This document shows, piece after piece, positions 1 to 64,000 of a stretch of 64,000 nt of DNA (position 1 is the first letter of the stretch; every line of letters begins with the position of its first letter). Origin of the DNA: Candidatus Saccharimonadales bacterium (GTDB lineage: Bacteria > Patescibacteriota > Saccharimonadia > Saccharimonadales > UBA4665); the NCBI GenBank assembly GCA_035247965.1, contig DATFHW010000025.1, positions 510,551-574,550 of the forward strand, in the 5' to 3' direction. The translations under genes were made by a program, and so were the position numbers. The notes below the pieces were generated by a model. The model saw only the letters and a list, made by a program, of their open reading frames with translations. It did no database searches and had not been told where the DNA came from.

Positions 1-1
1 C

Positions 2-643
2 CTTCTAGAAAGCGTTGGCGTTATTGGCGGATTGCTGGCAATTGCTGGCATCATTTTTGCCGAAGCCGGCCTGCTGATTGGGTTCTTTCTGCCTGGTGAT
101 ACACTTTTGTTTCCTGCTGGATTTTTTGCTGCGCAGGGTAAATTACCGCTTGCTGGCGTACTAATTGCCGCTTTCGTTGGATCGGTTATTGGCAACGAGG
201 TTGGCTACATTATTGGCAAAAAAAGCGGCCCTCGCGTATTTCGCAAGGAGGACGGCATTATTTTTCGCCGCGAATACATTACCAAAGCTGGCGAATTTTA
301 CGAAAAACACGGTGGCAAAACAATTATCTTTGCTCGATTCATTCCTATTCTGCGCACGTTTGCACCATTGGTTGCGGGCGTTGGCGGTATGAATCGTCGC
401 AAATTCTTCTTGTATAACATTATTGGTGCAATTGGCTGGGTTGGTTCCACCGTTTTGCTGGGGTACTGGCTGGGGAGCAAAATTCCAAATATCGATCATT
501 ATATTTTGCCGGCAATTGGCGTAGCCACGCTGTTTACCTTTGGACCTACGCTGCTACATTTGCTCCGAGAGCCACGTTTACGAGCCTGGATCGGCGACCA
601 ATGGCAGCGCGTTATGATGCGCCTGCAACGACGAAGCAAGTAG
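2..643 (+). CDS. DedA / SNARE-associated family membrane protein (N-terminus may lie upstream of the window)
   Basis: ORF track 32..643 (TTG). The frame stays open back to nt 2. Motif FLPGDTLLFPAGFFAAQG plus several hydrophobic helices is typical of DedA. Confidence 0.8.
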   Translation, partial: LLESVGVIGGLLAIAGIIFAEAGLLIGFFLPGDTLLFPAGFFAAQGKLPLAGVLIAAFVGSVIGNEVGYIIGKKSGPRVFRKEDGIIFRREYITKAGEFYEKHGGKTIIFARFIPILRTFAPLVAGVGGMNRRKFFLYNIIGAIGWVGSTVLLGYWLGSKIPNIDHYILPAIGVATLFTFGPTLLHLLREPRLRAWIGDQWQRVMMRLQRRSK

Positions 644-809
644 TTTCTTTAGCCTAGAGCTTGCAAATTGTGGCAACTCTGGGTACTATAACGCAACCAC
701 TGAGGTGTAGATGCGACTATTTTTTGTTACCTAAACAGCAAAGGATGTCTCATGACGCAGCTATAATCTCATATCTCTTGAAAGATGCGCTTTCAATAAA
801 CCACTGTCG

Positions 810-1175
810 ATGGGAACGGCCTTATTAAGAGTATCCTCTGCTTTGCCGTCCTTCAGGAGAGGTATGAAAAACCGCAACTCTTTTACGCTCGATACGCGGA
901 CTACAGAGTGGCATCAGTACCATTTGGGCGATGCTCTTTTACGCAACGACGTGTCGTGGCGTGCTTGGCGCTATGCGCTTCAGCAACACCTTACACCCCA
1001 GCAGCTTGCCGCCCAGGCCTGTGCTATTTGCCAAACTCCGGTAACACCGCAAAAACTTTTTGCCAGTGATTACCTGGGTGGCTATCACCTGCTTTACTGT
1101 GCTCGACCTTGTCAAACACCGGCCGAACAATCTGCGCGGCGCACCATTGAAGACATAGAAAACGATTTGGGCTAA
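810..1175 (+). CDS. hypothetical protein with Cys pairs (CAIC..YCARPC)
   Basis: 121-aa ORF with no clear SD. An alternative Met lies at 864. No family recognised. Confidence 0.35.
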   Translation: MGTALLRVSSALPSFRRGMKNRNSFTLDTRTTEWHQYHLGDALLRNDVSWRAWRYALQQHLTPQQLAAQACAICQTPVTPQKLFASDYLGGYHLLYCARPCQTPAEQSARRTIEDIENDLG

Positions 1176-1693
1176 TCGTTTTTGTTAATTTCTTGATTAA
1201 TAAGGTCACGAATGATTTCGGACTTGTTCTTGCCTGTCTCGTACGCTTGCGTTCGCAGGTAATTGTAAATCGGACGATCAATAAACATATTAAATCGCAG
1301 ATCTTTGGTAGAAATTGTGTTGGTATGAATAAATCGTGTGAGCAGTTTTGCCAGCTCGTCTTGATTGGCGTATGTTTCCAGCACAAGAAGTCGATTACGA
1401 TATCGCGCCAGCGCTGTATGCTCGAGCGATGCTTGCGAAACAACAAGTGTTGGCTTCTTTTGCTGCAAAGCGATCGCCACCTGCATGCCTTGGTCTAAGC
1501 CATACTCGCTCGCCTCAACCACAACAATATCCGCGTGGCTCATTGCTGCAATTTCGGCCTCCAGCGAAGCATTGCCCTTGGGCTGATCGTATGCCAGCAC
1601 ACAGTCATTTTGTTCGGTAACGTGCTTAATAGTAGCAATAAACGGGGCCGGTTTTTGGAACTGTTTAACAGCACCAGTCACATGAATAATCAT
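1172..1693 (-). CDS. Rossmann-like (nucleoside 2-deoxyribosyltransferase-like) domain protein with C-terminal ribbon-helix-helix
   Basis: Motif ADIVVVEASEYGLDQGMQVAIALQQKKPTLVV resembles the NDT-fold core. The C-terminal RFNMFIDRPIYNYLRTQAYETGKNKSEIIRDLI fits a beta-strand/helix/helix RHH pattern. Confidence 0.6.
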   Translation of the reverse strand: MIIHVTGAVKQFQKPAPFIATIKHVTEQNDCVLAYDQPKGNASLEAEIAAMSHADIVVVEASEYGLDQGMQVAIALQQKKPTLVVSQASLEHTALARYRNRLLVLETYANQDELAKLLTRFIHTNTISTKDLRFNMFIDRPIYNYLRTQAYETGKNKSEIIRDLINQEINKND

Positions 1694-1812
1694 GGCTCAT
1701 TCCTTGGGCTTAACTTGTAATAGAAAGACGAAAGCCCTTATTATAGCCAAATTAAACGGACAACTCAAATCGAATTGTCCGCTGCTTGCTACCTCTGTAA
1801 CTTTACTAAAAA

Positions 1813-2388
1813 TTAGGGTCTGTAATCTTGTCGTTCAATGTCATGTAGCACCAATTCACGCAAGATTTCAGCCTTAGTCTTGCCGCTCTTAAACGATGCC
1901 CAGCGCAAGTAATTGTAGATCTGGCGATCAATAAAGAAGTTAAAACGCATATCCTTGGACTGCACTTCGTTCTCATTTATGAATCCGGAGATAATTTCTT
2001 GCAGATTTTTTTCATCGTACACGCCATGACGCACCCAACCGTCTTCCACACCTGTCACAAACGCATCACGATCGGCGTTCTTGTGGCGCAGTAGCAAAAT
2101 TGGCTTCTTTTGTTGAATTGCGATTGCGATCTGATAACCAACTGCAAAACTGTCGTGGCTCGTTTCGGCAATAATAACGTCCGCTTGTGCAATAGCGCCC
2201 AAGCTCTCTTTAACAATGGTTGCCCAATCTTCAGATACGACACCTGAATCGGTATACGCATTGACGGCTTCGCCGAGCCAATCGCGTGCGACATTGCTGC
2301 CTGCTGCACGGACGGCATCTATAATCATCTTTAAAGAAGCTGTGTCCTCTTGAAGACTTTGCCTTGATGCTGTAAAGTGTACTTTCAT
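1813..2388 (-). CDS. paralog of 1172..1693: NDT-like domain with C-terminal ribbon-helix-helix
   Basis: Same architecture: ADVIIAETSHDSFAVGYQIAIAIQQKKPILLL and the C-terminal RFNFFIDRQIYNYLRWASFKSGKTKAEILRELV. Confidence 0.6.
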   Translation of the reverse strand: MKVHFTASRQSLQEDTASLKMIIDAVRAAGSNVARDWLGEAVNAYTDSGVVSEDWATIVKESLGAIAQADVIIAETSHDSFAVGYQIAIAIQQKKPILLLRHKNADRDAFVTGVEDGWVRHGVYDEKNLQEIISGFINENEVQSKDMRFNFFIDRQIYNYLRWASFKSGKTKAEILRELVLHDIERQDYRP

Positions 2389-2564
2389 GCGCTGACCTGT
2401 TCTAACCGCTTAGTTTTTTACCATTTTTACCACGGGAGAAGTCCCTAAACTCTTTAAACCTATGTTATACTCTATGCATTTCTAGCAAAATTTGCAATAT
2501 TTTGGTTTAATTTTACTATAGAGAGTATGTCATGCCAGGAAACTGGTTAAAATTATAATGAATA

Positions 2565-3185
2565 ATGGAAAGCCCTAACGACCACACACTTGCCGCATAT
2601 AATGAGAATGTTCTAGCCTACAAGAAAAATACGCCACAAGATATCAAATCCCATTCACAGCGAATGCTTGAATGGATCAATGAGTCATTGTCATATCTTC
2701 CGCCCCACGGAAAGGTATTTGAAATAGGTAGTGCAACACTCAGAGACGCCAGCTACATTCGAGAGCGCGGCTTTGTTGTAACATGCAGCGACGCAGCCAT
2801 CGGTTTCGTTAACGACCTTCGTGCACAAGGAGAGCAAGCATTAGTGCTCAACGTGCTCAAAGACCGCATACCACAAGGTTACGACATGATTTTTGCCAAC
2901 TCGGTCTTTCACCACTTCACTGATGACGATGCCAATCGCGCAATTGCGCAGATTTCGGCCGCACTTGAACCGGGCAAAATATTTTCTTTTTGCGTACGAG
3001 TTGGCAGCGGAGAAACGTGGGTCTCTGAAAAGTTCGCCGACAAGCGATATGTCCATTTCTGGAACGTCGATACGTTAGTGCCGTTGTTGTGGAAGAATGG
3101 ATTTGAGGTGTTGCTTACCAGCTCGAACATCGGCAACTTCCCTGACCACTTATGGCTCAATATCATTGCGCGCAAGCGTTCGTAA
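2565..3185 (+). CDS. class I SAM-dependent methyltransferase
   Basis: 206 aa. It has a VFEIGSATLRD glycine-rich SAM motif followed by an acidic loop (TCSD) and a later ANSVFHH motif. Confidence 0.65.
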   Translation: MESPNDHTLAAYNENVLAYKKNTPQDIKSHSQRMLEWINESLSYLPPHGKVFEIGSATLRDASYIRERGFVVTCSDAAIGFVNDLRAQGEQALVLNVLKDRIPQGYDMIFANSVFHHFTDDDANRAIAQISAALEPGKIFSFCVRVGSGETWVSEKFADKRYVHFWNVDTLVPLLWKNGFEVLLTSSNIGNFPDHLWLNIIARKRS

Positions 3186-3248
3186 CAAACTTTACGCATA
3201 CATGCGCGGTGATGTATAATATGTGTATAAGGTAACGTAGGTAATTAT

Positions 3249-3779
3249 ATGCGGCTTACAACTCACATTATTGGGACGCACAAAGCTCCAATTGCAGTGC
3301 TCTGCGATCAGCTTTTGGCACAAGATATCAAGGCAACTCATCCGGGAAACGATGAGTTTTTTAATACTTCAGAATGGTCAGAATACGAAGTTGACCTCTG
3401 TAATTATGAGGCGATTGCCGCTCGCACCATACTAATTGTTTGCAACGTAGGGCCAATCACAACCACCGTGGCACAGCAAATTTGCTACGCGATGGCCAAA
3501 AATAAACCGATAATCCTAACCAATGAACTGGTCTTTGCGCCTGACGTCAATCACCGCCTTGCCGACATCATTGTACGCCACGCACAACAACTTCACAGTT
3601 CAGAATCGGTTGATCATCTGGGCAATTTTTTGCATACCTTACCGCGTAAACAACTATACAATTTGACCACTCCTGAGCAATTGCGCATAGCCATGACCTG
3701 TCGCGAGCACTTCCGTGAGCTGCTGCAAAAGCCTGCCAAACATCTGTCGGCATTGCCGCAAAACGCGCACGCCCTGTAG
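3249..3779 (+). CDS. hypothetical protein, possibly a third NDT-like fold member
   Basis: ILIVCNVGPITTTVAQQICYAMAKNKPIILTNE resembles the core motif of the two upstream paralogs. It has no RHH tail. Confidence 0.4.
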   Translation: MRLTTHIIGTHKAPIAVLCDQLLAQDIKATHPGNDEFFNTSEWSEYEVDLCNYEAIAARTILIVCNVGPITTTVAQQICYAMAKNKPIILTNELVFAPDVNHRLADIIVRHAQQLHSSESVDHLGNFLHTLPRKQLYNLTTPEQLRIAMTCREHFRELLQKPAKHLSALPQNAHAL

Positions 3780-6590
3780 CTAGAGCATCTTCTTTAGGAA
3801 CGTTGCCGTGTAGCTGCCCTTTGCCTTGGCAACCTGCTCTGGAGTGCCTTCGGCCACCACCATGCCGCCACCCGAGCCACCCTCAGGGCCCATGTCAATG
3901 ATCCAGTCAGCGGCTTTTACCACGTCTAGATTGTGTTCGATCACCACCATGCTGTTGCCAGCATCCACCAAAGCGTGCAGCACGTCCAGCAGGCGGTCAA
4001 CGTCTGCCATATGCAAACCAGTGGTTGGCTCGTCCAAAATATACAACGTGCGACCCGTTGGACGACGCGAAAGCTCGCTGGCCAATTTGATGCGCTGCGC
4101 TTCGCCGCCAGACAACTGCGTGGCTGGCTGACCAAGGCTAATATAACCTAGGCCAACGTCCACCATCGTTTGCAATTTACGGGCAATAGTTGGCACATTT
4201 GCAAAAAATTCCAGTGCTTGCTCGCAGGTCATAGACAGCACGTCGCTAATAGTCTGACCTTTGTAGGTAATCTCCAGTGCCTCGCGGTTGTAGCGCTTGC
4301 CGTGACAAACTTCGCACGGTACGTACACATCTGGCAAAAAGTGCATTTCAATCTTGATAATACCGTCGCCGGCGCAGTTTTCGCAGCGGCCGCCCTTAAC
4401 GTTAAAGCTGAAGCGACCGGGGCTATAACCTCGTAGTTTTGCTTCTGGTGTTTGGGCAAATAGCTCACGAATAGGCGTGAACAAACCCGTGTATGTTGCC
4501 GGATTGCTGCGTGGTGTGCGGCCAATTGGCGACTGATCAATAATAATTGCCTTGTCTAGCTCCTTGATGCCTTCAATGTCATCGTGTTTACCTGGAACTG
4601 TGCTAGCGCGATGCAAACGAGCCTGCAGCTCTTTGGCCAGAATGTCGTTAATGAGGCTGGATTTGCCCGAGCCCGAAACACCCGACACAACCACCAACTT
4701 GCCCAACGGAATTTCTACCGTTACGTCACGTAAGTTGTTTTCACGAGCTCCCACAATCTTCAGAGATTTACCATTGCCCTTGCGTCGTTTCTTAGGCACC
4801 GCAATCTGTTTTGTGCCCGACAAATACTGGCCGGTAACACTTTTTGGATTCTTTTCGACTTCAGCAGGAGTTCCTGCGGCAATGACATGGCCACCGTGAA
4901 TGCCAGCGCCGGGGCCAATGTCTAGCAGATAGTCGGCGGTGCGAATTGTGTCCTCGTCGTGCTCGACTACCAAAACGGTGTTGCCCAGGTCGCGCAAATG
5001 CTTCAAGGTGCGGATTAAACGGTCGTTATCGCGTTGGTGCAGCCCAATACTTGGTTCATCCAGTACGTACAACACGCCCTGCAAACCAGAACCAATTTGC
5101 GTTGCCAAGCGAATACGCTGCGCTTCGCCGCCAGACAAGGTAGTTGCGCTACGCAAAAGTGTCAGATAATTCAGCCCCACATCTTGCAAGAATCCCAAGC
5201 GCGCGCCAACCTCCTTCAAGACCAGGCGCGCAATCTGCATATCTTTGTCGTTCAGGCTTAACGCACCAAAGTAGCTCACGGCGTCGTCAATTGACATCTG
5301 ACAGATGTCCATAATGCTGTGGTCGGCAATGGTAATTGCCAGAACTTCGGGCTTCAGGCGCAGGCCATGGCATTTGTAACATGGTTTTTCAACCATAAAT
5401 CGTTCAATGTCAGTGCGCATAAAGTCGCTGTCGGTTTCTTTGTGACGACGTTCCAAGTTTGGAATGACACCCTCGTACGTGGTCTCAAAATTGCGGCCGC
5501 CGCCCAGACTGACTTTGTAGGTTTCGGTGCCAGTGCCGTACATAATTCGTTCCATGTTTTCGGCTGAGATTTCACCGGTTGGCACGTGCAAACTGAACTT
5601 GTATCTATCGGCGACTGCTTGTAGTTTTTTCATATACCAAGCGTCGGTATTGACGCGGTTGAACGGGCGAATCGCGCCTTCGGCGATCGTTAAACGGCCG
5701 TTTGGAATCACCAGCTCGGGGTCAACTTCCAAACGCGAGCCCAAACCAGTACACACCGGGCAAGCTCCTTGCGGCGAGTTAAAGCTGAACGTACGTGGTT
5801 CCAGTTCTGGAATCGCAATTTCGGGGTGGTCAATACACGCGTACATCAGACTGTATTGAAACTCTTCTTGGTTGTCGGCGTTTACCACGCGGATTTTGCC
5901 CTCGGCTACTTCCAGCGCTTGTTCCACAGACTGCGCTAAGCGCGAACGACTTTCTTCGTTGTTTACCAAACGGTCAATTACCACTTCAATAGTGTGCTTG
6001 TAGTTTTTGTCGAGCACCGGAAATTCGTCCAGCGCATACACTACACCGTCCACGCGGGCGCGAGCAAAACCGGCGCGCATGTACTGCTCGGGAATGTGCT
6101 CAAAAGCACCTTTTTTGGCCGAAACCACCGGCGCCATAATCATCAAACGAGCATCAGTCGGCAAGGTGGCAATTTGGTCCACAATGTTCTGCGTGGTTTG
6201 ACGCGTGACTGGCTTGCCACAAACTGGGCAATGCGGCACACCGATGCGCGCAAACAGCAAACGCAAATAGTCATAAATTTCGGTTACCGTAGCCACTGTG
6301 CTGCGCGGGTTGCGGCTGGTAGACTTTTGGTCAATCGAGATTGCAGGTGACAGACCATCAATTTGGTCAACGTCTGGTTTTTCCATGAGTCCCAAAAACT
6401 GTCGAGCATAGGAGCTCAAAGATTCTACGTAACGGCGCTGGCCCTCGGCATAAATAGTATCAAACGCCAAAGATGATTTGCCCGAACCGGACAAACCAGT
6501 AATAACCACCAGCTTTTCGCGTGGTAGCTCTACATCAACATTCTTGAGGTTGTGCTCGCGCGCACCTTTTACAACAATTTTTCCCGACAT
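3780..6590 (-). CDS. uvrA: excinuclease ABC subunit A
   Basis: 936 aa with two ABC ATPase modules ([25 protein letters not shown]), LSGGE signatures and CxxC zinc modules. Confidence 0.97.
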
Positions 6591-6691
6591 GCGGTGGCTC
6601 TCTTTAAACAGGTATAGTATACGCGAAAAATCATCATTTATCTACCCCGCCTTGCACAAACCCCGGCCAGTCTGCAGGTTACGTTCGGCAC

Positions 6692-6979
6692 ATGCGGTAT
6701 AATACGAGAATGAATACATTGTACAAGTGGTGGAAAAGCATTCCGGTTGCCGTGCGTAAACCGTTGGTTTTTATGATTGGTTTTGCGGTGGTTGCGGCAG
6801 GCATTGCCATGTTAGTGTTGCCCGGCCCGGGTTGGGCGGCAATCTTTCTGGGATTCGCCATTTTGGCTACTGAATTTGCCTTTGCTGAGCGCGTTCGCGA
6901 TTGGTTAGTCGGGCAACTGCACAAGCTTATTGACTGGGCGCAAGCCAAGTGGAATAGACTTCGCCGCAAAAAGCGCTAA
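6692..6979 (+). CDS. PGPGW-motif small membrane protein
   Basis: Literal [26 protein letters not shown] motif. TATAAT lies 6 nt upstream of the ATG, so the transcript looks leaderless. Confidence 0.7.
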
Positions 6980-7067
6980 TGCTTATATATAATATATTTG
7001 ACTCTTAAGCAAACTTAAATGTATTATACGTTTAATTAGTTTTATCGGTTTCAAATGGAGGTAGCAC

Positions 7068-7262
7068 ATGTCCGAGTTTATCGTGTTGGGCCTGATTCCT
7101 GGCACCCACGCACAAATCACTTTTGCAATCTGGTTGATTGTTGCAGGTTTTATTACAGCAGCAGTCATCTTGCGTGCAAGTTTAAAAACCCGCGTTTTTC
7201 AAGCCTGGGTTATTGCAACAAGCTTGATGATCGCCGTACAGCGTAGTCAGTTGCGCGCCTAA
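7068..7262 (+). CDS. small 2-TM membrane protein
   Basis: 64 aa. GGAGG lies 7 nt upstream of the ATG. Two hydrophobic helices. Confidence 0.55.
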   Translation: MSEFIVLGLIPGTHAQITFAIWLIVAGFITAAVILRASLKTRVFQAWVIATSLMIAVQRSQLRA

Positions 7263-7297
7263 CGATTCTAGTTCAACGCTAGAAGTGCCCGAAAGTC

Positions 7298-8740
7298 TTA
7301 GTCAACTTCGGGCATTACGCTTTCGGCATACAGTTTGAGCTCTTCTAAAATGTATTCTTGGTGGCCAGTTAGATTGCCCTGGTTGGCAATATCTTGCAAG
7401 CGGCCCATAAACCAGCCCATGCGGCTTTTTGACCCGCCGCCCAGTAGTTGTTTTTTACAAAACTCGTCCCAGGCTTGGCGTTCTTCATCATTTAGCTGCT
7501 TTGGGTGATTGCGCGCTTTGTATAACGGCAACAACGCTTCCAGGCGTTTGTCCTTAAAGTGCAAGCCAAGATCGCCCAATTCTGCGGGCTGTGCAGCGCG
7601 AACCACGCGCATAGATTGTTTGTCTTGCGGCCCAAAAAATCCGTCATATAGCTGGCTATCCACATGTCGATCGTCTGCCAATAATGTGGTTTGGAATCCA
7701 GCGTCCAAAATGTCGGCCGCTTTACGGACGTTATCGGCAAAGCCAGGCATGGCGCGCAAAGCGTTAAAGTTCTTTTGGATTGTTTGCAGGTCTATTTGCA
7801 GACGTTCGCGGCTGGCGTCATCCAGCACGCCCAACGGCGCAACCGCCGGACATTTATTGTAGGCCAATTGCTTAACCGGTAGCCGCGGTTCGGTACTGTC
7901 TTTTTTCCACTTCCAGGCTTCGGCCAACTGTTCTGGTGTCACGTCTTTGTACTGCAACGGATCATTCCGCAAGTCGAACACCAGCGCTGTGCCCTGCTTT
8001 TTGGGATGATCGCCCAGTTTTACCGCCACGGCTGTTTTTTCAAATTCGCTAGAATACTGACCACTGGTGTATACAAACGGCTGCTCGGCGTCCACAAGAT
8101 CTGCAACTTTGCGTTTGTCGCGCATACTAAACAGATAGTCAAACATTTTTGGTTGTTTGTTGCGGATCAGACGAGCAACTTCAATGGTGGCGTACACGTC
8201 GCTGAGTGCGTCGTGAGCGTGCTCGTGGCTCAATCCGTTAAGACCAGTGAGCAGTTCCAGGCGATTGGTTGGTTTACCGTTTACGTCAAATGGCCACTTG
8301 ATGCCTTCTGGCCGAAGCGCACGCACCATTCGAACCACGTCCAGAATATCCCAGCGTGATTTGCCATCTTGCCATTGCCATTCGTAGGCGTCGTAAAAAT
8401 TGCGATAGTGCAAGCAGCGCATAAATTCGTCGTCAAAACGAACAGTGTTAAAACCCAAAAAAACGGTGCCCGGCGTGGCAATATTTTCGGCAAAGTGCTG
8501 CAAAAACTCAGCTTCGGTGATGCCATCGGCCAGCGTTTGTTGCGGTGTAATGCCGGTGATCAAAATGGCGTCAGGATCCGGTAAAATGTCTGGCGTCAGC
8601 TTAATAAGAATGTTTTCGGGCTCGCCAATTGGCTTCAAGTTAAGGTCGGTGCGCACACCAGCGAACTGCATAATTCGGGCGTCACGGCTGTTGATACCGC
8701 TGGTTTCAAGGTCGTAAAAGAAAAAACTGGCAGGTTGCAT
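7298..8740 (-). CDS. sbcB: exodeoxyribonuclease I
   Basis: 480 aa. N-terminal FYDLETSG DEDDh exonuclease motif, later HDALSDV, and an ExoI-type C-terminal domain. Confidence 0.85.
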   Translation of the reverse strand: MQPASFFFYDLETSGINSRDARIMQFAGVRTDLNLKPIGEPENILIKLTPDILPDPDAILITGITPQQTLADGITEAEFLQHFAENIATPGTVFLGFNTVRFDDEFMRCLHYRNFYDAYEWQWQDGKSRWDILDVVRMVRALRPEGIKWPFDVNGKPTNRLELLTGLNGLSHEHAHDALSDVYATIEVARLIRNKQPKMFDYLFSMRDKRKVADLVDAEQPFVYTSGQYSSEFEKTAVAVKLGDHPKKQGTALVFDLRNDPLQYKDVTPEQLAEAWKWKKDSTEPRLPVKQLAYNKCPAVAPLGVLDDASRERLQIDLQTIQKNFNALRAMPGFADNVRKAADILDAGFQTTLLADDRHVDSQLYDGFFGPQDKQSMRVVRAAQPAELGDLGLHFKDKRLEALLPLYKARNHPKQLNDEERQAWDEFCKKQLLGGGSKSRMGWFMGRLQDIANQGNLTGHQEYILEELKLYAESVMPEVD

Positions 8741-8776
8741 ACCTACCAGTGTAACATTTTGAGCCGAGGTGCCAAA

Positions 8777-10063
8777 TTAGTACGTGAATTGGCCGTGGCC
8801 GCCAATACGGATAACGTTGTCGGCTTCGATCCCCTGGCGAACCAGTTCGTGCATAATGCCCATTTTTTTCATGATGTCGCGCAGGCGTTGTACACCGTGT
8901 TCGTTTTCAAAGTCAGTACGAGCCGCAAACTTTTCGATCTTGTGGCCAGTGACCATAAAGGTGGTAGCGTTTTCTTTGGTAACCTTCCAGGCCATTTGTG
9001 TATTTTTAAGACCAAGCACTGGCAAACCAGCAGTTTCGTCTGATTCGGTTTCTTGGGCCAGGCGCTCGCGCTCGGCCGTAACCATAGTGCTGAGGTCTTG
9101 CAGCAGGTCTTGCACACCTTGGTGTGTTTGGGCAGAAATTGCCACAACCTGCGTGCCCTTAGGAACGATTTTCTGCAATTGTTTAATCTGATCTTGCACG
9201 ATATCGGCATCCAAACCCTCAATTTTGGTGACAGCTACAATTTGGGGTTTGCCAGATAGGTCAATCTTGTAAGCTTTTAGCTCATTCTGGATGGTTTGAT
9301 AGGCTTCGACAACGTCGGACTGATAGGCGTCAATCAGATGCAGCAACACAGCCGTGCGCTCTACGTGGCGCAAAAACTCGTCGCCCAAACCCTTGCCTTC
9401 AGCGGCGCCTTCAATGAGGCCAGGAATGTCGGCGATCAAAATACTAGTATGCTTGTCTACGTCGGCAACGCCCAAGTTCGGCGTAATAGTAGTGAACGGA
9501 TAGTTGGCGATCTCGGGGGTGGCATTACTGACCACGCTCAAAAATGTTGATTTACCAGCGTTTGGCAAGCCAACAAGACCTACGTCGGCAATCATTTTGA
9601 GCTCCATGCCAACTTGTAAGCGCTCGCCTTTTTCACCTTTTTCGGCAATACGAGGCGTTTGGCGAACCGAGCTCACAAAGTGTGCGTTACCAAAACCGCC
9701 GCGTCCGCCGCGCGCAATAATTGCCTGCTGGCCATCTTCGACCAAGTCGGCCAAGACGCTGCCATCTTCGGTGGTTACTGCGGTACCAACAGGTACGGGC
9801 ACCAGCAAGTCCTTGCCGCTTCGACCATGCTTGCGACTTTTACCGCCGGACTTACCAGGTTCAGCGGCTATTTCGCGTTGATAGCGAAAGTTTGCCAGCG
9901 TGTTCTGGTTACGGCTGGCCACAAACACGATGTTGCCGCCGTTACCACCGTCGCCGCCGTCTGGCCCACCCTTGTCAACGTAGATTTCATGGCGCCAGCT
10001 AACCACGCCGTTGCCACCGTCGCCTGCTGCGATTGAAACCGTTGCCTTATCAATAAAACTCAT
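8777..10063 (-). CDS. obg: GTPase Obg
   Basis: Glycine-rich Obg fold (GGDGGNGG), G1 motif GLPNAGKST, DIPGLIEGA, and a C-terminal OCT-like domain. Confidence 0.95.
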   Translation of the reverse strand: MSFIDKATVSIAAGDGGNGVVSWRHEIYVDKGGPDGGDGGNGGNIVFVASRNQNTLANFRYQREIAAEPGKSGGKSRKHGRSGKDLLVPVPVGTAVTTEDGSVLADLVEDGQQAIIARGGRGGFGNAHFVSSVRQTPRIAEKGEKGERLQVGMELKMIADVGLVGLPNAGKSTFLSVVSNATPEIANYPFTTITPNLGVADVDKHTSILIADIPGLIEGAAEGKGLGDEFLRHVERTAVLLHLIDAYQSDVVEAYQTIQNELKAYKIDLSGKPQIVAVTKIEGLDADIVQDQIKQLQKIVPKGTQVVAISAQTHQGVQDLLQDLSTMVTAERERLAQETESDETAGLPVLGLKNTQMAWKVTKENATTFMVTGHKIEKFAARTDFENEHGVQRLRDIMKKMGIMHELVRQGIEADNVIRIGGHGQFTY

Positions 10064-10123
10064 TAGGTCCTAGTATACCTGAAATATCCTAAAACATGAA
10101 ATCAAAATTCTTGCAAACTGGCC

Positions 10124-11245
10124 TTAGCGATAGATGTAATGAGGGAATTCTGAGGCCGAAACCCAGCCGCTGTAACCCACACGACCAAAGCCGGCCAGAC
10201 CATTCATATCGCTATATTTGATCATGGTTCCATCTGGCGAAACCGCCTCAACATAGGCTACGTGGCCAAAGGTACCGCGGTCGCGCTGCGCAATGGCACC
10301 CTGCCGAGGCACGCTACTCACAGTCCAACCGCTGCGGGGCGCAAGATTGTCCCAGGTGTTGGCGTTACCCCAGTTGGTCGGCACTGAAATACGGTTTGCC
10401 ACATACCAGGTACAGAATCCCCAGTCGTAGCCGTTGGCACCGTAAATTGCCGACGTGCCAAACGAGTAGGCTGACGTGGTCGTGGTGGATGTAGCCGAAT
10501 AGGTTTGCGTTTTAACCTGACCATTTGGGATCAGGATTTTCTCGCCGGGGCGAAGGCCGTTAATTTCGGCATCGTTAAAGGCAATAATTTGGTCGGCACT
10601 CGCGTTATATTTGCTGGCCAGCGATTGCGGGGTGTCCCCGGCGGCAACGGTGTACACGATGCCGTTCAAAGGTGGAATTTGCAGCGTGCTGCCCACGGTA
10701 ACAGCGTCGCCGTTTAGGTTGTTCGACCAACGGATACTGTCAGAAGTTACATTAAACTGTGCCGCAATGCTCGCTACGGTGTCGCCATCTTTAACCAAGT
10801 AGCTCTTGATGTCGCTGCGTGATTTAAGGTCGGTTGAAACGATCTGCGGCTTCGTAACCAAGCTGTCCGATGCGGTCACGGCCATTTCGGCGCTTACCGT
10901 ATCGGCCTGGTTTTTCACTGCTGTGGCCTCTGGCAAATCAGCGGCACGCGAAACAGACACTGCAATATCTGCAGATGACAACTGGTCGAGCGGGTTAGAT
11001 GCGCTCTGGCTGCTCGTAACTGAATTTTGCGGGGTGTACGATGATGCGCCTCCGCCGTTCAAAACAAAAACAATGATTCCACCCAACAGCAAGAAGTTCC
11101 CAGCCAGCAAACCATATCGAATAGTTCGCTTTTGGGACGCAAAACGCGCTAGTTTGGCACGAGTCCGAGCAAATCGGCTCACGCGAGCCTTTGGTGCAGT
11201 TTGTACTGCTTCCATTGGCTGTGAATATGAATGACTAATATGCAA
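10124..11245 (-). CDS. membrane-anchored peptidoglycan hydrolase with two LysM domains and a C-terminal CHAP domain
   Basis: LysM repeats (YLVKDGDTVASIAAQFNV, YTVAAGDTPQSLASKYNA). The CHAP domain shows the catalytic Cys context GFCTWYVA and a later GHVAYVE. Confidence 0.8.
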   Translation of the reverse strand: MHISHSYSQPMEAVQTAPKARVSRFARTRAKLARFASQKRTIRYGLLAGNFLLLGGIIVFVLNGGGASSYTPQNSVTSSQSASNPLDQLSSADIAVSVSRAADLPEATAVKNQADTVSAEMAVTASDSLVTKPQIVSTDLKSRSDIKSYLVKDGDTVASIAAQFNVTSDSIRWSNNLNGDAVTVGSTLQIPPLNGIVYTVAAGDTPQSLASKYNASADQIIAFNDAEINGLRPGEKILIPNGQVKTQTYSATSTTTTSAYSFGTSAIYGANGYDWGFCTWYVANRISVPTNWGNANTWDNLAPRSGWTVSSVPRQGAIAQRDRGTFGHVAYVEAVSPDGTMIKYSDMNGLAGFGRVGYSGWVSASEFPHYIYR

Positions 11246-11436
11246 CTCCTGTAGACGCTGATGCGCCTCAGATTGACGATTACGTTGATAATTCTGTAAC
11301 CAAAGTTACGACATTATATTTCTAATGGGTCAATCCGAAAGTGTATCCGTTTTATGAACCTACACTTCGTAAAAAGTATAGCAAAAACGCTATGAATTTC
11401 AAGGTTTTTCTGGCTTGCCACCCCTGTTAATGAATA

Positions 11437-12486
11437 TTAATTTCCGCACAACTTATGGCAATATTGGTCGATCAACTGCTGGTGCTCTTCGTATGTTTTA
11501 GAGAAGTGCACCGTACCATCGTCGCCAGCCACAAAATACAGCCAATCAGTACTTGCTGGGTGAGCCACCGCCTGCAGCGAAGTTGCGCTCACGTTACTAA
11601 TTGGTGTTGGTGGCAATCCCTTGTAAATCAAGGTGTTGTACGGGCTGTCATATGATGTCGATTTAGCCTGTCCGGCTAAAATAGCACCATAAAATGCGGT
11701 TACATCCGAACCAAGTGTCATATTTTGATGCAAACGAGTCAAAAACACCTGTGCAACCTGCTGGCGATCAGCCGTTTTGGAGGCTTCCTGCTCCACCATC
11801 GAAGCTAGAACAATACCCTGATACGTGCTGAGCCCCTGATTAGCAAACGCCGCCCGCACATCGGGGGTCAGTTGCTTTTCCATAAGTGCCAATGATTGCG
11901 TGACGATGTCAGTCGGTGTAGTGTTGGCGTCTTTTTCAAAGGTGTCAGGATAAATATACCCCTCTAGGCTGGCGCCCGCTGGCTTATCTACCAGCGCCGA
12001 GTTGCCGGCGTATTGCGTCGGATCCAGCGCCTTATTTACGTCTGACTCGGAATAACCAGCATTCAAAAAGGTTTGCTTAATCTGGTCAATACGCTGGCCA
12101 GGCAAAATGGTGATTTTGTCGGTGGCAATTTTACCGTGTGTGAGCTGCGCCACAATCTGTTCTACTGTTTGGCTCGGCGACAGCGAATACGTGCCCGCCT
12201 GCAAGTCGGACCTGACCTGCTTGCTACTGACATACAGCTTAAACGCCCAGGCACTGCGGATTAGACCAGCATTTTCAAGCTGATTCGCAATAGTATCCAC
12301 CGACGAACCCTGCTCTACAGTAATAAATTTGGCAATTTGATTACTGCTTACTGGCTGTAATTTGCTGTAGTAGACCTGTCGAACGGCAATAGTTGCACCC
12401 ACGGCCAGCGCCAACCCAATGGCCAAAATCATTACTAGTCGTCGCGGCCAGCGTTTGCGAGGCTCTGGTTTTGCAGAATATCGCAT
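11437..12486 (-). CDS. mltG: endolytic murein transglycosylase MltG (YceG-like)
   Basis: 349 aa with an N-terminal TM and YceG-like motifs (YLYFVA, LASMVEQE). Confidence 0.8.
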   Translation of the reverse strand: MRYSAKPEPRKRWPRRLVMILAIGLALAVGATIAVRQVYYSKLQPVSSNQIAKFITVEQGSSVDTIANQLENAGLIRSAWAFKLYVSSKQVRSDLQAGTYSLSPSQTVEQIVAQLTHGKIATDKITILPGQRIDQIKQTFLNAGYSESDVNKALDPTQYAGNSALVDKPAGASLEGYIYPDTFEKDANTTPTDIVTQSLALMEKQLTPDVRAAFANQGLSTYQGIVLASMVEQEASKTADRQQVAQVFLTRLHQNMTLGSDVTAFYGAILAGQAKSTSYDSPYNTLIYKGLPPTPISNVSATSLQAVAHPASTDWLYFVAGDDGTVHFSKTYEEHQQLIDQYCHKLCGN

Positions 12487-12905
12487 CAGAAGGCGCCTTT
12501 CTGACCTAGATAATCATTCAAAATGTAGGTGGCAGCCAAAGCATCAACCTCGCCTTTGGCGTACGGCTTTTTGCGGGCCTCTAATTCTTTTTTAGCCGTG
12601 ACTGAAGTGAGCGCTTCGTCCTGAAAGTGTATGGGTATTGTTATGTGCGTTTGTAAGTCAGCAACAAACTGGCGCACATACCGAGTTTGATCTGTTTCCT
12701 GGCTTTCAAGGCCACGAGGCAGGCCCACAACTAGCTCGTCGGCCTGTTCCTGCTTAACCAGCTGCGCAATGTCGCTCAAAACCTGGTCAGTATGCTGCAA
12801 GGTGGTCAGGGGCGAAGCAATACGTGCAATGCTGTTGGCCCGCGCCACGCCAATGCGCTGCGCGCCGACATCAAGAGCAAGAAAGGTTGCGACGCTAGTT
12901 TGCAT
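12486..12905 (-). CDS. ruvX: YqgF/RuvX putative pre-16S rRNA nuclease
   Basis: 139 aa. LALDVGAQRIGVA N-terminus and typical YqgF length. Its stop is coupled to the mltG start. Confidence 0.85.
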   Translation of the reverse strand: MQTSVATFLALDVGAQRIGVARANSIARIASPLTTLQHTDQVLSDIAQLVKQEQADELVVGLPRGLESQETDQTRYVRQFVADLQTHITIPIHFQDEALTSVTAKKELEARKKPYAKGEVDALAATYILNDYLGQKGAF

Positions 12906-14673
12906 TGGTGGTTGTGGTTGGCTTCTCGATAGTTATCGTTATCTTACTCTGGTTGCCCGGAATCGAAGTCACCCAGAATGGCGAGTAGGTCACGTTAACA
13001 TCGGTAACACCAGGGTTTGCCTTAAGGATTTTTTGCGCGTCGCCGGTCTTTTTGCCAGCAACTTGCTTGCGCAAATCTGCAATTTTGAGGTCCGGACCGG
13101 CAACAGCGGTGATCGCCATGGTGACCGAGCCGCTGCTTGGATCTTGTGATGTGAAAGTAGCGTCGTCTAGGCCGTAATCGGTGATGGTCTGCTTGCTGGT
13201 GTCGATTTTGCCGTCAACTGCGCTGGCCACCAACTTCTTGAGGTCAGCCTGCGCCGCGCCCATCATGGTGTAGGTAATTTTTTCGGTCACCGTAACGTTG
13301 TCAGCGGCAGCGCCGGCGCTCACGCTAGTACTAATAGATGGCGTACCAGCCACGAATGTGGCGTCAATCGCCTTTAGGCCCTGGTTTTCTAACTGACTCT
13401 TGAGCTGCGTCTTAATGGCTGATGTATCTTGCGCGCTAATTTTGGATTTAGCTGACTCAATATCAGAGCTTTGCACAATTTTGGTGATGTCGTCCGTACC
13501 ACCAGACATGTCGGTTCCGGCGCCGGTAACTGACGAAAAGCCAGCGACGCTATATGTGGCAGATGAAACGTTGTATTTAGCGCCAGCATTTTGAGCATTC
13601 ACGTTTACGGTGTCGCTTGGTTGGTCATTTCGACATGAGCCGTCCGGTTTGTAGTGGCTAGGCTGCACAGTTACATTTTGCACAGTAATAAAGGTAAGGC
13701 CATTGGCGGTTATGCCGGTTCCAGCTGGAATAGTCCGACTGGTGCCACTTAATGTATCGCCTTGATTACAGAGGTAAAATCGCACGGTGCCCGAAGCTTT
13801 TTGACCGTTGTTTTGCTGGCCGGTTGCGTCAGCTGCGGCGGTTAGCGTTTTGTCACTTGACTGAGTTTTGGCCGGAATAATGCCCGAATCGGTATTAACC
13901 GAACTTACCGATGAACTCAGCGTAACATTTACGTTGGCGCTGATTGCTTGGCTGTCGGTCTTAATAGTGACGTAAGAATGCGGCAAAACTTTGAAGCACA
14001 CGATCCACAGAACAATTAATGCAACGAGCGCACCGCCACCTATAAAAGTCCAGGCTCGGAAGTTATTAAAATTGGGTACCGATAACTTCTTGTTTCGAGG
14101 ACCTTTTGGAGCCTTGTCTTTGCTCTTATCTTTGCTGGCAGCATCGGCCATATGGCCAACAACCGCGCCAGAACCAGCACCGGCAGCCATATTTCGCATG
14201 ATAGGATTTTTGTCAGCTGCACCGCCAGACATGTCGATTGCGTCGTCAACAACGGTTGGCGAGCCCGTGTCTTTAGCCAAATCACCCACCGCAGACTTTT
14301 TATTCAGCTTTGGTTCGGCTGCGTCCAGTGATAACGATTCTTCAAAGTCATCGGGTAAATCTGCAACGCCTTGTGGCACATCAGGCACTTCAGGTTTGGA
14401 TTGCAGGTTTTTGGCCACGTACAAACCGGTGTTGGCGGCCAGCGGCAACAAACCCGTCTCGGACGTAATCAGTACCAGGTGCTTGTTGTCATTGTCGGCT
14501 GCGCGCTTTAAAAGCTTCATGTTTACAATGCTTTGCAAAGTAGTAGCACGTTTGGGCAAAACTAACGCCAAAATTTTGCTACGCGAGCTAGTAACTTTGT
14601 CGATAATAGTGGTTATTTCGTCTTCAACGTCAATATAAATAACGTCTTTAGCTGGAATGCTGTTGTTGCTCAT
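12895..14673 (-). CDS. hypothetical single-pass membrane protein with an S/T-rich extracytoplasmic domain
   Basis: 592 aa with a TM near residue 210 (AWTFIGGGALVALIVLWIVCF). Its start overlaps the ftsA stop, so it is probably co-transcribed with ftsA. Confidence 0.6.
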   Translation of the reverse strand: MSNNSIPAKDVIYIDVEDEITTIIDKVTSSRSKILALVLPKRATTLQSIVNMKLLKRAADNDNKHLVLITSETGLLPLAANTGLYVAKNLQSKPEVPDVPQGVADLPDDFEESLSLDAAEPKLNKKSAVGDLAKDTGSPTVVDDAIDMSGGAADKNPIMRNMAAGAGSGAVVGHMADAASKDKSKDKAPKGPRNKKLSVPNFNNFRAWTFIGGGALVALIVLWIVCFKVLPHSYVTIKTDSQAISANVNVTLSSSVSSVNTDSGIIPAKTQSSDKTLTAAADATGQQNNGQKASGTVRFYLCNQGDTLSGTSRTIPAGTGITANGLTFITVQNVTVQPSHYKPDGSCRNDQPSDTVNVNAQNAGAKYNVSSATYSVAGFSSVTGAGTDMSGGTDDITKIVQSSDIESAKSKISAQDTSAIKTQLKSQLENQGLKAIDATFVAGTPSISTSVSAGAAADNVTVTEKITYTMMGAAQADLKKLVASAVDGKIDTSKQTITDYGLDDATFTSQDPSSGSVTMAITAVAGPDLKIADLRKQVAGKKTGDAQKILKANPGVTDVNVTYSPFWVTSIPGNQSKITITIEKPTTTTNAN

Positions 14674-16007
14674 GTTCGTAACATCCTATCAAGTTTTTCG
14701 CGCATTGACCCGCTGGTTTGGCTACTTCCCGAGAATTGCAGCGTGTCCAAACCGACGCGCAGCAGACCCATGGCAGTAATAAAAGTATGGTCGTTTACCT
14801 GGCCGGTCTTGTCAACAATGCCCACGACTTGTTCTGGGTGAATGTGGTGCACGATTGGCTTGCGCGTAAATGGCAAGCGAGTGTACCAATCTGTTTGTTC
14901 CAGTTTGTCCATGAGCATATCTAGGCTAGAACCACCGCCACAGAGCAACACGTGATGTGGTAAATGGTCTAATTTGGTGAACTCTGCCAGGGCGACTTCT
15001 ACGCCGCTCATCCAAACGTCGAGCGTCTTGTTCAGCGCGCCTTCTGCCGCAGCGGCTTTGGGCTGCGACAAGTGACTGCTGTGCAGGTCTAACTTAATGT
15101 CTTCGGCTTGTTCAAATTCGATATTTAGTTCGCGCTCGATGGCTCGCGTATAAGCACGGCCGCCGATACCAAACATTTTGGTGCCTTGCACGCCACCGTC
15201 GTTAATGACAGCTATGTCGGTTGTGCCACCGCCAATATCCATCAGAATTGCACTCATGCTAGCACTAGTATCGTCACCAATAACAGATCTTGAGACAGCA
15301 AATGGTTCGGCGGCAACTGCGAGCAAATCCAGATCGAGCTGCTGAGCAGTGCGTTCCAAAGCACCGATGTGAATCAGCGGCGCAAAAGCAGTGTACAGCT
15401 GCACAACCACGTCGCGCCCCTGGAATCCAACCGGGCTAGTCACTTTGTAGCCATCAATTTCAATACCCACCAAAGCGCTGTTTACCAGACGAATTTCGAC
15501 TTCTTTGCCGCCCAGTTCCCAGGCCAGTTGCTGTTTGGCTTTGGCTTGCGCGCGCTCTTGCACCAGTTTTATAATGCGTTCAACTTCGGGCAGGTCCAGC
15601 GCCTTTTCGGCGTCTTTTCGTGTGACGCGCACCGTGGTAGTCATGCCTTTTACTAATTCGCCGGCAATGCCCAAAACAGCGGTACGAGCACTCACGCCAG
15701 CCTGTTGTTCGGCGGCAGCCAGTGCTTTGTCACAGTTTTCTACCACGCGACCGATGTCGGCAATTGCGCCGGCTTGCATATCGCTGAGTGCCTGGTGTTG
15801 GCGGCCCACACCAATAATTTCGATGCCGCCAGCACGAACACGGCCGATTAACGCTTTAACAAATTCGGTACCGATGTCCAAGCCCACCACGTATTGGTCG
15901 TCGGCTGGCGCCGTTCGGGTAGCCTTGGCGTTGACTTCGGCTGCCTTGTCGGCAACTTTACTGGCCATCGATTGGCCCAGGTTTTTCACTTTTTTCAGAT
16001 CAAGCAT
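14670..16007 (-). CDS. ftsA: cell division protein FtsA (actin-like ATPase)
   Basis: GLDIGTEFVKALIG phosphate-1 motif and DIGGGTTDIAV phosphate-2 motif. Length fits FtsA. Confidence 0.8.
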   Translation of the reverse strand: MLDLKKVKNLGQSMASKVADKAAEVNAKATRTAPADDQYVVGLDIGTEFVKALIGRVRAGGIEIIGVGRQHQALSDMQAGAIADIGRVVENCDKALAAAEQQAGVSARTAVLGIAGELVKGMTTTVRVTRKDAEKALDLPEVERIIKLVQERAQAKAKQQLAWELGGKEVEIRLVNSALVGIEIDGYKVTSPVGFQGRDVVVQLYTAFAPLIHIGALERTAQQLDLDLLAVAAEPFAVSRSVIGDDTSASMSAILMDIGGGTTDIAVINDGGVQGTKMFGIGGRAYTRAIERELNIEFEQAEDIKLDLHSSHLSQPKAAAAEGALNKTLDVWMSGVEVALAEFTKLDHLPHHVLLCGGGSSLDMLMDKLEQTDWYTRLPFTRKPIVHHIHPEQVVGIVDKTGQVNDHTFITAMGLLRVGLDTLQFSGSSQTSGSMREKLDRMLRT

Positions 16008-16103
16008 AATCGTAATTTATTATAGCACGCTCTAGTGCGCATGCCAGCCTTGAATAACAGATTACTTGCAAAACCTGATGATTTCCTGTGAGTTGGCTGG
16101 AAA

Positions 16104-16132
16104 TTGCTTAATAACTAAAATTATGGTATAAT
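16104..16132 (+). promoter_or_regulatory. sigma70-type promoter TTGCTT-N17-TATAAT (extended -10 TGG) for GC-rich block A
   Basis: TTGCTT at 16104-16109, a 17-nt spacer, then TATAAT at 16127-16132. It lies in the AT-rich ftsA upstream region. Confidence 0.5.
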
Positions 16133-16190
16133 GTGCTGGTCCGAGTTTTACCCGCGCACATTCACATTCCCGAGAGGAAAAACATTCATC

Positions 16191-16784
16191 ATGCAGCCCG
16201 AGATCGAGGGATCCGAGCGTTCCGCTTCGGCCAAAAACCCCAAGCTCCCGCGTTACGACCTCATTCGGTCGTGGCCGCAGTCGATCATCAGTGCCGGCGC
16301 CGTAGTGCTGCTCGCGCTGTACATGGCCGTCGTCGGACTCACGTCCTTCGAAGCCCTGAAGCGCGTACTCACCTGCGCCACCCCCATCGACGCGTCCACG
16401 GACGTCTACGGCGACTCGTACTACAACTACGGGTACCGCTACGACGACATCGGCAACAGCAAGGTCTGCGTTCCCGCAAACCTGCACGCCAGCTGGGTCC
16501 CGGCCTCGCTCGCCGCGCTGTCGATGACCGCCCTGGCAGTTCTGGCGCTGATCCTGGTCGGCTACCTGCTGCACATGACGTACCAGTACGTCTACAACCT
16601 GCAGAACGCCCCGGTGACGCCCTCCGACGACGACCGTCGCTTGTGGGGCAGCGCCACCCGCAGCCTGTTCGTGATCCCCGACTTCGTCAAGGTCGCCACC
16701 AAGGGCCTGACCGGCGCCGGCGGCATCTTCATGCTCGCGGCCGTCACGTTCTACTGCGTCATCTACCTCGTCGCCCTCGGCTAA
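16191..16784 (+). CDS. block A membrane protein (197 aa, about 3 TM)
   Basis: Internal ATG of track ORF 16131..16784, preceded by GAGAGGAAAA. G/C-rich third codon positions. Hydrophobic helices. Confidence 0.7.
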   Translation: MQPEIEGSERSASAKNPKLPRYDLIRSWPQSIISAGAVVLLALYMAVVGLTSFEALKRVLTCATPIDASTDVYGDSYYNYGYRYDDIGNSKVCVPANLHASWVPASLAALSMTALAVLALILVGYLLHMTYQYVYNLQNAPVTPSDDDRRLWGSATRSLFVIPDFVKVATKGLTGAGGIFMLAAVTFYCVIYLVALG

Positions 16785-16793
16785 GGAGCCACG

Positions 16794-17015
16794 ATGCTCA
16801 AGAAAGCATTGGCCCAGGTCTGTGCGACGCTGCTCATGGTCGCGATCAAGCTCGCACCGCTGCAGTTCGTGCACGCAATCAAGCAGCTCGAACCGCCACC
16901 CCAGGGCACCATGGACCCGAAGCTGGAAGCCAAGCTGCGTCGCCATATCCGCGACGACAATCCGCTGCGGGAGGCCGTCGACCGACGCGTTTTCCCGTTC
17001 GGTCCCCGTTGGTAG
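16794..17015 (+). CDS. block A small protein (73 aa) with a hydrophobic N-terminus
   Basis: AAGGAG lies 6 nt upstream of the ATG. Confidence 0.65.
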   Translation: MLKKALAQVCATLLMVAIKLAPLQFVHAIKQLEPPPQGTMDPKLEAKLRRHIRDDNPLREAVDRRVFPFGPRW

Positions 17016-17038
17016 TCACACCGAAAGGAAGTACCACC

Positions 17039-17332
17039 ATGAACACCCCCGACCCCACCGGCAAGTTCGGCAAGGCCACGCGAATCGTCCGAGACCACCC
17101 GGTGTTCACCGGACTCGCGCTGTTCACTGGCGTTGTTGTCGTCACCCGAACCGTGGTTCGCCGCTCCAACAAGTTCGACATCGTCGAGCTGCCGGCCACC
17201 GACGTTCCCGAGCAGAGCGCCCCCAAGACCGTCAAGGTCGACCTGGGAGACCTCGGCACCATCGAGGAGCCCGCAGATGGCCGGCGCGGCACGGACGGCG
17301 ACGACCCGATCTCCAAGGAGATCCGTCCCTGA
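17039..17332 (+). CDS. block A single-TM protein (97 aa) with an acidic tail
   Basis: ATG preceded by CCGAAAGGAAG. The sequence lies in the frame of track ORF 16133..17332. MNTPDPTGKFGKATRIVRDHPVFTGLALFTGVVVV... Confidence 0.65.
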   Translation: MNTPDPTGKFGKATRIVRDHPVFTGLALFTGVVVVTRTVVRRSNKFDIVELPATDVPEQSAPKTVKVDLGDLGTIEEPADGRRGTDGDDPISKEIRP

Positions 17333-17805
17333 TGAGACCCAGTCCTCAACCGCTCAGCCCGTTCTTCCGGCAGTACCAGCAAGAGCTGGACGCCTGGATG
17401 CGCGAGCAGGGCACCCTACGACGCAACGCGCGTCTGCGCATGGGCATCATCTGCCTGGGCGCGGTCGCATATGCGCTGCTGACGCACTGGTGTCACACGG
17501 CGGTCCGTTCCACGTTCTGCGCCCAGTCCACAATCACCTGCGCGGAGTTCAACAACCCCCGCAACCACTGGCACTGGAGCTACTGGGGAGTCGCCGCAAT
17601 GTTGGCACTCGCCATCATCGGTGCCGGCGCCCTCGCCAGCATGACCGCCATCTGGTTCTCGTCGCTCAGCCGTCGGCTGCACATCCGTGGCCCGGCCACC
17701 AAGACCGAGAACCGTCTGACGTTCATCCGTTGGTACTGCGTGATCACCACGGTGACCCTGGGCTACGGCCTGTTCTGGTACATGATTGTCCACCTCGGGA
17801 GGTAA
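17332..17805 (+). CDS. block A membrane protein (157 aa, about 4 TM)
   Basis: Its ATG overlaps the upstream TGA (TGATG coupling). MRPSPQPLSPFF... lies in the frame of track ORF 16822..17805. Confidence 0.65.
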   Translation: MRPSPQPLSPFFRQYQQELDAWMREQGTLRRNARLRMGIICLGAVAYALLTHWCHTAVRSTFCAQSTITCAEFNNPRNHWHWSYWGVAAMLALAIIGAGALASMTAIWFSSLSRRLHIRGPATKTENRLTFIRWYCVITTVTLGYGLFWYMIVHLGR

Positions 17806-17823
17806 CCCTGTAAAACTCGGATC

Positions 17824-17897
17824 AACCGGGATGACCTGCCACAAGAAGCGTGCCTGACGGCGCGACCAACTTCTTCGCAGTGTTCATCCCGGTTTTT
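17824..17897 (+). terminator. long-loop hairpin AACCGGGATGA/TCATCCCGGTT followed by a T5 run
   Basis: 11-bp complementary arms at 17824-17834 and 17884-17894, followed by TTTTT. Confidence 0.45.
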
Positions 17898-17916
17898 CCA
17901 TATAAAAAATGCTAAC

Positions 17917-17945
17917 TTGAATATATGCGCTATTTATGGCATAGT
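17917..17945 (+). promoter_or_regulatory. promoter TTGAAT-N17-CATAGT
   Basis: AT-rich patch inside the GC-rich block, just upstream of 18002..18310. Confidence 0.35.
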
Positions 17946-18001
17946 ACACATGTTCAAGTTTGCACCTGTTTTGACCCGCGACTCACGAAAGCGAGACATC
18001 C

Positions 18002-18310
18002 ATGGCACAGAAACAGTCTGGCCCGGTCCGCACATTCATCACCGGGGGCCTTCTGGGGCTCGGCCTGTACGGCATCGGCGCGTACGCCATGAGCAGGGCT
18101 ATGCCGCACGGCAACGCTCAGAAGCAGATCTTTCACGGGGGTCCCCTTGCCGCCTCCCCCACCTCCGTGGTCATGATGTTTCTCAGCCTGGTGGTACTGG
18201 CGGCGTTGTACGCCTTCGACTCCGAGGGCCGAAGCGCCAAGGCTACGCTCCTGAAAGTCGCTGCCAGCTGGGTGATCGTATGGGCCACCATCGGCGCCCT
18301 TATCTTCTAG
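18002..18310 (+). CDS. block A membrane protein (102 aa, 3 TM)
   Basis: Track ORF. GC3-rich. Hydrophobic helices. Confidence 0.7.
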   Translation: MAQKQSGPVRTFITGGLLGLGLYGIGAYAMSRAMPHGNAQKQIFHGGPLAASPTSVVMMFLSLVVLAALYAFDSEGRSAKATLLKVAASWVIVWATIGALIF

Positions 18311-18423
18311 CGGCGACGCAAGCAACTTGGACAAGCCGGGAGCGACCTGCAGCAAAAGAGCGCCTTACTGGTGCAGTTTTTCTTTTGTTTCAGTGTTCGC
18401 TTCCGGTTTCTCCTCAGCATTGT

Positions 18424-18451
18424 AAAAACCACCCTGTTACGGGTGGTTTTT
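18424..18451. terminator. bidirectional rho-independent terminator (block A and alaS)
   Basis: AAAAACCACCC-tgttac-GGGTGGTTTTT between two convergent genes. Confidence 0.75.
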
Positions 18452-18456
18452 GTGTC

Positions 18457-20343
18457 TTATTGTAAGACGGCTTTTACGCGGCGGATACCAGCGCTACTGG
18501 CTTCTTCTTTCAGGATCTTGAAGTGCTTGCCGTCTTCGGCCAGCTGGCCAGTGTGATCCACGTGCGGCCCGCCACAGATTTCAAAGCTAAAGCGGTCGTC
18601 GCCCTCGCCCATCTGGTAGATTTTGACGGTATCGCCGTAGCGATCACCAAAGGCGCCCAATGCCCCCATGGCCATCGCTTCTTTGGTTGGATATTCCTTC
18701 CAGAACACTGGCAAATCTTTGGCAATCTGTTCGTTTACAATGTCTTCCACCTGCTTAATTTGCTCGGGAGTCATCTTGGCGTCATGGCTAAAGTCAAAAC
18801 GCAGACGTTCTTCAGTAATGTTAGAGCCGCGTTGGATCACGTGATTGCCCAACACTTGGCGCAGTGCCTGGTACATCAGGTGCGTGGCGGTGTGATACTT
18901 TTTGTGCTGCAACGTTTGGCCACCCAATCCACCCTTGAACACGCCCTTTGCAGCGCCTTGCGAACGCTGGCGTTGCTCATTCATATATCGGTCAAAATTA
19001 GCGCGCCAGTTTTCCTCAACCGGTTTGCTCCAATGGAAGGCTTCTTCTACGGTGAGCTCAGCTGGAAAACCATAGGTGTCGTGTAGTTTGAAGATCATTT
19101 CGCCAGTAATTTCAGCTTCGTTTTCGGCAAGCTTATTAAATTCGCGCACACCCTGACGAATGGTTTGGCGAAAAGCTTTTTCTTCTTTCACAAGCACTGC
19201 GATTACGGTGTCGCGCTTGGCAGCTACCTCTGGAAAATCGGCGTGATACAGATCAGCAATAGCCGGAATAACTTCTTCCAGAAAGTTCTGTTCAATTCCC
19301 AGGTTGAATGATTTCATAATGGCGCGACGAACCAAGCGGCGCATCACGTAACCCTGCTCTTTGTTACTGGGCACGATGCCGTCCACGGCCAAAAAGGCGG
19401 CGGCGCGCAGGTGGTCGGCAATAATGCGCATGGCGTTGGTGTTGCTGCTGTATGGTTTGCCCGAAAGCTTTTCGAGCTTTTGAATGATAGGCCACATGAG
19501 GCTAATCTTGAACACGTCAGGGTCGTTCAAAACTGCTGCCGCGATGCGCTCCAGGCCCGATCCGTGGTCAATGTTTGGTTTTTCCAATGGCACAAACGTA
19601 CCCTCAGCCTCTTTGCGGTAAGCCATAAACACGTTGTTGCCGATTTCCATAAAGCGGCCGCAATCGCAGTTAGGGTGGCATTCGGGACCAAAATCGGTGT
19701 TATGCGGGGTGCCAAAATCGTAGAACATTTCGCTGTCCGGGCCACACGGGTCGCCAATTGGTGTGTTTTCGGGGTTGCCGTTACGGCTCCACCAGTTTTT
19801 GCTGCCATCGTAATAAAAGATGCGCTCGCCTTCTTTAATACCGCGCTGGTAGCCGTCTTCTTCGGAACCAATGTCGGCCACACCGTTGCTCAAGCCTTTT
19901 TGAGCAAACAGTTTTTGCCACAATTCGGCAGCTTCGGTGTCTTTGGGGATGTTATATTCGGGTGCACCAATAAAACAGGTAATGTACAGTTTGCTTGGGT
20001 CCAGGCCAACCACGTCGGTCAAGAATTCAAACATCCACGGCACTTGTTCGGCCTTAAAATAGTCGCCCAAAGACCAGTTGCCGAGCATTTCAAAGAAGGT
20101 GGTGTGGCGGTTGTCGCCCACTTCCAGAATGTCTTGGGCACGCAAGCACGTTTGGCTGTCAACAATCCGCGTGCCTTCGGGGTGTTCCTCGCCTAACAGA
20201 TATGGAATCATGGGCTGCATGCCAGAACCGGTGAACAAAGTGGTGGGATCGTTTTGCGGAACCAACAGCGCTCGAGGAATCGCCGCGTGCTTACGGTGCG
20301 TAAAGAAATCTAAATAAGCGGTGCGGATTTGTTGTGCATTCAT
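18457..20343 (-). CDS. alaS: alanine--tRNA ligase, short form lacking the C-terminal C-Ala/DHHA1 region
   Basis: N-terminal AlaRS catalytic motifs (FTGSGMQP, FEMLGNWSLGDYFK). Editing-domain motifs are present, including CGGPHV. Only 628 aa. Confidence 0.9.
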   Translation of the reverse strand: MNAQQIRTAYLDFFTHRKHAAIPRALLVPQNDPTTLFTGSGMQPMIPYLLGEEHPEGTRIVDSQTCLRAQDILEVGDNRHTTFFEMLGNWSLGDYFKAEQVPWMFEFLTDVVGLDPSKLYITCFIGAPEYNIPKDTEAAELWQKLFAQKGLSNGVADIGSEEDGYQRGIKEGERIFYYDGSKNWWSRNGNPENTPIGDPCGPDSEMFYDFGTPHNTDFGPECHPNCDCGRFMEIGNNVFMAYRKEAEGTFVPLEKPNIDHGSGLERIAAAVLNDPDVFKISLMWPIIQKLEKLSGKPYSSNTNAMRIIADHLRAAAFLAVDGIVPSNKEQGYVMRRLVRRAIMKSFNLGIEQNFLEEVIPAIADLYHADFPEVAAKRDTVIAVLVKEEKAFRQTIRQGVREFNKLAENEAEITGEMIFKLHDTYGFPAELTVEEAFHWSKPVEENWRANFDRYMNEQRQRSQGAAKGVFKGGLGGQTLQHKKYHTATHLMYQALRQVLGNHVIQRGSNITEERLRFDFSHDAKMTPEQIKQVEDIVNEQIAKDLPVFWKEYPTKEAMAMGALGAFGDRYGDTVKIYQMGEGDDRFSFEICGGPHVDHTGQLAEDGKHFKILKEEASSAGIRRVKAVLQ

Positions 20344-20394
20344 GTCTTATATTGTAACAGAGGTACGCGGATTGTAAAACCGGGTGTTGTTTTA

Positions 20395-20423
20395 TTGACA
20401 AAGTACGGTTTTTGTACTATGGT
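20395..20423 (+). promoter_or_regulatory. promoter TTGACA-N17-TATGGT for GC-rich block B
   Basis: TTGACA at 20395-20400 and TATGGT at 20418-20423. It is divergent from the putative alaS promoter. Confidence 0.5.
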
Positions 20424-20515
20424 TATCGCATCGTCTTCATACGTGAGGAGGTGAACATTAATTGCAGAGCTGAGGCGAATAATCGTCTCGGTAGATTTCA
20501 ACCGAAAGGTGCCCA

Positions 20516-20668
20516 GTGTTTCACGGTGTAAGTACCGGAGACGTTGCTGTCATCTTCACGGCTGCCGTCATCGGTAGCTACCTCGGCAAGTATGCTCGGC
20601 CCAGGACGATCATTTTCGCAGCAATTGCGATAACAATCATCGGTGGGCTGGTCATGAAATACGTTTAG
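20516..20668 (+). CDS. block B 2-TM miniprotein (50 aa, GTG start; not in ORF track)
   Basis: MFHGVSTGDVAVIFTAAVIGSYLGKYARPRTIIFAAIAITIIGGLVMKYV. CCGAAAGG lies 7 nt upstream of the GTG. Confidence 0.55.
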   Translation: MFHGVSTGDVAVIFTAAVIGSYLGKYARPRTIIFAAIAITIIGGLVMKYV

Positions 20669-20680
20669 AAGGAAGGTGTC

Positions 20681-20842
20681 ATGGACCCCTACAAACTCTT
20701 GGTTGGCCTGTTGGTGGTGATCATCTTGGGCACTCTGCTCCTGATGATCATCAAGAAGGCCGGCAAGACCGTCGTGCTGTGCGCAATCGGCCTGGCCCTG
20801 ATCCTGGGACCGATGGCCTGCACCGCGCTCACCAAGCAGTAG
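20681..20842 (+). CDS. block B 2-TM miniprotein (53 aa; not in ORF track)
   Basis: MDPYKLLVGLLVVIILGTLLLMIIKKAGKTVVLCAIGLALILGPMACTALTKQ. GAAGGAAGG lies upstream. 49 of 54 codons end in G or C. Confidence 0.65.
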   Translation: MDPYKLLVGLLVVIILGTLLLMIIKKAGKTVVLCAIGLALILGPMACTALTKQ

Positions 20843-20856
20843 TCGAAGGAGTCCGA

Positions 20857-21009
20857 ATGGACAAAACGACACTGATCGTGGGCCTTATGGCCGCGATCAT
20901 CGGTGGTGGAATCGTCGCGAAGTTGGCTAGTAGAGGCTACCGTGCTGCTGCCATAACGATCATCGTTGTGAGTGTGCTCGCAGCCATCGCTGCCGACCTC
21001 GTGAAGTAA
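20857..21009 (+). CDS. block B 2-TM miniprotein (50 aa)
   Basis: MDKTTLIVGLMAAIIGGGIVAKLASRGYRAAAITIIVVSVLAAIAADLVK. Internal Met of track ORF 20779..21009, preceded by GAAGGAG. Confidence 0.65.
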   Translation: MDKTTLIVGLMAAIIGGGIVAKLASRGYRAAAITIIVVSVLAAIAADLVK

Positions 21010-21029
21010 CCAACCGAAAGGAGTGGCGC

Positions 21030-21194
21030 ATGCCGCTTCCCCAGAAAGAAACCCGTGGTGGCTGGTGGTGGCTCCGTCTGCTGATGCTGGTGGCCTTCCT
21101 GGTCGCCTGCCTCATCGCATTCGGGTCGGACCTCATCAACGGCAACTCCAACGAGCCGCACCGCCCGCCGCACAGCACCTCGACCCACAAGTAG
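21030..21194 (+). CDS. block B single-TM miniprotein (54 aa; not in ORF track)
   Basis: MPLPQKETRGGWWWLRLLMLVAFLVACLIAFGSDLINGNSNEPHRPPHSTSTHK. CCGAAAGGAG lies upstream. Confidence 0.6.
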   Translation: MPLPQKETRGGWWWLRLLMLVAFLVACLIAFGSDLINGNSNEPHRPPHSTSTHK

Positions 21195-21201
21195 GAGCAC
21201 T

Positions 21202-21288
21202 ATGAAGCACAAGATTGCCGTGGCCCTGTTCATCCTCCTGGTTTTCGGAGGAATGACCTGGGCCTACCTGGGCCTCGAAGGCAAGTAG
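21202..21288 (+). CDS. block B single-TM micropeptide (28 aa; not in ORF track)
   Basis: MKHKIAVALFILLVFGGMTWAYLGLEGK. TAGGAG lies 5 nt upstream. Confidence 0.5.
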   Translation: MKHKIAVALFILLVFGGMTWAYLGLEGK

Positions 21289-21290
21289 CC

Positions 21291-21470
21291 GTGGAGGTCA
21301 CCGTACCGCTCGTGGGGCTTGGCGTAGCCGCCGTTGCCGTGGTCCTCGGACTGTCGCTGACGGCCCTGCCCAACCCCAAGGTGAGCCTGCTGGGCCGCCG
21401 CATCGCTACGTTCGTGACGCTTGTGAGCGTTGCGGTCGTGCTGCTGTATGTGGCGGTTCATCACAACTAG
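21291..21470 (+). CDS. block B 2-TM miniprotein (59 aa, GTG start; not in ORF track)
   Basis: MEVTVPLVGLGVAAVAVVLGLSLTALPNPKVSLLGRRIATFVTLVSVAVVLLYVAVHHN. It starts 2 nt after the upstream stop. Confidence 0.5.
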   Translation: MEVTVPLVGLGVAAVAVVLGLSLTALPNPKVSLLGRRIATFVTLVSVAVVLLYVAVHHN

Positions 21471-21483
21471 GAAGAAGGTGCTC

Positions 21484-21693
21484 ATGAGTGCTCTGGCACT
21501 CAGACTCAGTGCAGACACGGCAACCACCCTGGCGGTTATCGCCGCCATCGGCAGCCTGCTGATGTGCGCCCTGGGGATCGCCCTGGCCGCCTCGCGTAAA
21601 ACCGAGGTCAAGCGGCGTGGCAAGATCATCATCACGTTCCTCGTGGTGGCCTGGATCGGGTTCTTCCTGATCTGGAAGGCGCTCCATGAGTGA
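21484..21693 (+). CDS. block B 2-TM miniprotein (69 aa)
   Basis: Internal Met of track ORF 21430..21693, preceded by GGAAGAAGG. MSALALRLSADTATTLAVIAAIGSLLMCALGIALAASRK... Confidence 0.65.
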   Translation: MSALALRLSADTATTLAVIAAIGSLLMCALGIALAASRKTEVKRRGKIIITFLVVAWIGFFLIWKALHE

Positions 21694-21728
21694 GCTCGTG
21701 GTAGCCACCTGAACAACCGGTTGCAGGT

Positions 21729-21761
21729 CCGGCGTCATTCGCCTAAAAACGAGGACGCCGG
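21729..21761 (+). terminator. GC-rich hairpin CCGGCGTC/GACGCCGG with no U-tract
   Basis: 8-bp perfect stem between two sub-arrays of block B. Confidence 0.35.
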
Positions 21762-21785
21762 TCTGCCGCATAGAAAGTAACAGAC

Positions 21786-21983
21786 GTGGAAACATTCATT
21801 TCCCTGGCCGCAACCGGACAGAACGACAACACCCTGGGTGCTGCCGCGGTCGCGCTCGTTGTCGCCCTCGTCTTCGTGCTGGCCGGTGCATTCGCCCCGT
21901 TCAGCAAGGCTGGAAGGCTCAAGCTGATCGGTCTCGGCGCACTGACCTGCGTCGCCGCGATCGCCCTGATCTGGGTGTCCTAG
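21786..21983 (+). CDS. block B 2-TM paralog 1 (65 aa, GTG start)
   Basis: Track ORF. AGAFAPFSKAGRLKLIGLGAL matches AGFAAPFSGKTRVCLALIGVV of paralog 4. Confidence 0.65.
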   Translation: METFISLAATGQNDNTLGAAAVALVVALVFVLAGAFAPFSKAGRLKLIGLGALTCVAAIALIWVS

Positions 21984-21993
21984 AGAGGAAAAC

Positions 21994-22200
21994 ATGCACA
22001 CGCTCGTCACACTGGCACAGGCTGGTTCGGACAGCTTTCACACGATGGTGGGCGCGATCGCTCTGGCGATTGTGCTCTGCATCTGTGGAGCCGCCTTCTG
22101 GATCCACCGAAAGGCCGGGCAGGCTACGCCGAAATCGATCGGTCTCGCAGTTCTGGGACTGGCGATCATGGGCGTGGCGCTCGTTCTGATGATCATCTAG
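21994..22200 (+). CDS. block B 2-TM paralog 2 (68 aa)
   Basis: Track ORF. RBS GAGAGGAAAA. Confidence 0.7.
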   Translation: MHTLVTLAQAGSDSFHTMVGAIALAIVLCICGAAFWIHRKAGQATPKSIGLAVLGLAIMGVALVLMII

Positions 22201-22208
22201 GGAGGAAC

Positions 22209-22424
22209 ATGAACGTCGCACAAACCCTCGCAGCCGCAAGTAACATGACCCCCACGTCGTGGGTCGGCCTTCTGGTCGCCTTCATTGGCGTGGTAGTCAT
22301 GTGCTTCAACGGCCTGCGTGCGCAGATCACCGGTAAACCGAGCCTCAAGCTCTGGGTGATCGGCGCAATCCTGGTCGTCGGCGGCATCGTGCTCGCAGCC
22401 CAGACAGGCATTCACTCGACCTGA
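22209..22424 (+). CDS. block B 2-TM paralog 3 (71 aa)
   Basis: Track ORF. RBS GGGAGGAA. Confidence 0.7.
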   Translation: MNVAQTLAAASNMTPTSWVGLLVAFIGVVVMCFNGLRAQITGKPSLKLWVIGAILVVGGIVLAAQTGIHST

Positions 22425-22436
22425 GAGGAAAAAGGA

Positions 22437-22625
22437 ATGCTCGAAAAATTGGCCGCAGCGGATCTGAACAACGCGGTCTTTCCCCCGGCCCTTTTTGGGG
22501 TCGTCGCCCTCGCCTTCATCACGGCCGGCTTCGCCGCTCCGTTCAGCGGAAAGACACGCGTCTGCCTGGCCCTCATCGGCGTGGTGGCCGCTGTGATCTG
22601 CTTCCGTCTGATCACAAAGTCCTAG
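22437..22625 (+). CDS. block B 2-TM paralog 4 (62 aa)
   Basis: Track ORF. RBS GAGAGGAAAAAGGA. Confidence 0.7.
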   Translation: MLEKLAAADLNNAVFPPALFGVVALAFITAGFAAPFSGKTRVCLALIGVVAAVICFRLITKS

Positions 22626-22664
22626 GAAAGCGTGTACGCGCTTCGGCCAACCGAGAGGAAAAGG

Positions 22665-22895
22665 ATGCAACAAACGCTAGCTGTAACACCCGGTGAAAGC
22701 CTGCAGGGCATGGCGCTGGTCGTTGGCTACTTCGCCACCGCCGGCTTCCTGGCCCTTACAGCCTACTGCCTGCACGGGACGTTCATGCGCCCGGGCAGCT
22801 TGGGCAAACGAGCCACCAGGTTCCTGGTCGCTGTTCTGTCGATTGTGGCCATGGCGTTCATCGTCATGCACACGGTACCGAGGAGAAATCAATGA
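22665..22895 (+). CDS. block B 2-TM paralog 5 (76 aa)
   Basis: Internal Met (MQQTLAV) of track ORF 22632..22895, preceded by GAGAGGAAAAGG. Confidence 0.65.
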   Translation: MQQTLAVTPGESLQGMALVVGYFATAGFLALTAYCLHGTFMRPGSLGKRATRFLVAVLSIVAMAFIVMHTVPRRNQ

Positions 22896-23107
22896 AGGAA
22901 GCGCTCATCATCGCGGCCGCCCAGCAGACGACGTCTGTGGGTGAGCACAAGGCCGAGCTCATCGGGATGGCCATCGGTTTCATCCTGACCATCGCCGGAG
23001 TCTGGCGAAACGCCAACAACCAAAGCGACAAGAACAAGGGCGGTTTCCTCGTCGGCCTGGGCCTCGTGATCGTCGTCGGGAGCGGGATCATCCTGCTGTA
23101 CTCATAG
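22892..23107 (+). CDS. block B 2-TM paralog 6 (71 aa)
   Basis: Track ORF. ATGA overlap with the upstream gene. RBS GAGGAGAAA. Confidence 0.7.
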   Translation: MKEALIIAAAQQTTSVGEHKAELIGMAIGFILTIAGVWRNANNQSDKNKGGFLVGLGLVIVVGSGIILLYS

Positions 23108-23160
23108 TAGGCGCCGCGACCTAAGTCGCTCTGCAATTCTGAACAACCCGCACGAAGACG

Positions 23161-23212
23161 GCCTCCGGGCTGGCACCCGCCAGCAACCTGCCGTTCCCCG
23201 GCATCCGGAGGC
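23161..23212 (+). terminator. nested GC-rich hairpin GCCTCCGG...CCGGAGGC with no U-tract
   Basis: Outer 8-bp stem enclosing an inner GCTGGC-accc-GCCAGC stem. It follows the six-paralog array. Confidence 0.4.
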
Positions 23213-23314
23213 ACGTCGTGTAAACATATGGTTGAGCGCCCGCGCTCCCATCACTGTTTGCACGACTTTTTCATACTTATTTATTTTTTACGAACATCAT
23301 ACACATTACATACG

Positions 23315-23343
23315 TTGACATTGCATGCTCGCGGGCGTACACT
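23315..23343 (+). promoter_or_regulatory. promoter TTGACA-N17-TACACT
   Basis: Consensus -35 at 23315-23320 and TACACT at 23338-23343, within an AT-rich patch. Confidence 0.55.
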
Positions 23344-23382
23344 GTCCACGTCTGTAAAAAACGACGACCCCAAGGGGGAAAC

Positions 23383-23535
23383 ATGAGCAAGTCCAAGCAC
23401 GCTCGCGGTCGCTGGGACGGTTGCATTGTGCCGGCCGTTCTGCTGACTGTCGCCTTGGCGGCTGGGATCTACGTCTTCCACAGTGAGCTCGGGACGTTCT
23501 TTGTCAATCTGGTGCAGCAGCTCGTAGGACGCTAA
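23383..23535 (+). CDS. basic-N-terminus single-TM miniprotein (50 aa; not in ORF track)
   Basis: MSKSKHARGRWDGCIVPAVLLTVALAAGIYVFHSELGTFFVNLVQQLVGR. AAGGGGGAA lies upstream. Confidence 0.6.
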   Translation: MSKSKHARGRWDGCIVPAVLLTVALAAGIYVFHSELGTFFVNLVQQLVGR

Positions 23536-23765
23536 TGTCCAACGAACACAAGCACCGCAAGGGCAAACAGCCCGATACCTACGCCGCGGCTAGGAAACGT
23601 GTGCGCCGAGCGGACTGCCGCCGTCGCTGCCATGAACGGTGCGAGTGCGTACGCGACGCGACTGCCTCTGCCGCCCGCGGCTGCTTCAGTGGCTCTACCG
23701 TAATGATCGTGGCGGTTTTACTGGCTGCTGTGGTCGCTCTCGCAGCGATTACCGGCAAGCTCTAG
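23535..23765 (+). CDS. basic, Cys-rich N-terminus with a C-terminal TM anchor (76 aa)
   Basis: Track ORF. TAATG stop/start overlap with the upstream gene. MSNEHKHRKGKQ... ending in VMIVAVLLAAVVALAAITGKL. Confidence 0.65.
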   Translation: MSNEHKHRKGKQPDTYAAARKRVRRADCRRRCHERCECVRDATASAARGCFSGSTVMIVAVLLAAVVALAAITGKL

Positions 23766-23941
23766 CTCCACCGCTCTACCCGCCTTCTGTGGTGGCCACC
23801 GTGAGCAATTAAACTCGGTGGCCACCAATGGGCCGTTTTACAGACATGGTCGTGCAGGATTGCACGAAAACAGCTTGCATTACCGCTTCCGCGGCTCTTT
23901 TTGTTTTCCTTTCTGCACGACCTACACACATCATGAGTATT

Positions 23942-23970
23942 ATTGACAACGCTTATCCCCATGTGTACAC
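23942..23970 (+). promoter_or_regulatory. promoter TTGACA-N17-TACACT (second copy)
   Basis: TTGACA at 23942-23947 and TACACT at 23965-23970. Confidence 0.55.
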
Positions 23971-24018
23971 TGGTGTACGTCCATTTGTTTGTTCATTCAT
24001 GCACTACCGGAGGCCCTT

Positions 24019-24153
24019 ATGGGGACCCACGTCAAAACGCGCGCACCCAAGGCAGCCAAGTCGTCACCCACGGGTGGCTTCGGACGAAAGTTCCTGCTGT
24101 TGATCGTCGTCGCCGGGCTCATCGCCTGGGGCATCACGTCGATCGGTCACTGA
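24019..24153 (+). CDS. basic-N-terminus tail-anchored miniprotein (44 aa; not in ORF track)
   Basis: MGTHVKTRAPKAAKSSPTGGFGRKFLLLIVVAGLIAWGITSIGH. CCGGAGG lies upstream. Confidence 0.6.
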   Translation: MGTHVKTRAPKAAKSSPTGGFGRKFLLLIVVAGLIAWGITSIGH

Positions 24154-24401
24154 CCACACGCTCCTCCAGCACGCCTTCCCAGCCTGATTAGAAAAAGCAG
24201 TGAGCCTCCCGCTGGGCAGCCCGCACCACAAGTGCCCTGCCCCGGGAGGATCCTGTAACACCCCATACCCGCCCCTTTGCTATGAACCCGGACAACCCCC
24301 ACAAACCTTTGTTGAGGTCGCACTCGCGACATCCGAAGGCACAATCGTGCACGCAACCCTACCCTACCAACTTTTACGTGCACGATTTTTTCCTATTTAC
24401 A

Positions 24402-24430
24402 TTGACAATACCTAATATCGGTGATATAAC
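24402..24430 (+). promoter_or_regulatory. promoter TTGACA-N17-TATAAC
   Basis: TTGACA at 24402-24407 and TATAAC at 24425-24430. Confidence 0.5.
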
Positions 24431-24489
24431 GTACGCAGTTCGTCTGAACATAGTACGTTGAAAATTTAGTTGTATTGGAGGTGAGATCT

Positions 24490-24630
24490 TTGCAGCTCGC
24501 TTCAGAGGGCTTCGGCAGTGCCGGGCCTATTTTTTGTTACATCGGAATGGTCCTATTCGTCCTATGGTGGTGGCGTGGACGTGGTCCTCGACCTCCCAGG
24601 GGTGGCGGCCGTTCCGATATCGTCCACTAG
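24490..24630 (+). CDS. single-TM miniprotein with a WWW and Arg/Gly/Pro-rich tail (46 aa, TTG start; not in ORF track)
   Basis: MQLASEGFGSAGPIFCYIGMVLFVLWWWRGRGPRPPRGGGRSDIVH. GGAGGTGA lies 6 nt upstream of the TTG. Confidence 0.4.
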   Translation: MQLASEGFGSAGPIFCYIGMVLFVLWWWRGRGPRPPRGGGRSDIVH

Positions 24631-24720
24631 GACGGCGACACTGACGTGAGCTGTTCACACGCACAATCCGTGGACTTTCCCCGTCCATTCAAACACCGCC
24701 GAGTAAAACGGAGGTAACAC

Positions 24721-25044
24721 ATGAGTGCATCCGCGCTCATCACGGCCACCCAGCTGGCCAGTTCGTCCGGCACCAGCCTTGCGGCGGCAGCCAGCCCCGA
24801 CGTGCAGACCGCAATCCTGGTGGGTTGTGGCATCGTGCTCGGGGCCGGTCTGCTCATCAAGCTGGTGATGCCCAAGATCCCGCTCTGGCTGATCATGTTG
24901 GTCGCCTGCGTGATCTGCGCCGGCGTCAGCTTCATGGGCCTCTACGCCGGCAACCTGCCGTTCAAGTCGATCGCCGGCGCCCTCCTGGTGCTGTCGATCC
25001 TCACCTTCCTGGCGGCCAAGCTCGTCAAGGGCTCGCGGCACTAG
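24721..25044 (+). CDS. block B membrane protein (107 aa, 3 TM), MSASAL family
   Basis: Track ORF. RBS ACGGAGGTAAC. Confidence 0.7.
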   Translation: MSASALITATQLASSSGTSLAAAASPDVQTAILVGCGIVLGAGLLIKLVMPKIPLWLIMLVACVICAGVSFMGLYAGNLPFKSIAGALLVLSILTFLAAKLVKGSRH

Positions 25045-25086
25045 GACACCGTCCTGTCCGACTCACCGTAAAGGGGATCTCGGTTC

Positions 25087-25182
25087 ATGCCGACTTCCTG
25101 TGGGATGACCCCCGGCCAGACGGTAATCGCAGTCGCGTTCGTCCTTCTGGCCGGTGTGGTCGTGATCGCAGGGCTTAGCTAG
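25087..25182 (+). CDS. CGMTPG-motif single-TM micropeptide (31 aa; not in ORF track)
   Basis: MPTSCGMTPGQTVIAVAFVLLAGVVVIAGLS. Homologous to 25469..25585. Confidence 0.5.
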   Translation: MPTSCGMTPGQTVIAVAFVLLAGVVVIAGLS

Positions 25183-25210
25183 ATCCGAGTCCATCAACGG
25201 AGGTAACCAT

Positions 25211-25456
25211 ATGGGTGCATCCGCACTCGTACCCCTCGCAAGCATGCTGCAGAAGGAGCACCCCGTTCCCGGGATGTTCCTCGTGGCAGTCTTCGGCGTG
25301 GGGTTCGTCGTCTCGGCGATCGCGGTCGCGAGGTACGGCAATAAGAAGGGCGCCGAGAAGGTACTGCTCGTCAGCACCATCGTCGGTGCCCTGGGCGGCG
25401 GAGCAGCTGTCTGGATCATGATCATGCTGCTCAGCGCCATACGCATGCAGGGATGA
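25211..25456 (+). CDS. block B membrane protein (81 aa, 2 TM), MGASAL family
   Basis: Track ORF. Its RBS and first codons are near-identical to those of 24721 (ACGGAGGTAAC..ATGnGTGCATCCGC). Confidence 0.7.
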   Translation: MGASALVPLASMLQKEHPVPGMFLVAVFGVGFVVSAIAVARYGNKKGAEKVLLVSTIVGALGGGAAVWIMIMLLSAIRMQG

Positions 25457-25468
25457 GGGCCTGAATCC

Positions 25469-25585
25469 GTGGGAAGCTTCTGTGGAATGACCCCGGGCGA
25501 GCTGATGTTCGCAGGCGTCTTCGTCCTTCTGTTCGGAATTGTGTACGCCATCGGGCGACGCAACAAGAACAAGGAGGGCGACTGA
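25469..25585 (+). CDS. CGMTPG-motif single-TM micropeptide (38 aa, GTG start; not in ORF track)
   Basis: MGSFCGMTPGELMFAGVFVLLFGIVYAIGRRNKNKEGD. Confidence 0.5.
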   Translation: MGSFCGMTPGELMFAGVFVLLFGIVYAIGRRNKNKEGD

Positions 25586-25644
25586 TGCTCACCGCACCAC
25601 TCGCCGGGGTCAGCTCCGCTACCGACACGTCCGCCAACAAGTAG
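25585..25644 (+). CDS. possible 19-aa peptide (not hydrophobic)
   Basis: MLTAPLAGVSSATDTSANK. TGATG coupling, with AAGGAGGG 6 nt upstream. It may be a remnant. Confidence 0.25.
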   Translation: MLTAPLAGVSSATDTSANK

Positions 25645-25663
25645 ACCAACGGAGGTATCTACT

Positions 25664-25900
25664 GTGCAACACCTCGCTGTTGCGGCATTCGCTGCCGGCA
25701 ACACCGGAAACCTCGTCTCCGCCCAGATGCTGGTGGGAGAGTTCGTTGGGATATTCATCATCGCGACGATCTACACCATCGTCAAGGCAAAGCGGAAGAA
25801 CACCAGGAATCCGGTCGCGTTCGGCATCACCATGGGCGCCGTCACCGGCATCCTCGCCGTCCTGCTCACGGTCTTCCTGGGCACCTACTTTCGGCTGTAA
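25664..25900 (+). CDS. block B 2-TM protein (78 aa, GTG start)
   Basis: Track ORF. RBS ACGGAGGTA. Confidence 0.65.
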   Translation: MQHLAVAAFAAGNTGNLVSAQMLVGEFVGIFIIATIYTIVKAKRKNTRNPVAFGITMGAVTGILAVLLTVFLGTYFRL

Positions 25901-25910
25901 GGAGGGGTAA

Positions 25911-26114
25911 ATGAGCTCCGCGAGCTCTGTTCTGGAAACGGGCGTCACCATCGGCGGCACGCACATCAACGGCCTGCTTCTGATCGCAGCGATCATCGTG
26001 GTCGTGGCGATTGTGGCGTTTGCGCTGCTGAAAACCACCAAGGCAGTGATCGTCTCGGTGGCAACGGCCGCCATCATCGCCGGTGCAACCGCACACGGAT
26101 GGTGGTGGCACTGA
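25911..26114 (+). CDS. block B 2-TM protein (67 aa)
   Basis: Track ORF. RBS AAGGAGGGG. Confidence 0.7.
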   Translation: MSSASSVLETGVTIGGTHINGLLLIAAIIVVVAIVAFALLKTTKAVIVSVATAAIIAGATAHGWWWH

Positions 26115-26203
26115 TGTCCAGCGTCAGCCCTGGTGCCCTTGGCTGGGCAGTGGCCCTGATCGTCGTGGGCGTCATCGTCGTCATACGACGAGGCCGCCGG
26201 TGA
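26114..26203 (+). CDS. single-TM micropeptide with an RRGRR tail (29 aa; not in ORF track)
   Basis: MSSVSPGALGWAVALIVVGVIVVIRRGRR. TGATG coupling with the upstream gene. Confidence 0.5.
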   Translation: MSSVSPGALGWAVALIVVGVIVVIRRGRR

Positions 26204-26225
26204 CCAAATCAACGGGGGACTTCCG

Positions 26226-26303
26226 ATGAAGTGGGTCGGCGTGCTGATCGTACTCATCGGAATTGTCGCGATGTTCTACGGAACTCGTGGCACACGAAGG
26301 TAA
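26226..26303 (+). CDS. single-TM micropeptide (25 aa; not in ORF track)
   Basis: MKWVGVLIVLIGIVAMFYGTRGTRR. GGGGGA lies upstream. Confidence 0.45.
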   Translation: MKWVGVLIVLIGIVAMFYGTRGTRR

Positions 26304-26355
26304 TCGCAGATAACGGCAGCAGATCGCTCGCCGTTCAACGGAGGGAAACCCGCAC

Positions 26356-26499
26356 ATGAGTCACCTCGTCCGCGCCATCAACCTGGCGGCCGTCGACAAC
26401 CGCGCGTTCAAGCTGGAGGACCACCCGGTCTTCTGCATCGTGTCGATCGTCGTGTTCGCCGCCGGCGTCATCTACCTGTGGCGCAAGAAGAGCTCGTAA
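26356..26499 (+). CDS. tail-anchored miniprotein (47 aa; not in ORF track)
   Basis: MSHLVRAINLAAVDNRAFKLEDHPVFCIVSIVVFAAGVIYLWRKKSS. ACGGAGGGAAA lies upstream. Confidence 0.6.
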   Translation: MSHLVRAINLAAVDNRAFKLEDHPVFCIVSIVVFAAGVIYLWRKKSS

Positions 26500-26508
26500 G
26501 GGGGCATC

Positions 26509-26649
26509 ATGCACATCACACAGGCAGCGCTGGAGTACCTGGCGTACACGCCGAGCAACAAGCACTTCGGCATGAACAACACCACCTTCTTCACGGTGGT
26601 GTTCGGCGGAATCGGTCTGGTCATCTTCCTTCTCACGAAGAAGAAGTAG
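26509..26649 (+). CDS. tail-anchored miniprotein (46 aa; not in ORF track)
   Basis: MHITQAALEYLAYTPSNKHFGMNNTTFFTVVFGGIGLVIFLLTKKK. AAGGGGG lies upstream. Same architecture as 26356. Confidence 0.6.
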   Translation: MHITQAALEYLAYTPSNKHFGMNNTTFFTVVFGGIGLVIFLLTKKK

Positions 26650-26747
26650 TTCTTGGCCGTCGTCGGACTTCTTCTGATCAAGCGGCGTGGCGACTAGCCT
26701 CGACCGCACACTCCACCCACGCAACACCTCACGGAAGGAACACGCGC

Positions 26748-26906
26748 ATGTCGCGTCTCACCGTCAGCGCACAGACCCTCGCGGGCGACGTCGCCGCCAA
26801 GTCCGGACACGGGATCCCCGTCGGCTGGATCGGCTTCGGCGCCGTCATGATCGTCCTGCTGGTCATCGGTGTCCGCTGGGCCCGCGGTCGCAACAACAAG
26901 GGCTGA
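26748..26906 (+). CDS. single-TM miniprotein (52 aa)
   Basis: MSRLTVSAQTLAGDVAAKSGHGIPVGWIGFGAVMIVLLVIGVRWARGRNNKG. Internal Met of track ORF 26478..26906, preceded by CGGAAGGAA. Confidence 0.6.
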   Translation: MSRLTVSAQTLAGDVAAKSGHGIPVGWIGFGAVMIVLLVIGVRWARGRNNKG

Positions 26907-26953
26907 CCAGCACTCAACGGGCAACTGCCCACTAACGAAGGGAGACCCCGGAC

Positions 26954-27454
26954 ATGTCCGGTCTCAACCCCGACATGGTCACCACGGCCGCCGACATCAA
27001 CTTCGGTGGTGACCAGGCGTTCCGGTCGCTGTACAGCGGCGTCGGCCTCACCGGTCTGCTGTTCTCGGCCGCGATCGTGTTCGTCTACCACTGGGCCAAG
27101 AGTCCGAAGTGGGGCATCGGCACCGGCGTGATCATCGTGTTCTTCACGAACTTCCTGATCACCGGGCTGCTCATCCCGCTCGCGCTCAGCTACAACACTG
27201 GCTCCCTCAACTTCATGGGCGCCAGCAAGTTCAAGGGCCTCCTGAACATGGCCGGCATCGGTCAGGCCGAGCAGCTCGGCACGTTCGTCATCTGCGTCGT
27301 GCTGGTGTTCCTGCTGGGGAAGAAGTTCAAGTGGGGGAAGGGAGCGCAGCTCGTCATGATCGTCGTGCTACCGCTGTTCTACCTCCACTGGTTCCGCCCC
27401 TTCTGGGAGTCCACCGGCATCGACCTCGGCAGCATGAACATCCCGTTCCTCTGA
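26954..27454 (+). CDS. block B polytopic membrane protein (166 aa, about 4 TM)
   Basis: Track ORF. RBS GAAGGGAGA. Confidence 0.75.
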   Translation: MSGLNPDMVTTAADINFGGDQAFRSLYSGVGLTGLLFSAAIVFVYHWAKSPKWGIGTGVIIVFFTNFLITGLLIPLALSYNTGSLNFMGASKFKGLLNMAGIGQAEQLGTFVICVVLVFLLGKKFKWGKGAQLVMIVVLPLFYLHWFRPFWESTGIDLGSMNIPFL

Positions 27455-27504
27455 CCGTCGGCCGGTCCGATACAACTAAACAATAACTGAATGTTCGACG
27501 CGAA

Positions 27505-27572
27505 CGACGTGTCTCTGGCAGCCCCGCGGGCCCAGAAAGGACTCTCGGCACCCTGCCGGAGACACGCCGTCG
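27505..27572 (+). terminator. long GC-rich hairpin CGACGTGTCTC-TGGCAG...CTGCC-GGAGACACGCCGTCG at the end of block B
   Basis: Complementary arms of about 17 nt are visible by eye. No U-tract. Confidence 0.4.
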
Positions 27573-27772
27573 TGCGAATAGTAGATCGGTAGATCAGGTG
27601 GTCGTAGCATTGCGATGTTGGCGGCTCCTAGCGAGTTTTTTTGTAGCGGTCATTCCCGCTGCTCCCGCCTTCGATCCCATTGCTATTCGCACGACAAACC
27701 ACCATGTATGATTTTTATGCAACGATGCGACCCGTTTGGTCGTTCGCATCTTTACCCAAGAACCATAGAAAT

Positions 27773-27800
27773 AAAAAAGCCCGAGTTTGTTCGGGTTTTT
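27773..27800. terminator. rho-independent terminator downstream of mnmA
   Basis: AAAAAAGCCCGA-gtttgt-TCGGGTTTTT. Confidence 0.7.
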
Positions 27801-27821
27801 AGGTTTGAGCCGGAACAGTTG

Positions 27822-28982
27822 TTACTGAACGATGCCGCCGCCCACCACGCGGTCGCCCTGGTAAATCACGGCCGACTGTCCTGGTGTGATAGCGCGAACT
27901 TCCTCGGCTAAATCTAATCGCAATTGGTTGTTACCGGTGAATTCCAAACCCGAAACAGCCACCAGCGGCGCGCGATATCGGGTGCGCACCTGGTATTGCT
28001 CGCCTGGTTTTGGTGCATCGTTAATCCAATGCAAGCTGGTAAGCATCAAATGCTTCTTCCATAAACGATCATCCTGCAAGTCGGTAGTCACGTACACTTC
28101 GTTTTTGGCCATGTCTTTGCCCACCACGTAGTACGGCAAGCCGCCGCCCACGTTCAGGCCATGACGCTGGCCGATGGTATAAAACAGTGCGCCGTCATGC
28201 TCGCCAACCACCTGCCCGTGTTGTTCAACAATATTACCTGGTTCGGTGGTCACAAATTGCTGCAAGAATTCCTTAATTCCCACCTTGCCCACAAAGCAAA
28301 TACCCTGACTGTCCTTTTTCTCGGCCGTTGCCAGGCCTAGTTTTTTGGCCATCTCGCGAATCTGCGGCTTTTCAAAATCGCCAATTGGCATCAGGGTTTT
28401 GCTAAGTGCGTCTTCGGTCACTCGATATAAAAAGTAGCTTTGGTCTTTATTCGCGTCCAACCCCACTAGCAGCTGCGCGGTTGCGGGTAACGCGTCCGTG
28501 CGCGAGCCTGCCTGCTCTAGCGAGGGATATGCCAGCGGCATCATTGCCGACTCTGAGTCGGTAGGCGGAAGCGCGGATTGGCCGTGTTTGATGCGCGCAT
28601 AATGACCAGTGGCGATCATGTCGGCGCCGTCTTCCAAAGCCGCATTCAAAAACAGTTTAAACTTCACCTCTTGGTTGCACATAATGTCCGGATTTGGCGT
28701 AAGACCAGCTTTGTAGCCCTCCAACATGTAGTCCACGACTTTATGGCGATATTCTTTTTCAAAATCATACATTTTGAACGGAATGCCCAGTTGCACGGCA
28801 ACGCGTTTGGCATCCTGATAATCTTCTTTCCACGGGCAATCAAAGCCCGGCAGATCCTGGCTCCAATTTTTCATATACACGCCGGTTACATCGTAGCCCT
28901 GCTCTTTTAGTAACGCTGCCGTTACCGAGCTGTCTACGCCGCCGCTCATGCCAACAAAGACTTTTTGTGGTGAATGCGTCAT
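27822..28982 (-). CDS. mnmA: tRNA 2-thiouridine(34) synthase MnmA, carrying an in-frame insertion of about 30 aa
   Basis: SGGVDSSV PP-loop, the ATGHYAR and KDQSYFLY motifs, and ICFVG. There are 40 aa between HYAR and LLVG. Confidence 0.92.
   Translation of the reverse strand: MTHSPQKVFVGMSGGVDSSVTAALLKEQGYDVTGVYMKNWSQDLPGFDCPWKEDYQDAKRVAVQLGIPFKMYDFEKEYRHKVVDYMLEGYKAGLTPNPDIMCNQEVKFKLFLNAALEDGADMIATGHYARIKHGQSALPPTDSESAMMPLAYPSLEQAGSRTDALPATAQLLVGLDANKDQSYFLYRVTEDALSKTLMPIGDFEKPQIREMAKKLGLATAEKKDSQGICFVGKVGIKEFLQQFVTTEPGNIVEQHGQVVGEHDGALFYTIGQRHGLNVGGGLPYYVVGKDMAKNEVYVTTDLQDDRLWKKHLMLTSLHWINDAPKPGEQYQVRTRYRAPLVAVSGLEFTGNNQLRLDLAEEVRAITPGQSAVIYQGDRVVGGGIVQ
28498..28577. repeat. copy of the dispersed hairpin repeat module, located inside the mnmA coding sequence
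   Basis: GTGCGCGAGCC..GCGAGGGATATGCCAGCGGCATCATTGC includes a 28-nt exact match to 42641-42668. It also aligns to 35301-35365. Confidence 0.8.
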
Positions 28983-29024
28983 AACTGCAAGATATTTTAC
29001 CAGATTTTGGCCTGTTTTACCAGA

Positions 29025-29918
29025 TTACGAGCGAGAGGCGCGTTCCAAATGCTTGCGCAAAACCAGCAGTGCGTGCTTGCGGCCCAACCAAAACGAAACC
29101 AGTAGCAAAGGCAGCATGATCAGCGACGGCAGCCACAACACCTTGGTAATAATGGTGGTCGATCCGTTATTGGAGGCCGCGCTGTTACTGGACGACGTAA
29201 TTGCTCCGTTCGCCACCGCCACCACCTGCAGGTACGCCGTGAGTCCGTTTTTGTCAGTGGCCTTGATAATTACCGAGTATTCGCCAGCCGTATCGTACAC
29301 GTGCTGAATGTTAAATGTGCCTGGCAACTCCAAGCTCATTAGGGTGGTCGCCTTGTTATCACCCCAGTCAATACTTATAGCGTACGGCCCATTTCCGCCC
29401 GAAAGGCTGATCGGCCACGTGAGCGTTTCACCCGGATTCGCGCCACGACGAGCGTAGTCACTGGTTAGAATCAGCAACGCTGTACCGCTGGGGTTAAACT
29501 GATTGTCGTTGAATGTCACCCTTACCACATTAGAGTCGGGACTTGCCTGGTCGAGCGCATCATATTGGCGCACCACAAGATCGTTTTCGCCACTAAATAA
29601 GTCAATTTGAATGCTGTAACTGCCGTTCTGGCAGATAGCCGATCCCATAAAAACATTGTTGTCGAACACTTTTACCAACAGGCCGGTTTTACACAAACCC
29701 GAAACCGTAATCGGCACATTGGTAAATGTTTGGCCGTTCGTTGGCGTGGTGATAGTTGGTGGCGTTGAAGGAGCTGCGCTCGCAACCGCCCCTGTTAAAC
29801 CTGTTGCGTTATCTTGCGGGTTCGTGAGCGCTTGCGCCGAACCAGGCAGCAAGCAGAGTGCGAGCGCAGCAACAAGACTGCTCGTGATCCGCCCTAACTT
29901 CTGCATTGCTTGCTTCAT
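29025..29918 (-). CDS. secreted, C-terminally anchored surface protein with Ig-like and PKD-like domains
   Basis: Signal peptide ending in GSAQA. The segment ISIDWGDNKATT...HVYDTAGEYSVIIKATD looks like a PKD domain. C-terminal TM. Confidence 0.7.
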   Translation of the reverse strand: MKQAMQKLGRITSSLVAALALCLLPGSAQALTNPQDNATGLTGAVASAAPSTPPTITTPTNGQTFTNVPITVSGLCKTGLLVKVFDNNVFMGSAICQNGSYSIQIDLFSGENDLVVRQYDALDQASPDSNVVRVTFNDNQFNPSGTALLILTSDYARRGANPGETLTWPISLSGGNGPYAISIDWGDNKATTLMSLELPGTFNIQHVYDTAGEYSVIIKATDKNGLTAYLQVVAVANGAITSSSNSAASNNGSTTIITKVLWLPSLIMLPLLLVSFWLGRKHALLVLRKHLERASRS

Positions 29919-29960
29919 AGTTTTGTGAGCGAGCGCGCTGCAATGCGCGCTGCAACTTTG

Positions 29961-30983
29961 CTATTTCTTCTTTTTGGTTGATGTGCCCGTAGCCTTCTGG
30001 ACGATGCGGCGGTTGTACGACTTGATCATCTTTGGCAGAACCAGTACCGCAAAGGCGATCAGCGCCAAGATAACAACAACGGTAACAATAATTGGGATCG
30101 GCACAACGTAGAAGGTTTTGGTGGCGGTCAGCAGTTGACCCTTGTCGCCATAGCCCAAGTTTGCTTCAAGGGTATATTTACCGAACGACGTTGCTTTGGT
30201 ACTGATGTCGAACTCAAATCGGCGGATGCTATCTGGCAGAACGTTGCCGCGTGGTTGTGTGTTGTTGATTTCGTAGGTAGCAACTACCTTGCCGGATTTT
30301 TTGAGCTGAATCTTGCCGAATGGCTGCACTTGTACGTTACCGGTATTCTTGATGCGCACTGCACCAACCAGGTTTTTGCCGCTCGTAAAGAATGAGCCAA
30401 TAGATTCCTGATGTGTCTTGGAGTCTACCGTGCGAGTTTCCAGGCTTGCGATGCTGGCTTGCTGCACCAGATTACCAGGGACCGTTACCAGCACCAGCGA
30501 GCCAACACTTGCCGACAAACTAAGGTTCTTGCTGCTATCTACGTCGGCGGGCTCAAAACGAACCGCACCATAGTAGCCGCCAGCGTCAGCATCAGCAGGA
30601 ATGGTGATGGTCACTTTTACATCGTGCTGCTCGTTGGCCTTAATACTAAAGTCAGCCAGTGGTGACGCGTACTTTTTGAAACTGCGCAGTGGTGCCGCTT
30701 GATTGCCGTCGAGCAAAATATTTGGTGTGCCAGATTCGTCCTTGCCAGCTACAAAGTCGTTCACAACTGGATGCAGCGTAACTGTTTCCGACGACATGTT
30801 GGTCACGTACACATCAATAGTTTTACTGTTGCCAGGTTTAATTTCTAAATCGGTTCGCACCGGAGAAACACGAAGTGCGTTACCTGAACCGGCTGTTGCA
30901 GCCATGGCTTGAGCGCCACTGGCTGCAATAATTGCCAGCGCGCTTACGATGATCCCAAATGAGGCAAAAATTTTGCGTCGCAT
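29961..30983 (-). CDS. surface protein with a beta-sandwich N-domain and a C-terminal TM (DUF916/DUF3324-like architecture)
   Basis: Signal peptide, LRVSPVRTDLEIKPGNSKTIDVYVTNMS, a C-terminal TM and a basic tail. Confidence 0.55.
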   Translation of the reverse strand: MRRKIFASFGIIVSALAIIAASGAQAMAATAGSGNALRVSPVRTDLEIKPGNSKTIDVYVTNMSSETVTLHPVVNDFVAGKDESGTPNILLDGNQAAPLRSFKKYASPLADFSIKANEQHDVKVTITIPADADAGGYYGAVRFEPADVDSSKNLSLSASVGSLVLVTVPGNLVQQASIASLETRTVDSKTHQESIGSFFTSGKNLVGAVRIKNTGNVQVQPFGKIQLKKSGKVVATYEINNTQPRGNVLPDSIRRFEFDISTKATSFGKYTLEANLGYGDKGQLLTATKTFYVVPIPIIVTVVVILALIAFAVLVLPKMIKSYNRRIVQKATGTSTKKKK

Positions 30984-31030
30984 CTGATATTCCCTTTTTA
31001 AATTCTTATGTTAATCATACCACGAAAGCA

Positions 31031-32107
31031 CTAGAAGTTTGCCAGACAGACATAGGTTAGCGTTGTAGAATAGACACCCGGCGCTTCATCTTTGGTGATA
31101 TTCACAATATAACTCACCGTGTATTTTTTATAATCTTGCGCTTCCGTTGCTTGGGCAATCGACTGCCCACTTACAAATCTAAAATTATTTGGCGTGTTGT
31201 AGTTGGTAGTTACATGACCCGTGCCCGGTCCTACTGCGTCAGATCCAATCTTGGGCGTGGTATTAGCGCGCAGATTTATGCCGAACTGACTGGTGCCAAC
31301 CTTGGATGTTTGCCCCGTCATGGCCGGAATTTCATTGTTACCAGAGGTCATGGTGAGCCCACTGGCCGTAATGCTATAGCCGCTACCGGCATTTGTTGCT
31401 GCCAACAGTTGCGAACTACCGGTGCTCGTTACCGCAGAACTGAACTGGCCAAAATCTAACTGGTCACCAGATGCCGAGGAGCAGTCAAAGTTGATAATTG
31501 TGGTGCCACCGCAAAAGGTCAAATACGGCGGAACTTCGGTGCTGATCTGGTAATCAAGCCCAATAGGAAATGCCATGGCGCCGAAGTCCAAAGGCGTGCC
31601 AGTTGCGTCCGAGCTGGAATACGTGAACACCTTTAGGTAATACGACCCCATAGTAGTTGGGTTTACGATGTTGTCAAACGTAAAACTTACCGGTCCGGCA
31701 TTCGTGTTGCTGGGAGGCAGCTGCGTCATAATAATGTCGTTCACCGATGAGCTACCGGACTTCACAAAGCCCGCCGTGCCCGTCTGCGCCGTTAATATTG
31801 CGTTCAGGGCGTCAAAACCAAATGGCGCCACACAGGGGTCAATAATCAAAGCCGAGTTCGAGCAAAACTGAAACTCCATAGAACCAATGGCGCCACCCGT
31901 TGCCACGTTAAACGCCAATTTATAAGTAACGTTGTGGGCACCAGCTAACTCATTATTCATCTGCAGACTGCGCGATGTTAGCTGCGCGCCCAGCACCTGC
32001 GGTGCATTATATTGCGCCAGACTAATACATAAGCTGGAAACAATAAGGAGCCACAGTAGAATATGCGAGCGAGCCTTGCGCAAAACTAGCAGGCATTGCT
32101 GCACCAC
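31031..32107 (-). CDS. secreted beta-rich surface protein, paralog group
   Basis: Signal peptide, S/T/G-rich sequence, and a C-terminal APGVYSTTLTYVCLANF motif. Confidence 0.6.
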   Translation of the reverse strand: MVQQCLLVLRKARSHILLWLLIVSSLCISLAQYNAPQVLGAQLTSRSLQMNNELAGAHNVTYKLAFNVATGGAIGSMEFQFCSNSALIIDPCVAPFGFDALNAILTAQTGTAGFVKSGSSSVNDIIMTQLPPSNTNAGPVSFTFDNIVNPTTMGSYYLKVFTYSSSDATGTPLDFGAMAFPIGLDYQISTEVPPYLTFCGGTTIINFDCSSASGDQLDFGQFSSAVTSTGSSQLLAATNAGSGYSITASGLTMTSGNNEIPAMTGQTSKVGTSQFGINLRANTTPKIGSDAVGPGTGHVTTNYNTPNNFRFVSGQSIAQATEAQDYKKYTVSYIVNITKDEAPGVYSTTLTYVCLANF

Positions 32108-32123
32108 TGTAACTCCTTATGGC

Positions 32124-33215
32124 CTAGAAACGGCCTGTTGCGATTAACTGGTGAGTTGCGGTGTAGATACCGGCTGCGCTGGTGTTCGAAGCAGTTGCGC
32201 CGTAGGTTAGCGTTGTAACTGAGGTGTTTGTTGGGCCGCTCATGCCAGCAATTTGCTGACCGTACGTGCTTGTGGTGTTAGGAGTGTCAAGCGCGTAATT
32301 GCTGGCGGTTGAACTGTACGGTGAAGTGGCTGTCACGTTCGTGCCTAATGTAGATAAGTACAGACCGAATGCCGCGGTACCAGCAGTAATAGCACCAGCC
32401 GTAGCACCCTTAGCTGCAATAGTGTTAGAACCTGACGTTAGCGTGCCGCCCTTTAGGAAAATATCTGCGCCGCTTTGTGCATTGGTTGCCAGGCTAAAGT
32501 TGACAGTTTTGGTGTACACAGCCGAGGTATCCAACACATTGTTGGCGTTACCAATGGTAAAGCTCGGGTCGTCGCCGCAGCTTGTTTTGTACACACAGAA
32601 GGCAATGCTTTCCATAACGCGAGCGGTGATCACAATTGGCGTACCAGTTGCAAGCGCAACACCACCGTAATCTATGTAGCTACCTTCCGTACCCGCAACA
32701 TACCCAGTTGCACCGCCCGGAGTTGCGTACGTTAAGATACGAGCATAAAACGTGTGGTTAGCTGTACTTGGGTTAGTGGCGGTGGTAAGCGTAAATTCTA
32801 CAGCTGTGCCGCTGTTAACGCTTGCACCGCTTGAGTTCGTTAATGTAAGTGTACGGTTAGTGTTGAGCTGGCCTGCCGTCCACGTTCCAGCAGTTAGTCC
32901 GGTCACACCTGTAACCGTTGGCGTTCCCACTGAAAAGCCAGTTGGCTTAGTACAAGTGGCATCGCCAATCAATGGCGTCTCATCACAAAAATCTACTACA
33001 ACACCTTGAATCACGCCAGTAGTGGCAGTCGTGAATTTAACGTCATACGAGGTGCCGGTGTTGCCTGCTGTTGAGCTACTCATTTGAATACTGCGCGACG
33101 TCACCTGTGCAGCGCTCACCTTGGCGCTCAAGCTCGGAATAAGCGTAGCCACGGCCAACGCAAGCGCACTTGCGGAGTAAACGGCACGTCGCAGACGACG
33201 ATTTTTGATTTTCAT
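32124..33215 (-). CDS. secreted beta-rich surface protein, paralog group
   Basis: Signal peptide and a C-terminal AAGIYTATHQLIATGRF motif. Confidence 0.6.
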   Translation of the reverse strand: MKIKNRRLRRAVYSASALALAVATLIPSLSAKVSAAQVTSRSIQMSSSTAGNTGTSYDVKFTTATTGVIQGVVVDFCDETPLIGDATCTKPTGFSVGTPTVTGVTGLTAGTWTAGQLNTNRTLTLTNSSGASVNSGTAVEFTLTTATNPSTANHTFYARILTYATPGGATGYVAGTEGSYIDYGGVALATGTPIVITARVMESIAFCVYKTSCGDDPSFTIGNANNVLDTSAVYTKTVNFSLATNAQSGADIFLKGGTLTSGSNTIAAKGATAGAITAGTAAFGLYLSTLGTNVTATSPYSSTASNYALDTPNTTSTYGQQIAGMSGPTNTSVTTLTYGATASNTSAAGIYTATHQLIATGRF

Positions 33216-33326
33216 GGGAGGATTCTCCTTTTTTGATTTTTTTAGGAATGCACGGTTATATACGACAACTCTATCATGCTTACGCTAATTCCGCAACAAA
33301 AACCCGCACCCACTTTTCCACAGTTT

Positions 33327-34115
33327 TTAATACGTGGAGGTGGCGACCAGCACGTGGTCGAATTCGTATGCTCCAGCTGCGGTTACGTTTGAAATGTTAA
33401 ACAGATACGAAATGGTGTAATCTGTCTCGCCTGAGCTGCGCGTGGAATAGGCGATTGTGTCGCCCTTGACGTATTTAAACAACCCGCAGGTATTGTAGCC
33501 GCTGCTCACCTGGCCGTAGCTAAACGAGCTGCTGGGCACCTGAATTGGGTTGGAGCCAAAGTTTGTTGGTGCTCCACAAACAGTAGTGTTGGCAACCAAA
33601 TTGATGCCGAACTGCTCGGTACCTGGGCTAGAGGCAGTGGGCGAGGTTAACCCCGCCATCGCCGGGTGGTTTGGCAAAGTGCTCGTGGGCGGGTTTGACG
33701 CGGTCTGCACGACGTATCCGCCAGCCAAATACGTCTTAACCGAGAACGTTCCGGTAGCAGTTTTGGCGTTCGCGGTAGTTAACACGCCCAAATCAGTCGT
33801 GCCACCAGTGACAATAAACTGAATATATGGGGTGCGATCGGTGTTAAACCCACCTTGTGCCTGATAATTTGTGCTTGCCGTGTTACCCACGCCCATCTCG
33901 CCAGCCGATTGCTTAGAACAGTAACTAGAAGAACAGGCGTTCAGCTCGCCACCGGTGCCAAAATACACTTCATTCACCTGATAATGTGACGACGACGATT
34001 GCTGTGCGTAGGCCAACGGACTCATTGCCACAATCACCGTTGCAACTGCAATACCGAGCAATCCAAGCCGTCTTCTCATGCTTACAATTGTGCAATATCG
34101 CGCCAATAAACGCAA
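33327..34115 (-). CDS. secreted beta-rich surface protein, paralog group
   Basis: Signal peptide (an alternative Met lies 12 codons in) and a C-terminal AAGAYEFDHVLVATSTY motif. Confidence 0.6.
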   Translation of the reverse strand: MRLLARYCTIVSMRRRLGLLGIAVATVIVAMSPLAYAQQSSSSHYQVNEVYFGTGGELNACSSSYCSKQSAGEMGVGNTASTNYQAQGGFNTDRTPYIQFIVTGGTTDLGVLTTANAKTATGTFSVKTYLAGGYVVQTASNPPTSTLPNHPAMAGLTSPTASSPGTEQFGINLVANTTVCGAPTNFGSNPIQVPSSSFSYGQVSSGYNTCGLFKYVKGDTIAYSTRSSGETDYTISYLFNISNVTAAGAYEFDHVLVATSTY

Positions 34116-34166
34116 TCAGCTTACGCTTTTTGGACATTTTTAGTATTATAAACATAAGAAAACATC

Positions 34167-35207
34167 ATGGATCCATCAGCACTACAGTCCGACAACGATA
34201 ACGACGTGCACTCATTGGAGGGTACTGATACTGTTGTGGAGCAAGGCGCTGGGCAACCGCAACCCACGCCGAGCGGCTCCGCACCGTATGGTCCTGCCCC
34301 TGGCCCAGTCTCCGCTCCTGGCCAATCCCCGGAGCCGCCTAAGGCCAAACGTTCACTCAAAGGGTCAGTCAAAGACCTGTGGTCTCGGCTAAACATTTAT
34401 TTGCTGCTGTTTATTTTGGTAATGCTGGTTGCTGGCGCGGTCGTGATTGTACTCACCGTTAAGGGCCGCCAGGCCGACAAAGACAACGCGGCCACTACGA
34501 GCACGCAAAATCTCAGTGAAGACACGTTAAAACAGCTCGCCAACAGCGAGACAACCATTGGCAGCTCATCGCAGATCTTAAATATTGAGTCAAACGCCAT
34601 TTTTAACGGCGCTGTTTTGGTAAAGAAAGACCTGGAAGTTGCCGGGGCCATTAAAGTGAACGGTGCTTTGACACTGCCTGGCATTACCGTTTCGGGAACC
34701 AGCAATTTTAATCAGATTCAGGCGTCCACCCTGAATTTGTCTGGCGCAGCCACCGTTTCGGGTGCGCTAACTGCAAAAAATGGATTGAGTGTGAACGGAA
34801 ACGGAAACTTTACCGGCAGCGTTACCGCCACACAAATCTCGACCAGTTCGTTGCAGATTAACGGAAACCTAATTTTGACCCACCACGTGGTGGGCGGCGG
34901 TGCAATTCCCAGCTTATCCAAGGGCATTGCTTTGGGTGGCGGTGGAACCGCATCGGTTAGTGGGTCCGACACATCTGGATCGATTACCATTGCCACCGGT
35001 AGTGGACCGGGCGCCGGCTGTTTTGCAACCATCAATTTTGCCAGCGATTACAGCAGCACACCACACGTGGTGGTTACGCCAATTGGTGCCGCAGCGGGTA
35101 GCCTAGATTACTACGTCAACCGATCAACATCGTCATTCAGCGTTTGCACTGCCTCCGCACCAAGTGCCGGCCAAACCTTTGGCTTCGACTATATCATCTT
35201 CAACTAA
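34167..35207 (+). CDS. membrane-anchored protein with beta-helix-like repeats and an H-type-lectin-like C-terminus
   Basis: Pro-rich N-terminus, a TM, NG/SG-containing repeats (VNGALTLPGITVSGTSNF, LSGAATVSGALTAKNGLSVNGNGNFTGS), and a C-terminal FASDYSSTPHVVVTPIG. Confidence 0.55.
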   Translation: MDPSALQSDNDNDVHSLEGTDTVVEQGAGQPQPTPSGSAPYGPAPGPVSAPGQSPEPPKAKRSLKGSVKDLWSRLNIYLLLFILVMLVAGAVVIVLTVKGRQADKDNAATTSTQNLSEDTLKQLANSETTIGSSSQILNIESNAIFNGAVLVKKDLEVAGAIKVNGALTLPGITVSGTSNFNQIQASTLNLSGAATVSGALTAKNGLSVNGNGNFTGSVTATQISTSSLQINGNLILTHHVVGGGAIPSLSKGIALGGGGTASVSGSDTSGSITIATGSGPGAGCFATINFASDYSSTPHVVVTPIGAAAGSLDYYVNRSTSSFSVCTASAPSAGQTFGFDYIIFN

Positions 35208-35210
35208 AGC

Positions 35211-35400
35211 TGCGGGTCCCTCCTGCTCCCGTCCACTAACTTTTAGCTCGGCAATGATGCCGCTGGCATATCCCTCGCAAAAGTAAGTAGGCTCACGCAC
35301 AATTCGCGCAAGCTTGCCTGCGCTAGCGAGGGATTTGCCGAAGGCAACCTGCCCGAGTCTGTGTCGGCAAGCGAGAGCAGAAGGGCGGCAGGACTCGCAA
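35211..35400. repeat. ~190-bp structured dispersed repeat (MITE-like), copy A
   Basis: 35225-35300 matches the reverse complement of 42619-42695, with about 4 differences over about 76 nt. Internal hairpin ATGCC-GCT-GGCAT. Arms ATCCCTCGC and GCGAGGGAT. Confidence 0.8.
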
Positions 35401-35403
35401 GCG

Positions 35404-37869
<2,466 letters not shown>

Positions 37870-37873
<4 letters not shown>

Positions 37874-39297
37874 TTTTTGAGCTCCATCATGCTTTTAATT
37901 TTCAGCGCGTCACGTACGCCTTCAAAATCTTTGTCATCTTTGATTTGCGCCGCCGCCTCCATTACATTTTGCTTGAGCAGCTCTACGCTGATCGCCTCGC
38001 CCTCGTGCGAATTCAAAATAATGTCCAGCATTAACGTTTGGGCGTTCACCGAATAGCGCTCCCCTGGTATCTGGTTGAGCATTTTGTAAAGCATGACGCC
38101 GCGGGCCAAATCCTGCTTGGCGCTCAGTGCTAGTTCTGAACCAAAATGAGCAAATTCCTGGGCCTGCGCATAGGTGGTTAGCGCCTTGAATGTCTGGCCA
38201 GCCAGCTGCTTTTGGCGCGTGCTTTGGCCGCGACCGCCCACGCGAGACACACTCAGGCCCACACTTACCGCTGGACGCATAGTGTCGCGAAAAACATTCA
38301 TATCTAGGATCCACTGGCCATCGGTGATCGACATAATGTTGGTCGGCAAAAACGCCGTAATGTCACCGCTGGCGGCAAACACCAAAGGGATCGCCGTGAG
38401 CGTTTTGTGGTTGCGGCCCAATTTACCGGCGCGCTCCAACAGGCTGGAATGCACGTAAAACATATCACCAGGATACGAGTCGCGACCCGGACTCATGCCG
38501 CTGAGCAGTGCAATTTCACGGTAGGTGTGTGCGTGCGCCGTCAGGTCATCATAAACAATCGCTACGTCTTGGTCAGCTTTTTGCCAGAGGTATTCGGCCA
38601 TCGCGCAGCCTACATATGGTGCCAAATAGCTCATAATTAAAGAGTCGGACATGGTAGACACCACCACAATCGCTTTTTTAAGCGCGTCGTTGGCTTGCAG
38701 GCGGTTCAGTAGCGTGTCCACATCACTGCGGCGTTTTGCAATCAGCACGTACACCGTCACAATGTCGCTGTCTTTCTGATTCAAAACAATCTGTGTTGCC
38801 AGTGTGGTTTTGCCGGATTTTCCATCGCCCAGCATTGCCATACGCTGACCGCGCATCAGCGGGAAGAGCGTATCCACAACCGTTACACCAGTATTAAGCG
38901 CTGCGTCTAATTCCTCACGCTCGTATAATAACGGTGCCGGATTGAATACCGGCCACACGCCGTCGGCCGCAATTGGTCCTTTGCCGTCCAGCGGTTCGCC
39001 CGTTACCGAAACTACGCGGCCCACAAAATCCTTGCCCACTTTGGTGACTAATTTGTCGTACTGCACAACCACCGTCATGCCCACGCGTGCCGTGCGCGTG
39101 CCCAAGTGCAGAACTACCACATGATCTTCATACACGTGATGCACGTAGCCCTTGCTGCCATCTTCAAACAGCACTAACGAATGCAACGTGACTGGCTGCA
39201 AACCCTTCACTCGCACCAAAAATCGGTCCACAGCAATCACTTCACCAACAGGCTTGCCATTGTGCACTAACTGATCAAAGTGCCGATTGTCGCTCAT
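37870..39297 (-). CDS. atpA: F-type ATP synthase alpha subunit
   Basis: Walker A motif GDGKSGKT and the SLLERAGKL / [16 protein letters not shown] motifs. Confidence 0.95.
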
Positions 39298-39824
39298 GCC
39301 TGCTTGCCTCGCAACGATTCCAGCAATAATTCGGTATTTTGGGAAAATTGACTGCGCAAACTGAGGTCAAAAACTTTGTTGGTGGTGCGCACGACGCAAC
39401 CAGCCGCAATAGTCGGCTGCAAGCCAACCTCAAGCAAGGCTAGCGGGTCAATATTGGCGCGCAACCAGCCCACAATTTTAGCGCTAAAACTTGCCGACGG
39501 ATCAGCCGCAAAACTCATATGAATAACAGGGGCAGAGCGGTCAATTTCCTGCAAAAAGTCGCCTAAAGCTTTTCGGTCATTACCTTTCAGCAAATCCTTG
39601 CCATTTTCGCGGCCCAAAGCCTCAAGCATACGGCTGACGCGAGGCATCTCGAACTTGGTCTCACGCCTGATGGCCATCCCGCGCAAAAATTCGTCCAGAC
39701 TCTCTAGCTCCAAACGCAAACGACGCACCTCTACAATGCCAAAAATCAGCGTTGGCAAAACCAGTTGCACCGAAGAACCCGCGGTGGCCTTAGCCTTAGG
39801 CGCCATTGGTAATATCCTCCACAA
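39294..39824 (-). CDS. atpH: F-type ATP synthase delta (OSCP) subunit
   Basis: Positioned between atpF and atpA. Length is about 170 aa. The true start may be the Met at 39806. Confidence 0.7.
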
Positions 39825-40422
39825 TTGCCTGTTTGTGTGTTTCCAGTTCGCTCAAAATGTATTCCAACTGATCATTCAGGTCGATTTGGTTGCCCACCGA
39901 TGCCAAAACATAGTGATTAATAACCTGCGCCATGTTTTCCTCGAACAGCTTAATGCGGCGAGCTTTTTCTTCGGCGATTTCTTTTTCCAGCTGCGCGCCC
40001 ATCTGTTGACGCTGCTCGTCAATGGCCGTTTTGGTTTTTTCAATCGATTCCACGGCCAGCTGCTTGGCGTCGCCAATGGCACTCTCGTAGTTCGTAAAGG
40101 CTTCTTTTAGCTCCTTACTGATTTCTTCCTTCATGTAATCGTTGAGCTGCGACGTTGTCAGACGCAAATCTTGCTGCAAAAACATGGCATTTTCGCCCAA
40201 AATCTTCTCAAAGTGTAAACGACCGCGGTTGCGCAACTCTTCACGGAATTCTTCGTTAAAAATATGTTCTACGTCTTCTTCGGCCGCTTTTTGTGCCGAT
40301 TCGCTGAGGCTAGGACTGCGGCCGGCGCCCCGTCCACGGTGCAGCACAACAATCAGGTATATAAACCCGCATCCTACTACGAAGATGCAACCTAGGATAA
40401 ATAAGAGCCACCAGATTGTCAT
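39796..40422 (-). CDS. atpF: F-type ATP synthase b-like subunit
   Basis: One N-terminal TM followed by a long charged coiled-coil. Positioned upstream of atpH. Confidence 0.7.
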   Translation of the reverse strand: MTIWWLLFILGCIFVVGCGFIYLIVVLHRGRGAGRSPSLSESAQKAAEEDVEHIFNEEFREELRNRGRLHFEKILGENAMFLQQDLRLTTSQLNDYMKEEISKELKEAFTNYESAIGDAKQLAVESIEKTKTAIDEQRQQMGAQLEKEIAEEKARRIKLFEENMAQVINHYVLASVGNQIDLNDQLEYILSELETHKQAIVEDITNGA

Positions 40423-40453
40423 TATATTTCCACCCCGCCTGTAAGCTCAAGCA

Positions 40454-41299
40454 TTATATCTTCAGTAATAAATATACCGCAATTAGGCCAATTATGAAAA
40501 CAATTAACGATATAATTATCACTTGAAACAGGCTGCGCATGATAGATTTTTTAGCTAACGGATTACGACCAATAGAGGTCATGCCGTTGCGTACGCCCGA
40601 GTACAACAAAACACCAGCGACAATCACCGCCAGCAGTAACACCGCAACACTGGCGTAAATGCGCATGGCACTCACTGGTTTGTCGGTAACAATTTGCGCA
40701 GCTTTAGATAAAAACGACGGCACACCCGCAACAGTTGTGTCGGTAGCCTGGTATGCCGGGTTGTGCGCCACGTTAATATTTACGGCGATGCGTCCAATAG
40801 CCACAGTTGTCTCGTGTCCGGCAGAATCTTTGAGCACTGCAGTGCTCTGCGTAGCGCTTTTGCCGTCAAAACTTTGCACGGCTTTGCCCAAAATCGCCTC
40901 GCGTTTAGAATCAGCCTTCATTCCTACGCCATCGAGCGACGACACGGCAACAGTGTCCCCAGCCTGGATCACGCCGTTTTGCGTGCTCACCAGCACACCG
41001 TACTGGCCGTAACTGGCTACGTACACTTGGTCTTGGTTGGCGTTGTTAGTCAAAGAAACTGGCGCGTCGTTTGGCGACACCACCACTCCCAAAATATCAG
41101 TTTCGTCAGTTTGACTAACCGGCACAACTTTGCTGGCATCGCCGTGTTTCAGTTGCACAATGATTCCCTGTTGAATCGAGGTATCGCTCAGGTATCCTTG
41201 TGTAACATTTTGCGCAACAGCTTTGGCCACGAACACCACAAATAGTACAAGCCCTGTCAGGATAAACGTATACTCAACGAACCGCTTGCGTTTAAACAT
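40454..41299 (-). CDS. membrane protein with an N-terminal anchor, an extracytoplasmic domain, and a C-terminal c-subunit-like helical hairpin
   Basis: The C-terminus GVRNGMTSIGRNPLAKKSIMRSLFQVIIISLIVFIIGLIAVYLLL resembles the ATP synthase c loop (ARQP...R) but has no D or E in helix 2. Confidence 0.5.
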   Translation of the reverse strand: MFKRKRFVEYTFILTGLVLFVVFVAKAVAQNVTQGYLSDTSIQQGIIVQLKHGDASKVVPVSQTDETDILGVVVSPNDAPVSLTNNANQDQVYVASYGQYGVLVSTQNGVIQAGDTVAVSSLDGVGMKADSKREAILGKAVQSFDGKSATQSTAVLKDSAGHETTVAIGRIAVNINVAHNPAYQATDTTVAGVPSFLSKAAQIVTDKPVSAMRIYASVAVLLLAVIVAGVLLYSGVRNGMTSIGRNPLAKKSIMRSLFQVIIISLIVFIIGLIAVYLLLKI

Positions 41300-41355
41300 T
41301 ATCTCAAGTATACACGCAAACGGTGAGCGTGCGGAACCTTAAATTATTGTCGTAT

Positions 41356-42504
41356 TTACACTACTATCAGATCGGCGAGCGTGCGAATTGCAGCCACGAC
41401 GTCTTCTTCGGTTGTGTGCCGGCCCATGGTCAGGCGCAGGCTGGCCTGAGCCTCTTGGTCACTGCGCCCTAGAGCGCGCAAAACGTGCGACGGTTCTTCG
41501 TTGCTGGCGCTGCAGGCAGACCCCGCGGCACACATCACATCGGCTTCGTCCAAGGCCATTAGTAGGCGCTCGTTGTCTTGGCCAGGAATTGTAATATGAA
41601 TGTTATTGGGCAAACGCTGGCTTTTTGACCCGTTCAGCTGGGCAGTTGGGATTTTTTGGGCAATTTCGTCGAGCGCCAGCTTTTGCAGGCGCTGCAATCG
41701 TACCGACTCTTGGTGGCGATCTTTTTGCACCAGATCAAGCGCCGTTGCAAGGCCAATAAATCCAGGCACGTTTTCGGTGCCGCTGCGCACACCACGCTCT
41801 TGGCCACCGCCCAAAATTTGTGGTTGCAATCTGACCTTAGCGCTCACAAATAATGCGCCGGTTTGTTTAGGACCATAGATTTTACCTCCGTTAATAGAAA
41901 TAAAATCCGCGCCTAACCGGCTAGCATGAATGTCTAAGTAATTTGCAGCTTGCGCGGCGTCGGTGTGCAGGTAAATTGGCAGTTCCACGCCCCTGGCGCG
42001 ACGATCGCGACGGATTTCTTCCAGCAGCTGGCCAATGTGGCGAATCGGCTGCACGGTGCCAATCTCGTTGTTAGCATACATAATGCTAACCAGCGCCGTT
42101 TGGTCGTTGATAGTCTGCTTTAGCGCGTCCACGTCAATCAGTCCCTGCGGCGTCACGGGTACTTCGCGGCAGTCATATTGATGCGTCGGAGCCAAAACCG
42201 ACTCGTGCTCAATGGCACTCACCACAATATTTGCCTGTGGGTATTGTTGCATAATGCCATTAATCGCGAGGTTGTTGGCCTCTGTTGCGCCGGCCGTAAA
42301 AATTACTTCGCTGGGCCGCGCGCCAAACCAGTGCGCCACTTTTGCACGAGCAGCTTCCAGATCTTTTTTGACTGCTTTGGCGCGCAAATACGTGGCCGAC
42401 GGATTATAAAAATGCTCCCAAAAATACGGCTCCATGGCCGCATGCACCGTTTTGTCCATCGGGGTTGCTGCTGCGTAATCCAGGTAAATCATATTCTTCA
42501 TCAT
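41356..42504 (-). CDS. cysteine desulfurase (class V aminotransferase, NifS/IscS-like)
   Basis: IYLDYAAATP N-terminus, the GGKIYGPKQTGAL PLP-lysine region, and CAAGSACSA with the active-site Cys. Confidence 0.85.
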   Translation of the reverse strand: MMKNMIYLDYAAATPMDKTVHAAMEPYFWEHFYNPSATYLRAKAVKKDLEAARAKVAHWFGARPSEVIFTAGATEANNLAINGIMQQYPQANIVVSAIEHESVLAPTHQYDCREVPVTPQGLIDVDALKQTINDQTALVSIMYANNEIGTVQPIRHIGQLLEEIRRDRRARGVELPIYLHTDAAQAANYLDIHASRLGADFISINGGKIYGPKQTGALFVSAKVRLQPQILGGGQERGVRSGTENVPGFIGLATALDLVQKDRHQESVRLQRLQKLALDEIAQKIPTAQLNGSKSQRLPNNIHITIPGQDNERLLMALDEADVMCAAGSACSASNEEPSHVLRALGRSDQEAQASLRLTMGRHTTEEDVVAAIRTLADLIVV

Positions 42505-42705
42505 ACCACGCTCCCGAGTTTTGCGGGTCCTGCCGCCTCTGTTCGGCTTTCGTCCTCACCACCCAGGCTCGTCGCTGCGTTGCAGAGCGAGCCTGGTCGG
42601 AGTCGGGCTACGCCGAATGTGCGCGAGCCTACTTACTTTTGCGAGGGATATGCCAGCGGCATCATTGCAGAGCTAAAAGTTAGTGGGGCGGGAGCACAAG
42701 CGGAG
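42505..42705. repeat. ~200-bp structured dispersed repeat (MITE-like), copy B, inverted relative to copy A
   Basis: See 35211..35400. The ends also match (GCGGGTCCTGCCGCC versus the reverse complement of GGCGGCAGGACTCGC). Confidence 0.8.
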
Positions 42706-42707
42706 GA

Positions 42708-43070
42708 CTAGGCGACGGCGTAGAGTTCGGTGTTCACACGCTTGTTGTACATGCGTACCGCTTGGTTGAAGCGCTTGGCTTCATCGTACCCAATGTACTG
42801 ATATGGGCGACCATCTTGCGCTTTCAAGATTCCGGTTGGACGAATATCGTATCGAGTAGTAATAGCCTGGCGAATGCCCTGCTGATCAACCCATTCTTCG
42901 TGCCACACCCAGGTGCGGTCATTCAGGCAGAAGAATTCACGACGACCACCAGCAGGAATCGGACCAAACAGCTCGCCGCCAATTTTGGCTTCGCGGCGAA
43001 TTGCTTCGCGGTATTCGCGAGTTCGAGCATCGTCTTGGTTGGTGGTACTAAGCAGCTTGAGCAAGTTCAT
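42708..43070 (-). CDS. hypothetical protein
   Basis: 120-aa ORF. No family recognised. Confidence 0.55.
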   Translation of the reverse strand: MNLLKLLSTTNQDDARTREYREAIRREAKIGGELFGPIPAGGRREFFCLNDRTWVWHEEWVDQQGIRQAITTRYDIRPTGILKAQDGRPYQYIGYDEAKRFNQAVRMYNKRVNTELYAVA

Positions 43071-43414
43071 TACTGCATCTCCACCGTTTGTGTCAAAACA
43101 AAGGCTTCAGGTGATTGGGCAAAAAAGATATCGGATTCGGCTGGAGCGATCTGTTCAGGAACTTCAACGGTTTGCATGGCGGTAGCGCCAGCTGCAACTT
43201 CGGTTGTTGGGTACACTTGGGGAGCCACCTGCGCGACCGCAGGGGCCTGCTCGTCAAACGACATACCAGGAAACTGACCTTGCTGCAAAGCAACATCAAT
43301 TTGCCGTAAAGCACTGTCCAAGATAGCTACGCGTGATCGTGTAGTCTCGGCCGAAAATAATTGCCGCGGGCTACGCTCGCGGTTGCCAAATGGTAGTGGC
43401 ATAAAAGAACCCAT
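43070..43414 (-). CDS. hypothetical protein
   Basis: 114-aa ORF. Its stop is coupled to the downstream gene. Confidence 0.5.
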   Translation of the reverse strand: MGSFMPLPFGNRERSPRQLFSAETTRSRVAILDSALRQIDVALQQGQFPGMSFDEQAPAVAQVAPQVYPTTEVAAGATAMQTVEVPEQIAPAESDIFFAQSPEAFVLTQTVEMQ

Positions 43415-43431
43415 GGTATGTATCTCTCACC

Positions 43432-44253
43432 TTATTCTGTTGAAAACAACTGTCGCGCGTTGCGCGTGGTGGCGTTGGCAAGATTGTCAATCGTATCACC
43501 GCGCAACTCAGCCAAAAATTGGGCTGTTAATCGCACGTGTTGAGGCTCACATATGTTACCACGAACTGCCTTTGGAGTCAAGTAGGGAGCATCGGTTTCC
43601 AACACCATTCTCTCGAGAGGAACGGCTTTTGCGGCTTGCAATTGTGCAGAGTCATTTGTGAACGTCATGATGCCGTTCAGGCCTACATACAGCCCGTGAG
43701 CTAGCACGGGCTGTAGTTCTGCCTCGGTTGCCGTAAAACTGTGGATAACGCCCCGAATCCCGTTAAATTCTTCTAATATGGGCCAAAAATCGTCAAAGGC
43801 GTCACGCACGTGAAAAATCACCGGTAAATTGTGTTTTTGAGCTAATTCCAGCTGGAATCGCAAAATCTGGGCTTGCGCGTCTTTTGGCGAATTTTCGTAG
43901 TAATAATCCAGGCCACATTCGCCAATAGCCACCACGTTTTTGTCTGCGACCAGCACAGTAAATTGAGCAAGCCACCGGGGGTTATCCAAATGTTTTTGTG
44001 CCTCATGCGGATGAATACCAATGCTGGCCCACACCTTTGGCTGATGGCTGGCCAATATAACAGCTTTTTTGCTGTCTTCCAGCGTACAGCCCACGGCCAT
44101 CAGGCGCGTTACGCCAACGTTACGGGCACGCTCAATCAATTCCTGTGGCAACATATTGCCGTTTTTGAGCCAGCGCTTGCGCGTTGGGTCGGTCTCGGCC
44201 TCGGTAACATCGCCAGATTCCTGAATGTGGCAGTGCGTGTCAAAAAATTCCAC
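43432..44253 (-). CDS. TatD family metal-dependent hydrolase
   Basis: FDTHCH N-terminus, GECGLDY, and HSF...D motifs. Confidence 0.88.
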   Translation of the reverse strand: MEFFDTHCHIQESGDVTEAETDPTRKRWLKNGNMLPQELIERARNVGVTRLMAVGCTLEDSKKAVILASHQPKVWASIGIHPHEAQKHLDNPRWLAQFTVLVADKNVVAIGECGLDYYYENSPKDAQAQILRFQLELAQKHNLPVIFHVRDAFDDFWPILEEFNGIRGVIHSFTATEAELQPVLAHGLYVGLNGIMTFTNDSAQLQAAKAVPLERMVLETDAPYLTPKAVRGNICEPQHVRLTAQFLAELRGDTIDNLANATTRNARQLFSTE

Positions 44254-44259
44254 GGTTTT

Positions 44260-45708
44260 CTAGGCCTTTGCGGGCTCGGGCTGATCGTGCTTGGGGAACA
44301 ACGTTCCTTCGGTTGGCTGAATCACACCCTTTTCAAATATGTGCTTAATTTTTTCGGCAGTCTGAGGTAACAGCGGCGTTAGCAGATCAGCAATTTCCAG
44401 CAAACAGCTCACTTGGTACGCCAAAACTTCCTGCAAGTGCTGCTCGTCATTTTCTTTGGCAATCTGCCAGGGCTTTTCTTCGTCAATATATTGGTTGAGA
44501 CCACGGACTTGCTCCCAGATTTCGTCAAAAGCACGGTCAAAGCGGCAGTCTTCAATTGCCCGCGTAACAGGGGCGCTGTCGTGCGATGCCTCTGGAATTT
44601 GGCCAATAATGCCGTTTTGGTACTTCATGATCATGGCGCTGGTGCGCTGCACGGCGTTTCCTAATTCGTTGGCCAGTTCGTTGTTGTAGGCTTTTTCGAA
44701 CAATTCCCAGCTAAAGTCACCGTCGTTGTAGCTTGGAATGTGACGCAAGAAGTAATAGCGGAAGGCGTCAGGGCCGTATTTTTCTACGATCTCGGACGGT
44801 GCAACCACGTTGCCAATGGATTTGCTCATTTTTTCGCCGTTCATGGTGATAAAACCGTGCACGTAGAGCTGCTTTGGCAGTGGCAGGTTCAGGCTTAGCA
44901 GCATGCCAGGCCAGATTGCAGCATGGAAGCGCAAAATGTCTTTGCCGATCACCTGCACACTTGCCGGCCAAAAGTCTTTAAAGTCTTTGTGCTCGGGGTA
45001 GCCTAGCACGGTAATGTAGTTCATCAACGCCTCGAACCACACATACATAACCTGCGTTGGATCGCCCGGCACCGGAATTCCCCACTCCAGCTTGTCTTTG
45101 GGGCGCGAAATGCTGATATCGTCCAGACCTTCTTCTAGCACCGCCAAAATCTCGTTTTTACGAGTTTCGGGCACAATGCGAAACGCACCAGATTGAATTG
45201 CTTCGCGAATTTGGTCGGTGTAATTGCTCAGCTTAAAAAAGTAGTTTTCTTCCTTCAGTTTTTGGTAGGCCTGCGGGTGCTCCGGATTCATGCGAGTCGG
45301 ATCTGCCTTGGCCTCGGGCACAAATTCCTCTTCTTTAACGTCGTACCAACCAGTGTAGCTGGACTTGTAGATGTCTTTTTCGAGCGCTTTCCAGATCAGT
45401 TGCGCACGCTGTTCGTGCGGCTTGTCGGTGGTGCGAATAAATCGGTCATTACTAACATTTAGCAACTTGCCTAGGTCGCGAAATTTTTGGCTAATTTCGT
45501 CCACAAAAGCTTGCGGTTTAACCCCGGCGGCCAGCGCTTTTTCGGCAATTTTGGTACCGTGTTCGTCGGCGCCGGTGCTAAATATGGTGGCCTGCCCTTT
45601 TTGACGAGCGGCGCGAGCCAGAACATCGGCGGCAATCAGCTCCATTCCAAATCCAACGTGCGGATCAGCGTTTACATACGGAATAGAAGTGGTTACATAA
45701 AAATTCAT
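44260..45708 (-). CDS. metG: methionine--tRNA ligase (short form)
   Basis: PYVNADPHVGF (HIGH-type) and KMSKS motifs. Confidence 0.93.
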   Translation of the reverse strand: MNFYVTTSIPYVNADPHVGFGMELIAADVLARAARQKGQATIFSTGADEHGTKIAEKALAAGVKPQAFVDEISQKFRDLGKLLNVSNDRFIRTTDKPHEQRAQLIWKALEKDIYKSSYTGWYDVKEEEFVPEAKADPTRMNPEHPQAYQKLKEENYFFKLSNYTDQIREAIQSGAFRIVPETRKNEILAVLEEGLDDISISRPKDKLEWGIPVPGDPTQVMYVWFEALMNYITVLGYPEHKDFKDFWPASVQVIGKDILRFHAAIWPGMLLSLNLPLPKQLYVHGFITMNGEKMSKSIGNVVAPSEIVEKYGPDAFRYYFLRHIPSYNDGDFSWELFEKAYNNELANELGNAVQRTSAMIMKYQNGIIGQIPEASHDSAPVTRAIEDCRFDRAFDEIWEQVRGLNQYIDEEKPWQIAKENDEQHLQEVLAYQVSCLLEIADLLTPLLPQTAEKIKHIFEKGVIQPTEGTLFPKHDQPEPAKA

Positions 45709-45790
45709 ACTATCAGTCTACCTGCTTATGGAAGTGTTGTAAAAGTTTAGAAAAAGAAAAATTAAGCCCGCGGGGGCATCATACGCATAG

Positions 45791-45822
45791 AAAAAAGTGG
45801 CGCGATATGTTTCATCACCACT
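45791..45822 (-). terminator. rho-independent terminator at the distal end of block C
   Basis: On the minus strand: AGTGGTG...CGCCACT followed by TTTTTT. Confidence 0.45.
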
Positions 45823-46130
45823 TACTATACTATGTTTAGCTGGTTGTTGCTAGTTCCCTTTCGTCGTCTCACGAGCTCGTATCCTTCGGATAGGAGCCGG
45901 ATTTCTCGGAAAATGTACAAATATGTAAACACATTTGTCCGCTTTCCTGCGAAATCCACTCATCGGTGCAACTATGCGTTTGCAGAGGGACAAACAAACA
46001 GAACGGCACAGAATCAAACAGAGGGACATGGCTGGCGGCCACATACAACGCATCTGTTTCTGCATCATTCTGCCTGTTTGTACGCTCGGTTGAGTGGACG
46101 GCTAGATCAGTTCAGGCGACGGCGTTCGGG

Positions 46131-46760
46131 TCAGCGACCGATGGGGTAGAACTCGCGGTGGATGCGGTCGAGCTGGTCCAGCGTGATGGTCATGTCGATG
46201 AAGCCGGGAAGAACCAGCGCGAACTCAGGGATGGCAGCGTTCTGCTTGTAGAACCTCTTGATCGACGGCGAGTACATGACCATGACGGCCAGCACCGCGT
46301 CGCGGTTGTAGATCTGGTCCAGCGGGGTGAGGGTGATCTCCTCGACGGAGCGCTTGTCGAACATGAGCGAGCCGGGGATGCCCGTGGCGGCGCGGAAGGC
46401 GCGCAGGAACGTGCCGTAGACGGCCGGCTTCATGACGTCGACCGCGCTGTTGCGGATGGAGTCGTTCTGCACGGTGGGACCGTAGCCAGCCATGGCCGAC
46501 AGCAGCCAGACCAAGTTGAGTCGCGCCGCAGAGTCCAGAGCGCCGTGAACGGCCTCCGCCATCTGGCGGGTGTTGGTGAACTTCTCGGGGAGCGAGTCGG
46601 CGCTGGTGCGCTGCTCAGGGGTCGCGGGCTGTACGGCCGAGGTCTCGCGACGGAGCCACGGGTTCCTCAGGGTCTTGCGCGCCAGGAAGGCGAACAGGAC
46701 GATGAGCACGACGGCACCGCCAATGAGCCAGGGATACAGCTCGGGCTGGATCGAAGACAT
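46131..46760 (-). CDS. block C protein (209 aa) with an N-terminal TM and a soluble domain of unknown function
   Basis: Internal ATG of track ORF 46131..46859. The GC-rich part starts here. MSSIQPELYPWLIGGAVVLIVLFAFLARK... Confidence 0.65.
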   Translation of the reverse strand: MSSIQPELYPWLIGGAVVLIVLFAFLARKTLRNPWLRRETSAVQPATPEQRTSADSLPEKFTNTRQMAEAVHGALDSAARLNLVWLLSAMAGYGPTVQNDSIRNSAVDVMKPAVYGTFLRAFRAATGIPGSLMFDKRSVEEITLTPLDQIYNRDAVLAVMVMYSPSIKRFYKQNAAIPEFALVLPGFIDMTITLDQLDRIHREFYPIGR

Positions 46761-46963
46761 GACAGGATCTCTTTCTCTCGCTTGAACGACAAAGCCGTTT
46801 CTCCAAACGTCGGAGAATGATGTGTGATTCTGTAACACACGGCTAAAGCGAGTACCCAATTCACCTCTGTTATAAGGTGCGCTCGGTACTCACTTTAAAC
46901 CGATGTTCTGTTTGTTAAGGCGGCAGTGGAAAATACCTATAAGTCTCTCCAAAGCCACGTAAT

Positions 46964-46992
46964 ATAATACCATAAATGCAACAAAAAAGCAA
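46964..46992 (-). promoter_or_regulatory. promoter TTGCTT-N17-TATTAT (minus strand)
   Basis: The plus strand shows ATAATA at 46964-46969 and AAGCAA at 46987-46992. A structured leader of about 190 nt follows. Confidence 0.45.
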
Positions 46993-47016
46993 TGCTTATG
47001 ACTACTTTTATGCACT

Positions 47017-47040
47017 AAAAAACAGCCCAAAAATGGCTGC
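47017..47040 (-). terminator. rho-independent terminator (linker copy 1)
   Basis: On the minus strand: GCAGCC-attttt-GGGCTG followed by TTTTTT. Homologous to 47997..48020. Confidence 0.7.
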
Positions 47041-47056
47041 AAATTATAGGGTGATG

Positions 47057-47070
47057 CTTTGAGAAGAAGT
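47057..47070. repeat. 14-nt cassette-boundary inverted repeat (CTTTGAGAAGAAGT)
   Basis: One mismatch to the reverse complement of 47879-47892. Confidence 0.6.
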
Positions 47071-47147
47071 TGGTTTGAAAGAGATCGAGCCGAGGCGGCC
47101 AGCGTGAGCATGAAGCTCCGAGCTGGCCGCCAACAGGCGTGAGTGGA

Positions 47148-47414
47148 TCAGAGGTGTGTGGCGTACAGGTACGTCGTGGCCACGAGTGATCCCAGAGGAA
47201 GCAGCAGCAGGCACGCGCCCAGCTTGGTGGACCGACGAACCCACAGCATCGCGGCGACAACGATCAGCATGGTGATACCGAGCATCGCGGTGGCGAGTGC
47301 CGTGTAGTGGGGGTGAAGCCAGAACTTCCAGATGATGCCAGCCGTGAGGGCCAGAATCTTCAGGGTGGTCTTGGCCCACCAGCGCGGCGTGAGGTCTTCG
47401 GCGTTGTTGCTCAT
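47148..47414 (-). CDS. block C membrane protein (88 aa, 3 TM)
   Basis: Track ORF. GGGGGGA lies upstream of the ATG. Confidence 0.7.
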   Translation of the reverse strand: MSNNAEDLTPRWWAKTTLKILALTAGIIWKFWLHPHYTALATAMLGITMLIVVAAMLWVRRSTKLGACLLLLPLGSLVATTYLYATHL

Positions 47415-47453
47415 GGTCCCCCCGTACAGTAGGTGATGGTCAATGCGGGAAGG

Positions 47454-47804
47454 TCAGCGGGCGTTGAGCCACGGGATGAACAGTGTCAGGTGGCCGGCGG
47501 TGATGCCGAGCAGGAAGACAGCGCAAGTGAGCGTGAGGCGTCCTACGACGACCAGGTCGCGGCGGTTCGCGAAGCTTCGAATGATGTAGTTGCCGGCGGT
47601 GATGCCTGTAAGGCTCAGGACGCCCAAGACCAGGAGCACGTCGCGGCCGTACGTCATGTTGCGGTAATGCATGTCCAGGTTGAGCTCGCGCTGGCTGAAG
47701 CCAACGGCAGAGTCCCAGCCAACGGCGTAGCCGAGGGCGAGCACCAGGCCATAAGCCAACAGAACAGCAAGAAGCTTGCGCGATTCGCGGAATGCGATGT
47801 TCAC
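47454..47804 (-). CDS. block C membrane protein (116 aa, about 4 TM, GTG start)
   Basis: Track ORF. GC3-rich. Confidence 0.65.
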   Translation of the reverse strand: MNIAFRESRKLLAVLLAYGLVLALGYAVGWDSAVGFSQRELNLDMHYRNMTYGRDVLLVLGVLSLTGITAGNYIIRSFANRRDLVVVGRLTLTCAVFLLGITAGHLTLFIPWLNAR

Positions 47805-47878
47805 GTTATCTCTCTTTCGTGCGACACGTTTCTAGGGGTAGTGCTACAGGGCATTACGGCGTAGAACGCGGTATCACA

Positions 47879-47892
47879 ACTCCTTCTCAAAG
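47879..47892. repeat. 14-nt cassette-boundary inverted repeat (ACTCCTTCTCAAAG; carries the SD on the minus strand)
   Basis: Exact reverse complement of 48041-48054. Confidence 0.65.
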
Positions 47893-47923
47893 GTCGTGCT
47901 CTCTGGTTGAGAACAGAATCTAT

Positions 47924-47952
47924 ATTATACCACTTATTCATTAAAAATGCAA
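47924..47952 (-). promoter_or_regulatory. promoter TTGCAT-N17-TATAAT with extended -10 (minus strand)
   Basis: The plus strand shows ATTATA at 47924-47929 and ATGCAA at 47947-47952. Confidence 0.55.
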
Positions 47953-47996
47953 TTTTAGCGTAAGCAGTAAGGCCGGGATAAAAAATAAAAATCATC

Positions 47997-48020
47997 AAAA
48001 AACAGCCCCAAATGGGGCTG
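47997..48020 (-). terminator. rho-independent terminator (linker copy 2)
   Basis: On the minus strand: CAGCCCC-attt-GGGGCTG followed by TTTTTT. Confidence 0.75.
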
Positions 48021-48040
48021 CAAAAATTACAGGGGTGGTG

Positions 48041-48054
48041 CTTTGAGAAGGAGT
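48041..48054. repeat. 14-nt cassette-boundary inverted repeat (CTTTGAGAAGGAGT)
   Basis: Pairs with 48667-48680 and with 47879-47892. Confidence 0.65.
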
Positions 48055-48137
48055 GCGTAGAGGGTGGCAAGGCGGCCGACACAGAGCTGATGCTCCAAGC
48101 CGGCCACCAGCCCACGATTTTCTTGCAGCTTTTGCGC

Positions 48138-48395
48138 TTATGGCGTCAGGTAGGACTGCACCTGGGTGAAGAACGGCGTTAGAAGTCCGAGTGCGACGCC
48201 GAAGGTAACTCCGAAGAGCACCAATGCGGCATAAGGCACACTCTCGCGATCGAAGTGTTCCCAGATCCAGCCGATCAGGCCAGAAACAATCAGGACAGCC
48301 ACAGCAGGTGCTGTTGCAGGATGAGTTGTCCGTACAACACCCGCAGCCAGCCCAACGGCGAGCCCGAATACCACAAGCTTACGTCCAGTGTTCAT
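48138..48395 (-). CDS. block C membrane protein (85 aa, 3 TM)
   Basis: Track ORF. AAAGGGA lies upstream. Confidence 0.7.
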   Translation of the reverse strand: MNTGRKLVVFGLAVGLAAGVVRTTHPATAPAVAVLIVSGLIGWIWEHFDRESVPYAALVLFGVTFGVALGLLTPFFTQVQSYLTP

Positions 48396-48408
48396 GAATC
48401 CCTTTCGC

Positions 48409-48663
48409 TCAGTGGAACATGTTCAGTGCGACGTACACGCCGACGGCCATGCCCAAGTTGGCGGAACCGGAATACCGGCAGACCCGGGTGATGTACTGAC
48501 TCCCGCTGAGTGCTGCGATAGCGAACCACACGGCCGTGGCGAAAAAGCCGACAACACACAGCGTGTGGGCGAACCGCACGTGGTCCTGGATGTCTACCCG
48601 AATGATCTGGACACCCAGCGCGACCAGGACAGCGGTCAGTACGCAGTTGCGGAATTGTTTCAT
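48409..48663 (-). CDS. block C membrane protein (84 aa, 3 TM)
   Basis: Track ORF. GAGAAGGAG lies 3 nt upstream of the ATG. Confidence 0.7.
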   Translation of the reverse strand: MKQFRNCVLTAVLVALGVQIIRVDIQDHVRFAHTLCVVGFFATAVWFAIAALSGSQYITRVCRYSGSANLGMAVGVYVALNMFH

Positions 48664-48666
48664 GAT

Positions 48667-48680
48667 CTCCTTCTCAAAGG
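48667..48680. repeat. 14-nt cassette-boundary inverted repeat (CTCCTTCTCAAAGG; carries the SD on the minus strand)
   Basis: Reverse complement of 48041-48053 plus one extra base. Confidence 0.65.
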
Positions 48681-48708
48681 TCGGTTCTCGGTCGAGAACA
48701 TGAGGTCT

Positions 48709-48737
48709 GTTATATCATTAATCTTTTAAAATAGCAA
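48709..48737 (-). promoter_or_regulatory. promoter TTGCTA-N17-TATAAC (minus strand), followed by the hairpin GTTCTC-gacc-GAGAAC
   Basis: The plus strand shows GTTATA at 48709-48714 and TAGCAA at 48732-48737. Confidence 0.5.
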
Positions 48738-48858
48738 GGGAGGAGGGACTCGACACTAATTGACTGCAAGCGTGCCACCGGCACACTTGCTATTACTCGT
48801 TCGAGTCCCTTTTAACGCAAGAAATTAAAAAGACCACCAAATGGTGATCTTTTTAATT

Positions 48859-48945
48859 TGGTGGGCGAGGAGGGACTCGAACCCTCAAGACTGTAAGGTC
48901 AGCGGATTTTAAGTCCACCGCGTATACCAATTCCGCCACTCGCCC
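48859..48945 (-). tRNA. tRNA-Leu (anticodon UAA), CCA encoded
   Basis: 87-nt cloverleaf: acceptor GGGCGAG/CTCGCCC, anticodon loop CTTAAAA, a long variable arm, and T-arm GAGGG-TTCGAGT-CCCTC. Confidence 0.9.
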
Positions 48946-48993
48946 GCAGCGCAAAAAGCTACTGCGTATTGTAGCAGACCACCCCAGTAAAAG

Positions 48994-50373
48994 CTAGTTA
49001 GCGACTGGCCAGCTGCTAAAGCCAATTGGATTGGCGTCGTTCAGCGTTTGATCGGCAACACCTTGCGGGAAGCTGTATTCAATGTAGCGATGACTGTAGC
49101 TAGTGGTTGTTTGCTCGGTACCAGCGCCGGTTAAACCTGGGGTTGATTCGGCAACAGAGTACACCGGCAGCTGCGAAACAGGGTCAAAGTAATAGGCAAT
49201 GTGGGCGCCCTCGGTACCCGATCCAAAGAACGTGTACGGCTGCTTGGACGCGTTTAGGCCGGTGGCCAAGAAAGCGTTCATGAGGTTTTGCATGCCAAAG
49301 TAGTCGCTGCCTGATTTTTGCGGTGTAATATCCAGATCAATTTTGATGTATTGCTTGCCCTGGTTGGTCACAAGGGTCAGGTTGTTCACCTTTACCACAC
49401 CATAGCCTTTGAGCTTGCTCAAGAACGTGTTGGCTTGCGTCTCTGATAAACCGCCGGTGTTCACGCCATCGTTCAGGTGCATTGCCACAGTTGGCAATTC
49501 GCAGTCAGTACTATCGCTGGCGGCATCCCACGAGGCACCAGTGGCAATTTTGGTGGCGTTATAGTTGTACTGTTTGTCGCCAATGCAGCGCGTTAGAAAG
49601 AGCCCCAAGTTGCTATACGAGTTCTCGTTGTATGAAAACTTTTTGGAGGTGTAGTCGATAGCGGTATCGTACAAGGTGTATTGATCGCCGCGCTGACCGT
49701 CTTTTTGGGCGGTGTAATACTCGTCCCATTTGGTCTGCACAATCTGTTGCATGGCGGCTTTTTTGAAAATCGTGTAAAACGTGGCAGTTTTGTCCAGGCC
49801 ATTTACCTGGTCATTGGTGATTGTACCGTTGGCCAAGGCAGCTATTGCATCATTATTATACGCAATAGCTGTGTTCGCTTGCGCCTGTTTTTGGTTGGCC
49901 GTGTCTTGCGACATTTTGGTCCACACGGTGATTGCCAAAATAATAGCCGGAATGATCACCAAAAGACCCACACCAATCCACGCCAAAAAGCGCTGCTTTT
50001 TTTGCTGTGGCGACAATGGCGAGCCACTAGAATTGTGCGACAACTGTGGCAGTTCGGGCATCTGGCCACCGTATTGCTGAGTCGGCGCAATCGGCTGATT
50101 CGGCCCTGCCCCCGCGTTCCATGGCTGCGGTGTTACTGGCTGCTGCCATTGGTGTTGCGCTGGCTGCTGAGGCTGCGGTGCAGCTTGCTGATGTTGCTCG
50201 TGTGGTCGAGTAAACGGCGAGGTCTGCGCATTTGGCACCTGGGTTTCAGACAAAGGATGCTGCCAGGTTATTTCTCCCTGTTCAAAGGTATTTGGAACCG
50301 GCTTCTGAGTGTTTTCAGAAGGTTCATTTGGCTGATAGGGTTTGGGTGACCACGGCTGGTTATCTGGATCCAT
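48994..50373 (-). CDS. hypothetical membrane-anchored protein with a Pro/Gln-rich N-terminus
   Basis: 459 aa. A low-complexity PQ region, one TM, and a large extracytoplasmic domain. Confidence 0.65.
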   Translation of the reverse strand: MDPDNQPWSPKPYQPNEPSENTQKPVPNTFEQGEITWQHPLSETQVPNAQTSPFTRPHEQHQQAAPQPQQPAQHQWQQPVTPQPWNAGAGPNQPIAPTQQYGGQMPELPQLSHNSSGSPLSPQQKKQRFLAWIGVGLLVIIPAIILAITVWTKMSQDTANQKQAQANTAIAYNNDAIAALANGTITNDQVNGLDKTATFYTIFKKAAMQQIVQTKWDEYYTAQKDGQRGDQYTLYDTAIDYTSKKFSYNENSYSNLGLFLTRCIGDKQYNYNATKIATGASWDAASDSTDCELPTVAMHLNDGVNTGGLSETQANTFLSKLKGYGVVKVNNLTLVTNQGKQYIKIDLDITPQKSGSDYFGMQNLMNAFLATGLNASKQPYTFFGSGTEGAHIAYYFDPVSQLPVYSVAESTPGLTGAGTEQTTTSYSHRYIEYSFPQGVADQTLNDANPIGFSSWPVAN

Positions 50374-50447
50374 AGTATTTAGTATAGTCGCTTCACGCTT
50401 GATTTATCTACATTATAGCAAAAATAGTCCACCCATAGTGAACTATT

Positions 50448-50521
50448 TGGAGGCACCGACCGGATTTGAACCGGTGTACAAGGTTTTGCAGACCTCTGCG
50501 TAACCACTCCGCCACGGCGCC
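50448..50521 (-). tRNA. tRNA-Cys (anticodon GCA), CCA encoded
   Basis: 74 nt: acceptor GGCGCCG/CGGTGCC, anticodon loop CTGCAAA, and T-arm ACCGG-TTCAAAT-CCGGT. Confidence 0.9.
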
Positions 50522-50586
50522 GTACCGGGTTAACGAGTGCTATTGTACCAGCTTTTTGCGGCAATGAACAGATAGACCTGCGCGCT

Positions 50587-51366
50587 TTATTGCGCTTTGC
50601 CGCCTTTTTTCCAATTTACCGCCAGCAAGAACGGCGCAAACAAGTCTTCTTCTACCGGAATGATCGTTTCTTGCAGTTCTTCGGCGCTTGGATCGCGGCC
50701 TTGAAATGTTACAAACGGCACGTCGCTTACTACGGCAATCGGCGTTTGCTCGGTTCCCTCGCCCATCTGTAAAACGGCTGCGGCCGAAATACCGCCGGCA
50801 ATGTCGGCCTGCGACACCGCAAATGGTCGGCCAAACAGATCTGGCTTCCCTACATAATTGTTGAGTGCGCTAAAACCGCTGTGCGCCAGAGTAATGCCCA
50901 TGGTGCCACGGCGTAACGGATGGCAGGTACTGTCGGTAATCACCACACCCACGTTTTGCAGATTGAAGCGGTTGCGCAAATATACCCGAATATCGTTGGC
51001 GGTTTTTTGTGGATCACGCGGCCACAAAACGTAATCATCGCCACCGTTTGAGCCGTCGATGCCGGCCGCCGGAATCAGCGTGTTGTCATTAATGGTAAAG
51101 TGATGGCCGTATTTGCTGAGCTCAGCTGGCAGGTAGCGTTCGGATTCCTGAATAATCAGCGCTTCGCGGTCGGTGCCTTCCATGGGAACCACGGCGCCCT
51201 CACACAATGAAACAATTTTAGAGGTAATTGCTACCACGCTTCCCTCTTCCAGCTGATCCAGGTAGCGGTCCAGTAAGTCAGTTAAGCTAAGCACGCCAGC
51301 GGTAATTACATCAGTTTTTACAGTTCGGACTATCATAGTGGGCAGTATACCAGGCTTTTTTGGCAA
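50587..51366 (-). CDS. CofE-like (F420-0:gamma-glutamyl ligase family) protein
   Basis: AITSKIVSLCEG, IPAAGIDGSN and VITDS motifs resemble the CofE/FbiB N-domain family. Confidence 0.55.
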   Translation of the reverse strand: MPKKPGILPTMIVRTVKTDVITAGVLSLTDLLDRYLDQLEEGSVVAITSKIVSLCEGAVVPMEGTDREALIIQESERYLPAELSKYGHHFTINDNTLIPAAGIDGSNGGDDYVLWPRDPQKTANDIRVYLRNRFNLQNVGVVITDSTCHPLRRGTMGITLAHSGFSALNNYVGKPDLFGRPFAVSQADIAGGISAAAVLQMGEGTEQTPIAVVSDVPFVTFQGRDPSAEELQETIIPVEEDLFAPFLLAVNWKKGGKAQ

Positions 51367-51386
51367 ACAAAAAGCCCCGTGGGGCG
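51365..51386 (-). terminator. rho-independent terminator of block D
   Basis: On the minus strand: GCCCC-ac-GGGGC followed by TTTTTGTTT. Confidence 0.6.
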
Positions 51387-51543
51387 TGTAGTTCGTGTGG
51401 GATGGTTCAAGCGGACAATTCGGGGAAAACGGGGTGGGGCGTGGAAGCCCAGTGGTGGCACTTCCACGCCCGCGGTTCTCCGTTCCTTCGATCGTAGGTG
51501 GCCAGATGGCCGGGTCAGGTTGGCCGACGGCCGAGGTTCTTGG

Positions 51544-52446
51544 TCAGGCGGCGAGCTCGGCGTTCTCCAGGAGGACCTTCAGGCTCCTCAGGATCTGTCC
51601 GATCCCGGAGAGCGGGTTCTGGGCCTGCCAGATGGGCTGGCCTTCGACGCCGACCTGGATGGTGTCGCCGAACATGAACAGCTGGCTGCCGTTGTGGTCG
51701 TACGACTTGTCGAGGTCGCGGGCGGCGAGACGGAACTGGCCGGCGGCCTGGATCGTGTTCGGCGCGTTGCCGATGACCAGCGTGTAGTGGTCGGCGTCCA
51801 GGAGCTCGCGGTGCTCGTCGAAGAGCTGCTCCAGGACGTCGGCGGCGTGACCGCTCTCGACGGGGATCAGCTGCGTCCTTGCGAAGCCGGCGGCCGCGAG
51901 CGCGGGCTCGATGAACCGGTCGACGAACGCCGCCTCGGTGGGCAGCCTCCCGCTCTCGTTGGCGAACGTGCGGACCAGCTGGTGCTCGGCGACGCTCATG
52001 ACACGGTTGCCCATCGGCAGGAGGACCTGTCCGACGGAGTTGGGGTCGATCCGCTGGGCGAGCGCCAGACGCCGGAGCATCCAGTTGGCGACGCCGCCCG
52101 AGAAGACGAGCGTGTCGACCTGCTGCGGTACGGCCACGGTGGGGTCGCAGAACGACCCGCGGAGCGCGGCCATGGCGCCGGAGCGCTGCAGCCAGTCGGC
52201 GCCGACCTGGAACGCGTCCTCGCCGAGGTACTTGAGGGCATGGACGATGTTGTCCTGGAGCGTCTTGTGCGGAGCCACCTTGCTGGTGACTTCGCTCAGG
52301 AACTGGGACGTGAGCTGGTCGGGGACCGCCAGGCCGAAGGACTGGATGATCTCTGTCAGGACGCCGCCGTTCTCGCTCTCACCGATGGTGAGGAGCAGGT
52401 CGGGGTGGTTCCGCACGGCGTGCAGGCTGTAGCAGCCGAAGTGCAT
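51544..52446 (-). CDS. block D soluble protein of unknown function (300 aa)
   Basis: Internal ATG of track ORF 51544..52530, preceded by GGAGGGA. GC3-rich. No TM helix and no recognised motif. Confidence 0.65.
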   Translation of the reverse strand: MHFGCYSLHAVRNHPDLLLTIGESENGGVLTEIIQSFGLAVPDQLTSQFLSEVTSKVAPHKTLQDNIVHALKYLGEDAFQVGADWLQRSGAMAALRGSFCDPTVAVPQQVDTLVFSGGVANWMLRRLALAQRIDPNSVGQVLLPMGNRVMSVAEHQLVRTFANESGRLPTEAAFVDRFIEPALAAAGFARTQLIPVESGHAADVLEQLFDEHRELLDADHYTLVIGNAPNTIQAAGQFRLAARDLDKSYDHNGSQLFMFGDTIQVGVEGQPIWQAQNPLSGIGQILRSLKVLLENAELAA

Positions 52447-52526
52447 GATGAATCCCTCCGAAGGGGCTAGAATTGTCTGCTTGAACGAGCTGTGATGGAT
52501 CTGTAAAAGCCTCCAAAACAGCCTAT

Positions 52527-52555
52527 ACAATACTATGATTCACCTTTTTTTGCAA
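52527..52555 (-). promoter_or_regulatory. promoter TTGCAA-N17-TATTGT (minus strand)
   Basis: The plus strand shows ACAATA at 52527-52532 and TTGCAA at 52550-52555. Confidence 0.4.
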
Positions 52556-52598
52556 GCCACCGAACAACTACGCCTTCAGGATATTTGCGACTTGCTAG

Positions 52599-53063
52599 CT
52601 ACGCTTCTTTTTTATGAGCTAGTGGCTTAGCCGACGCTGCAATGCCAATGGCCACCGCTACAACCACCACGTTCTTGATAATGTACTGCCCTTCCAGCGT
52701 GGGCACGCCAAATTGTTGCCAGGTATATTCCGACACCAACACCAGTGGCGAGCACACAATAATCATGTGAAATAACAGGAGTGGAATAACAACTCGTGTT
52801 GCCTTGGGGAACAAAAACAAAATGCCAATAACGCACTCCAGCGCCGCCAGCACGTAAAACAAGACATCAAAATATTGAGCACCCACCGTTTTGGCAGTCA
52901 GCGCTTCGGCAAGTGGGCTCGCCGGGCTCAGCCCCAGTAGCTTTATAAATCCGAACCAAAAGAACACCACAAAAATCGACACCCGCGCCACTGGCACGAA
53001 CGTTCGACGAAAGAAGGCAATGAGCTGTAAATCTAGGTCAGTTATTTTTGGTTTTGCGCTCAT
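52599..53063 (-). CDS. small polytopic membrane protein (DoxX/DUF417-like, uncertain)
   Basis: 154 aa with 4 hydrophobic helices. Confidence 0.5.
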   Translation of the reverse strand: MSAKPKITDLDLQLIAFFRRTFVPVARVSIFVVFFWFGFIKLLGLSPASPLAEALTAKTVGAQYFDVLFYVLAALECVIGILFLFPKATRVVIPLLLFHMIIVCSPLVLVSEYTWQQFGVPTLEGQYIIKNVVVVAVAIGIAASAKPLAHKKEA

Positions 53064-53107
53064 GCTTACAGTATAACATTGCGCCGGTCGATCTTGCCTG
53101 TGACGTT

Positions 53108-53788
53108 TTACAACGCAAGCTCTTTTTGCAGAATATACAAAATGCGCTTGCGAGATTCGTCGTCGTCAAAGTTATGGTTTCCGTCCAGGGTGACAAACGA
53201 AATAGCGGGATCGATGCCCTCGAAATTCTGCGAGCCAAGCACTTCGTCGTTACGAGCGTTGATGATACGCAGCGCCGTAAATCGCGCCAGGCGATTATAC
53301 AGCTTTACGGGCACAATGCCAGCAAGGCTCTGCCAATATTCAGGACGCACAACAGTAGTGCTGCCATCAGCACGCGGCAGGCGTGTTCGGCTATTGACGT
53401 CAATGTCTACCCCAGTAAGCGATTCTAATTGCTTAACAAGTACAGCTTCGCTGACATCATCTGGGGGCGTCAGCATAATAACTTTGCGAATGCCGCGTGG
53501 CTTCAAAATTGCAGCCGGAACACAACCCTGTGAATGGCACACCAGATCAATAACCGCGCCCGGATACTCGATTCGTGCAGTGTTAATAACCTTGCGAAGC
53601 TTTTGAGCTTGCTCGTTGAGCGGCTTGGCGGTTAGGGTGTTTGTTTTATCGTTAATGGGATTGTAATGAAACATAACATGTTCAGCATCGGGCGCAACTT
53701 TGGCAATCGCCGTGAACAAACCCCGGTCGTCTTTGCGGACACCAAAGCCATGCGAATAAATAATAACGTGTGGACTTGTAGAATTCAT
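53108..53788 (-). CDS. alpha/beta hydrolase
   Basis: IIYSHGFG N-terminus and a nucleophile-elbow-like CHSQG. Confidence 0.65.
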   Translation of the reverse strand: MNSTSPHVIIYSHGFGVRKDDRGLFTAIAKVAPDAEHVMFHYNPINDKTNTLTAKPLNEQAQKLRKVINTARIEYPGAVIDLVCHSQGCVPAAILKPRGIRKVIMLTPPDDVSEAVLVKQLESLTGVDIDVNSRTRLPRADGSTTVVRPEYWQSLAGIVPVKLYNRLARFTALRIINARNDEVLGSQNFEGIDPAISFVTLDGNHNFDDDESRKRILYILQKELAL

Positions 53789-53995
53789 TTATTTGTTCTT
53801 TAGATATTTTCCGGCGACGCTGAGGGCAAATGAAGGCAAAATTATAAACACCGTTGCCATCAGGAGTCGCATAATAACTCGGTTAAAGTCCGACATGTCG
53901 TTATCGTTTTGAGGCAAGGTAAGAACCTGAATAATGCCCAAAACACCAAACGCCACGGATGCACCAATAAAAATTCTTGTAGCTGCTTTTTGCAT
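53789..53995 (-). CDS. small 2-TM membrane protein (short start chosen; the track start at 54139 overlaps the upstream gene)
   Basis: The Met at 53995 (MQKAATRIF) is preceded by TGGTATTAT-N6, which looks leaderless. Confidence 0.45.
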   Translation of the reverse strand: MQKAATRIFIGASVAFGVLGIIQVLTLPQNDNDMSDFNRVIMRLLMATVFIILPSFALSVAGKYLKNK

Positions 53996-54080
53996 AGTTA
54001 CATAATACCAAATTCTGTTTGATACGGTTGCAATTTTATACTTTGCCGCCTTTCCAGTTCCACCATTTAAGTTTTTTGCC

Positions 54081-54683
54081 TTAAAGGTCGCCCACGGTCC
54101 CAGTTTTGACTTCTCCGGCACGGACGTATCGTGCGGCAATTACGCCAGTTTTGCCCACGTGACTCTCGGTAAGCGTAAAAGTTCTGGGAGCTGCGCCCTC
54201 GGCAAAGAGTTTTTTGCCCTGGCCAAGAATAATCGGGTACGTCATAAGGCAAAGCTCGTCGACCAAATTGTTGGCAAGGAGTAATTGCACCACCTTACTA
54301 CTGCCCCATACATGAAGGTCTGGGCCATCTGATTCCTTCAGTCTTTTAATGTCTTCCAGATTGCGCAAGAACGTCGTATTCTGCCAATTTGTGTCGGTCT
54401 GCGTTCCAGAAAGCACGTATTTCATATTCTTGTTAATGAACGGCCACACGTCACCATGTTTAGGCCAGTAATTCGACCAGATTTCAAAAGTGTAGCCGCC
54501 CAACAGAAATTCAACGTCAGATTTGAGCGCCGGTCCAGTTATGGCAGCGGCGGCATCGTCGTCCATAAAGGGTGCCTGCCAGCCGCCAAACTCAAACTTT
54601 GCCGACGGGTCTTCCTCGGGTCCGCCCGGTGCCTGCATAACACCGTCAATGGTTATAAATTCTTGCACGATAATCTTGCGCAT
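54081..54683 (-). CDS. dihydrofolate reductase-like (RibD C-terminal domain) family protein
   Basis: MRKIIVQEFITIDGVMQAPGGPEED N-terminus is typical of this family. Confidence 0.7.
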   Translation of the reverse strand: MRKIIVQEFITIDGVMQAPGGPEEDPSAKFEFGGWQAPFMDDDAAAAITGPALKSDVEFLLGGYTFEIWSNYWPKHGDVWPFINKNMKYVLSGTQTDTNWQNTTFLRNLEDIKRLKESDGPDLHVWGSSKVVQLLLANNLVDELCLMTYPIILGQGKKLFAEGAAPRTFTLTESHVGKTGVIAARYVRAGEVKTGTVGDL

Positions 54684-54695
54684 GATCGCCGCCGC

Positions 54696-55190
54696 CTAGA
54701 TGACTTTTGCTAAGTTATCAAGTTCGTTCTGACGACCGGCAACAAGCCGACCGGTCCATTCTTCATCGTGTAGTGGCTGCATTTCCATAGTGACTTTGGT
54801 GGTGTTGTCATCAATTGATTCCAGGTTCACCACAGTCAGAAAGTTATAGGGCTCGTGGCCAGGGACAAAATCAACTAACGAATTATAAGACAGCTTTTTG
54901 TCTTCTTCTAACTCTACAAATGTTTTACGCGAGGTGGTGGCGAGCGGCATTCCCATTGACTGCATAAATTCAATCTGAGGCTGCGCAGTAGCAGTCATGG
55001 TGTAAACTAATTCACCTTCTGGCTTGAGCTCCAGCTTTTCAACCTTAACGGTGAAACCTTCAGGCGCCCACCAAGACTGAATGCCCTCGGGCGTTGTCCA
55101 TAACTCCCAAATTTTGTGAGGAGTAGCAGCATAAACCTTTTCTAATCTGATTGGTGCAACTTGTTGATTTACATTTGTTTCGTCTGTCAT
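54696..55190 (-). CDS. SRPBCC / AHSA1-like protein
   Basis: The segment PHKIWELWTTPEGIQSWWAPEGF resembles SRPBCC/AHSA1 proteins. Confidence 0.65.
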   Translation of the reverse strand: MTDETNVNQQVAPIRLEKVYAATPHKIWELWTTPEGIQSWWAPEGFTVKVEKLELKPEGELVYTMTATAQPQIEFMQSMGMPLATTSRKTFVELEEDKKLSYNSLVDFVPGHEPYNFLTVVNLESIDDNTTKVTMEMQPLHDEEWTGRLVAGRQNELDNLAKVI

Positions 55191-55214
55191 AGGTGTTCCT
55201 TTTGTTACATGACC

Positions 55215-56666
55215 TTATTCGTAATGCAGGGCCTCTACTGGATCGAGGCGCGCAGCACGGCGCGCTGGATACAAGCCAGCCAAGATGCCGATGATGGTTG
55301 TTAAGCCAATAACGCTCAGTATGAGCCATGGTGGCAAGGTGATAATGTTGGAGCTCGTTATATTGTTGCTGGCAAGCTGTTTGTTGAGGAATGGGTTAGC
55401 AATAAGTGTTAGGACCCAACCAATCAGTAAACCAAAAACGCCGCCAAAGAAGCCAAGCAGTGCTGCCTCAAATGTAAACAGTCGGCTGACGGTACCACGC
55501 CGCGCGCCTACAGCACGCATAACGCCAATTTCCCGGGTGCGCTCTAGGATGGACATAATCATGGTATTAACCACGCCAACCGCAGCCACGACGAGTGCAA
55601 TGCCTCCTATGCCGCCAAGCACCATACCAAGAATATTAAAGATACTAAGCTGCTGTTTGATCTGTGTTTGAGCATCGGCCGAACCAACTTTGTATGTATT
55701 GCGTATGGCCGTGGCTACGCCTGCCGCATTAGAAGACTGGTCTGCTTTGACAATAAAAGAGCCGTAACCTTGCTTGGCCAATTCGTCCGTAACGGTAATG
55801 CTCGATGGCTGTGGCTGTGAATTACAGTTTGGTGTGCGAGCAGCACGGCATTTGGCTTGGGCGGCGTCTTGATCTGCCTGCGTTATCTGAGGCGTTTGGG
55901 TTTCTTGCATAGCACGAGCCCATTCCAGCGGAACGCGGATGACGTAGTTGCCGCTATCATTGCTGGCAGCAACACCCACAATGGTACCGGTTAGCGTTAC
56001 GGGCGGTGGGTTGTAATCACGGCCATCCTGGCCTGGATGCGCTTGGAACCATGCCTGTTGATCTTTATAGGTCTGGAGCGGGTCAGAGCCAACGCCGCTG
56101 TAATAATTCTGAGTCACCAGCCCAACCTGCTTGCCAATCAGCGCTTGATAATTGTGCTTAAAGCCTAGTTTGTCCGCATAGTCAGAACTAATAGTGAGTA
56201 CGCCCGTCTTGTCAGCTTGTCTAATGTCACGGCCGGCCAGTATCTGGTTGGTTAAAATACCGTTGGCGTCATAGGCAGTGATTTGTTGGGTGCGCAATTT
56301 TTGACTACCATACGTCAGCGCCTGAAATTGGCCAACTTGTGTCACGCGTGTTAAACCCGCTACATGCTGCATCGATGCAATCTTGTTCGCCAGATCATCC
56401 GTTAGCTTTACGCAATTTTGACAGTTGTAGCTGCCGTTACTGTGATCGTCCCAGGTTATGTCAGTCTGTGGCGACACAGCCACCTGTTGAAATGTACCAT
56501 TTGCCTCGAGCTGCTTAGTCATAAAACCCTTCAGGCTAAAGACCACCGACAGCATAATGGTCACGCTGGTTGCACCGATTACCACGGCAAAAATAGTCAG
56601 CGCACTGCGCAGTTTTTGGCGCCAAATGTTATGCAAGGCAATAGTAATGTAGTCCGTAAATCTCAT
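55215..56666 (-). CDS. ABC transporter permease, FtsX/MacB type
   Basis: N-terminal ALHNIWRQKLRSALT, a large periplasmic-type loop, and a C-terminal FtsX 3-TM domain. Confidence 0.85.
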   Translation of the reverse strand: MRFTDYITIALHNIWRQKLRSALTIFAVVIGATSVTIMLSVVFSLKGFMTKQLEANGTFQQVAVSPQTDITWDDHSNGSYNCQNCVKLTDDLANKIASMQHVAGLTRVTQVGQFQALTYGSQKLRTQQITAYDANGILTNQILAGRDIRQADKTGVLTISSDYADKLGFKHNYQALIGKQVGLVTQNYYSGVGSDPLQTYKDQQAWFQAHPGQDGRDYNPPPVTLTGTIVGVAASNDSGNYVIRVPLEWARAMQETQTPQITQADQDAAQAKCRAARTPNCNSQPQPSSITVTDELAKQGYGSFIVKADQSSNAAGVATAIRNTYKVGSADAQTQIKQQLSIFNILGMVLGGIGGIALVVAAVGVVNTMIMSILERTREIGVMRAVGARRGTVSRLFTFEAALLGFFGGVFGLLIGWVLTLIANPFLNKQLASNNITSSNIITLPPWLILSVIGLTTIIGILAGLYPARRAARLDPVEALHYE

Positions 56667-57334
56667 CGTGCAATTTTCCCATCCTGAATGCGCACAATGC
56701 GATCAGCTTGCTTGGCTATAGACATATCGTGCGTAATGACAATAAGAGTAATACCTTGTTTATTAAGATTACGGAGCAGCTTCATAATTTCATCACCACG
56801 AGCGGTATCCAAGTTCCCCGTTGGTTCATCGGCCAGAATAATACTGGGCTTGACCGCCAAGGCCCGTGCAATTGCCACGCGCTGACGTTGACCGCCAGAC
56901 AGTTGGCTTGGCCTGTGTTTAAGCCGATCGCCTAGGCCTACTGCCTCTAAACATTCTTTGGCCCGTACTTTACGGTCTTTTGGTTTCATACGCGCAAAAA
57001 CCAGCGGCAACATAACGTTTTCTAATGCTGTCTGAGTACCTTGCAAATTAAATGACTGGAACACAAAACCAATGTGTCGATTGCGATAGTCAGATAGTTG
57101 TTTGTCATGGACATGCGAAAGGTCGTTACCGTCCACTATTACTGTGCCTGAGCTTGGCTGGTCTAACCCACCAACGATATTTGCAAAGGTGGACTTGCCC
57201 GACCCCGATGGTCCGGTAATAGCCACAAATTCCCCAGCCTGCACGGTCAGCGATACATCATCTAATGCATGAAGGATTTCGTCACCCAATTTGTATGTTT
57301 TGGTCAGATTTTTTAGTTCAATAACGGCTGGCAT
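56663..57334 (-). CDS. ABC transporter ATP-binding protein (MacB/LolD-like)
   Basis: Walker A motif GPSGSGKST, LSGGQRQR, and Walker B motif ILADEPTGNLD. Confidence 0.92.
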   Translation of the reverse strand: MPAVIELKNLTKTYKLGDEILHALDDVSLTVQAGEFVAITGPSGSGKSTFANIVGGLDQPSSGTVIVDGNDLSHVHDKQLSDYRNRHIGFVFQSFNLQGTQTALENVMLPLVFARMKPKDRKVRAKECLEAVGLGDRLKHRPSQLSGGQRQRVAIARALAVKPSIILADEPTGNLDTARGDEIMKLLRNLNKQGITLIVITHDMSIAKQADRIVRIQDGKIAR

Positions 57335-57400
57335 GGCGCCTACTTTATCAATGTAATGTCTTAAGCATAAGCGGAATTGCAGCGTTATTCAAGCTAAATA

Positions 57401-58063
57401 TCAAGCATTCTGCGCAGCCGCTAATTTATATGCATACTGCTCCACGGCGTACGGTATGGCCATAATCCAGATGCCGCATAGCGTTATGTAGTAATGCTGG
57501 GACCAGTTGCCGTTGCCGGCCGGAAATACTGCTTCTATCAGGGATACGACACCAAAAAGTATGTACCCCAATAATAAGCCATTGAGTAACACGCTACGTC
57601 GTTGGTGCGCCCACATAATGCAAAGGCTTACGAATAAAAATATCGAGGCCAGTATGCTGAAAAAACCGTGTACCAGAAGAATGTGACTATGCGTAAAGCT
57701 TGGGCATTGTTCAAAACCTGGGATACATTGTTCGGGCAATAACGCATCAGCGATTGTTCCGATCCCAAATAGAGCAGCCGATACGAGCGTAATATGCATT
57801 GCCTGAAGCGGCGAACGCCCTTTAAGCGCCCGCCAGAACGACCAACTAAGAGCGATAACGAGCAGACCGCTCGCAACGTCAGCTCCTATAAATAACCAGT
57901 TGTATGGTTGTCCAACCGCCTCCAGGCCACTTGCCAGACTATTCTTTGATACTGCAGGATTGAGCCAATATCCAAGCGGCCATGAAATATACAGCAGCCC
58001 AGCAACAATGCCCAGCCACCAGAGTGTGCGCCTTTTGCTTTCCATTATGGCAATTTTATTCAT
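57401..58063 (-). CDS. polytopic membrane protein (about 6 TM)
   Basis: 220-aa hydrophobic ORF. Confidence 0.6.
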   Translation of the reverse strand: MNKIAIMESKRRTLWWLGIVAGLLYISWPLGYWLNPAVSKNSLASGLEAVGQPYNWLFIGADVASGLLVIALSWSFWRALKGRSPLQAMHITLVSAALFGIGTIADALLPEQCIPGFEQCPSFTHSHILLVHGFFSILASIFLFVSLCIMWAHQRRSVLLNGLLLGYILFGVVSLIEAVFPAGNGNWSQHYYITLCGIWIMAIPYAVEQYAYKLAAAQNA

Positions 58064-58108
58064 ATCACCAGTGTATCAGAGGATTGACTTTGTGAAAGTT
58101 GGGATAAA

Positions 58109-58717
58109 TTAATTTGGTGCGACTTTGTCCAACCCCGATTGATTGCGCGCGCGTAGCAGAACAATAGCCACAACTGCCGCATTTGCCAAGCCGGCAGTCA
58201 GCGGATATGCAATTGTTAAAAATGAGTAGGTTTGCAGGGCAAAGATTGCTGGCAAAAACTTTATCGCATTCAGCGCAAACGACAAAGCAGCCTCTTCGTG
58301 TGGCAATCGCCAAGCCTTCCGCCATGTCATGCTAAAACCAAGCAGCGTGGCAAATAATGTTACACATAACGACAAAGTTTTATCTTCAATAACAAACAGC
58401 AGGCTAAAACTTATAAGCGCCAAGATAAATAATAACCAATCCAGGCGCAACACTTTTGTGTCTCCACGAAACATAGCTATCCCAAAAATGGTCAAACAAG
58501 CAACTGAAGTTACGCCAGTTGCCCAAGCGCCAATGCCAGCATGAGCGCTGACTTGCGCTATGAAACCATTGCCTGCAAGCAGCCCCCATATTAACCATGA
58601 GAAAGCGTGCGGTTTGATTTTGCCGGCAAGCAAACCTTTAAAGTACAGCGTGTATGCGATGGCGGCTGGAATGAGCGAAAGGATACCAAATGCTACTTTT
58701 ACTGCTGAAGAATCCAT
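58109..58717 (-). CDS. polytopic membrane protein (about 6 TM)
   Basis: 202-aa hydrophobic ORF. Its start overlaps the stop of the HAD gene. Confidence 0.6.
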   Translation of the reverse strand: MDSSAVKVAFGILSLIPAAIAYTLYFKGLLAGKIKPHAFSWLIWGLLAGNGFIAQVSAHAGIGAWATGVTSVACLTIFGIAMFRGDTKVLRLDWLLFILALISFSLLFVIEDKTLSLCVTLFATLLGFSMTWRKAWRLPHEEAALSFALNAIKFLPAIFALQTYSFLTIAYPLTAGLANAAVVAIVLLRARNQSGLDKVAPN

Positions 58718-59472
58718 TATCGTAAGTATTCTTGATGGTTGTCGTCAAAGATTGGTCGAGCTTGCTGAAGCACATAACCATCTTTGCTCGGTGCCAACTC
58801 ATAAATCATGTTCTTACGTTCGAGCACAATTTGCCAGCTACGTTTGACGGCTTCTTCGTACAATGCAGCGTTGGGATTGAAGGCTACAGCATGCTCGGTC
58901 ACTTGCAACATTGAAAGGTCCCGATGTGTGTCACCAACACCGATGCTATCTTCTAATGACAAGCCATGTTCGGCAACTAGGTCACGCAGAATCTGGTCTT
59001 TGCCGTGCTTTGTCTCGGTCGCCCGTTCGCCAGTAAACTTACCATCTACAATTTCGAGTCCAGAAGCTACGACATAGTCAAAGCCCAACGACTTCGCAAA
59101 AGGCTCAATTATATTGGCAATCGAGCCTGAAATCGCGATAAGCGTCCGGCCCTCTTTTTTAAATTTCTGTACTAGCTGCGTTGTATACGCATAGCAATAG
59201 GACTGCTTTTGGTCCAGCAAGTCATTAATAACTTCCGCAAGTTGATCTGGAGTCGTGTGTTTTAGAATGCTCTTAAATACGCTAAGAATGGTTTTATTGT
59301 ACGCCCAGTAGGCCTCTGTGGAGCCACGTGACTTATAAATATGGCGAGCCTCGGCAAGCAGCTTTGATTCTTCTGGAAAATCGTAGCGGGCGATCAGTTC
59401 TTCGGCAACAATGAAAGACATGGCTTCACGGTAAATAGTTCCGTCAATGTCGAATACGGCAATTTTATTCAT
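58717..59472 (-). CDS. HAD-superfamily hydrolase (subfamily IB-like)
   Basis: Motif I is FDIDGT. Later GD..D motif. Confidence 0.8.
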   Translation of the reverse strand: MNKIAVFDIDGTIYREAMSFIVAEELIARYDFPEESKLLAEARHIYKSRGSTEAYWAYNKTILSVFKSILKHTTPDQLAEVINDLLDQKQSYCYAYTTQLVQKFKKEGRTLIAISGSIANIIEPFAKSLGFDYVVASGLEIVDGKFTGERATETKHGKDQILRDLVAEHGLSLEDSIGVGDTHRDLSMLQVTEHAVAFNPNAALYEEAVKRSWQIVLERKNMIYELAPSKDGYVLQQARPIFDDNHQEYLR

Positions 59473-59539
59473 ACCATCAGTGTATCAGAGTAATCCCTTG
59501 TACTAAATTTTGGCGATAACATCGTTAGGGTGCACGATT

Positions 59540-60184
59540 TTATTCCAACCCACCTTTTACAACCAGTTGGTGTAAATCGGCAAAACTATCTACGAGGTAG
59601 TCTGGTGTTGATTCTGCCAGCAATTGCCTTGAACCAAATCCGTGTGTAATGGCAACGAGGGCTTTTAAGCCAGCCGCACGTCCAGCTTCAATATCGGCCG
59701 GCAGGTCACCCACGATTATCGCCTCTTTTGGCGAGACCCCCAATGAATGTAACGCAAAAAGCACTGGCTCTGGATCTGGCTTGTGCTTGGCGGTAGTATT
59801 GCCGCCAACAATTACATCAAAAAGGTCGCCGAGTCCGTAAGATTTGACAAAATCTTCGGCTGCGCGAGCTGAACTTACTATGCCAAGCCTATAACCTTGC
59901 TCGTGCAATTGTTTTAATATCGTCTGAGCATTTTCATAAGGCTCAATTTTGTTACATTCGGTTTTATATATTTCCCGAAAATAATCTAGCATTTCTTGCC
60001 GCTTATTTTCTGGCGCCAGTTGCGCGAATAAGCGCGCTGATCCTGCATGAACTTCAGATATCACAGCCTCCCTGGACGGAGTGGGCAAACCAAATTGCTG
60101 AAATGTTTTATCCATACAAAAAAATACAACGTCACGCGAGTCATGAATCGTTCCATCGAGGTCGAATAGGATAGCCTTTATCAT
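59540..60184 (-). CDS. HAD-superfamily phosphatase (phosphoglycolate-phosphatase-like)
   Basis: Motif I is FDLDGT. VGD..DI motif. Confidence 0.8.
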   Translation of the reverse strand: MIKAILFDLDGTIHDSRDVVFFCMDKTFQQFGLPTPSREAVISEVHAGSARLFAQLAPENKRQEMLDYFREIYKTECNKIEPYENAQTILKQLHEQGYRLGIVSSARAAEDFVKSYGLGDLFDVIVGGNTTAKHKPDPEPVLFALHSLGVSPKEAIIVGDLPADIEAGRAAGLKALVAITHGFGSRQLLAESTPDYLVDSFADLHQLVVKGGLE

Positions 60185-60227
60185 GTCGTCAGTATACCAG
60201 GTTGGACCTTATGCGACTTTATTCCAA

Positions 60228-60902
60228 CTATTTAGCGGTAGGAGACTGCTTGACTCCTACCTCCGGCAGTAGAAGTATTCCGTCCATACTTACGATAAAT
60301 TCGACCATCTTTGCAACGTCGTCCGGATTGAGAGCGTGCGAAACATCTTTAGGAACTCCAGACTTTGCGAACATTTCAGTATTAAGCGTTGCAGGATACA
60401 AGCCAGTGACACCAATGCCAAACGGCTCCAGTTCTTGCTGCATAGCCTTGGTAAAGCCAGTGATTGCCCACTTGCTAGCGGTGTAAATTGGCCAGCCCTC
60501 ACGGGTGTTTAGGCCACCCTGTGAAATAACGTTAATAATAAGGCCGCTTTTTTGTTGTTTCATCCGTGGTAGCACGGCTTTCGTGAGACTAATTGTACCG
60601 TTAACATTTGTATCTATGGTCTCTTGGATACGCTTGTCGTCTGTCTTATCAAGTGGTCCCTGCAACCAGACGCCTGCGTTATTGATAAGACAATCAATGG
60701 CGCCGAGCTCATCGCACATTTTCTGCATAGCTGCATAGTCACGCACGTCTCCCACAACGTAGCGACAGCCCAATTCCTCAGCAGCTGCTTTTAATTTAGA
60801 TTCATCACGAGCCAGAATGATCACGTTATTGTTTCGTACTAAATTTTGGGCGATTGCTTTGCCCAAGCCTTCACTTCCACCAGATATAAGTATAGTTTTC
60901 AT
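60228..60902 (-). CDS. short-chain dehydrogenase/reductase
   Basis: ISGGSEGLGKAIA cofactor motif, NNAG, and a YTASK catalytic motif. Confidence 0.88.
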   Translation of the reverse strand: MKTILISGGSEGLGKAIAQNLVRNNNVIILARDESKLKAAAEELGCRYVVGDVRDYAAMQKMCDELGAIDCLINNAGVWLQGPLDKTDDKRIQETIDTNVNGTISLTKAVLPRMKQQKSGLIINVISQGGLNTREGWPIYTASKWAITGFTKAMQQELEPFGIGVTGLYPATLNTEMFAKSGVPKDVSHALNPDDVAKMVEFIVSMDGILLLPEVGVKQSPTAK

Positions 60903-61320
60903 CTTTCCATCATATCAGTTAGGGTTGAAAGTGTCATATTGGTGCGGGTCAGGTCCTCTAGCGCCCTCTAGCCGAGAGGGCGCTACCGTGGCCTATTCTC
61001 TATCTATTAGATGATGCCAGGCCCAAAGCCGCACTAGCTCAGACCAAACAAAAAACGCCACTTTCGTGACGTCCTTTGTTTGGTGCACCGTTCTAGCCGA
61101 AGTTAGAACCGCATTGCTCACTTATTCTATCGCTTAAAACAGATTGCATCAACAAATTAAACAGAGGTAACTACGCTCCGGCGCGGTGATGCACGCACAC
61201 CCACCGTTGTCGCCTACATTGTTCATAGGGGCGGGGGTAGGTAGTGTACCTCTTACCCTACACGTGTATAGGTCGCGGGTCAGAATTTTTTTAGATTTTT
61301 GGAAAATAGGTTAGAACCGG

Positions 61321-61923
61321 TTACTTATCGGGCAAGTCTTTTAGCTTATGACCATTAAATTGCCAGTAGTTTGCACCCTGATAAGCACCGCTGCTGTTTA
61401 ACTGGCCCTTGTCCTCAAAAATCTTGTAGGTTAGTGGCGATAGCTTCCACGTTTGTCCGCCGTACTCAACTTCGCGCTCGCCGGTTACCGTGGCAATAAT
61501 CGTCTTGTCAGCTATAAAGCTGATTTCATCTCCGTCTTGCAAGCCTTTGCGGTAAAAGCTGAACAGTGCGCCTTGCTTGCGGGCGGTGGCTACTTCGTCA
61601 AACTCTTTTTCTTTGTTGATTTTCTCTGGATAGATGACCTTGCCGTCAAATGATAGCAACAGTTGGCGTACTAGGTCTTGGTCTAGGGCAAACAGCTCGC
61701 TAGTGCCAACTTGGTGCTTGCTAAAGATTTCGTGTAACAGGCTTTCTTTATCGTCGTAGTCGTCTAGCTCAATCGCAAAGTAGCGGCGCAGCCCCGCCAC
61801 ATTGTAGTAGCCGTTAGCCTCCAAGAAGCGCATCCGCTCGACATAGTTGTTGGTGCCGGTTTTGCCAATCTTTACCAGGCCGGATACGGCTGTGGACATT
61901 AAGTAGATTATTCCTTTTGCCAT
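61321..61923 (-). CDS. GIY-YIG / T5orf172-like nuclease-domain protein
   Basis: N-terminal IIYLMS...VKIGKT pattern. Located directly downstream of hsdR. Confidence 0.6.
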   Translation of the reverse strand: MAKGIIYLMSTAVSGLVKIGKTGTNNYVERMRFLEANGYYNVAGLRRYFAIELDDYDDKESLLHEIFSKHQVGTSELFALDQDLVRQLLLSFDGKVIYPEKINKEKEFDEVATARKQGALFSFYRKGLQDGDEISFIADKTIIATVTGEREVEYGGQTWKLSPLTYKIFEDKGQLNSSGAYQGANYWQFNGHKLKDLPDK

Positions 61924-61928
61924 AGCCG

Positions 61929-63998
61929 CTATTCCTCCAACTTGCCACTTGATATGTCAAAGAACTTGTTGAAGAAGTTGGTTAGCTTGTCCAGCACGGT
62001 TTCGCGCTTTTTGCCGCGCGAGTTGTCTGCTGAAAAACGTGATACGGGCGGCAGGATTTTGGCTATGGCCGTGCCGGTTGATTGTAACGAGCCGTCGCGG
62101 AAAGCATTGTCTATAAAACGGTAGGTTTCGTCGTGGTCAAGCCCCTCGTCGGCGATAATCGCATTAAGCTCTTCTACCTTTTTGGCGTCAACAAATTTGC
62201 GCCAATCATCGTCCACCGATGAGTTGACATTGAGCGAGATAATAAACTGCTCTATCAGGTCTTTCTTGTTGCGCAGCTCAACACTACTATCAATCGCCTT
62301 GTTGATGTCCACCAGCAGTTCTTTGTCCTCTTGGTTGCCTGCGTGGTATTTGCGTATCAGCTCTAGGATGTAGTCAATGTTTATCTCTACCTGCTTAATC
62401 AGCTCCATCTCAAAAACAACATCATCGTTGACGTTTTCTTTGTCGGCATCAGTGCCCTTACGGAACTCGTTGTACAAGTTGATGTACATACTGTGGTAGT
62501 CCTGAATGTCGCGGGCGGACAGGATTTCGTTGCCCACAAAATCATCAAATGTAGTCAGGATGTTGCGCACGCGCAGGATACCGCCGTACAACTTGATGAA
62601 CTCTTTTTGGGCCTGCTCGCCGATTATTTGTTGCCCTACAGGGAACCGCTCCGTTAATTCAGCTACCAGCTCGGCGTAGCCGCGCTGGTGTTTGCCATTA
62701 TCGTCGTAGCCATTGTAATACTCGTTGTAACTCTTAAGCAGCACAATGCCACCGGCTTCCTTGTCGCCGAACAGCGCCAGTGCCTCATTAGTGGCTTTTT
62801 CGAGGTTGCGGAAACTCACGATGTTACCGAATGTCTTAACGGAGTTAAGGATGCGATTAGTACGAGAGTAGGCTTGCAGCAAGCCGTGTGAGCGCAGGCG
62901 CTTGTCTACCCATAATGTATTGAGCGTGGTGGCGTCAAAGCCAGTCAGAAACATATTGACCACTATCAGCAGGTCAATTTCTCGGTTTTTCATCCTTAGC
63001 GATACATCTTTGTAATAGTTTTGGAAGTTATCCGCTGATGTATCGTAGCTGGTAGCAAACATCTGATTGTAGTCGCGGATTGCGCCGTCTAGGAAATCAC
63101 GTGAGCCGCTGTCCAGTCCCTCTGTACCCTCGCTGTTTTCGTCTTCTAGCCCGTCCAGCAGGGCTTCGTCTTCGTTGACGCCGTAGCTATAAATAATTGC
63201 TACCTTGAGCCGCGTTGCTTCGGGCGCTTCGGCTTGCTGGCGCTTGAACTCGGCATAATACTTTTTAGCGGCTTCTATGGAACTGACAGCAAAGATACTA
63301 TTAAAGCCGCTAAGCCGAATGCGCTGCTTGATTTCCTCTATGGCGTGGCGGTCGCGGGCAGTGGCAACCTCGTGGATGTTTCGCAGTGCACCAAACGCAT
63401 AACTGCTGTTGCGTTTGGTCTTTTGGTCAAAGTGCTCACGGATGTACTGCACCACTTTGCTAATGCGCTCTGGCGCTCCCAGTATGGCTTCGGTGTCTAT
63501 GCTGCGTACCTGCGCGTCGTCTATGTCTTCGGCTTCCCGCACGGTGCTTATGTAGTCTATACGGAACGGCAGGACGTTTTTATCGGTAATGGCGTCAACG
63601 ATGGTGTAAGTATGCAGCTTTTCACCAAAGGCTTGCTCGGTGGTTTTGAGGTCAGCACGCCCGCTACTAGAGATGTTGGCGGAGAATATCGGCGTGCCAG
63701 TAAAACCAAAGATGTGATAATTCTTGAAGCTCTTGGTAATAGAGTGGTGCATATCGCCAAACTGTGAGCGGTGGCACTCGTCAAAAATCAAAACTATGTG
63801 CCCGTCAAAGATGCGGTGCCCCTCGTTTTTCTTAATGAACTTGTCTAGCTTCTGAATGGTAGTAATGATAATACGAGCGTTCGGATTTTCTAGTTGCTTC
63901 TTAAGCTTGGCGGTGCTGGTATTGCTGTTAGCTGCGCCTTTCTCAAACTTGTCGTATTCTTTCATTGTCTGGTAGTCCAAGTCTTTGCGGTCTACCAC
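61929..63998 (-). CDS. hsdR: type I restriction enzyme R subunit (N-terminus beyond the window)
   Basis: Helicase motif II is FDECHRS. It also has GFTGTPIF, QAYSRTNR, and a long C-terminal helical domain. The ORF is open to the window edge. Confidence 0.88.
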   Translation of the reverse strand: MVDRKDLDYQTMKEYDKFEKGAANSNTSTAKLKKQLENPNARIIITTIQKLDKFIKKNEGHRIFDGHIVLIFDECHRSQFGDMHHSITKSFKNYHIFGFTGTPIFSANISSSGRADLKTTEQAFGEKLHTYTIVDAITDKNVLPFRIDYISTVREAEDIDDAQVRSIDTEAILGAPERISKVVQYIREHFDQKTKRNSSYAFGALRNIHEVATARDRHAIEEIKQRIRLSGFNSIFAVSSIEAAKKYYAEFKRQQAEAPEATRLKVAIIYSYGVNEDEALLDGLEDENSEGTEGLDSGSRDFLDGAIRDYNQMFATSYDTSADNFQNYYKDVSLRMKNREIDLLIVVNMFLTGFDATTLNTLWVDKRLRSHGLLQAYSRTNRILNSVKTFGNIVSFRNLEKATNEALALFGDKEAGGIVLLKSYNEYYNGYDDNGKHQRGYAELVAELTERFPVGQQIIGEQAQKEFIKLYGGILRVRNILTTFDDFVGNEILSARDIQDYHSMYINLYNEFRKGTDADKENVNDDVVFEMELIKQVEINIDYILELIRKYHAGNQEDKELLVDINKAIDSSVELRNKKDLIEQFIISLNVNSSVDDDWRKFVDAKKVEELNAIIADEGLDHDETYRFIDNAFRDGSLQSTGTAIAKILPPVSRFSADNSRGKKRETVLDKLTNFFNKFFDISSGKLEE

Positions 63999-64000
63999 GA

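Follow-up and report, generated by a model that had tools for sequence, protein, structure and literature searches.

The four G+C-rich blocks present in the window (the whole 64-kb stretch of DNA analyzed here) are probably native, vertically inherited, genus-specific operons of soil Saccharimonadales, in which a fixation bias acting at the level of the ORF keeps the codons G- or C-ending; we put the probability of this reading at about 60%. Interpreted in this way, the blocks amount to a second codon dialect alongside that of the backbone. The same loci show the same bias across species, and the bias is limited to the ORFs. Since relatives share the genes, the four sites and the bias, we regard the dialect as actively maintained rather than as the mark of a recent import from a host.

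The G+C content of 500-nt windows amounts to 0.55-0.69 within the blocks versus 0.44-0.55 elsewhere, and the steps are abrupt, at the four places where a previous reading based on the sequence only had located them. The GC-frame plot reveals a period of three in this excess: the G+C content reaches 0.85-1.00 in one codon frame and remains at about 0.35-0.65 in the other two. That third positions are nearly all G or C was likewise borne out: the GC3 values of the block ORFs (0.70-0.96, n=30) and the backbone ORFs (0.40-0.62, n=40) form disjoint ranges, and 49 of the 54 codons of the ORF at 20681-20842 end in G or C (GC3 0.91). The enrichment is restricted to the third positions of ORFs, the internal promoters, leaders and terminators being conserved and having a GC content of 37-54%. 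No GC3 gradient was detected in the flanks, since the backbone GC3 is similar near the blocks (0.57-0.60 at 150-750 nt) and far from them (0.51-0.57 at more than 2 kb), and the GC3 dip over the first codons is alike in block and backbone genes. TAA stops occur in 6 of the 30 block ORFs versus 22 of the 40 backbone ORFs (p = 0.004), and the block membrane proteins show a small amino acid shift (GC1 0.61 versus 0.55, V/(V+I) 0.61 versus 0.45), which points to a force acting on composition and not purely at the tRNA level. Within the sequences covered (64 kb here and some 40 kb from each relative, which do not include the ribosomal-protein genes), the bias does not simply extend the expression-linked one native to the genome, as shown by the codon usage of the ATP-synthase and aaRS genes (TTC 0.93 in the blocks versus 0.23-0.28, ATC 0.90 versus 0.25-0.34, GTC 0.50 versus 0.10, and AAG 0.85 versus 0.35).

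The blocks occupy intergenic gaps of a conserved backbone and lack mobility genes, as had been proposed: the flanking genes were identified with Pfam as those encoding FtsA-like, AlaS, MnmA, MetG, a CofE-like F420-0:gamma-glutamyl ligase and a membrane protein, and none of the block proteins tested matched integrase, transposase, relaxase or phage families in Pfam or PHROGs. The products are indeed mostly small and hydrophobic, with at least one TM segment predicted in 29 of the 30 proteins. These approximately 29 membrane proteins consist of 25-209 aa with 1-4 predicted TM helices, the exception being the 300-aa protein of block 4, which is predicted to be soluble. The window also carries tRNA-Leu(TAA) and tRNA-Cys.

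Table 1. Location of the blocks and their components in the window.
Feature	Positions	Strand	GC3 and other characteristics
Block 1 (ftsA/alaS), refined limits	16191-18310		
Gene 1, 197-aa 3-TM protein, NCBI VJ843_03485	16191..16784	+	GC3 ~0.89; GC-frame plot, TM prediction
Genes 2-4, small membrane proteins	16794..17805	+	Frame-specific GC3 0.8-0.9, translations; 16794-17015 (73 aa), 17039-17332 (97 aa), 17332-17805 (157 aa)
AT-normal spacer	17806..18001	+	47% GC; promoter-like region upstream of 18002
Gene 5, 102-aa 2-TM protein	18002..18310	+	GC3 0.83
Block 2 (alaS/mnmA), refined limits	20681-27454		
First operon, ~12 tandem ORFs of 50-87 aa	20681..23107	+	GC3 0.73-0.91; mostly two-TM hairpins
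Conserved non-coding module	23145..23384	+	53% GC; GC hairpin, A/T-rich tract, TTGACA-17-TACACT promoter
Short operons	23383..24153	+	ORFs 23383-23535, 23535-23765, 24019-24153
Conserved AT-normal spacer	24199..24494	+	Third promoter module TTGACA-17-TATAAC, GCACGATTTTTTCC just before
Distal operons, ~10 ORFs of 25-166 aa	24721..27454	+	GC3 0.77-0.96
Last gene, 166-aa 3-4-TM protein	26954-27454	+	
Block 3 (metG/tRNA-Leu), refined limits	46131-48663		
Distal gene, 209 aa	46131..46760	-	GC3 0.85-0.91; N-terminal TM helix, disordered linker, all-alpha domain
AT-rich spacer	46761..47147	-	45% GC; U-tailed terminator and extended -10 promoter
Genes of 88 aa (2 TM) and 116 aa (3 TM)	47148-47414 and 47454-47804	-	GC3 0.81-0.83
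Second terminator-promoter module copy	47805..48137	-	47% GC
Proximal genes, two-TM, 84 aa and 85 aa	48409-48663 and 48138-48395	-	GC3 ~0.79
tRNA-Leu(TAA) and block 3 leader	48664..48945	-	
Block 4 (cofE-like/membrane protein), 300-aa soluble protein, NCBI VJ843_03755	51544..52446 (refined limits 51544-52446)	-	GC3 0.92; YdcF/DUF218-like fold

The window shares its gene order with a 1.1-Mb contig (L084, L092). The block-4 orthologue adjoins cofE in L081-L083, L086, L096, and L097, block 3 is present in L084, L086, L096, and L097, block 2 in L092-L095, and one block-1 gene in L092; every block homologue with a known context sits at the corresponding chromosomal locus. The backbone proteins are 78-94% identical to those of the congeners and the block proteins 31-71%, and the GC3 of the relatives' blocks is 0.56-0.95. 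GC3 is correlated gene by gene across species (r = 0.75), and the choice between C and G among S-ending codons is correlated with that in the relatives' blocks (r = 0.96) and that in the backbone (r = 0.87-0.94). According to the sequence-only reading, an ancestral feature would be indicated if all relatives carried these ORFs at matching loci and with matching composition, and at the genus level this is what was found. Elsewhere, mnmA-alaS-ftsA are contiguous in about 40 other Saccharibacteria/CPR loci, with gaps of often only 18-70 bp.

In block 1, VJ843_03485 is exact in the NCBI record and has only two homologues (55 and 48% identity), and the 157-aa gene has a counterpart at the equivalent place in L092 (34% identical, GC3 0.76). 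The spacer is partly conserved (17812-17908 of the window is 75% identical to L092 292-395), and gene 5 has no counterpart in L092, where this spacer directly abuts alaS. In block 2, each ORF of the first operon is preceded by an SD-like site, this operon has collinear orthologues in L092 and L094 (34-48% identity), and 15 ORF pairs of the block are collinear between species. Its non-coding module shows 85% nt identity to L092/L094, versus 77-81% in the case of backbone coding DNA, and the spacer carrying the third promoter 72% to L092 and L094; a second consensus promoter lies at 23943-23971. The short operons have orthologues in L092 (R5900, R6376), while the homologues of the 166-aa protein are 62-88% identical, one of them (GC3 0.91) lying at the equivalent locus in the 1.1-Mb contig. 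In block 3, the 209-aa protein has an orthologue at the matching locus of L084 (34% identity, GC3 0.90) and only nine cluster representatives among 1.84e9 proteins; its AF2 model (pLDDT >90 over residues 60-205) gave no PDB match. The AT-rich spacer is 77% identical to L084, the terminator-promoter module is repeated (D1/D2, 47017-47070 versus 47998-48054), the second copy having a 54-nt core with 91% identity to L084, and region 47148..47804 aligns with L086 at 73%. L084 carries ORFs of 87 and 84 aa at the proximal position (GC3 0.73 and 0.66). Within the leader lie a terminator with a U tail, a fragment of a T-arm in inverted orientation and a partial duplicate (17 nt) of the 3' end of the tRNA.

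A search with the block-4 protein yielded an exact match (P0001, on an 809,595-bp NCBI contig) and 24 homologues, and the orthologues adjoining cofE in L081, L084, L086, and L096 have a GC3 of 0.91-0.95. The AF2 model has a pLDDT of 94.6, and its best match among the meaningful ones in the PDB, 3ca8 (YdcF; prob 1.0, TM 0.41-0.47), suggests that the product is likely to be a YdcF-like soluble enzyme. Distant homologues on other Saccharibacteria-type contigs have GC3 values of 0.34, 0.39, 0.57, and 0.58 with unchanged GC1/GC2 (0.60-0.69 / 0.40-0.47), and one of them is located upstream of metG-tatD in a 44% GC genome. Judging from these sequences, the block-4 family is native.

Synonymous turnover in the blocks stays within G/C. 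At the four-fold sites, S<->S and S<->W changes number 25 versus 10 in block 4, as compared with 109 versus 578 in the backbone (Fisher p = 2e-13). For four-taxon singletons, the S->W figures are 11/100 in block 4 and 100/180 in the flanks (p = 3e-14), while those for S->S are 26/100 and 10/180, respectively; S->W changes are suppressed about 5-fold in the blocks. dS is depressed: the values of 0.36-0.45 in block 4, 0.37 in the 166-aa gene and 0.62 in the 209-aa gene are about 3-4-fold below the backbone value (1.47), while the block-4 dN is 0.26-0.36. Based on the backbone four-fold distance of about 0.93 substitutions per site, neutral decay from a GC4 of 1.0 is predicted to yield about 0.79, whereas the GC3 observed in the block-4 gene is 0.92-0.95 in all four lineages. 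The excess of S->W (11) over W->S (1) singletons in block 4 possibly reflects a slow net GC3 decay or segregating deleterious variants. Within the species, SNPs occur at 8/2064 nt in block genes versus 210/16459 nt in the rest (p = 1e-4), which rules out hypermutation of the blocks; the block proteins diverge fast between species yet vary little within species.

Under the maintained-dialect reading, the products of these fast-evolving operons would be one YdcF-like soluble enzyme and about 29 very small membrane proteins, with sigma-70-type promoters driving transcription and Shine-Dalgarno sites guiding translation, both of the ordinary kind. Codons ending in A or T would be continually disfavored at fixation, which would keep the third positions at G or C and would work gene by gene, so that individual GC3 levels are retained across species. 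This force is most likely to be selection on codon or mRNA composition in this class of genes: the block mRNAs might resist A/U-directed, ribosome-dependent cleavage, or their expression might be coupled to a G/C-rich nucleotide or tRNA supply available while feeding on a high-GC host. Points that weigh against this reading are the differing codon usage of the ATP-synthase and aaRS genes, the stop-codon and amino acid shifts, the mild incongruence of the block-4 distances with those of the flanks (see below) and the excess of S->W over W->S singletons.

An ancient transfer of the blocks, or of the miniprotein operons at any rate, from a high-GC donor (e.g., an actinobacterial host or its phage) to the ancestor of the genus, the donor codon usage having been retained, seems unlikely. 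It would account for the partial tRNA-Leu copy beside block 3 and for the fact that about 40 other Saccharibacteria/CPR species lack the blocks in their mnmA-alaS-ftsA gaps. The codon usage is in fact numerically indistinguishable from that of Rhodococcus/Subtercola ORFs (GC3 by codon context 0.90/0.87/0.75 versus 0.90/0.86/0.79), which upholds this part of the Actinobacteria-like traits previously described, and in dinucleotide signature the blocks are closer to Actinobacteria (delta* 92-150) than to the backbone of the window itself (183). However, backbone proteins recoded with the block codon usage reproduce this similarity (delta* 137 and 188), and the promoters and terminators, which are conserved and native in composition, are not specifically actinobacterial: the promoters are of the ordinary TTGACA-17-TAnnnT or extended -10 (TGGTATAAT) types, and several terminators have U tails, the previous descriptions of both being inaccurate. 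Searches of named Actinobacteria, phages, plasmids and IMG/VR yielded no homologues, although rapid evolution of the proteins could have made those of the donor undetectable, and the native block-4 family includes members with ordinary GC3. Passive retention fails quantitatively, given the GC4 of at most about 0.79 that it allows and the suppression of S->W changes, and a foreign origin too would therefore need a maintenance mechanism; an ancient high-GC origin of the miniproteins would leave the persistence of GC3 unexplained. The picture of compositionally distinct additions to gaps survives from the sequence-only reading, but that of host-derived cargo is not supported, since independently assembled relatives share the ORFs, their loci and their GC3.

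GC-biased gene conversion, i.e., recombination hot spots with G/C-biased mismatch repair, perhaps in host-interaction genes exchanged by natural transformation and swept, is a rather doubtful alternative, and we infer that selection is the force involved. Conversion would explain the fixation bias toward S at synonymous sites, the small GC1/GC2 and V-over-I shifts in the fast-evolving membrane proteins and the move away from TAA stops, and the low within-species and high between-species divergence fits gene-specific sweeps, which need recombination. The block-4 distances are also mildly incongruent with those of the flanks: the window and L086 are closest in the flanks (0.89-0.93 identity), whereas in block 4 their identity is 0.60 versus 0.68 between L081 and L086, which leaves room for some allele exchange. 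The effect nevertheless ends where the ORFs end, sparing the spacers within the blocks and the flanking genes 150-750 nt away, and in the block-4 family GC1 and GC2 have not shifted in spite of its dN. To our knowledge, the effects of this process reported in bacteria fall far short of the step seen here, which leads from about 0.55 up to some 0.93.

Recurrent replacement of the ORFs from an unseen high-GC pool (e.g., an episome or a high-GC sister lineage) via conserved spacers and flanks is quite improbable. The coding parts have diverged beyond the reach of blastn, the intervening spacers being 72-91% identical between species, the repeated terminator-promoter modules could serve as anchors, and the low within-species diversity and the mild incongruence of block 4 would be in keeping with this process. 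Yet no member of such a pool was found among 5.8e9 and 1.84e9 proteins, the known contexts are the same chromosomal loci, L084 is the outgroup in block 4 and flanks alike, the ORF order is strictly collinear across at least 15 genes, and the GC3 levels are conserved gene by gene. A chimeric assembly or binning error joining high-GC contaminant DNA to a Saccharibacteria contig, which the abrupt steps in a metagenome-assembled genome might suggest and which had been named as a possible refutation, can be dismissed, since the junctions lie in conserved native spacers and recur in assemblies obtained independently from different samples and archives (ENA ERZ27321111, ERZ27321116; Logan SRR14536362; JGI 3300053094, 3300046459, 3300046557, 3300046740, 3300046683, Ga0075369).

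Lastly, the motif GCACGAYTTTTTYMT occurs twice in block 2, at 23260 and 24380, and weak paralogy is discernible inside this block, for example between the ORFs at 21786 and 22437 (41%).

The G+C content of four stretches of the window was found to be 0.55-0.69, as compared with 0.44-0.55 in the rest, and this rise is three-periodic (0.85-1.00 in one frame), the first codon position being richer in G+C than the second (GC1 > GC2), as in coding DNA. The GC3 values of the approximately 30 ORFs in these blocks (0.70-0.96) and those of 40 backbone ORFs (0.40-0.62) are disjoint, which confirms that abrupt G+C-rich blocks interrupt a housekeeping backbone, as claimed in the sequence-only reading. Nearly all the block ORFs are preceded by a Shine-Dalgarno-like site 5-10 nt 5' of an ATG or GTG, and block and backbone genes alike show the usual GC3 dip in their first codons. 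The claim that the products are small and hydrophobic and that mobility genes are absent also stood up to the Pfam, PHROG, and transmembrane (TM) predictions (at least one TM helix in 29 of the 30 block ORFs), while the remarks on promoters and terminators required small corrections. The blocks are flanked by genes for an FtsA-like protein, a short AlaS, MnmA, MetG, and a CofE-like ligase, and by two tRNA genes. The window is a piece of a near-complete soil Saccharimonadales MAG: the 300-aa protein encoded by the single gene of block 4 is identical to NCBI VJ843_03755 (annotated Candidatus Saccharimonadales bacterium), VJ843_03485 is the first gene of block 1, and the best relatives of AlaS among the GTDB species representatives are Saccharibacteria, with at most 75% identity. 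A look-up of the exact AlaS protein gave no record. The best-supported reading is that the blocks are a native, conserved gene class, the codons of which are held at G/C by a fixation bias acting at the level of the ORF.

Coordinates of the blocks and of other features observed in the window and in relatives (L-numbers, contigs or loci of relatives)
Sequence	Position (strand)	Feature	Observation
Window	16191-18310	Block 1	
Window	18002-18310	102-aa gene of block 1	No counterpart in L092, where the conserved spacer abuts alaS
Window	18457-20343 (-)	AlaS	Only 628 aa (catalytic domain and second additional domain); relatives at other Saccharibacteria/CPR loci align across the same residues 1-628
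Window	20681-27454	Block 2	
Window	23145-23384	240-nt non-coding segment	85% identity to two relatives, above surrounding backbone coding DNA; GC-rich hairpin, A/T tract (GCACGACTTTTTCAT..., again at 24380), consensus promoter; no Rfam family match
Window	27455-27821	367-nt spacer	In place of the GGDEF gene of relatives; no GGDEF match anywhere in the window
L092 (also L093, L094)	10842-11630 (L092)	GGDEF-domain gene, 262 aa	Between block 2 and mnmA
Window	29025-34115 (-)	Five consecutive secreted/anchored proteins, 262-363 aa	Weak Glucodextranase_B/PKD matches; relative's counterpart 78-90% conserved, with faint fn3_5/WxL-type matches
Window	46131-48663	Block 3	
Window	47017-47070 and 47998-48054	Terminator-plus-promoter module, twice in block 3	Copies ~980 nt apart
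Window	48745-48830 (-)	Two fragments between tRNA-Leu(TAA) and block 3	3' of the tRNA and its U-tailed terminator; inverted T-arm copy (GGGACTCGAAC) and 17-nt direct partial copy of the tRNA 3' end (GTCGAGTCCCTCCTCCC), together forming a long hairpin
Window	51544-52446	Block 4	
Window	61321-63998 (-)	Large helicase/restriction-type ORF, at least 689 aa, preceded by a 200-aa ORF	Runs off the window end; GC3 of ORFs 0.60-0.62, upper end of the backbone range
L001	8673-9176 (-)	Membrane-protein ORF at equivalent gap	GC3 0.74 vs 0.56
L010	13601-14203 (-)	Membrane-protein ORF at equivalent gap	GC3 0.71 vs 0.46
L098	10001-10879	Block-4 homologue	GC3 0.58 vs ~0.42 in neighbours
L088	116-973	Block-4 homologue	GC3 0.80 vs 0.61-0.71 in neighbours
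L091	6712-7071	Block-4 homologue	GC3 0.88 vs 0.64-0.72 in neighbours

Homologues of the block-4 protein (55-63% identical) adjoin cofE in several independent assemblies (L081-L083, L084/L085, L086, and L096/L097), and their GC3 is 0.91-0.95, that of their neighbours being ~0.5. Homologues of the 166-aa protein encoded at the end of block 2 were identified on the 1.1-Mb contig (Ga0500566_0000001) to which L084 also belongs (region L092) and in L093-L095, where the alaS-mnmA gap is filled by approximately 30 small same-strand ORFs. The window and the 1.1-Mb relative are collinear across the regions recovered, with 15 pairs of block-2 ORFs in the same order; protein identity amounts to 78-94% in the backbone and 31-71% in the blocks. 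Blocks 1 and 3 are also represented in relatives. Since independently assembled relatives carry the same ORFs at the same loci, with the same composition, a chimeric assembly is ruled out, and at genus level this is the very outcome by which the sequence-only reading proposed to refute acquisition. One block-1 gene of 102 aa is lacking in L092: the gene content of the blocks therefore differs between species, while their positions do not. GC3-raised gap ORFs may exist in a weaker form beyond the genus, as in the more distant Saccharibacteria L001 and L010, the ORFs of which show no detectable homology to the window proteins. In particular, the 166-aa protein was compared with the L001 ORF of the same size and position, and neither BLASTP nor hhalign yielded a match. 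In small membrane proteins of other Saccharibacteria, the rise in GC3 was not significant (+0.03, p = 0.5).

The blocks are insertions relative to the wider group, and they are neither recent nor variable in presence. All the close relatives with a contig spanning the respective locus carry the block there, and the blocks are missing only in species with an AlaS identity of 75% or less. The mnmA-alaS-ftsA order is kept in ~40 other Saccharibacteria/CPR loci, where the gaps often measure 18-70 bp; the filled gaps contain DNA that is not rich in G+C and encodes no homologue of any block protein, and none of the block proteins had a tblastn match at 80 alaS loci from other species. According to the model of Lawrence and Ochman, islands of atypical composition reportedly arrive by horizontal transfer and then ameliorate. 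The blocks resemble such islands in their abrupt change of composition, in their intergenic sites (one of them beside a tRNA gene), and in their lineage-restricted orphan genes, which are lacking in more distant relatives. They differ from them in that they have no integrase and no convincing att repeats, that the odd composition is confined to the third positions of ORFs, that the regulatory DNA inside them is native and conserved, that they are common to several species and collinear, and that they are unameliorated although the synonymous sites of the backbone are near saturation. The block proteins tested gave no Pfam or PHROG match to mobility, phage, or other families, the ORF lists contain only small membrane ORFs with no integrase or recombinase within or beside the blocks, and no convincing att-type pair of direct repeats was found around any block. 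The 17-nt partial copy of the tRNA-Leu 3' end is found only on the near side of block 3, at a distance of ~100 nt from the tRNA; together with the inverted fragment, it may be a remnant left by an old integration into the tRNA gene.

The sequence-only reading had offered, as one hypothesis, that the blocks are cargo derived from an actinobacterial host, and as stated this is not supported. Protein searches for homologues of four block proteins gave no match named as actinobacterial, and the matches whose contigs were read belong to the same Saccharimonadales loci or to Saccharibacteria-type contigs. Searches of phage DNA, plasmid proteins, and IMG/VR with the block sequences gave no match. The GC1/GC2 values of the blocks (0.60/0.43) are not donor-like, those of Rhodococcus/Subtercola ORFs being 0.67-0.70/0.47-0.52, and neither are the spacers. 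The blocks and Rhodococcus/Subtercola ORFs do have equal codon usage, which depends on codon context in the same way in both, and the dinucleotide signature of the blocks is closer to that of Actinobacteria than to that of the backbone. When backbone proteins were recoded with block codon usage, the same dinucleotide and codon-junction distances were obtained, so that the actinobacteria-like signature is a by-product of GC3 and provides no evidence about a donor. Conversely, the dependence of GC3 on codon context does not argue against an actinobacterial origin, since Actinobacteria show the same dependence. In the case of block 4, the simplest history is an in-situ rise in GC3: members of the family on other contigs have GC3 values of 0.34, 0.39, 0.57, and 0.58 with GC1/GC2 as in the GC3-rich members, and one of these members is encoded in a genome of 44% G+C, where it lies upstream of metG-tatD. 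Block-4 homologues of other lineages also tend to exceed their neighbours in GC3 (L098, L088, and L091), while two further ones (L087 and L090) show no excess. The miniproteins have no outgroup: a search of 1.84e9 proteins gave only nine cluster representatives for the 209-aa protein of block 3, and homologues of the first block-1 gene number only two. In the amino-acid composition of the block membrane proteins, residues with G/C-rich codons are slightly favoured. An old foreign origin of the miniprotein operons is possible, and is neither required nor sufficient. In the literature, we found no description of an equivalent of these G/C-ending operons.

Synonymous-site evolution in block genes and in backbone or flanking genes (S, G or C; W, A or T)
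Measure	Block genes	Backbone/flanks	p
Four-fold site identity, window vs relatives	0.64 (chance 0.49, block 4)	0.43-0.56 (chance 0.25-0.34)	
Four-fold difference types	25 S<->S, 10 S<->W (block 4)	109 S<->S, 578 S<->W	2e-13
Singleton S->W, four-taxon alignment	11 per 100 S sites	100 per 180 S sites	
Singleton S->S, four-taxon alignment	26 per 100	10 per 180	
Nei-Gojobori dS	0.36-0.62 (three largest genes); 1.07 (small block-2 ORFs)	1.47	
Nei-Gojobori dN	0.21-0.71	0.085	

The GC3 bias is maintained by fixation bias and is not a relic. The four-fold distance in the backbone is ~0.93 substitutions per site; based on the four-fold distance and the S<->W share, neutral relaxation was calculated to roughly halve the GC3 excess per lineage since the split between the window and L084. 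A block-4 gene starting at a GC3 of 1.0 would then be expected to stand now at ~0.79, as compared with 0.92-0.95 observed in four lineages, and since the observed values are far above the neutral one, the codons are held by fixation bias, which we estimated from the equilibrium odds at a 2Ns or B of ~2.4. Per-gene GC3 is correlated between species (r = 0.75), and the choice of C versus G among S-ending codons is correlated both with the blocks of relatives (r = 0.96) and with the native backbone (r = 0.87-0.94). Within one species, SNPs amount to 0.39% in block genes vs 1.28% elsewhere, and this low strain-level density rules out local hypermutation of the blocks. The low diversity within species and very high divergence between species suggest strong synonymous constraint combined with episodic adaptive change or gene-specific sweeps. 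In these ~30 orphan genes, synonymous sites are constrained about as strongly as amino-acid sites.

The G+C excess resides in the reading frames only. The spacers within the blocks have a G+C content of 37-54%, have promoters of the TTGACA-17-TAnnnT or TGGTATAAT type as well as terminators with U tails, and had no informative match in Rfam; at 72-91% identity between species, their conservation equals or exceeds that of backbone coding DNA (77-81%), and the intervening ORFs have diverged beyond the reach of blastn. At the block borders GC3 changes in a step, with no gradient, the backbone GC3 being 0.57-0.60 at 150-750 nt from a block vs 0.51-0.57 past 2 kb. In block 3, the doubled terminator-plus-promoter module suggests a tandem duplication of whole small operons.

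Among the forces able to hold codons at G/C, GC-biased gene conversion (gBGC), which Lassalle et al. reportedly described in recombining bacterial genes in 2015, resembles the present case in that it favours the fixation of G/C irrespective of tRNA pools, with its greatest effect at synonymous sites. Mild tree incongruence and low within-species diversity are the only hints of an elevated recombination rate at the blocks. In its usual form, gBGC is regional and graded, whereas the block effect is gene-precise, much larger, and spares spacers and flanks: the flanking genes show no gradient, the spacers inside the blocks are AT-normal, contrary to what is expected of a hot spot, and the block-4 family shows no shift in GC1/GC2. 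Known codon-biased classes under translational control include highly expressed genes, the TTA/bldA-dependent genes of Streptomyces, and tRNA-modification-tunable transcripts. As in these classes, selection preserves a separate synonymous usage in a defined subset of genes, in which dS is lowered and the strength of the bias differs from gene to gene. The block bias differs in being uniform over every codon family (all G/C-ending), in departing from the native housekeeping and ATP-synthase preference, in reaching the stop codons, and in affecting genes that evolve fast at the protein level. Extreme translational optimisation, or an extension of the native expression-linked bias, was rejected because the ATP-synthase and aminoacyl-tRNA synthetase genes prefer TTT, ATT, GTG, AAA, and GAA, where the blocks use TTC, ATC, GTC, AAG, and GAG. 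Rare-codon attenuation fails in that the rare W-ending codons (ATA, CTA, TCA) are depleted in the blocks and not enriched. The fact that the stop codons of block genes are shifted away from TAA suggests that the selected property is the nucleotide composition of the translated region, beyond tRNA matching alone.

That the G/C-ending dialect is an adaptation to a high-GC actinobacterial host, rather than a relic, with operons tuned to conditions found only during feeding on the host, is in our opinion a long shot, whether in a mild or an extreme form. In the mild form, transcription or translation would require G/C-rich nucleotides or tRNAs supplied by the host, or the operons would be spared by a ribosome-dependent RNase directed at A/U. 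The extreme form would have the genes passed to the host cell and expressed there; the block codon usage, TAnnnT promoters, and Shine-Dalgarno sites would all function in that cell, and the miniproteins would enter its membrane. If true, it would explain the codon usage equal to that of Rhodococcus-type genomes, the holding of the dialect by selection through speciation, the ORF precision of the bias, and the arms-race divergence of the proteins between species with sweeps within species.

The blocks are a real observation and more interesting than a plain island: two codon dialects are kept side by side through speciation in a reduced genome of ~0.8-1.1 Mb. Composition-based methods would misread them as recent horizontal gene transfer (HGT), the obvious tale in an epibiont of Actinobacteria being host DNA, and caution is called for when inferring HGT in CPR/Patescibacteria genomes. 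They also provide a clean natural system for asking what selects synonymous G/C besides tRNA-matched expression level or regional gBGC, and, being few and clearly delimited, the genes lend themselves to direct testing in cultured relatives.

As regards function, the block-4 protein was modelled with a pLDDT of 94.6 as a Rossmann-like alpha/beta fold, and the family shows 26 invariant residues over 25 homologues. Among specific PDB matches, E. coli YdcF ranks first (3ca8; Foldseek probability 1.0, TM-score 0.41-0.47, rmsd 5.7, E ~6e-3). The predicted fold may be akin to that of YdcF/DUF218 proteins, from which the protein differs in its 14-15% identity, its additional N-terminal helical region, and the lack of a DUF218 profile match (no Pfam match at E <= 0.1); with a TM-score below 0.5, the models indicate a distant relationship only. 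The 209-aa block-3 protein is confidently predicted to be a TM-anchored all-alpha domain, with no PDB match. The other products are miniproteins with one to four TM helices and weak paralogy among themselves. Those of 50-110 aa with one or two TM helices, encoded in same-strand arrays, resemble holin-like proteins, type I toxins, bacteriocin-immunity proteins, and VirB2-like pilins, but they match no such family in Pfam or PHROGs, and no lysis, antitoxin-RNA, bacteriocin, or T4SS partner genes were seen. The block proteins are probably membrane- or envelope-associated, lineage-specific, and fast-evolving, as would be anticipated for parts of an epibiont that are involved in host contact or defence. 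These conserved yet fast-evolving membrane miniproteins stand out as leading candidates for the machinery with which soil Saccharibacteria contact the host. In the backbone, the five consecutive secreted or anchored proteins seem to form a cluster of cell-surface proteins.

Follow-up and report, generated by a model that had tools for sequence, protein, structure and literature searches.

A chromosomal cassette of about 30 predicted membrane miniproteins, with conserved hairpin-plus-promoter modules, in a Candidatus Saccharimonadales genome

Saccharibacteria are ultrasmall bacteria that live on other bacteria. In Patescibacteria, arrays of 2–11 sequence-divergent VirB2-like pilins have been described (PMC12102498, PMC10633639); 441 such arrays are known, with a mean identity of 25% and high abundance in Saccharimonadia, and the pilins are essential in Southlakia epibionticum (PMC12102498, PMC10633639, PMC12857230). 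These arrays are the described system nearest to the one analyzed here, which was found in a 64-kb window (the whole stretch of DNA that was analyzed, 64,000 nucleotides) of a Candidatus Saccharimonadales MAG from soil or the root zone, yet the searches did not place it among them. Identity within the present array (25–41%) is similar to that of the pilin arrays; however, it contains 31 genes compared with a maximum of 11, and PF04956 and PF18895 were among the Pfam matches (E-value up to 10) of none of the 93 array proteins from five lineages. Judged from sequence, the array falls outside the described protein and RNA families: four protein libraries (Pfam, NCBIfam, PHROGs and PADLOC), PDB and Rfam gave no match to any part of it, in agreement with the first-pass annotation, which had considered it unlike any described system and had recognized no enzyme, regulator or mobility function; domains of these kinds were found in none of the array ORFs.

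The array lies between alaS and mnmA and comprises 31 curated ORFs (w01–w31) arranged end to end on the plus strand at positions 20516–27454 of the window, encoding products of 14–166 aa. Coding sequences occupy 5469 of its 6939 nt, and exactly 18 of the ORFs are shorter than 60 aa, where about 18 had been counted at first. TM segments and topology were called from hydropathy and charge only. A filter combining an SD-like motif 4–17 nt upstream with a Kyte–Doolittle TM segment retained 27 plus-strand ORFs and a single minus-strand ORF, compared with 0.29 ± 0.55 ORFs (maximum 2) in 100 dinucleotide-preserving shuffles, which supports the earlier description of a plus-strand array of about 31 membrane miniproteins. 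The coupling overlaps listed in that description were all present (ATGA at 22892, TAATG at 23535, TGATG at 25585 and 26114). It claimed a strong SD on every ORF, but w06 and w08 have weak SD motifs. The 19-aa ORF at 25585, named as the sole one lacking a TM segment, indeed has none; the 14-aa ORF at 26653 is doubtful. Elsewhere in the window, the only further cluster passing the filter consisted of four ORFs at 16191–17805.

The GC3 of the array was 0.81 in the chosen frames compared with 0.57 in the backbone, and values of 0.91–0.96 are maintained in four lineages; codons ATC, TTC, AAG and others were used at 84–100%, compared with 21–40% in the backbone, including ATP synthase. Such foreign-looking codon usage was also observed in other orphan islands of the window. 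The pooled in-frame pN/pS of the array was about 0.4–0.6 (0.42–0.60), with approximately 40–55 substitutions per comparison, whereas values of 1.3–4.3 were obtained in three of the five off-frame readings for L002 vs. L093 and in two of five for L002 vs. L005. Since one antisense frame had the same pN/pS as the sense frame, it is the SD sites, start codons, promoters and G-U pairs of the hairpins that support the strand assignment. The alternative frames, in which a conserved larger protein had been named as the observation to look for, had no Pfam matches and merely fragmentary similarity in relatives. To judge from these coding signals, the ORFs of the array are real genes encoding membrane miniproteins.

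The array would be expressed as four sigma-70-type units, from P0 (w01–w13), PA (w14–w15), PB (w16) and PC (w17–w31), each closing with a conserved double hairpin; the multiple promoters proposed earlier correspond to four plus-strand promoter-like sites in AT-richer gaps, at 20395, 23315, 23943 and 24402. The features of unit 1 are as follows.

20395–20423 (+): promoter-like site P0, TTGACA-17-TATGGT, preceding unit 1
20516–20668 (+): w01, 50 aa, 2 TM, GTG start; L002 has a 2-TM ORF of equal length at the same position
20681–20842 (+): w02, 53 aa, 2 TM; orthologue identity 40% in L002 and 55% in L101
20857–21009 (+): w03, 50 aa, 2 TM; 52% in L101
21030–21194 (+): w04, 54 aa, basic N-terminus, 1 TM, C-terminal ...STHK retained; 48% in L002, 41% in L099
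21202–21288 (+): w05, 28 aa, 1 TM; 89% in L101
21291–21470 (+): w06, 59 aa, 2 TM, weak SD, start uncertain; paralogue of w07
21484–21693 (+): w07, 69 aa, 2 TM; paralogue of w06
21786–21983 (+): w08, 65 aa, 2 TM, N-terminal M..L..LAA motif; identical to NCBI protein VJ843_03540
21994–22200 (+): w09, 68 aa, 2 TM; paralogue of w08 and w11
22209–22424 (+): w10, 71 aa, 2 TM; AF2 model a helical hairpin with a short N-terminal helix (pLDDT 73)
22437–22625 (+): w11, 62 aa, 2 TM; 65% in L101
22665–22895 (+): w12, 76 aa, 2 TM
22892–23107 (+): w13, 71 aa, 2 TM; ATGA overlap with w12
23161–23266 (+): Module A, HP1 23161–23212 and HP2 23215–23266 (arms GTCGTGTAAACA/TGTTTGCACGAC), then a T-run; probable 3′ end of unit 1

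Units 2 and 3 carry genes w14–w16.

23315–23343 (+): promoter-like site PA, TTGACA-17-TACACT, unit 2; invariant in L002 and L005
23383–23535 (+): w14, 50 aa, 1 TM, basic N-terminus, core gene
23535–23765 (+): w15, 76 aa, core gene; arginine-rich N-terminal 45 aa (14 K/R), C-terminal TM ending in ITGKL
23790–23922 (+): Module B, HP1 23790–23827 and HP2 23848–23922 (arms GGTCGTGCAGGA/TTCTGCACGACC); probable 3′ end of unit 2
23943–23971 (+): promoter-like site PB, TTGACA-17-TACACT, unit 3; nearly identical copy in L099
24019–24153 (+): w16, 44 aa, core gene; MGTHxK basic N-terminus, C-terminal TM
24203–24387 (+): Module C, HP1 ~24203–24251 and HP2 24343–24387 (arms AATCGTGCACG/CGTGCACGATT), then a T-run; probable 3′ end of unit 3

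Unit 4 extends from PC to w31.

24402–24458 (+): promoter PC, TTGACA at 24402–24407, 17-nt spacer, extended −10 TGaTATAAC at 24422–24430; retained in L002, L097 and L099
24437–24458 (+): PC leader repeat AGTTCGT-N8-AGTACGT; conserved in L002, L097 and L099
24490–24630 (+): w17, 46 aa, TTG start, 1 TM plus RGRGPRPPRGGGR tail, core gene
24721–25044 (+): w18, 107 aa, 3–4 TM
25087–25182 (+): w19, 31 aa, 1 TM; paralogue of w21 (CGMTPG motif)
25211–25456 (+): w20, 81 aa, 2 TM; paralogue of w23
25469–25585 (+): w21, 38 aa, 1 TM; 78% in L101
25585–25644 (+): w22, 19 aa, no TM, coding status uncertain; TGATG overlap
25664–25900 (+): w23, 78 aa, 2 TM; paralogue of w20
25911–26114 (+): w24, 67 aa, 2 TM
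26114–26203 (+): w25, 29 aa, 1 TM, RRGRR tail; TGATG overlap
26226–26303 (+): w26, 25 aa, 1 TM
26356–26499 (+): w27, 47 aa, 1 TM; 67% in L101
26509–26649 (+): w28, 46 aa, 1 TM; 71% in L002
26653–26697 (+): w29, 14 aa, doubtful ORF
26748–26906 (+): w30, 52 aa, 1 TM
26954–27454 (+): w31, 166 aa, 4 TM, last gene and cassette marker; best-conserved protein of the array
27508–27695 (+): Module D, HP1 27508–27566 and HP2 27569–27695 (arms GTCGTGCGAATAGTAG/TTGCTATTCGCACGAC); probable 3′ end of unit 4

Four hairpin copies were found in the 7-kb array, whereas control loci totalling 1.46 Mb gave a chance match roughly once every 70 kb, and the base of HP2 was GUCGUGC/GCACGAC in every module. The stems are backed by compensatory changes (6 of 41 pairs in Module A, folding z = −5.2; 7 of 45 pairs in Module D, z = −4.3) and by many plus-strand G-U pairs; the inner stem of Module C covaries, being CACG/CGTG in the window, CAGC/GCTG in L002 and CAGG/CCTG in L097. 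Inter-lineage identity was 85–91% for the modules versus about 45% for the flanking small ORFs, and the modules persist even where the identity of w31 drops to 26–34%. Because of the G-U pairs and their position, the hairpins may function in the sense RNA as 3′-end or terminator structures, probably read by some sequence-specific factor. Module D extends beyond 27572, the end of the region originally noted.

The array is restricted to a narrow clade: it was absent from all 80 other Saccharimonadales alaS loci examined, and no homologues were found outside Saccharimonadales. Collinear arrays occur in L002, L005, L093, L101 and L099, while L097 carries a shorter version at a different chromosomal site, so the cassette acts as one unit. 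Backbone proteins of the window and L002 were 87–88% identical versus 25–55% for the small proteins, and paralogues were gained or lost even between genomes with 98% identity. The layout is that of two fast-diverging paralogue blocks and a conserved core; the paralogues of the blocks undergo duplication, loss and rapid divergence, with purifying selection on them weak, and the core, as delimited by these comparisons, consists of the four hairpin-plus-promoter modules, the basic-tailed w14–w17 and w31. The latter is an internally duplicated 2-TM unit (hhalign of the N- and C-terminal halves, E = 4.8 × 10−12), with 13.5 synonymous versus 1.5 non-synonymous changes. On the far side of alaS, one further feature is possibly associated with the array, being present in array-bearing genomes and in 0 of the 80 other loci.

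16131–18310 (+): four GC3-rich membrane-protein genes (217, 97, 157 and 102 aa)

The array is thus described as a discrete chromosomal cassette of about 30 predicted integral-membrane miniproteins. The modules, the contrast of conserved core and variable blocks, the shared foreign-looking codon usage and the VirB2-like analogue had been overlooked in the first-pass annotation. The holin or superinfection-exclusion role that it had suggested is not supported because of the absence of PHROG matches and of relatives in phage, plasmid or viral contigs, and because of the chromosomal synteny, which is stable across species.

Membrane insertion and topology were deduced from the charge distribution (K/R counts). 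The miniproteins would insert into the cytoplasmic membrane of the producer itself, the 2-TM hairpins being N-out/C-out with a basic cytoplasmic loop, most single-span proteins being N-out, their basic C-terminal tails facing inward, and w14–w16 anchored via their C-terminal TM. The best explanation, which we hold tentatively and at somewhat less than even probability, is a cassette of variable envelope or host-interface membrane miniproteins organized in four hairpin-closed units. A host-unrelated role within the membrane fits equally well, and the codon usage of the array is not accounted for by the envelope-layer model. Among the larger window ORFs scanned, there were no adhesin, secretion-system or pilus-assembly genes, and no tie to host contact.

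Among the alternatives, a membrane immunity or exclusion battery against membrane-active toxins of neighbours or phage entry is unlikely, although it survives best. Pore-forming bacteriocin immunity proteins are small, with 3–4 TM, and this explanation suits small polytopic proteins with fast evolution, variable copy number and no enzymes; however, neither PADLOC nor PHROGs gave a match, toxin genes or fragments and a recombinase are absent, and most members fall into a small number of in-situ paralogue families whose order is conserved, instead of being unrelated acquired genes. Slightly less probable is that the 2-TM proteins are VirB2-type pilins that have diverged to an extreme degree, with the array supplying alternative subunits for the T4SS pilus required by Saccharimonadia to grow on the host. 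Besides the occurrence and identity range of the pilin arrays given above, a pilin would suit both the N-out/C-out hairpin, with its basic loop, and the helical hairpin of the AF2 model; against this, in addition to the gene number and Pfam results, PDB sequence and Foldseek matches included no pilin, the array proteins lack a Sec signal peptide, one TM or 3–4 TM are predicted in half of the ORFs, and no T4SS genes were found in the window. We assign the same low probability to miniproteins exported into the host cell membrane, where, like Inc proteins or viroporins, they would open or remodel it for feeding: no secretion signal was recognized, secretion genes are absent nearby, the positive-inside charges suit ordinary insertion into the producer membrane, and homologues are confined to Saccharimonadales, despite the bilobed 2-TM hydrophobic domain of many members, their rapid evolution, an obligate epibiotic way of life that depends on a T4SS of unknown substrate, and codon usage that may resemble that of high-GC actinobacteria, the usual hosts.

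It is quite improbable that the array is high-GC DNA gained by horizontal transfer, for instance a prophage or integrative element in decay, persisting without a cellular role. The strongly atypical codon usage, the mnmA–alaS junction varying from 15 nt to 8 kb across Saccharimonadales and the second insertion site in L097 would agree with such an origin, whereas an integrase, tRNA and flanking repeat are all absent, no relatives were found among phages, plasmids or viruses, GC3 is maintained across the four lineages, synteny and ORF structure are kept across lineages 81–88% identical in alaS, and there is purifying selection, which is strong on w31 and the modules. Hydrophobic bacteriocin-like peptides with immunity partners are the least probable reading, since the double-glycine leader is absent, the flanks lack a C39-peptidase transporter, modification enzyme and two-component regulator, and the basic cytoplasmic loops and tails point to resident membrane proteins, even though several conserved promoters with small hydrophobic peptides recall blp/pln loci and conserved regulatory DNA separates variable coding sequence.

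Under the preferred reading of variable envelope miniproteins, the products would form a variable, short-ectodomain envelope layer or assembly where this obligate epibiont comes into contact with its host or with competitors, which is the weakest step of the model. The array, while not a detectable member of their family, would thus work like the VirB2-like pilin arrays of other Patescibacteria.

Thirty-one consecutive small ORFs (w01–w31, numbered 5′ to 3′) were found on the plus strand at 20516–27454, in agreement with the 7-kb same-strand array described in the first-pass annotation. The array was flanked on both sides by genes of the opposite strand:

18457–20343, minus strand, alaS, array flank
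27822–28982, minus strand, mnmA, array flank

A filter combining a Shine–Dalgarno (SD)-like motif with a hydropathy-defined transmembrane helix (TM) accepted 27 of the 31 array ORFs on the plus strand and one ORF on the minus strand, versus 0.29 ± 0.55 ORFs (maximum 2) in 100 dinucleotide-preserving shuffles. Only one other SD/TM cluster of small ORFs, with four members, was present in the 64-kb window. All four start/stop overlaps earlier named as signs of translational coupling were located in the array, and the proposed multiple promoters corresponded to four promoter-like sites in AT-richer gaps, the fourth of which (−35 at 24402, ahead of w17) was read from the sequence. The GC content by codon position was 0.60/0.45/0.81 in the array frames versus 0.56/0.41/0.57 in 21 backbone genes. 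It should be noted that 18 of the 31 genes were shorter than 60 aa and thus fall into an annotation gap, being easily overlooked.

Pooled pN/pS of the small ORFs was 0.42–0.60 between L002, an array-bearing contig of 1.10 Mb, and its 98%-identical relatives. In the other frames, pN/pS was 1.3–4.3 in three of five for L002 versus array-bearing locus L093 and exceeded 1 in only two of five for L002 versus array-bearing locus L005, while the antisense frame with shared wobble positions gave a score equal to that of the sense frame. The strand was therefore assigned from the SD and start-codon architecture, the promoters and the G–U pairs of the hairpins in the array. The alternative that genes lie in a different frame or on the antisense strand was not borne out, as no Pfam match was obtained and conservation was only fragmentary. 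Judged by these sequence features, the ORFs of the array are genes, and it is well supported that the array encodes resident membrane proteins in four units.

The earlier view that no described system could be recognized held in the database searches, in which no array ORF scored above threshold in Pfam, NCBIfam or PHROGs (PHROG matches only at E > 0.001). None of the 10 largest ORFs matched PADLOC anti-phage defence models, and a PDB sequence search with the array proteins returned noise only. Neither w31 nor a 328-aa GC3-rich orphan of the window (VJ843_03755) matched phage and plasmid records or IMG/VR viral contigs. Literature searches yielded no description of the array, and the locus tag was not present in the supplement of PMC12102498.

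According to charge counts, the two-TM hairpin members had K/R residues concentrated in the loop, which implies an N-out/C-out topology, and most single-span members had them mainly in the C-terminal tail; w14–w16 were reversed, with a basic N-terminal segment and a C-terminal anchor. About 14 ORFs contained two closely spaced TM segments forming a bilobed hydrophobic domain, and the N-terminal motif M-x-x-L-x-x-L-A-A was common to part of the two-TM group. Paralogue families (w08/w09/w11, w10/w13, w20/w23, w19/w21 and w06/w07) had 25–41% identity, and genomes that were 98% identical differed by paralogue gain and loss. Between the window and L002, identity was 87–88% for housekeeping proteins, 25–55% for the small proteins and 71% for w31. 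The latter consists of an internally duplicated two-TM unit (hhalign, E = 4.8 × 10−12) and was strongly constrained (13.5 synonymous versus 1.5 non-synonymous changes); hhalign revealed no relation between the two-TM paralogue profile and the w31 family. The AF2 model of w10 was a helical hairpin (pLDDT 73) with no Foldseek match in the PDB at E ≤ 0.001, the weaker matches being generic TM hairpins only, with no pilin among the top 50, and the w31 model was unusable (pLDDT 45). The w04 product was rejected as a lipoprotein since its LVAC lipobox was not conserved among the orthologues. In w15 (23535–23765), 14 K/R residues among the 45 N-terminal residues preceded a C-terminal TM anchor, the arginine-rich N-terminal segment of its L002 orthologue being KAQRRNAERRVRRQDRRQH, while w17 (24490–24630) had the RGG-like tail RGRGPRPPRGGGR. 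Both resemble nucleic-acid-binding peptides with a membrane tether and are candidates for reading the invariant hairpins found in four non-coding modules of the array:

23108–23382, plus strand, module A, after w13
23766–24018, plus strand, module B, after w15
24154–24489, plus strand, module C, after w16
27455–27760, plus strand, module D, after w31

These stretches were 85–91% identical between lineages, compared with about 45% at the DNA level for the flanking ORFs, and were retained in L099 and L097, two array-bearing loci, despite barely alignable proteins. Each contained a GC-rich hairpin (HP1) followed by a second hairpin (HP2) with the constant basal stem GUCGUGC...GCACGAC, and in modules A–C a TTGACA-17-TA...T promoter came after the hairpins. 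The folds of modules A and D were much more stable than their shuffled counterparts (z-scores −5.2 and −4.3, respectively), plus-strand G–U pairs were numerous in the stems, and stem pairs were kept across the lineage alignments, with compensatory changes affecting 6 of 41 pairs in module A and 7 of 45 in module D. Three lineages differed in the inner stem of module C, which was CACG/CGTG, CAGC/GCTG or CAGG/CCTG. All four occurrences of the stem-base motif pair in the window fell within the array, and other Saccharimonadales loci, totalling 1.46 Mb and used as a control, had about 1 occurrence per 70 kb. At gathering thresholds, Rfam yielded only two tRNAs in the window and nothing for the modules, and at E ≤ 1 it gave a single chance-level miRNA match. 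A 16-mer of module D matched 33 viral contigs, but in unrelated repeated coding sequence lacking the partner arm. A direct repeat, AGTTCGT-N8-AGTACGT (24437–24458), lay directly after the extended −10 of the promoter ahead of w17; L002, L097 and L099 retained this repeat, which may serve as an operator or as an element of the leader RNA.

The position of the modules after w13, w15, w16 and w31 fits 3′-end structures of four transcription units. Hairpins known at such 3′ ends and at intergenic sites include intrinsic terminators and REP-type hairpins, which the modules resemble in location and in the T-run that follows HP2 in two of the four. Unlike these, the modules are much larger, consist of two hairpins each, are confined to the cassette, share an invariant 7-nt stem base in all copies and lineages, are conserved beyond the genes alongside and have no Rfam match.

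The w08 product was identical to NCBI protein VJ843_03540, encoded on an 809,595-bp contig of a Candidatus Saccharimonadales MAG, and an identical contig had the array in full, with a w31 protein of exactly the same sequence; the source samples included root metagenomes. Arrays collinear with this one and built of the same blocks were found in L002, L005, L093–L096 and L100/L101, as well as in fragments L009, L010 and L012. The gene order mnmA–alaS–ftsA was kept in 80 Saccharimonadales species representatives (L013–L092), with gaps of 15 nt to 8 kb at the mnmA–alaS and alaS–ftsA junctions, both of which are insertion hot spots across Saccharimonadales; in L045, unrelated large genes filled about 8 kb and had the orientation of alaS. 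An HMM of the enlarged w31 family together with a structural array detector revealed no array or w31 homologue in any of these 80 loci. The w31 family scan of GTDB genomes gave no match, and among 1.84 billion representative proteins the family had five representatives. One of these, in L099, was only 26% identical and occupied the same alaS–mnmA site (alaS 81.5% identical) with an array of about 3 kb; another headed a short array in L097, whose chromosomal location was unrelated. Thus, the cassette is a discrete, rare unit that predates the clade to which the window belongs. In L002 (10842–11630), L005, L009 and L093, a GGDEF-domain gene separated the w31 homologue from mnmA; the window had no such gene, its w31-to-mnmA gap being only 367 nt.

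A second GC3-rich block was identified in the ftsA–alaS gap:

16131–18310, plus strand, membrane proteins of 217, 97, 157 and 102 aa

Its proteins had no Pfam match. Relatives with 28–69% identity were found in the array-bearing loci tested (L101, L093/L094, L002 and L099), and none in the 80 other Saccharimonadales loci, so that alaS appears to be embedded in a larger island. Downstream of mnmA, five conserved surface-protein-like genes (29025–34115, minus strand) gave weak WxL-interacting, PGBD, Fn3 and PKD signals and were followed by a bactofilin-like gene and the ATP synthase operon. The window also contained a MacB/FtsX-type ABC permease (55215–56666, minus strand) and a type I restriction enzyme R subunit (61929–63998, minus strand) cut by the window end.

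Codon usage in the array differed sharply from that of the backbone: ATC, TTC, AAG and GTC accounted for 87%, 91%, 84% and 48% of their synonymous sets versus 30%, 28%, 40% and 10%, respectively. In w31, six amino acids were encoded exclusively by C- or G-ending codons, and GC3 of the w31 family was 0.91–0.96 across four lineages. The ATP synthase genes used backbone-type codons, which rules out translational selection as the cause. Array-type usage also occurred in three other orphan patches of the window, mostly encoding membrane proteins, including two with ATC, TTC and AAG at 85–100%:

46081–48663, minus strand, small TM proteins of 88, 116, 85 and 84 aa and a 242-aa protein
51481–52530, minus strand, 300/328-aa orphan VJ843_03755

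The genome thus has two codon-usage classes. All homologues of the 328-aa orphan were unnamed or Saccharimonadales proteins, so transfer from the host, with an actinobacterial donor, lacks homology support and was rejected.

The closest published analogue of the array is the tandem arrays of 2–11 sequence-divergent VirB2-like pilins (about 25% average identity) carried by Patescibacteria (PMC12102498); in Southlakia epibionticum, such a cluster is essential (PMC10633639, PMC12857230). Both occur in the same phylum and class and consist of tandem, same-strand genes for small hydrophobic helical proteins with paralogues about 25% identical. A role in host adaptation has been proposed for the pilin arrays, and by analogy a comparable role may be proposed here: the array products would form a variable envelope or host-interface layer, a role that we put forward tentatively.

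That the array encodes membrane immunity or exclusion proteins is unlikely. Like the array, the blp/pln bacteriocin-immunity loci of streptococci and lactobacilli combine small hydrophobic ORFs in several units and conserved regulatory DNA with variable coding content. Class II bacteriocin loci are characterized by double-glycine leaders and by a neighbouring gene for a regulator or a C39-peptidase ABC exporter; the array ORFs had no general double-glycine leader and the flanks no C39-peptidase transporter or regulator genes, and such a locus was rejected.

Descent of the two-TM members from VirB2-type pilins is rather improbable. These members resemble the pilins in size, topology and helical-hairpin model, but the array differs in having 31 genes, mixed proteins of 1–4 TM without a signal peptide, its own four promoters and hairpin modules, and a conserved terminal four-TM gene. 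Pilin arrays were defined by a TrbC/VirB2 (PF04956) or T4SS_pilin (PF18895) profile match (PMC12102498). Pfam listed neither for any window ORF, neither was among the 25 families matched most often when 93 array proteins were searched with E-values up to 10, and Pfam scans of 30 larger window ORFs revealed no T4SS component and no virB4 cluster, in or near which a pilin array would be expected. In Anaplasma and Bartonella, virB2 occurs as tandem paralogues (cited in PMC12102498), likewise a small surface-exposed membrane protein amplified and diverged in a host-dependent bacterium. These paralogues can be recognized as VirB2 homologues and lie in diderm T4SS loci, whereas the array has no detectable homology of this kind.

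It also seems rather doubtful that the miniproteins are host-membrane effectors. Chlamydial Inc proteins have a bilobed two-helix domain, clustered genes, fast evolution and similarity limited to the hydrophobic motif, all of which the array shares. However, Inc proteins are larger and reach a host-derived membrane by type III secretion, and no sign of secretion was found for the array proteins. A host-directed cassette, whose miniproteins would be delivered, where the cells attach, into the membrane of a high-GC actinobacterial host and would permeabilize or remodel it for feeding, is distinctly improbable. Actinobacteria-like codon usage maintained across lineages would then reflect the destination membrane, and the invariant hairpins would be handles of dedicated RNA/protein sorting, bound, for example, by the arginine-rich membrane-tethered w15.

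Type I toxin–antitoxin repeats, with their own promoter and cis antisense RNA per toxin and no operonic SD-coupled translation, do not agree with 31 ORFs in four units with SD sites and 1–4-nt overlaps. Integron cassette arrays are marked by attC sites (RYYYAAC...GTTRRRY) after the cassettes and an IntI integrase; here there was no attC core pair on either strand and no integrase in the flanks, and the unit order was fixed across lineages. Phage holin or superinfection-exclusion genes, suggested in the first-pass annotation, and phage lysis genes would be expected on viral contigs or beside endolysin, structural or integrase genes; they were discarded given the lack of PHROG, viral or plasmid kin and the housekeeping flanks.

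The array is a real, rare and conserved membrane-miniprotein cassette that has a regulatory scaffold of RNA and DNA elements to itself and belongs to no described family. How Saccharibacteria and other Patescibacteria, which live as obligate epibionts, interact with their hosts is largely an open question in the field, as is the nature of the substrates and accessory components of the surface machines essential to them. Two sharply different codon-usage classes in one tiny genome call for explanation. About 1% of a genome of approximately 0.8–1.1 Mb is spent on some 30 membrane miniproteins, a large commitment for a reduced organism; these evolve fast, yet their regulatory scaffold is strictly conserved. 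The cassette offers conserved handles in its four promoters, the invariant hairpin motif, the arginine-rich w15 and the duplicated w31.

Follow-up and report, generated by a model that had tools for sequence, protein, structure and literature searches.

Six short open reading frames (p1 to p6; Table 1) lie in tandem in the window, the whole 64,000-nt stretch of DNA analysed here, which comes from an uncultivated soil Saccharimonadales bacterium. Judged by ribosome-binding sites, codon-position composition and orthologue comparison, all six are real genes. Profile comparisons assign p1, p2, p3, p4 and p6 to a single clade-restricted family (family A), and the six genes seem to be the second, distal half of a 12-gene operon. 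The full explanation offered here, in which these are real genes of the distal operon half, belong largely to an old, clade-restricted family and encode oligomerising N-out/C-out hairpins of the cell envelope, is held at a little under even confidence.

Six genes and a family of five

Each of the six genes has a Shine-Dalgarno site upstream. In the called frames GC3 (0.73–0.88) far exceeds GC2 (0.38–0.48), and dN/dS against orthologues is 0.23–0.73. The longest ORF of p5 opens with a GTG at 22632, but the Shine-Dalgarno site belongs to the ATG at 22665. Spacing is tight and of the coupling type: four gaps, of 10, 8, 12 and 39 nt, separate the genes p1 to p5, and p5 and p6 overlap by 4 nt (ATGA). 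The hydropathy profile of each product has two peaks of transmembrane (TM) strength. The six ORFs, the two-helix layout and the tight spacing described in an earlier sequence-only reading of this DNA are therefore confirmed. None of the RNA-seq runs searched contains the locus.

That reading had also taken the six as tandem paralogs. The similarity it quoted, between p1 and p4, is real: their alignment score of 72 was reached by none of 500 hydropathy-preserving shuffles, and their DNA is 73% identical across 48 nt. Within the window, pairwise similarity exceeds this hydropathy-preserving null only for p1–p4, p1–p2 and p3–p4, and not for the other 12 pairs, and a leave-one-out HMM on the six proteins recovered only p1 and p4. 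The five-member family emerged only after relatives from four other Saccharibacteria genomes had been included. By phmmer single linkage, p1, p3, p4 and p6 cluster with 13–14 proteins of those genomes. The top-scoring non-member against the resulting family HMM is p2 (21.0 bits, E 1.5e-4), which hhalign aligns with family A over 62 columns (78.8% probability, E 1.6e-5). For p5, no homology to family A is detectable (hhalign, 2.2% probability across 5 columns); paralogy thus holds for p1, p2, p3, p4 and p6 but not for p5.

Family A proteins begin with an N-terminal helix rich in Ala (consensus M-x-x-L-A-A-L-A-A-A-Q); a polar linker follows, then a first TM helix (TM1) with a GxxxxxxG motif, a short basic loop and a second TM helix (TM2) with the same motif. 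The combination of a profile match, the Ala-rich helix and GxxxxxxG in both TMs was found in p1–p4 and p6, and not in p5.

Table 1. Positions of the array genes and associated features in the window.
Feature	Position	Strand	Description
P1 promoter-like site, TTGACA-17-TATGGT	20395..20423	+	alaS/array divergent intergenic region; likely start of 12-gene operon
u1	20516-20668	+	Small membrane gene upstream of p1
u2	20681-20842	+	Small membrane gene upstream of p1
u3	20857-21009	+	Small membrane gene upstream of p1
u4	21030-21194	+	Small membrane gene upstream of p1
u5	21291-21470	+	Small membrane gene upstream of p1
u6	21484-21693	+	Small membrane gene upstream of p1
p1	21786-21983	+	65 aa, GTG start; family A, FAPFSKAGRLKL loop subtype
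p2	21994-22200	+	68 aa; divergent member of family A, without clear orthologue elsewhere
p3	22209-22424	+	71 aa; family A
p4	22437-22625	+	62 aa; family A; closest paralogue is p1
p5	22665-22895	+	76 aa; hairpin architecture as in p1–p4 and p6, separate family
p6	22892-23107	+	71 aa; family A; start overlaps p5 stop (ATGA)
Structured RNA	23160..23272	+	3′ end of operon; 84–96% identical in five genomes
AT-rich block and P2 promoter-like site (TTGACA-17-TACACT, 23315)	23276..23345	+	Opens the island's next transcription unit
Island remainder	23383..27454	+	About 13 further small membrane genes in additional units; promoter-like sites at 23943 and ~24397
166-aa four-TM protein	26954-27454	+	Last gene of the island

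Genomic context and codon usage

Between alaS and mnmA lies a 7-kb island comprising some 25 genes for tiny membrane proteins. Because the array spans 20516 to 27454, the six p genes are only a quarter of the whole object. The products of u1–u6 are 50–69 aa long with 1–2 TMs each and have orthologues in the relatives L082, L086 and L088; u2 and u3 constitute a paralogue family of their own. A 12-gene operon is suggested by the gaps of 8–12 nt or overlap, by a sole upstream promoter-like site at 20395 with the next at 23315, and by a terminator-like element after p6. This RNA element is predicted to fold as a three-way-junction domain followed by a long branched hairpin and CUUUUUC (MFE -63 kcal/mol; z -7.6 on the + strand versus -4.8 on the - strand). 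Its 41 pairs, with 97.6% of cells paired, include 3 that are compensatory, and no Rfam family matched it at either the gathering or the E-value threshold. The intergenic region 20344–20515 is 82–91% identical in L082, L086 and L088, and the promoters and structured RNA of the island are conserved far better than its proteins.

Orthologues and additional paralogue families were also found among the genes of 23383–27454. Homologues of the 166-aa protein are confined to the same Saccharibacteria clade; the dN/dS of its gene, about 1, is unreliable because GC3 is 0.94. On this comparative evidence, the island is limited to one soil/rhizosphere clade of Saccharibacteria (TM7): in 80 mnmA loci of other Saccharibacteria neither a homologue nor a comparable array was present, and a scan of species-representative genomes with the 166-aa protein returned no match.

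Codon usage in the island is the reverse of that of the genome. The island uses ATC (0.89), TTC (0.90) and AAG (0.83), whereas the genome prefers ATT (0.70), TTT (0.76) and AAA (0.62), and GC3 is 0.74–0.98 versus 0.42–0.62. In the ATP synthase genes, codon usage is of the housekeeping kind. The island values resemble actinobacterial usage, as would be expected of foreign DNA acquired from a high-GC donor, e.g., the actinobacterial host, with the small genes as cargo without a special role. Such an origin is nevertheless unlikely, given that homologues among 1.84 billion representative proteins occur only inside this Saccharibacteria clade, that plasmid and phage collections contain no match, and that the promoters of the island are strongly constrained. 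The same site and the same GC3 excess also recur in genomes with saturated synonymous sites, so that the reversed usage has persisted across a long divergence; the island is therefore old and has not drifted to genome composition.

Predicted topology and proposed role

Across 24 proteins, the loops contain 73 K/R against 13 D/E, and the N-terminal tails 18 K/R against 26 D/E. The proteins have 13–24 residues before TM1, forming a neutral or acidic tail, and C-tails of 0–7 residues. An AF2 model of low confidence (pLDDT 64.5) places helices at residues 3–12, 15–36 and 41–64. With this model, the best Foldseek match was PsbZ (E 1.5) and no pilin was listed, the hairpin fold being too generic to discriminate. 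The family alignment has a Gly i/i+7 consensus in both TMs.

In the proposed mechanism, the p proteins would be co-produced at a more or less constant ratio from an operon with a strong promoter, and would enter the membrane as helical hairpins of N-out/C-out orientation whose basic loop is cytoplasmic. Neither an in-frame upstream start (p2, p3, p4 and p6) nor a signal peptide was found, and without a signal peptide, a YidC-type insertion would be expected. Packing through the glycine faces may assemble the proteins into homo- or hetero-oligomers within the membrane of the cell, while the conserved N-terminal helix would face the wall or the host-contact side. In orthologue pairs it is the predicted cytoplasmic loop, and not the exposed tail, that is best conserved; this accords no less well with a cytoplasmic or lipid-facing function than with one at the surface. 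A structural or interaction-related role at the epibiont envelope is the likeliest of those considered and is advanced only tentatively, by analogy with the tandem VirB2-like pilin arrays of Saccharibacteria, a family to which the p proteins do not belong. Since the window contains no gene for a type IV secretion system (T4SS) or other machinery, a part in envelope assembly is argued from architecture and analogy only.

Known families and rejected identities

As far as sequence and profile searches can tell, family A matches no known family, VirB2-like pilins included. Against Pfam, NCBIfam and PHROGs, the six p proteins, 17 family members and 10 further proteins of the island scored only below threshold and without consistency, and a sequence-profile search of the PDB gave only chance TM matches, with no pilin at E <= 10. 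An exhaustive HMM search of the 1.84 billion representative proteins recovered only the window's own proteins and P0016, a p4 orthologue. Word-indexed protein searches returned only close relatives, from soil metagenomes, and viral contigs, phage records and plasmid records contained no match. The JGI names "MntP" and "alcohol dehydrogenase" attached to matches of 66–71 aa are evidently automatic mislabels.

Several specific identities were rejected. A sortase-substrate signal (TIGR01167 and the LAVTG model) appeared only below threshold for p1 and p2 (E 0.02–0.09). The LAATG motif occurs in p1 only, at the N-terminus with nothing upstream, and its T-G is unconserved in the family; the signal was discarded because the motif is unconserved and at the wrong end of the protein. 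Class II holins are excluded by the short C-tails, the lack of any PHROG match below E 0.03, and the location of the nearest CHAP/LysM gene, 10 kb away on the opposite strand. The ATP synthase c subunit, which has GxGxGxG in TM1 and a conserved ion-binding carboxylate (Asp/Glu) in TM2, is excluded by the absence of GxGxGxG from the family alignments, where the carboxylate was looked for by eye, and of a Pfam ATP-synt_C match. Type I toxins of the Hok/Ldr/TisB kind are single-TM peptides of less than 60 aa with their own promoter and an antisense RNA, whereas the p proteins are two-TM, 62–76 aa and operonic, with Shine-Dalgarno sites and 8–12 nt spacing.

Tandem arrays of VirB2-like (T4SS) pilins have been described in Saccharibacteria and other Patescibacteria (bioRxiv 10.1101/2025.01.22.634366), and the T4SS cluster of S. 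epibionticum carries a pilin series (PMC10633639). The p proteins could accordingly be imagined as divergent VirB2/TrbC-type T4SS pilins, their array supplying variant pilus subunits as in Saccharibacteria, Bartonella and Anaplasma. They match the size and layout of mature conjugative pilins, which measure about 65–75 aa and consist of a polar N-tail and two hydrophobic helices connected by a short basic loop, both termini lying outside; moreover, such arrays are common in Saccharibacteria, where within-array identity (mean 25%, maximum 54%) is like that seen here. This identity is improbable all the same: with a cut-off as loose as E <= 10, PF04956 and PF18895 still match none of the 17 family members, neither the PDB profile search nor the fold search, which says little for so generic a hairpin, returned a pilin, the proteins lack a signal peptide and their ORFs cannot be extended upstream, and no VirB4, VirB6 or VirD4 gene was found, either among the large ORFs of the 64-kb window or among the genes called in syntenic loci.

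Age and turnover of the copies

Orthologues were identified for five of the six genes. Those of p1 are L088_9793 (54% identity, dN/dS 0.30), L082_3890 and L086_4927; those of p3 are L001_177 (47–48% identity, dN/dS 0.45), L082_4499, L086_5147 and L088_10197. The p4 orthologue is P0016, identical with L088_10001 (65% identity, dN/dS 0.40), and p5 corresponds to P0007/L001_407 (70% identity, dN/dS 0.23) and L082_4722, and p6 to L001_634 (39–40% identity, dN/dS 0.59). The comparison of copy number with relatives that had been proposed earlier gave 3 to 7 copies per genome in differing order; L088, for instance, has p1-p4-p3-p6, and p4 is missing from L001 at the corresponding position. These data support an old tandem duplication of family A and its subsequent diversification, with copies gained, lost and rearranged between genomes.

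Array proteins share 25–70% identity with their relatives, compared with 88–94% for housekeeping proteins, and so evolve several-fold faster; by this measure and its dN/dS values, family A is evolving fast under relaxed purifying selection. Birth and death of tandem copies together with rapid protein evolution are typical of conflict loci, and the family is confined to one clade. The p proteins might on these grounds be immunity proteins against membrane-damaging toxins, or small pore-forming or bacteriocin-like peptides, diversified in conflict with either competitors or the actinobacterial host. That, too, seems rather improbable. The island contains no toxin, transporter, leader-peptide processing or modification gene, dN/dS remains below 1, and the p proteins do not have the character of cationic amphipathic peptides, a double-glycine leader or the charged C-terminal tail of holins.

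The sequence-only reading had proposed a recent local amplification. "Recent" is wrong: paralogues within the array are at most 41% identical (p1/p4 dS 0.92), and positional orthologues lie in the same array in genomes whose AlaRS is 88–89% identical and whose mnmA dS is 1.76 (saturated). Local amplification and diversification stand as tandem duplication of p1, p2, p3, p4 and p6, with p5 left out. The ribosome-binding string reported before three copies, GAGAGGAAAA, is present at 21983, 22423 and 22653, but also at 16172, ahead of an unrelated gene at 16191; 0.11 matches would be expected by chance. The copies have nothing beyond this 10-mer in common there, since its flanks do not align. Relatives do not use it; their sites are of the TAGGAGGA type, with the stop codon of the upstream gene inside the Shine-Dalgarno sequence. 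That the genes were duplicated together with their ribosome-binding sites, as had been claimed, therefore cannot be shown. Recent local amplification of one gene plus its ribosome-binding site, for which the 10-mer in three copies and the p1/p4 DNA identity would speak, is refuted by the occurrence of orthologues of separate copies in other species-level genomes and retains next to no probability.

Significance and comparison with known systems

Actinobacteria are the hosts to which Saccharibacteria live attached, and most of the envelope components behind this attachment are small proteins without annotation. As first described, the locus was little out of the ordinary, a block of small, hypothetical membrane proteins. 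It now offers an orphan family with a clear predicted topology, a conserved chromosomal address (alaS-mnmA) that allows genomes to be compared for copy number and gene order, and well-conserved promoters and a structured RNA as testable objects, and its undecayed reversed codon usage bears on the maintenance of accessory genes in reduced genomes. At its most ambitious, the island could be an undescribed kind of envelope or host-interface module, in which some 25 tiny membrane proteins diversify while host-like (actinobacterial) codon usage, consensus promoters and the conserved structured RNA are actively maintained. The p family would then be the counterpart of the pilin arrays, but free of signal peptides and independent of a T4SS, and would form a surface or contact structure. 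This proposal is very unlikely; if true, its extreme version would have the genes tuned for expression in, or exchange with, a high-GC host.

Among known systems, class II holins and pinholins are likewise small with two TMs; the p family differs in having no charged C-terminal tail, adjacent endolysin, phage context or PHROG match. The c subunit of F/V-type ATPases, about 70 aa long, is a two-TM hairpin whose termini lie outside and whose polar loop is cytoplasmic; its helices pack through glycines, and its insertion is of the YidC type. The p family is predicted to share its size, hairpin, termini-out orientation, loop, glycine helix packing and mode of insertion, but lacks GxGxGxG and lies outside the ATP synthase operon (35.7–39.8 kb).

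The virB2 paralogue clusters of Anaplasma and Bartonella consist of recognisable VirB2 homologues linked to a T4SS. Here, as there, a small hairpin envelope protein would have been tandemly amplified and diverged in an obligately host-associated bacterium, although the p array has neither detected VirB2 homology nor T4SS linkage. The VirB2-like arrays of Saccharibacteria, from the same phylum, are likewise tandem sets of small two-helix hydrophobic proteins with about 25–40% within-array identity, variable copy number and a predicted termini-out hairpin with a basic loop. Compared with these, the p family has no PF04956 or PF18895 match and no Sec signal peptide, and its array has no virB4 or other T4SS gene in 64 kb; it is distinguished by its LAALAAAQ-type N-terminal helix and by its position inside a far larger island of other tiny membrane proteins.

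Gene calls and island context

All six small ORFs of the sequence-only reading (p1–p6) are present in the window at the positions it gave. As it also described, each encodes two hydropathy peaks of transmembrane (TM) strength separated by a K/R-rich loop, and the spacing is tight (10, 8, 12 and 39 nt, then a 4-nt ATGA overlap). The recurring ribosome-binding string, GAGAGGAAAA, is found at 21983, 22423 and 22653; it occurs four times across the 64 kb vs. 0.11 expected, the fourth copy (16172) lying upstream of an unrelated 197-aa gene. The longest p5 ORF has a GTG start at 22632, and the originally called ATG at 22665 is preceded by a Shine-Dalgarno site. The six ORFs are judged to be real genes because GC3 exceeds GC2 in the called frames (0.73–0.88 vs. 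0.38–0.48), an AGGAGG-type site lies 5–10 nt upstream of every one, and dN/dS for orthologues in other genomes is 0.23–0.73, with mostly synonymous or conservative changes.

The earlier focus on six genes proved too narrow, since the island to which they belong, bounded by alaS (−) and mnmA (−), carries ~25 genes for small membrane proteins in a single orientation (+) and ends with a 166-aa four-TM protein. Twelve small genes follow one another at 20516–23107, and p1–p6 are the last six of them; a promoter-like site lies upstream at 20395, the next such site is at 23315 and there is none between. Among species representatives, every one of the mnmA loci closest to that of the window comes from Saccharibacteria, so the organism is assigned to that group. 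The window sits on an 809,595-bp contig, and its DNA is contained in only one sequencing run, from a rhizosphere metagenome. The 64-kb window has no T4SS, phage or plasmid genes. Judged by predicted domains, the neighbourhood beyond mnmA is rich in cell-surface functions. Within the island, a 76-aa tail-anchored protein with a strongly basic, Cys/His-rich N-terminal half (CRRRCHERCECVRD) might bind metal.

Features of the p-gene island and its surroundings (L-numbers with a suffix are ORFs at relatives' loci)
Feature	Position	Strand	Remarks
p1	21786–21983	+	Orthologues L088_9793 (54% identity), L082_3890, L086_4927
p2	21994–22200	+	No clear orthologue among compared genomes
p3	22209–22424	+	Orthologues L001_177, L082_4499, L086_5147, L088_10197
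p4	22437–22625	+	Orthologue L088_10001 (65% identity)
p5	22665–22895	+	Orthologues L001_407 (70% identity), L082_4722
p6	22892–23107	+	Orthologue L001_634
High-GC3 gene class	16191–18310	+	GC3 0.8–0.95, reversed codon preference
High-GC3 gene class (island)	20516–27454	+	As above
High-GC3 gene class	46131–48663	−	As above
High-GC3 gene class	51544–52530	−	As above; soluble 328-aa protein, no Pfam match
Promoter blocks	20344–20515, 23276–23345, 23885–23990, 24375–24474		AT-rich upstream part and TTGACA-17-TACACT-type hexamers
Structured RNA, ~110 nt	23160–23272	+	Directly after p6 stop codon
76-aa protein gene	23535–23765	+	Orthologue in L082
Run of five genes	29025–34115	−	Just past mnmA; proteins 260–360 aa, two with WxL-interacting peptidoglycan-binding, PKD or fn3 domains
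Bactofilin-like gene	34167–35207		Follows five-gene run
ORFs at expected ATP synthase b and a positions	39796–41299	−	Adjoin delta-like ORF and alpha, gamma and beta genes; no Pfam match; no ORF of c-subunit size between them
Type I restriction enzyme R subunit gene	61929–63998	−	Incomplete at window end

Paralogy and age of the family

Support for paralogy from the window alone was thin. Against 500 shuffles in which residues were permuted only inside 7-residue blocks, preserving the hydropathy profile, three pairs stood out (p1–p4, 0/500; p1–p2, 4/500; p3–p4, 5/500); the remaining 12 showed no excess, and leave-one-out HMMs within the window recovered p1 and p4 alone. With relatives added, phmmer single linkage (E < 1e-4) grouped p1, p3, p4 and p6 with 13–14 proteins from four other genomes. 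The top non-member by family HMM was p2 (21.0 bits, E 1.5e-4; decoys, ~10,700 ORFs at 80 loci of other Saccharibacteria, reached 16.5 bits at best), which hhalign aligned to the family over 62 columns at 78.8% probability (reversed control, 5.7%). On these comparisons, p1, p2, p3, p4 and p6 constitute a single family (family A), and the proposed tandem duplication and diversification holds for these five. It does not extend to p5, whose orthologue group reached only 2.2% over five N-terminal columns; p5 shares with family A only its architecture and a similar N-terminal start. Other paralogue families in the island are of the u2/u3 type, the d5/d6 type (hhalign link to family A, 86.6%) and a single-TM type of ~50 aa.

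The alaS-island-mnmA arrangement also occurs at related loci L001, L082/L084, L086 and L088–L091. The amplification had been called recent; however, individual copies have orthologues in genomes sharing only 88–89% AlaRS identity, and mnmA dS between the window and L001 is saturated (1.76), so the duplications are old. Turnover of copies continues: L001 lacks a p4 between its orthologues of p3 and p5, the order in L088 is p1-p4-p3-p6, and family A has ~5 copies in the window, seven in L082, six in L088 and three in L086. The proteins are 25–70% identical between genomes whose MnmA is 94% identical. A GGDEF-domain gene lies between island and mnmA in L001 (5650–6456), L082 (10842–11630) and L086 (10779–11495), and is missing there in the window and L088.

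Neither homologues nor comparable arrays were found at 80 other Saccharibacteria mnmA loci (0 of each), and no protein outside the clade matched when 1.84 billion representatives were searched exhaustively with the HMM. The object is a clade-specific orphan family embedded in a more extensive island that encodes tiny membrane proteins. Two metagenomic family members (P0017 and P0024) carry the JGI names ‘putative Mn2+ efflux pump MntP’ and ‘D-arabinose 1-dehydrogenase-like Zn-dependent alcohol dehydrogenase’, evidently automatic mislabels, since the proteins are too small (66–71 aa).

Codon usage and conserved non-coding elements

The island prefers ATC, TTC, AAG, GAG, CTC and GTC, while housekeeping genes prefer ATT, TTT, AAA, GAA and TTG, a pattern that the ATP synthase genes follow. 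Outside the high-GC3 class, most of whose products are hypothetical membrane proteins, GC3 in the genome is 0.42–0.62. Because the syntenic islands of L082 (0.78) and L086 (0.85) are also GC3-rich, the excess has been kept through saturating synonymous divergence.

The non-coding blocks of the island, comprising promoter regions and a structured element, are far better conserved than its genes, at 84–99% identity. The promoter blocks are 76–99% identical within the clade, often above mnmA (82% DNA identity). The structured RNA is 84–96% identical across five genomes, compared with only 25–70% for flanking proteins. It folds into a three-way junction with a long branched hairpin and a terminal U-run (−63 kcal/mol, z −7.6, + strand); its 41 pairs include three compensatory ones, and G-U variants are compatible with the + strand only. 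No Rfam family matches it. A covariance model recovers one strong copy per genome, plus weakly similar elements ahead of the third promoter and past the final gene. The element could be a terminator/3′UTR element or a riboregulator. The locus is of moderate interest overall, mainly for the maintained codon-usage inversion and this conserved, putative regulatory RNA.

Protein architecture and proposed topology

The family consensus comprises M-x-x-L-A-x-L-x-A, a polar linker, TM1 with G-x6-G, a basic loop and TM2 with G-x6-G. AF2 places helices at residues 3–12, 15–36 and 41–64 with low confidence (pLDDT 64.5). Under the positive-inside rule, basic loops are cytoplasmic. Summed over 24 family proteins, there are 73 K/R vs. 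13 D/E in the loops and 18 vs. 26 in the N-terminal tails; C-terminal tails are 0–7 residues long. The loop K/R excess thus points to a cytoplasmic loop with both termini facing outward. Family A proteins lack a signal peptide, and no upstream extension of the p2, p3, p4 and p6 ORFs is possible. Since the predicted cytoplasmic loop is the best-conserved segment of orthologue alignments (e.g., FAPFSKAGRLKL in the p1 type and HGTFMRPGSLGKRA in p5), it may take part in a constrained interaction on the inner membrane side or with lipid.

The genes are co-oriented with coupling-type spacing, and their products are fast-evolving hairpins with conserved glycine faces. The p proteins would be produced together, insert N-out/C-out, oligomerise via their glycine faces and act at the epibiont envelope.

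Comparison with known families

The family has no match in Pfam, NCBIfam, PHROGs or PDB sequences. Its closest known counterparts are the VirB2-like pilins that Saccharibacteria and other Patescibacteria encode in tandem arrays (bioRxiv 10.1101/2025.01.22.634366; PMC10633639); these arrays have 2–11 genes each and a mean identity of 25%. The p family resembles mature pilins in size, layout and predicted topology. Holins, ATPase c-subunits, sortase-signal proteins and type I toxins were each rejected on a defining feature that the p family fails. Because pilin HMMs fail and both a leader peptide and T4SS neighbours are absent, the p family is treated as an analogue of the VirB2-like pilins rather than a member.
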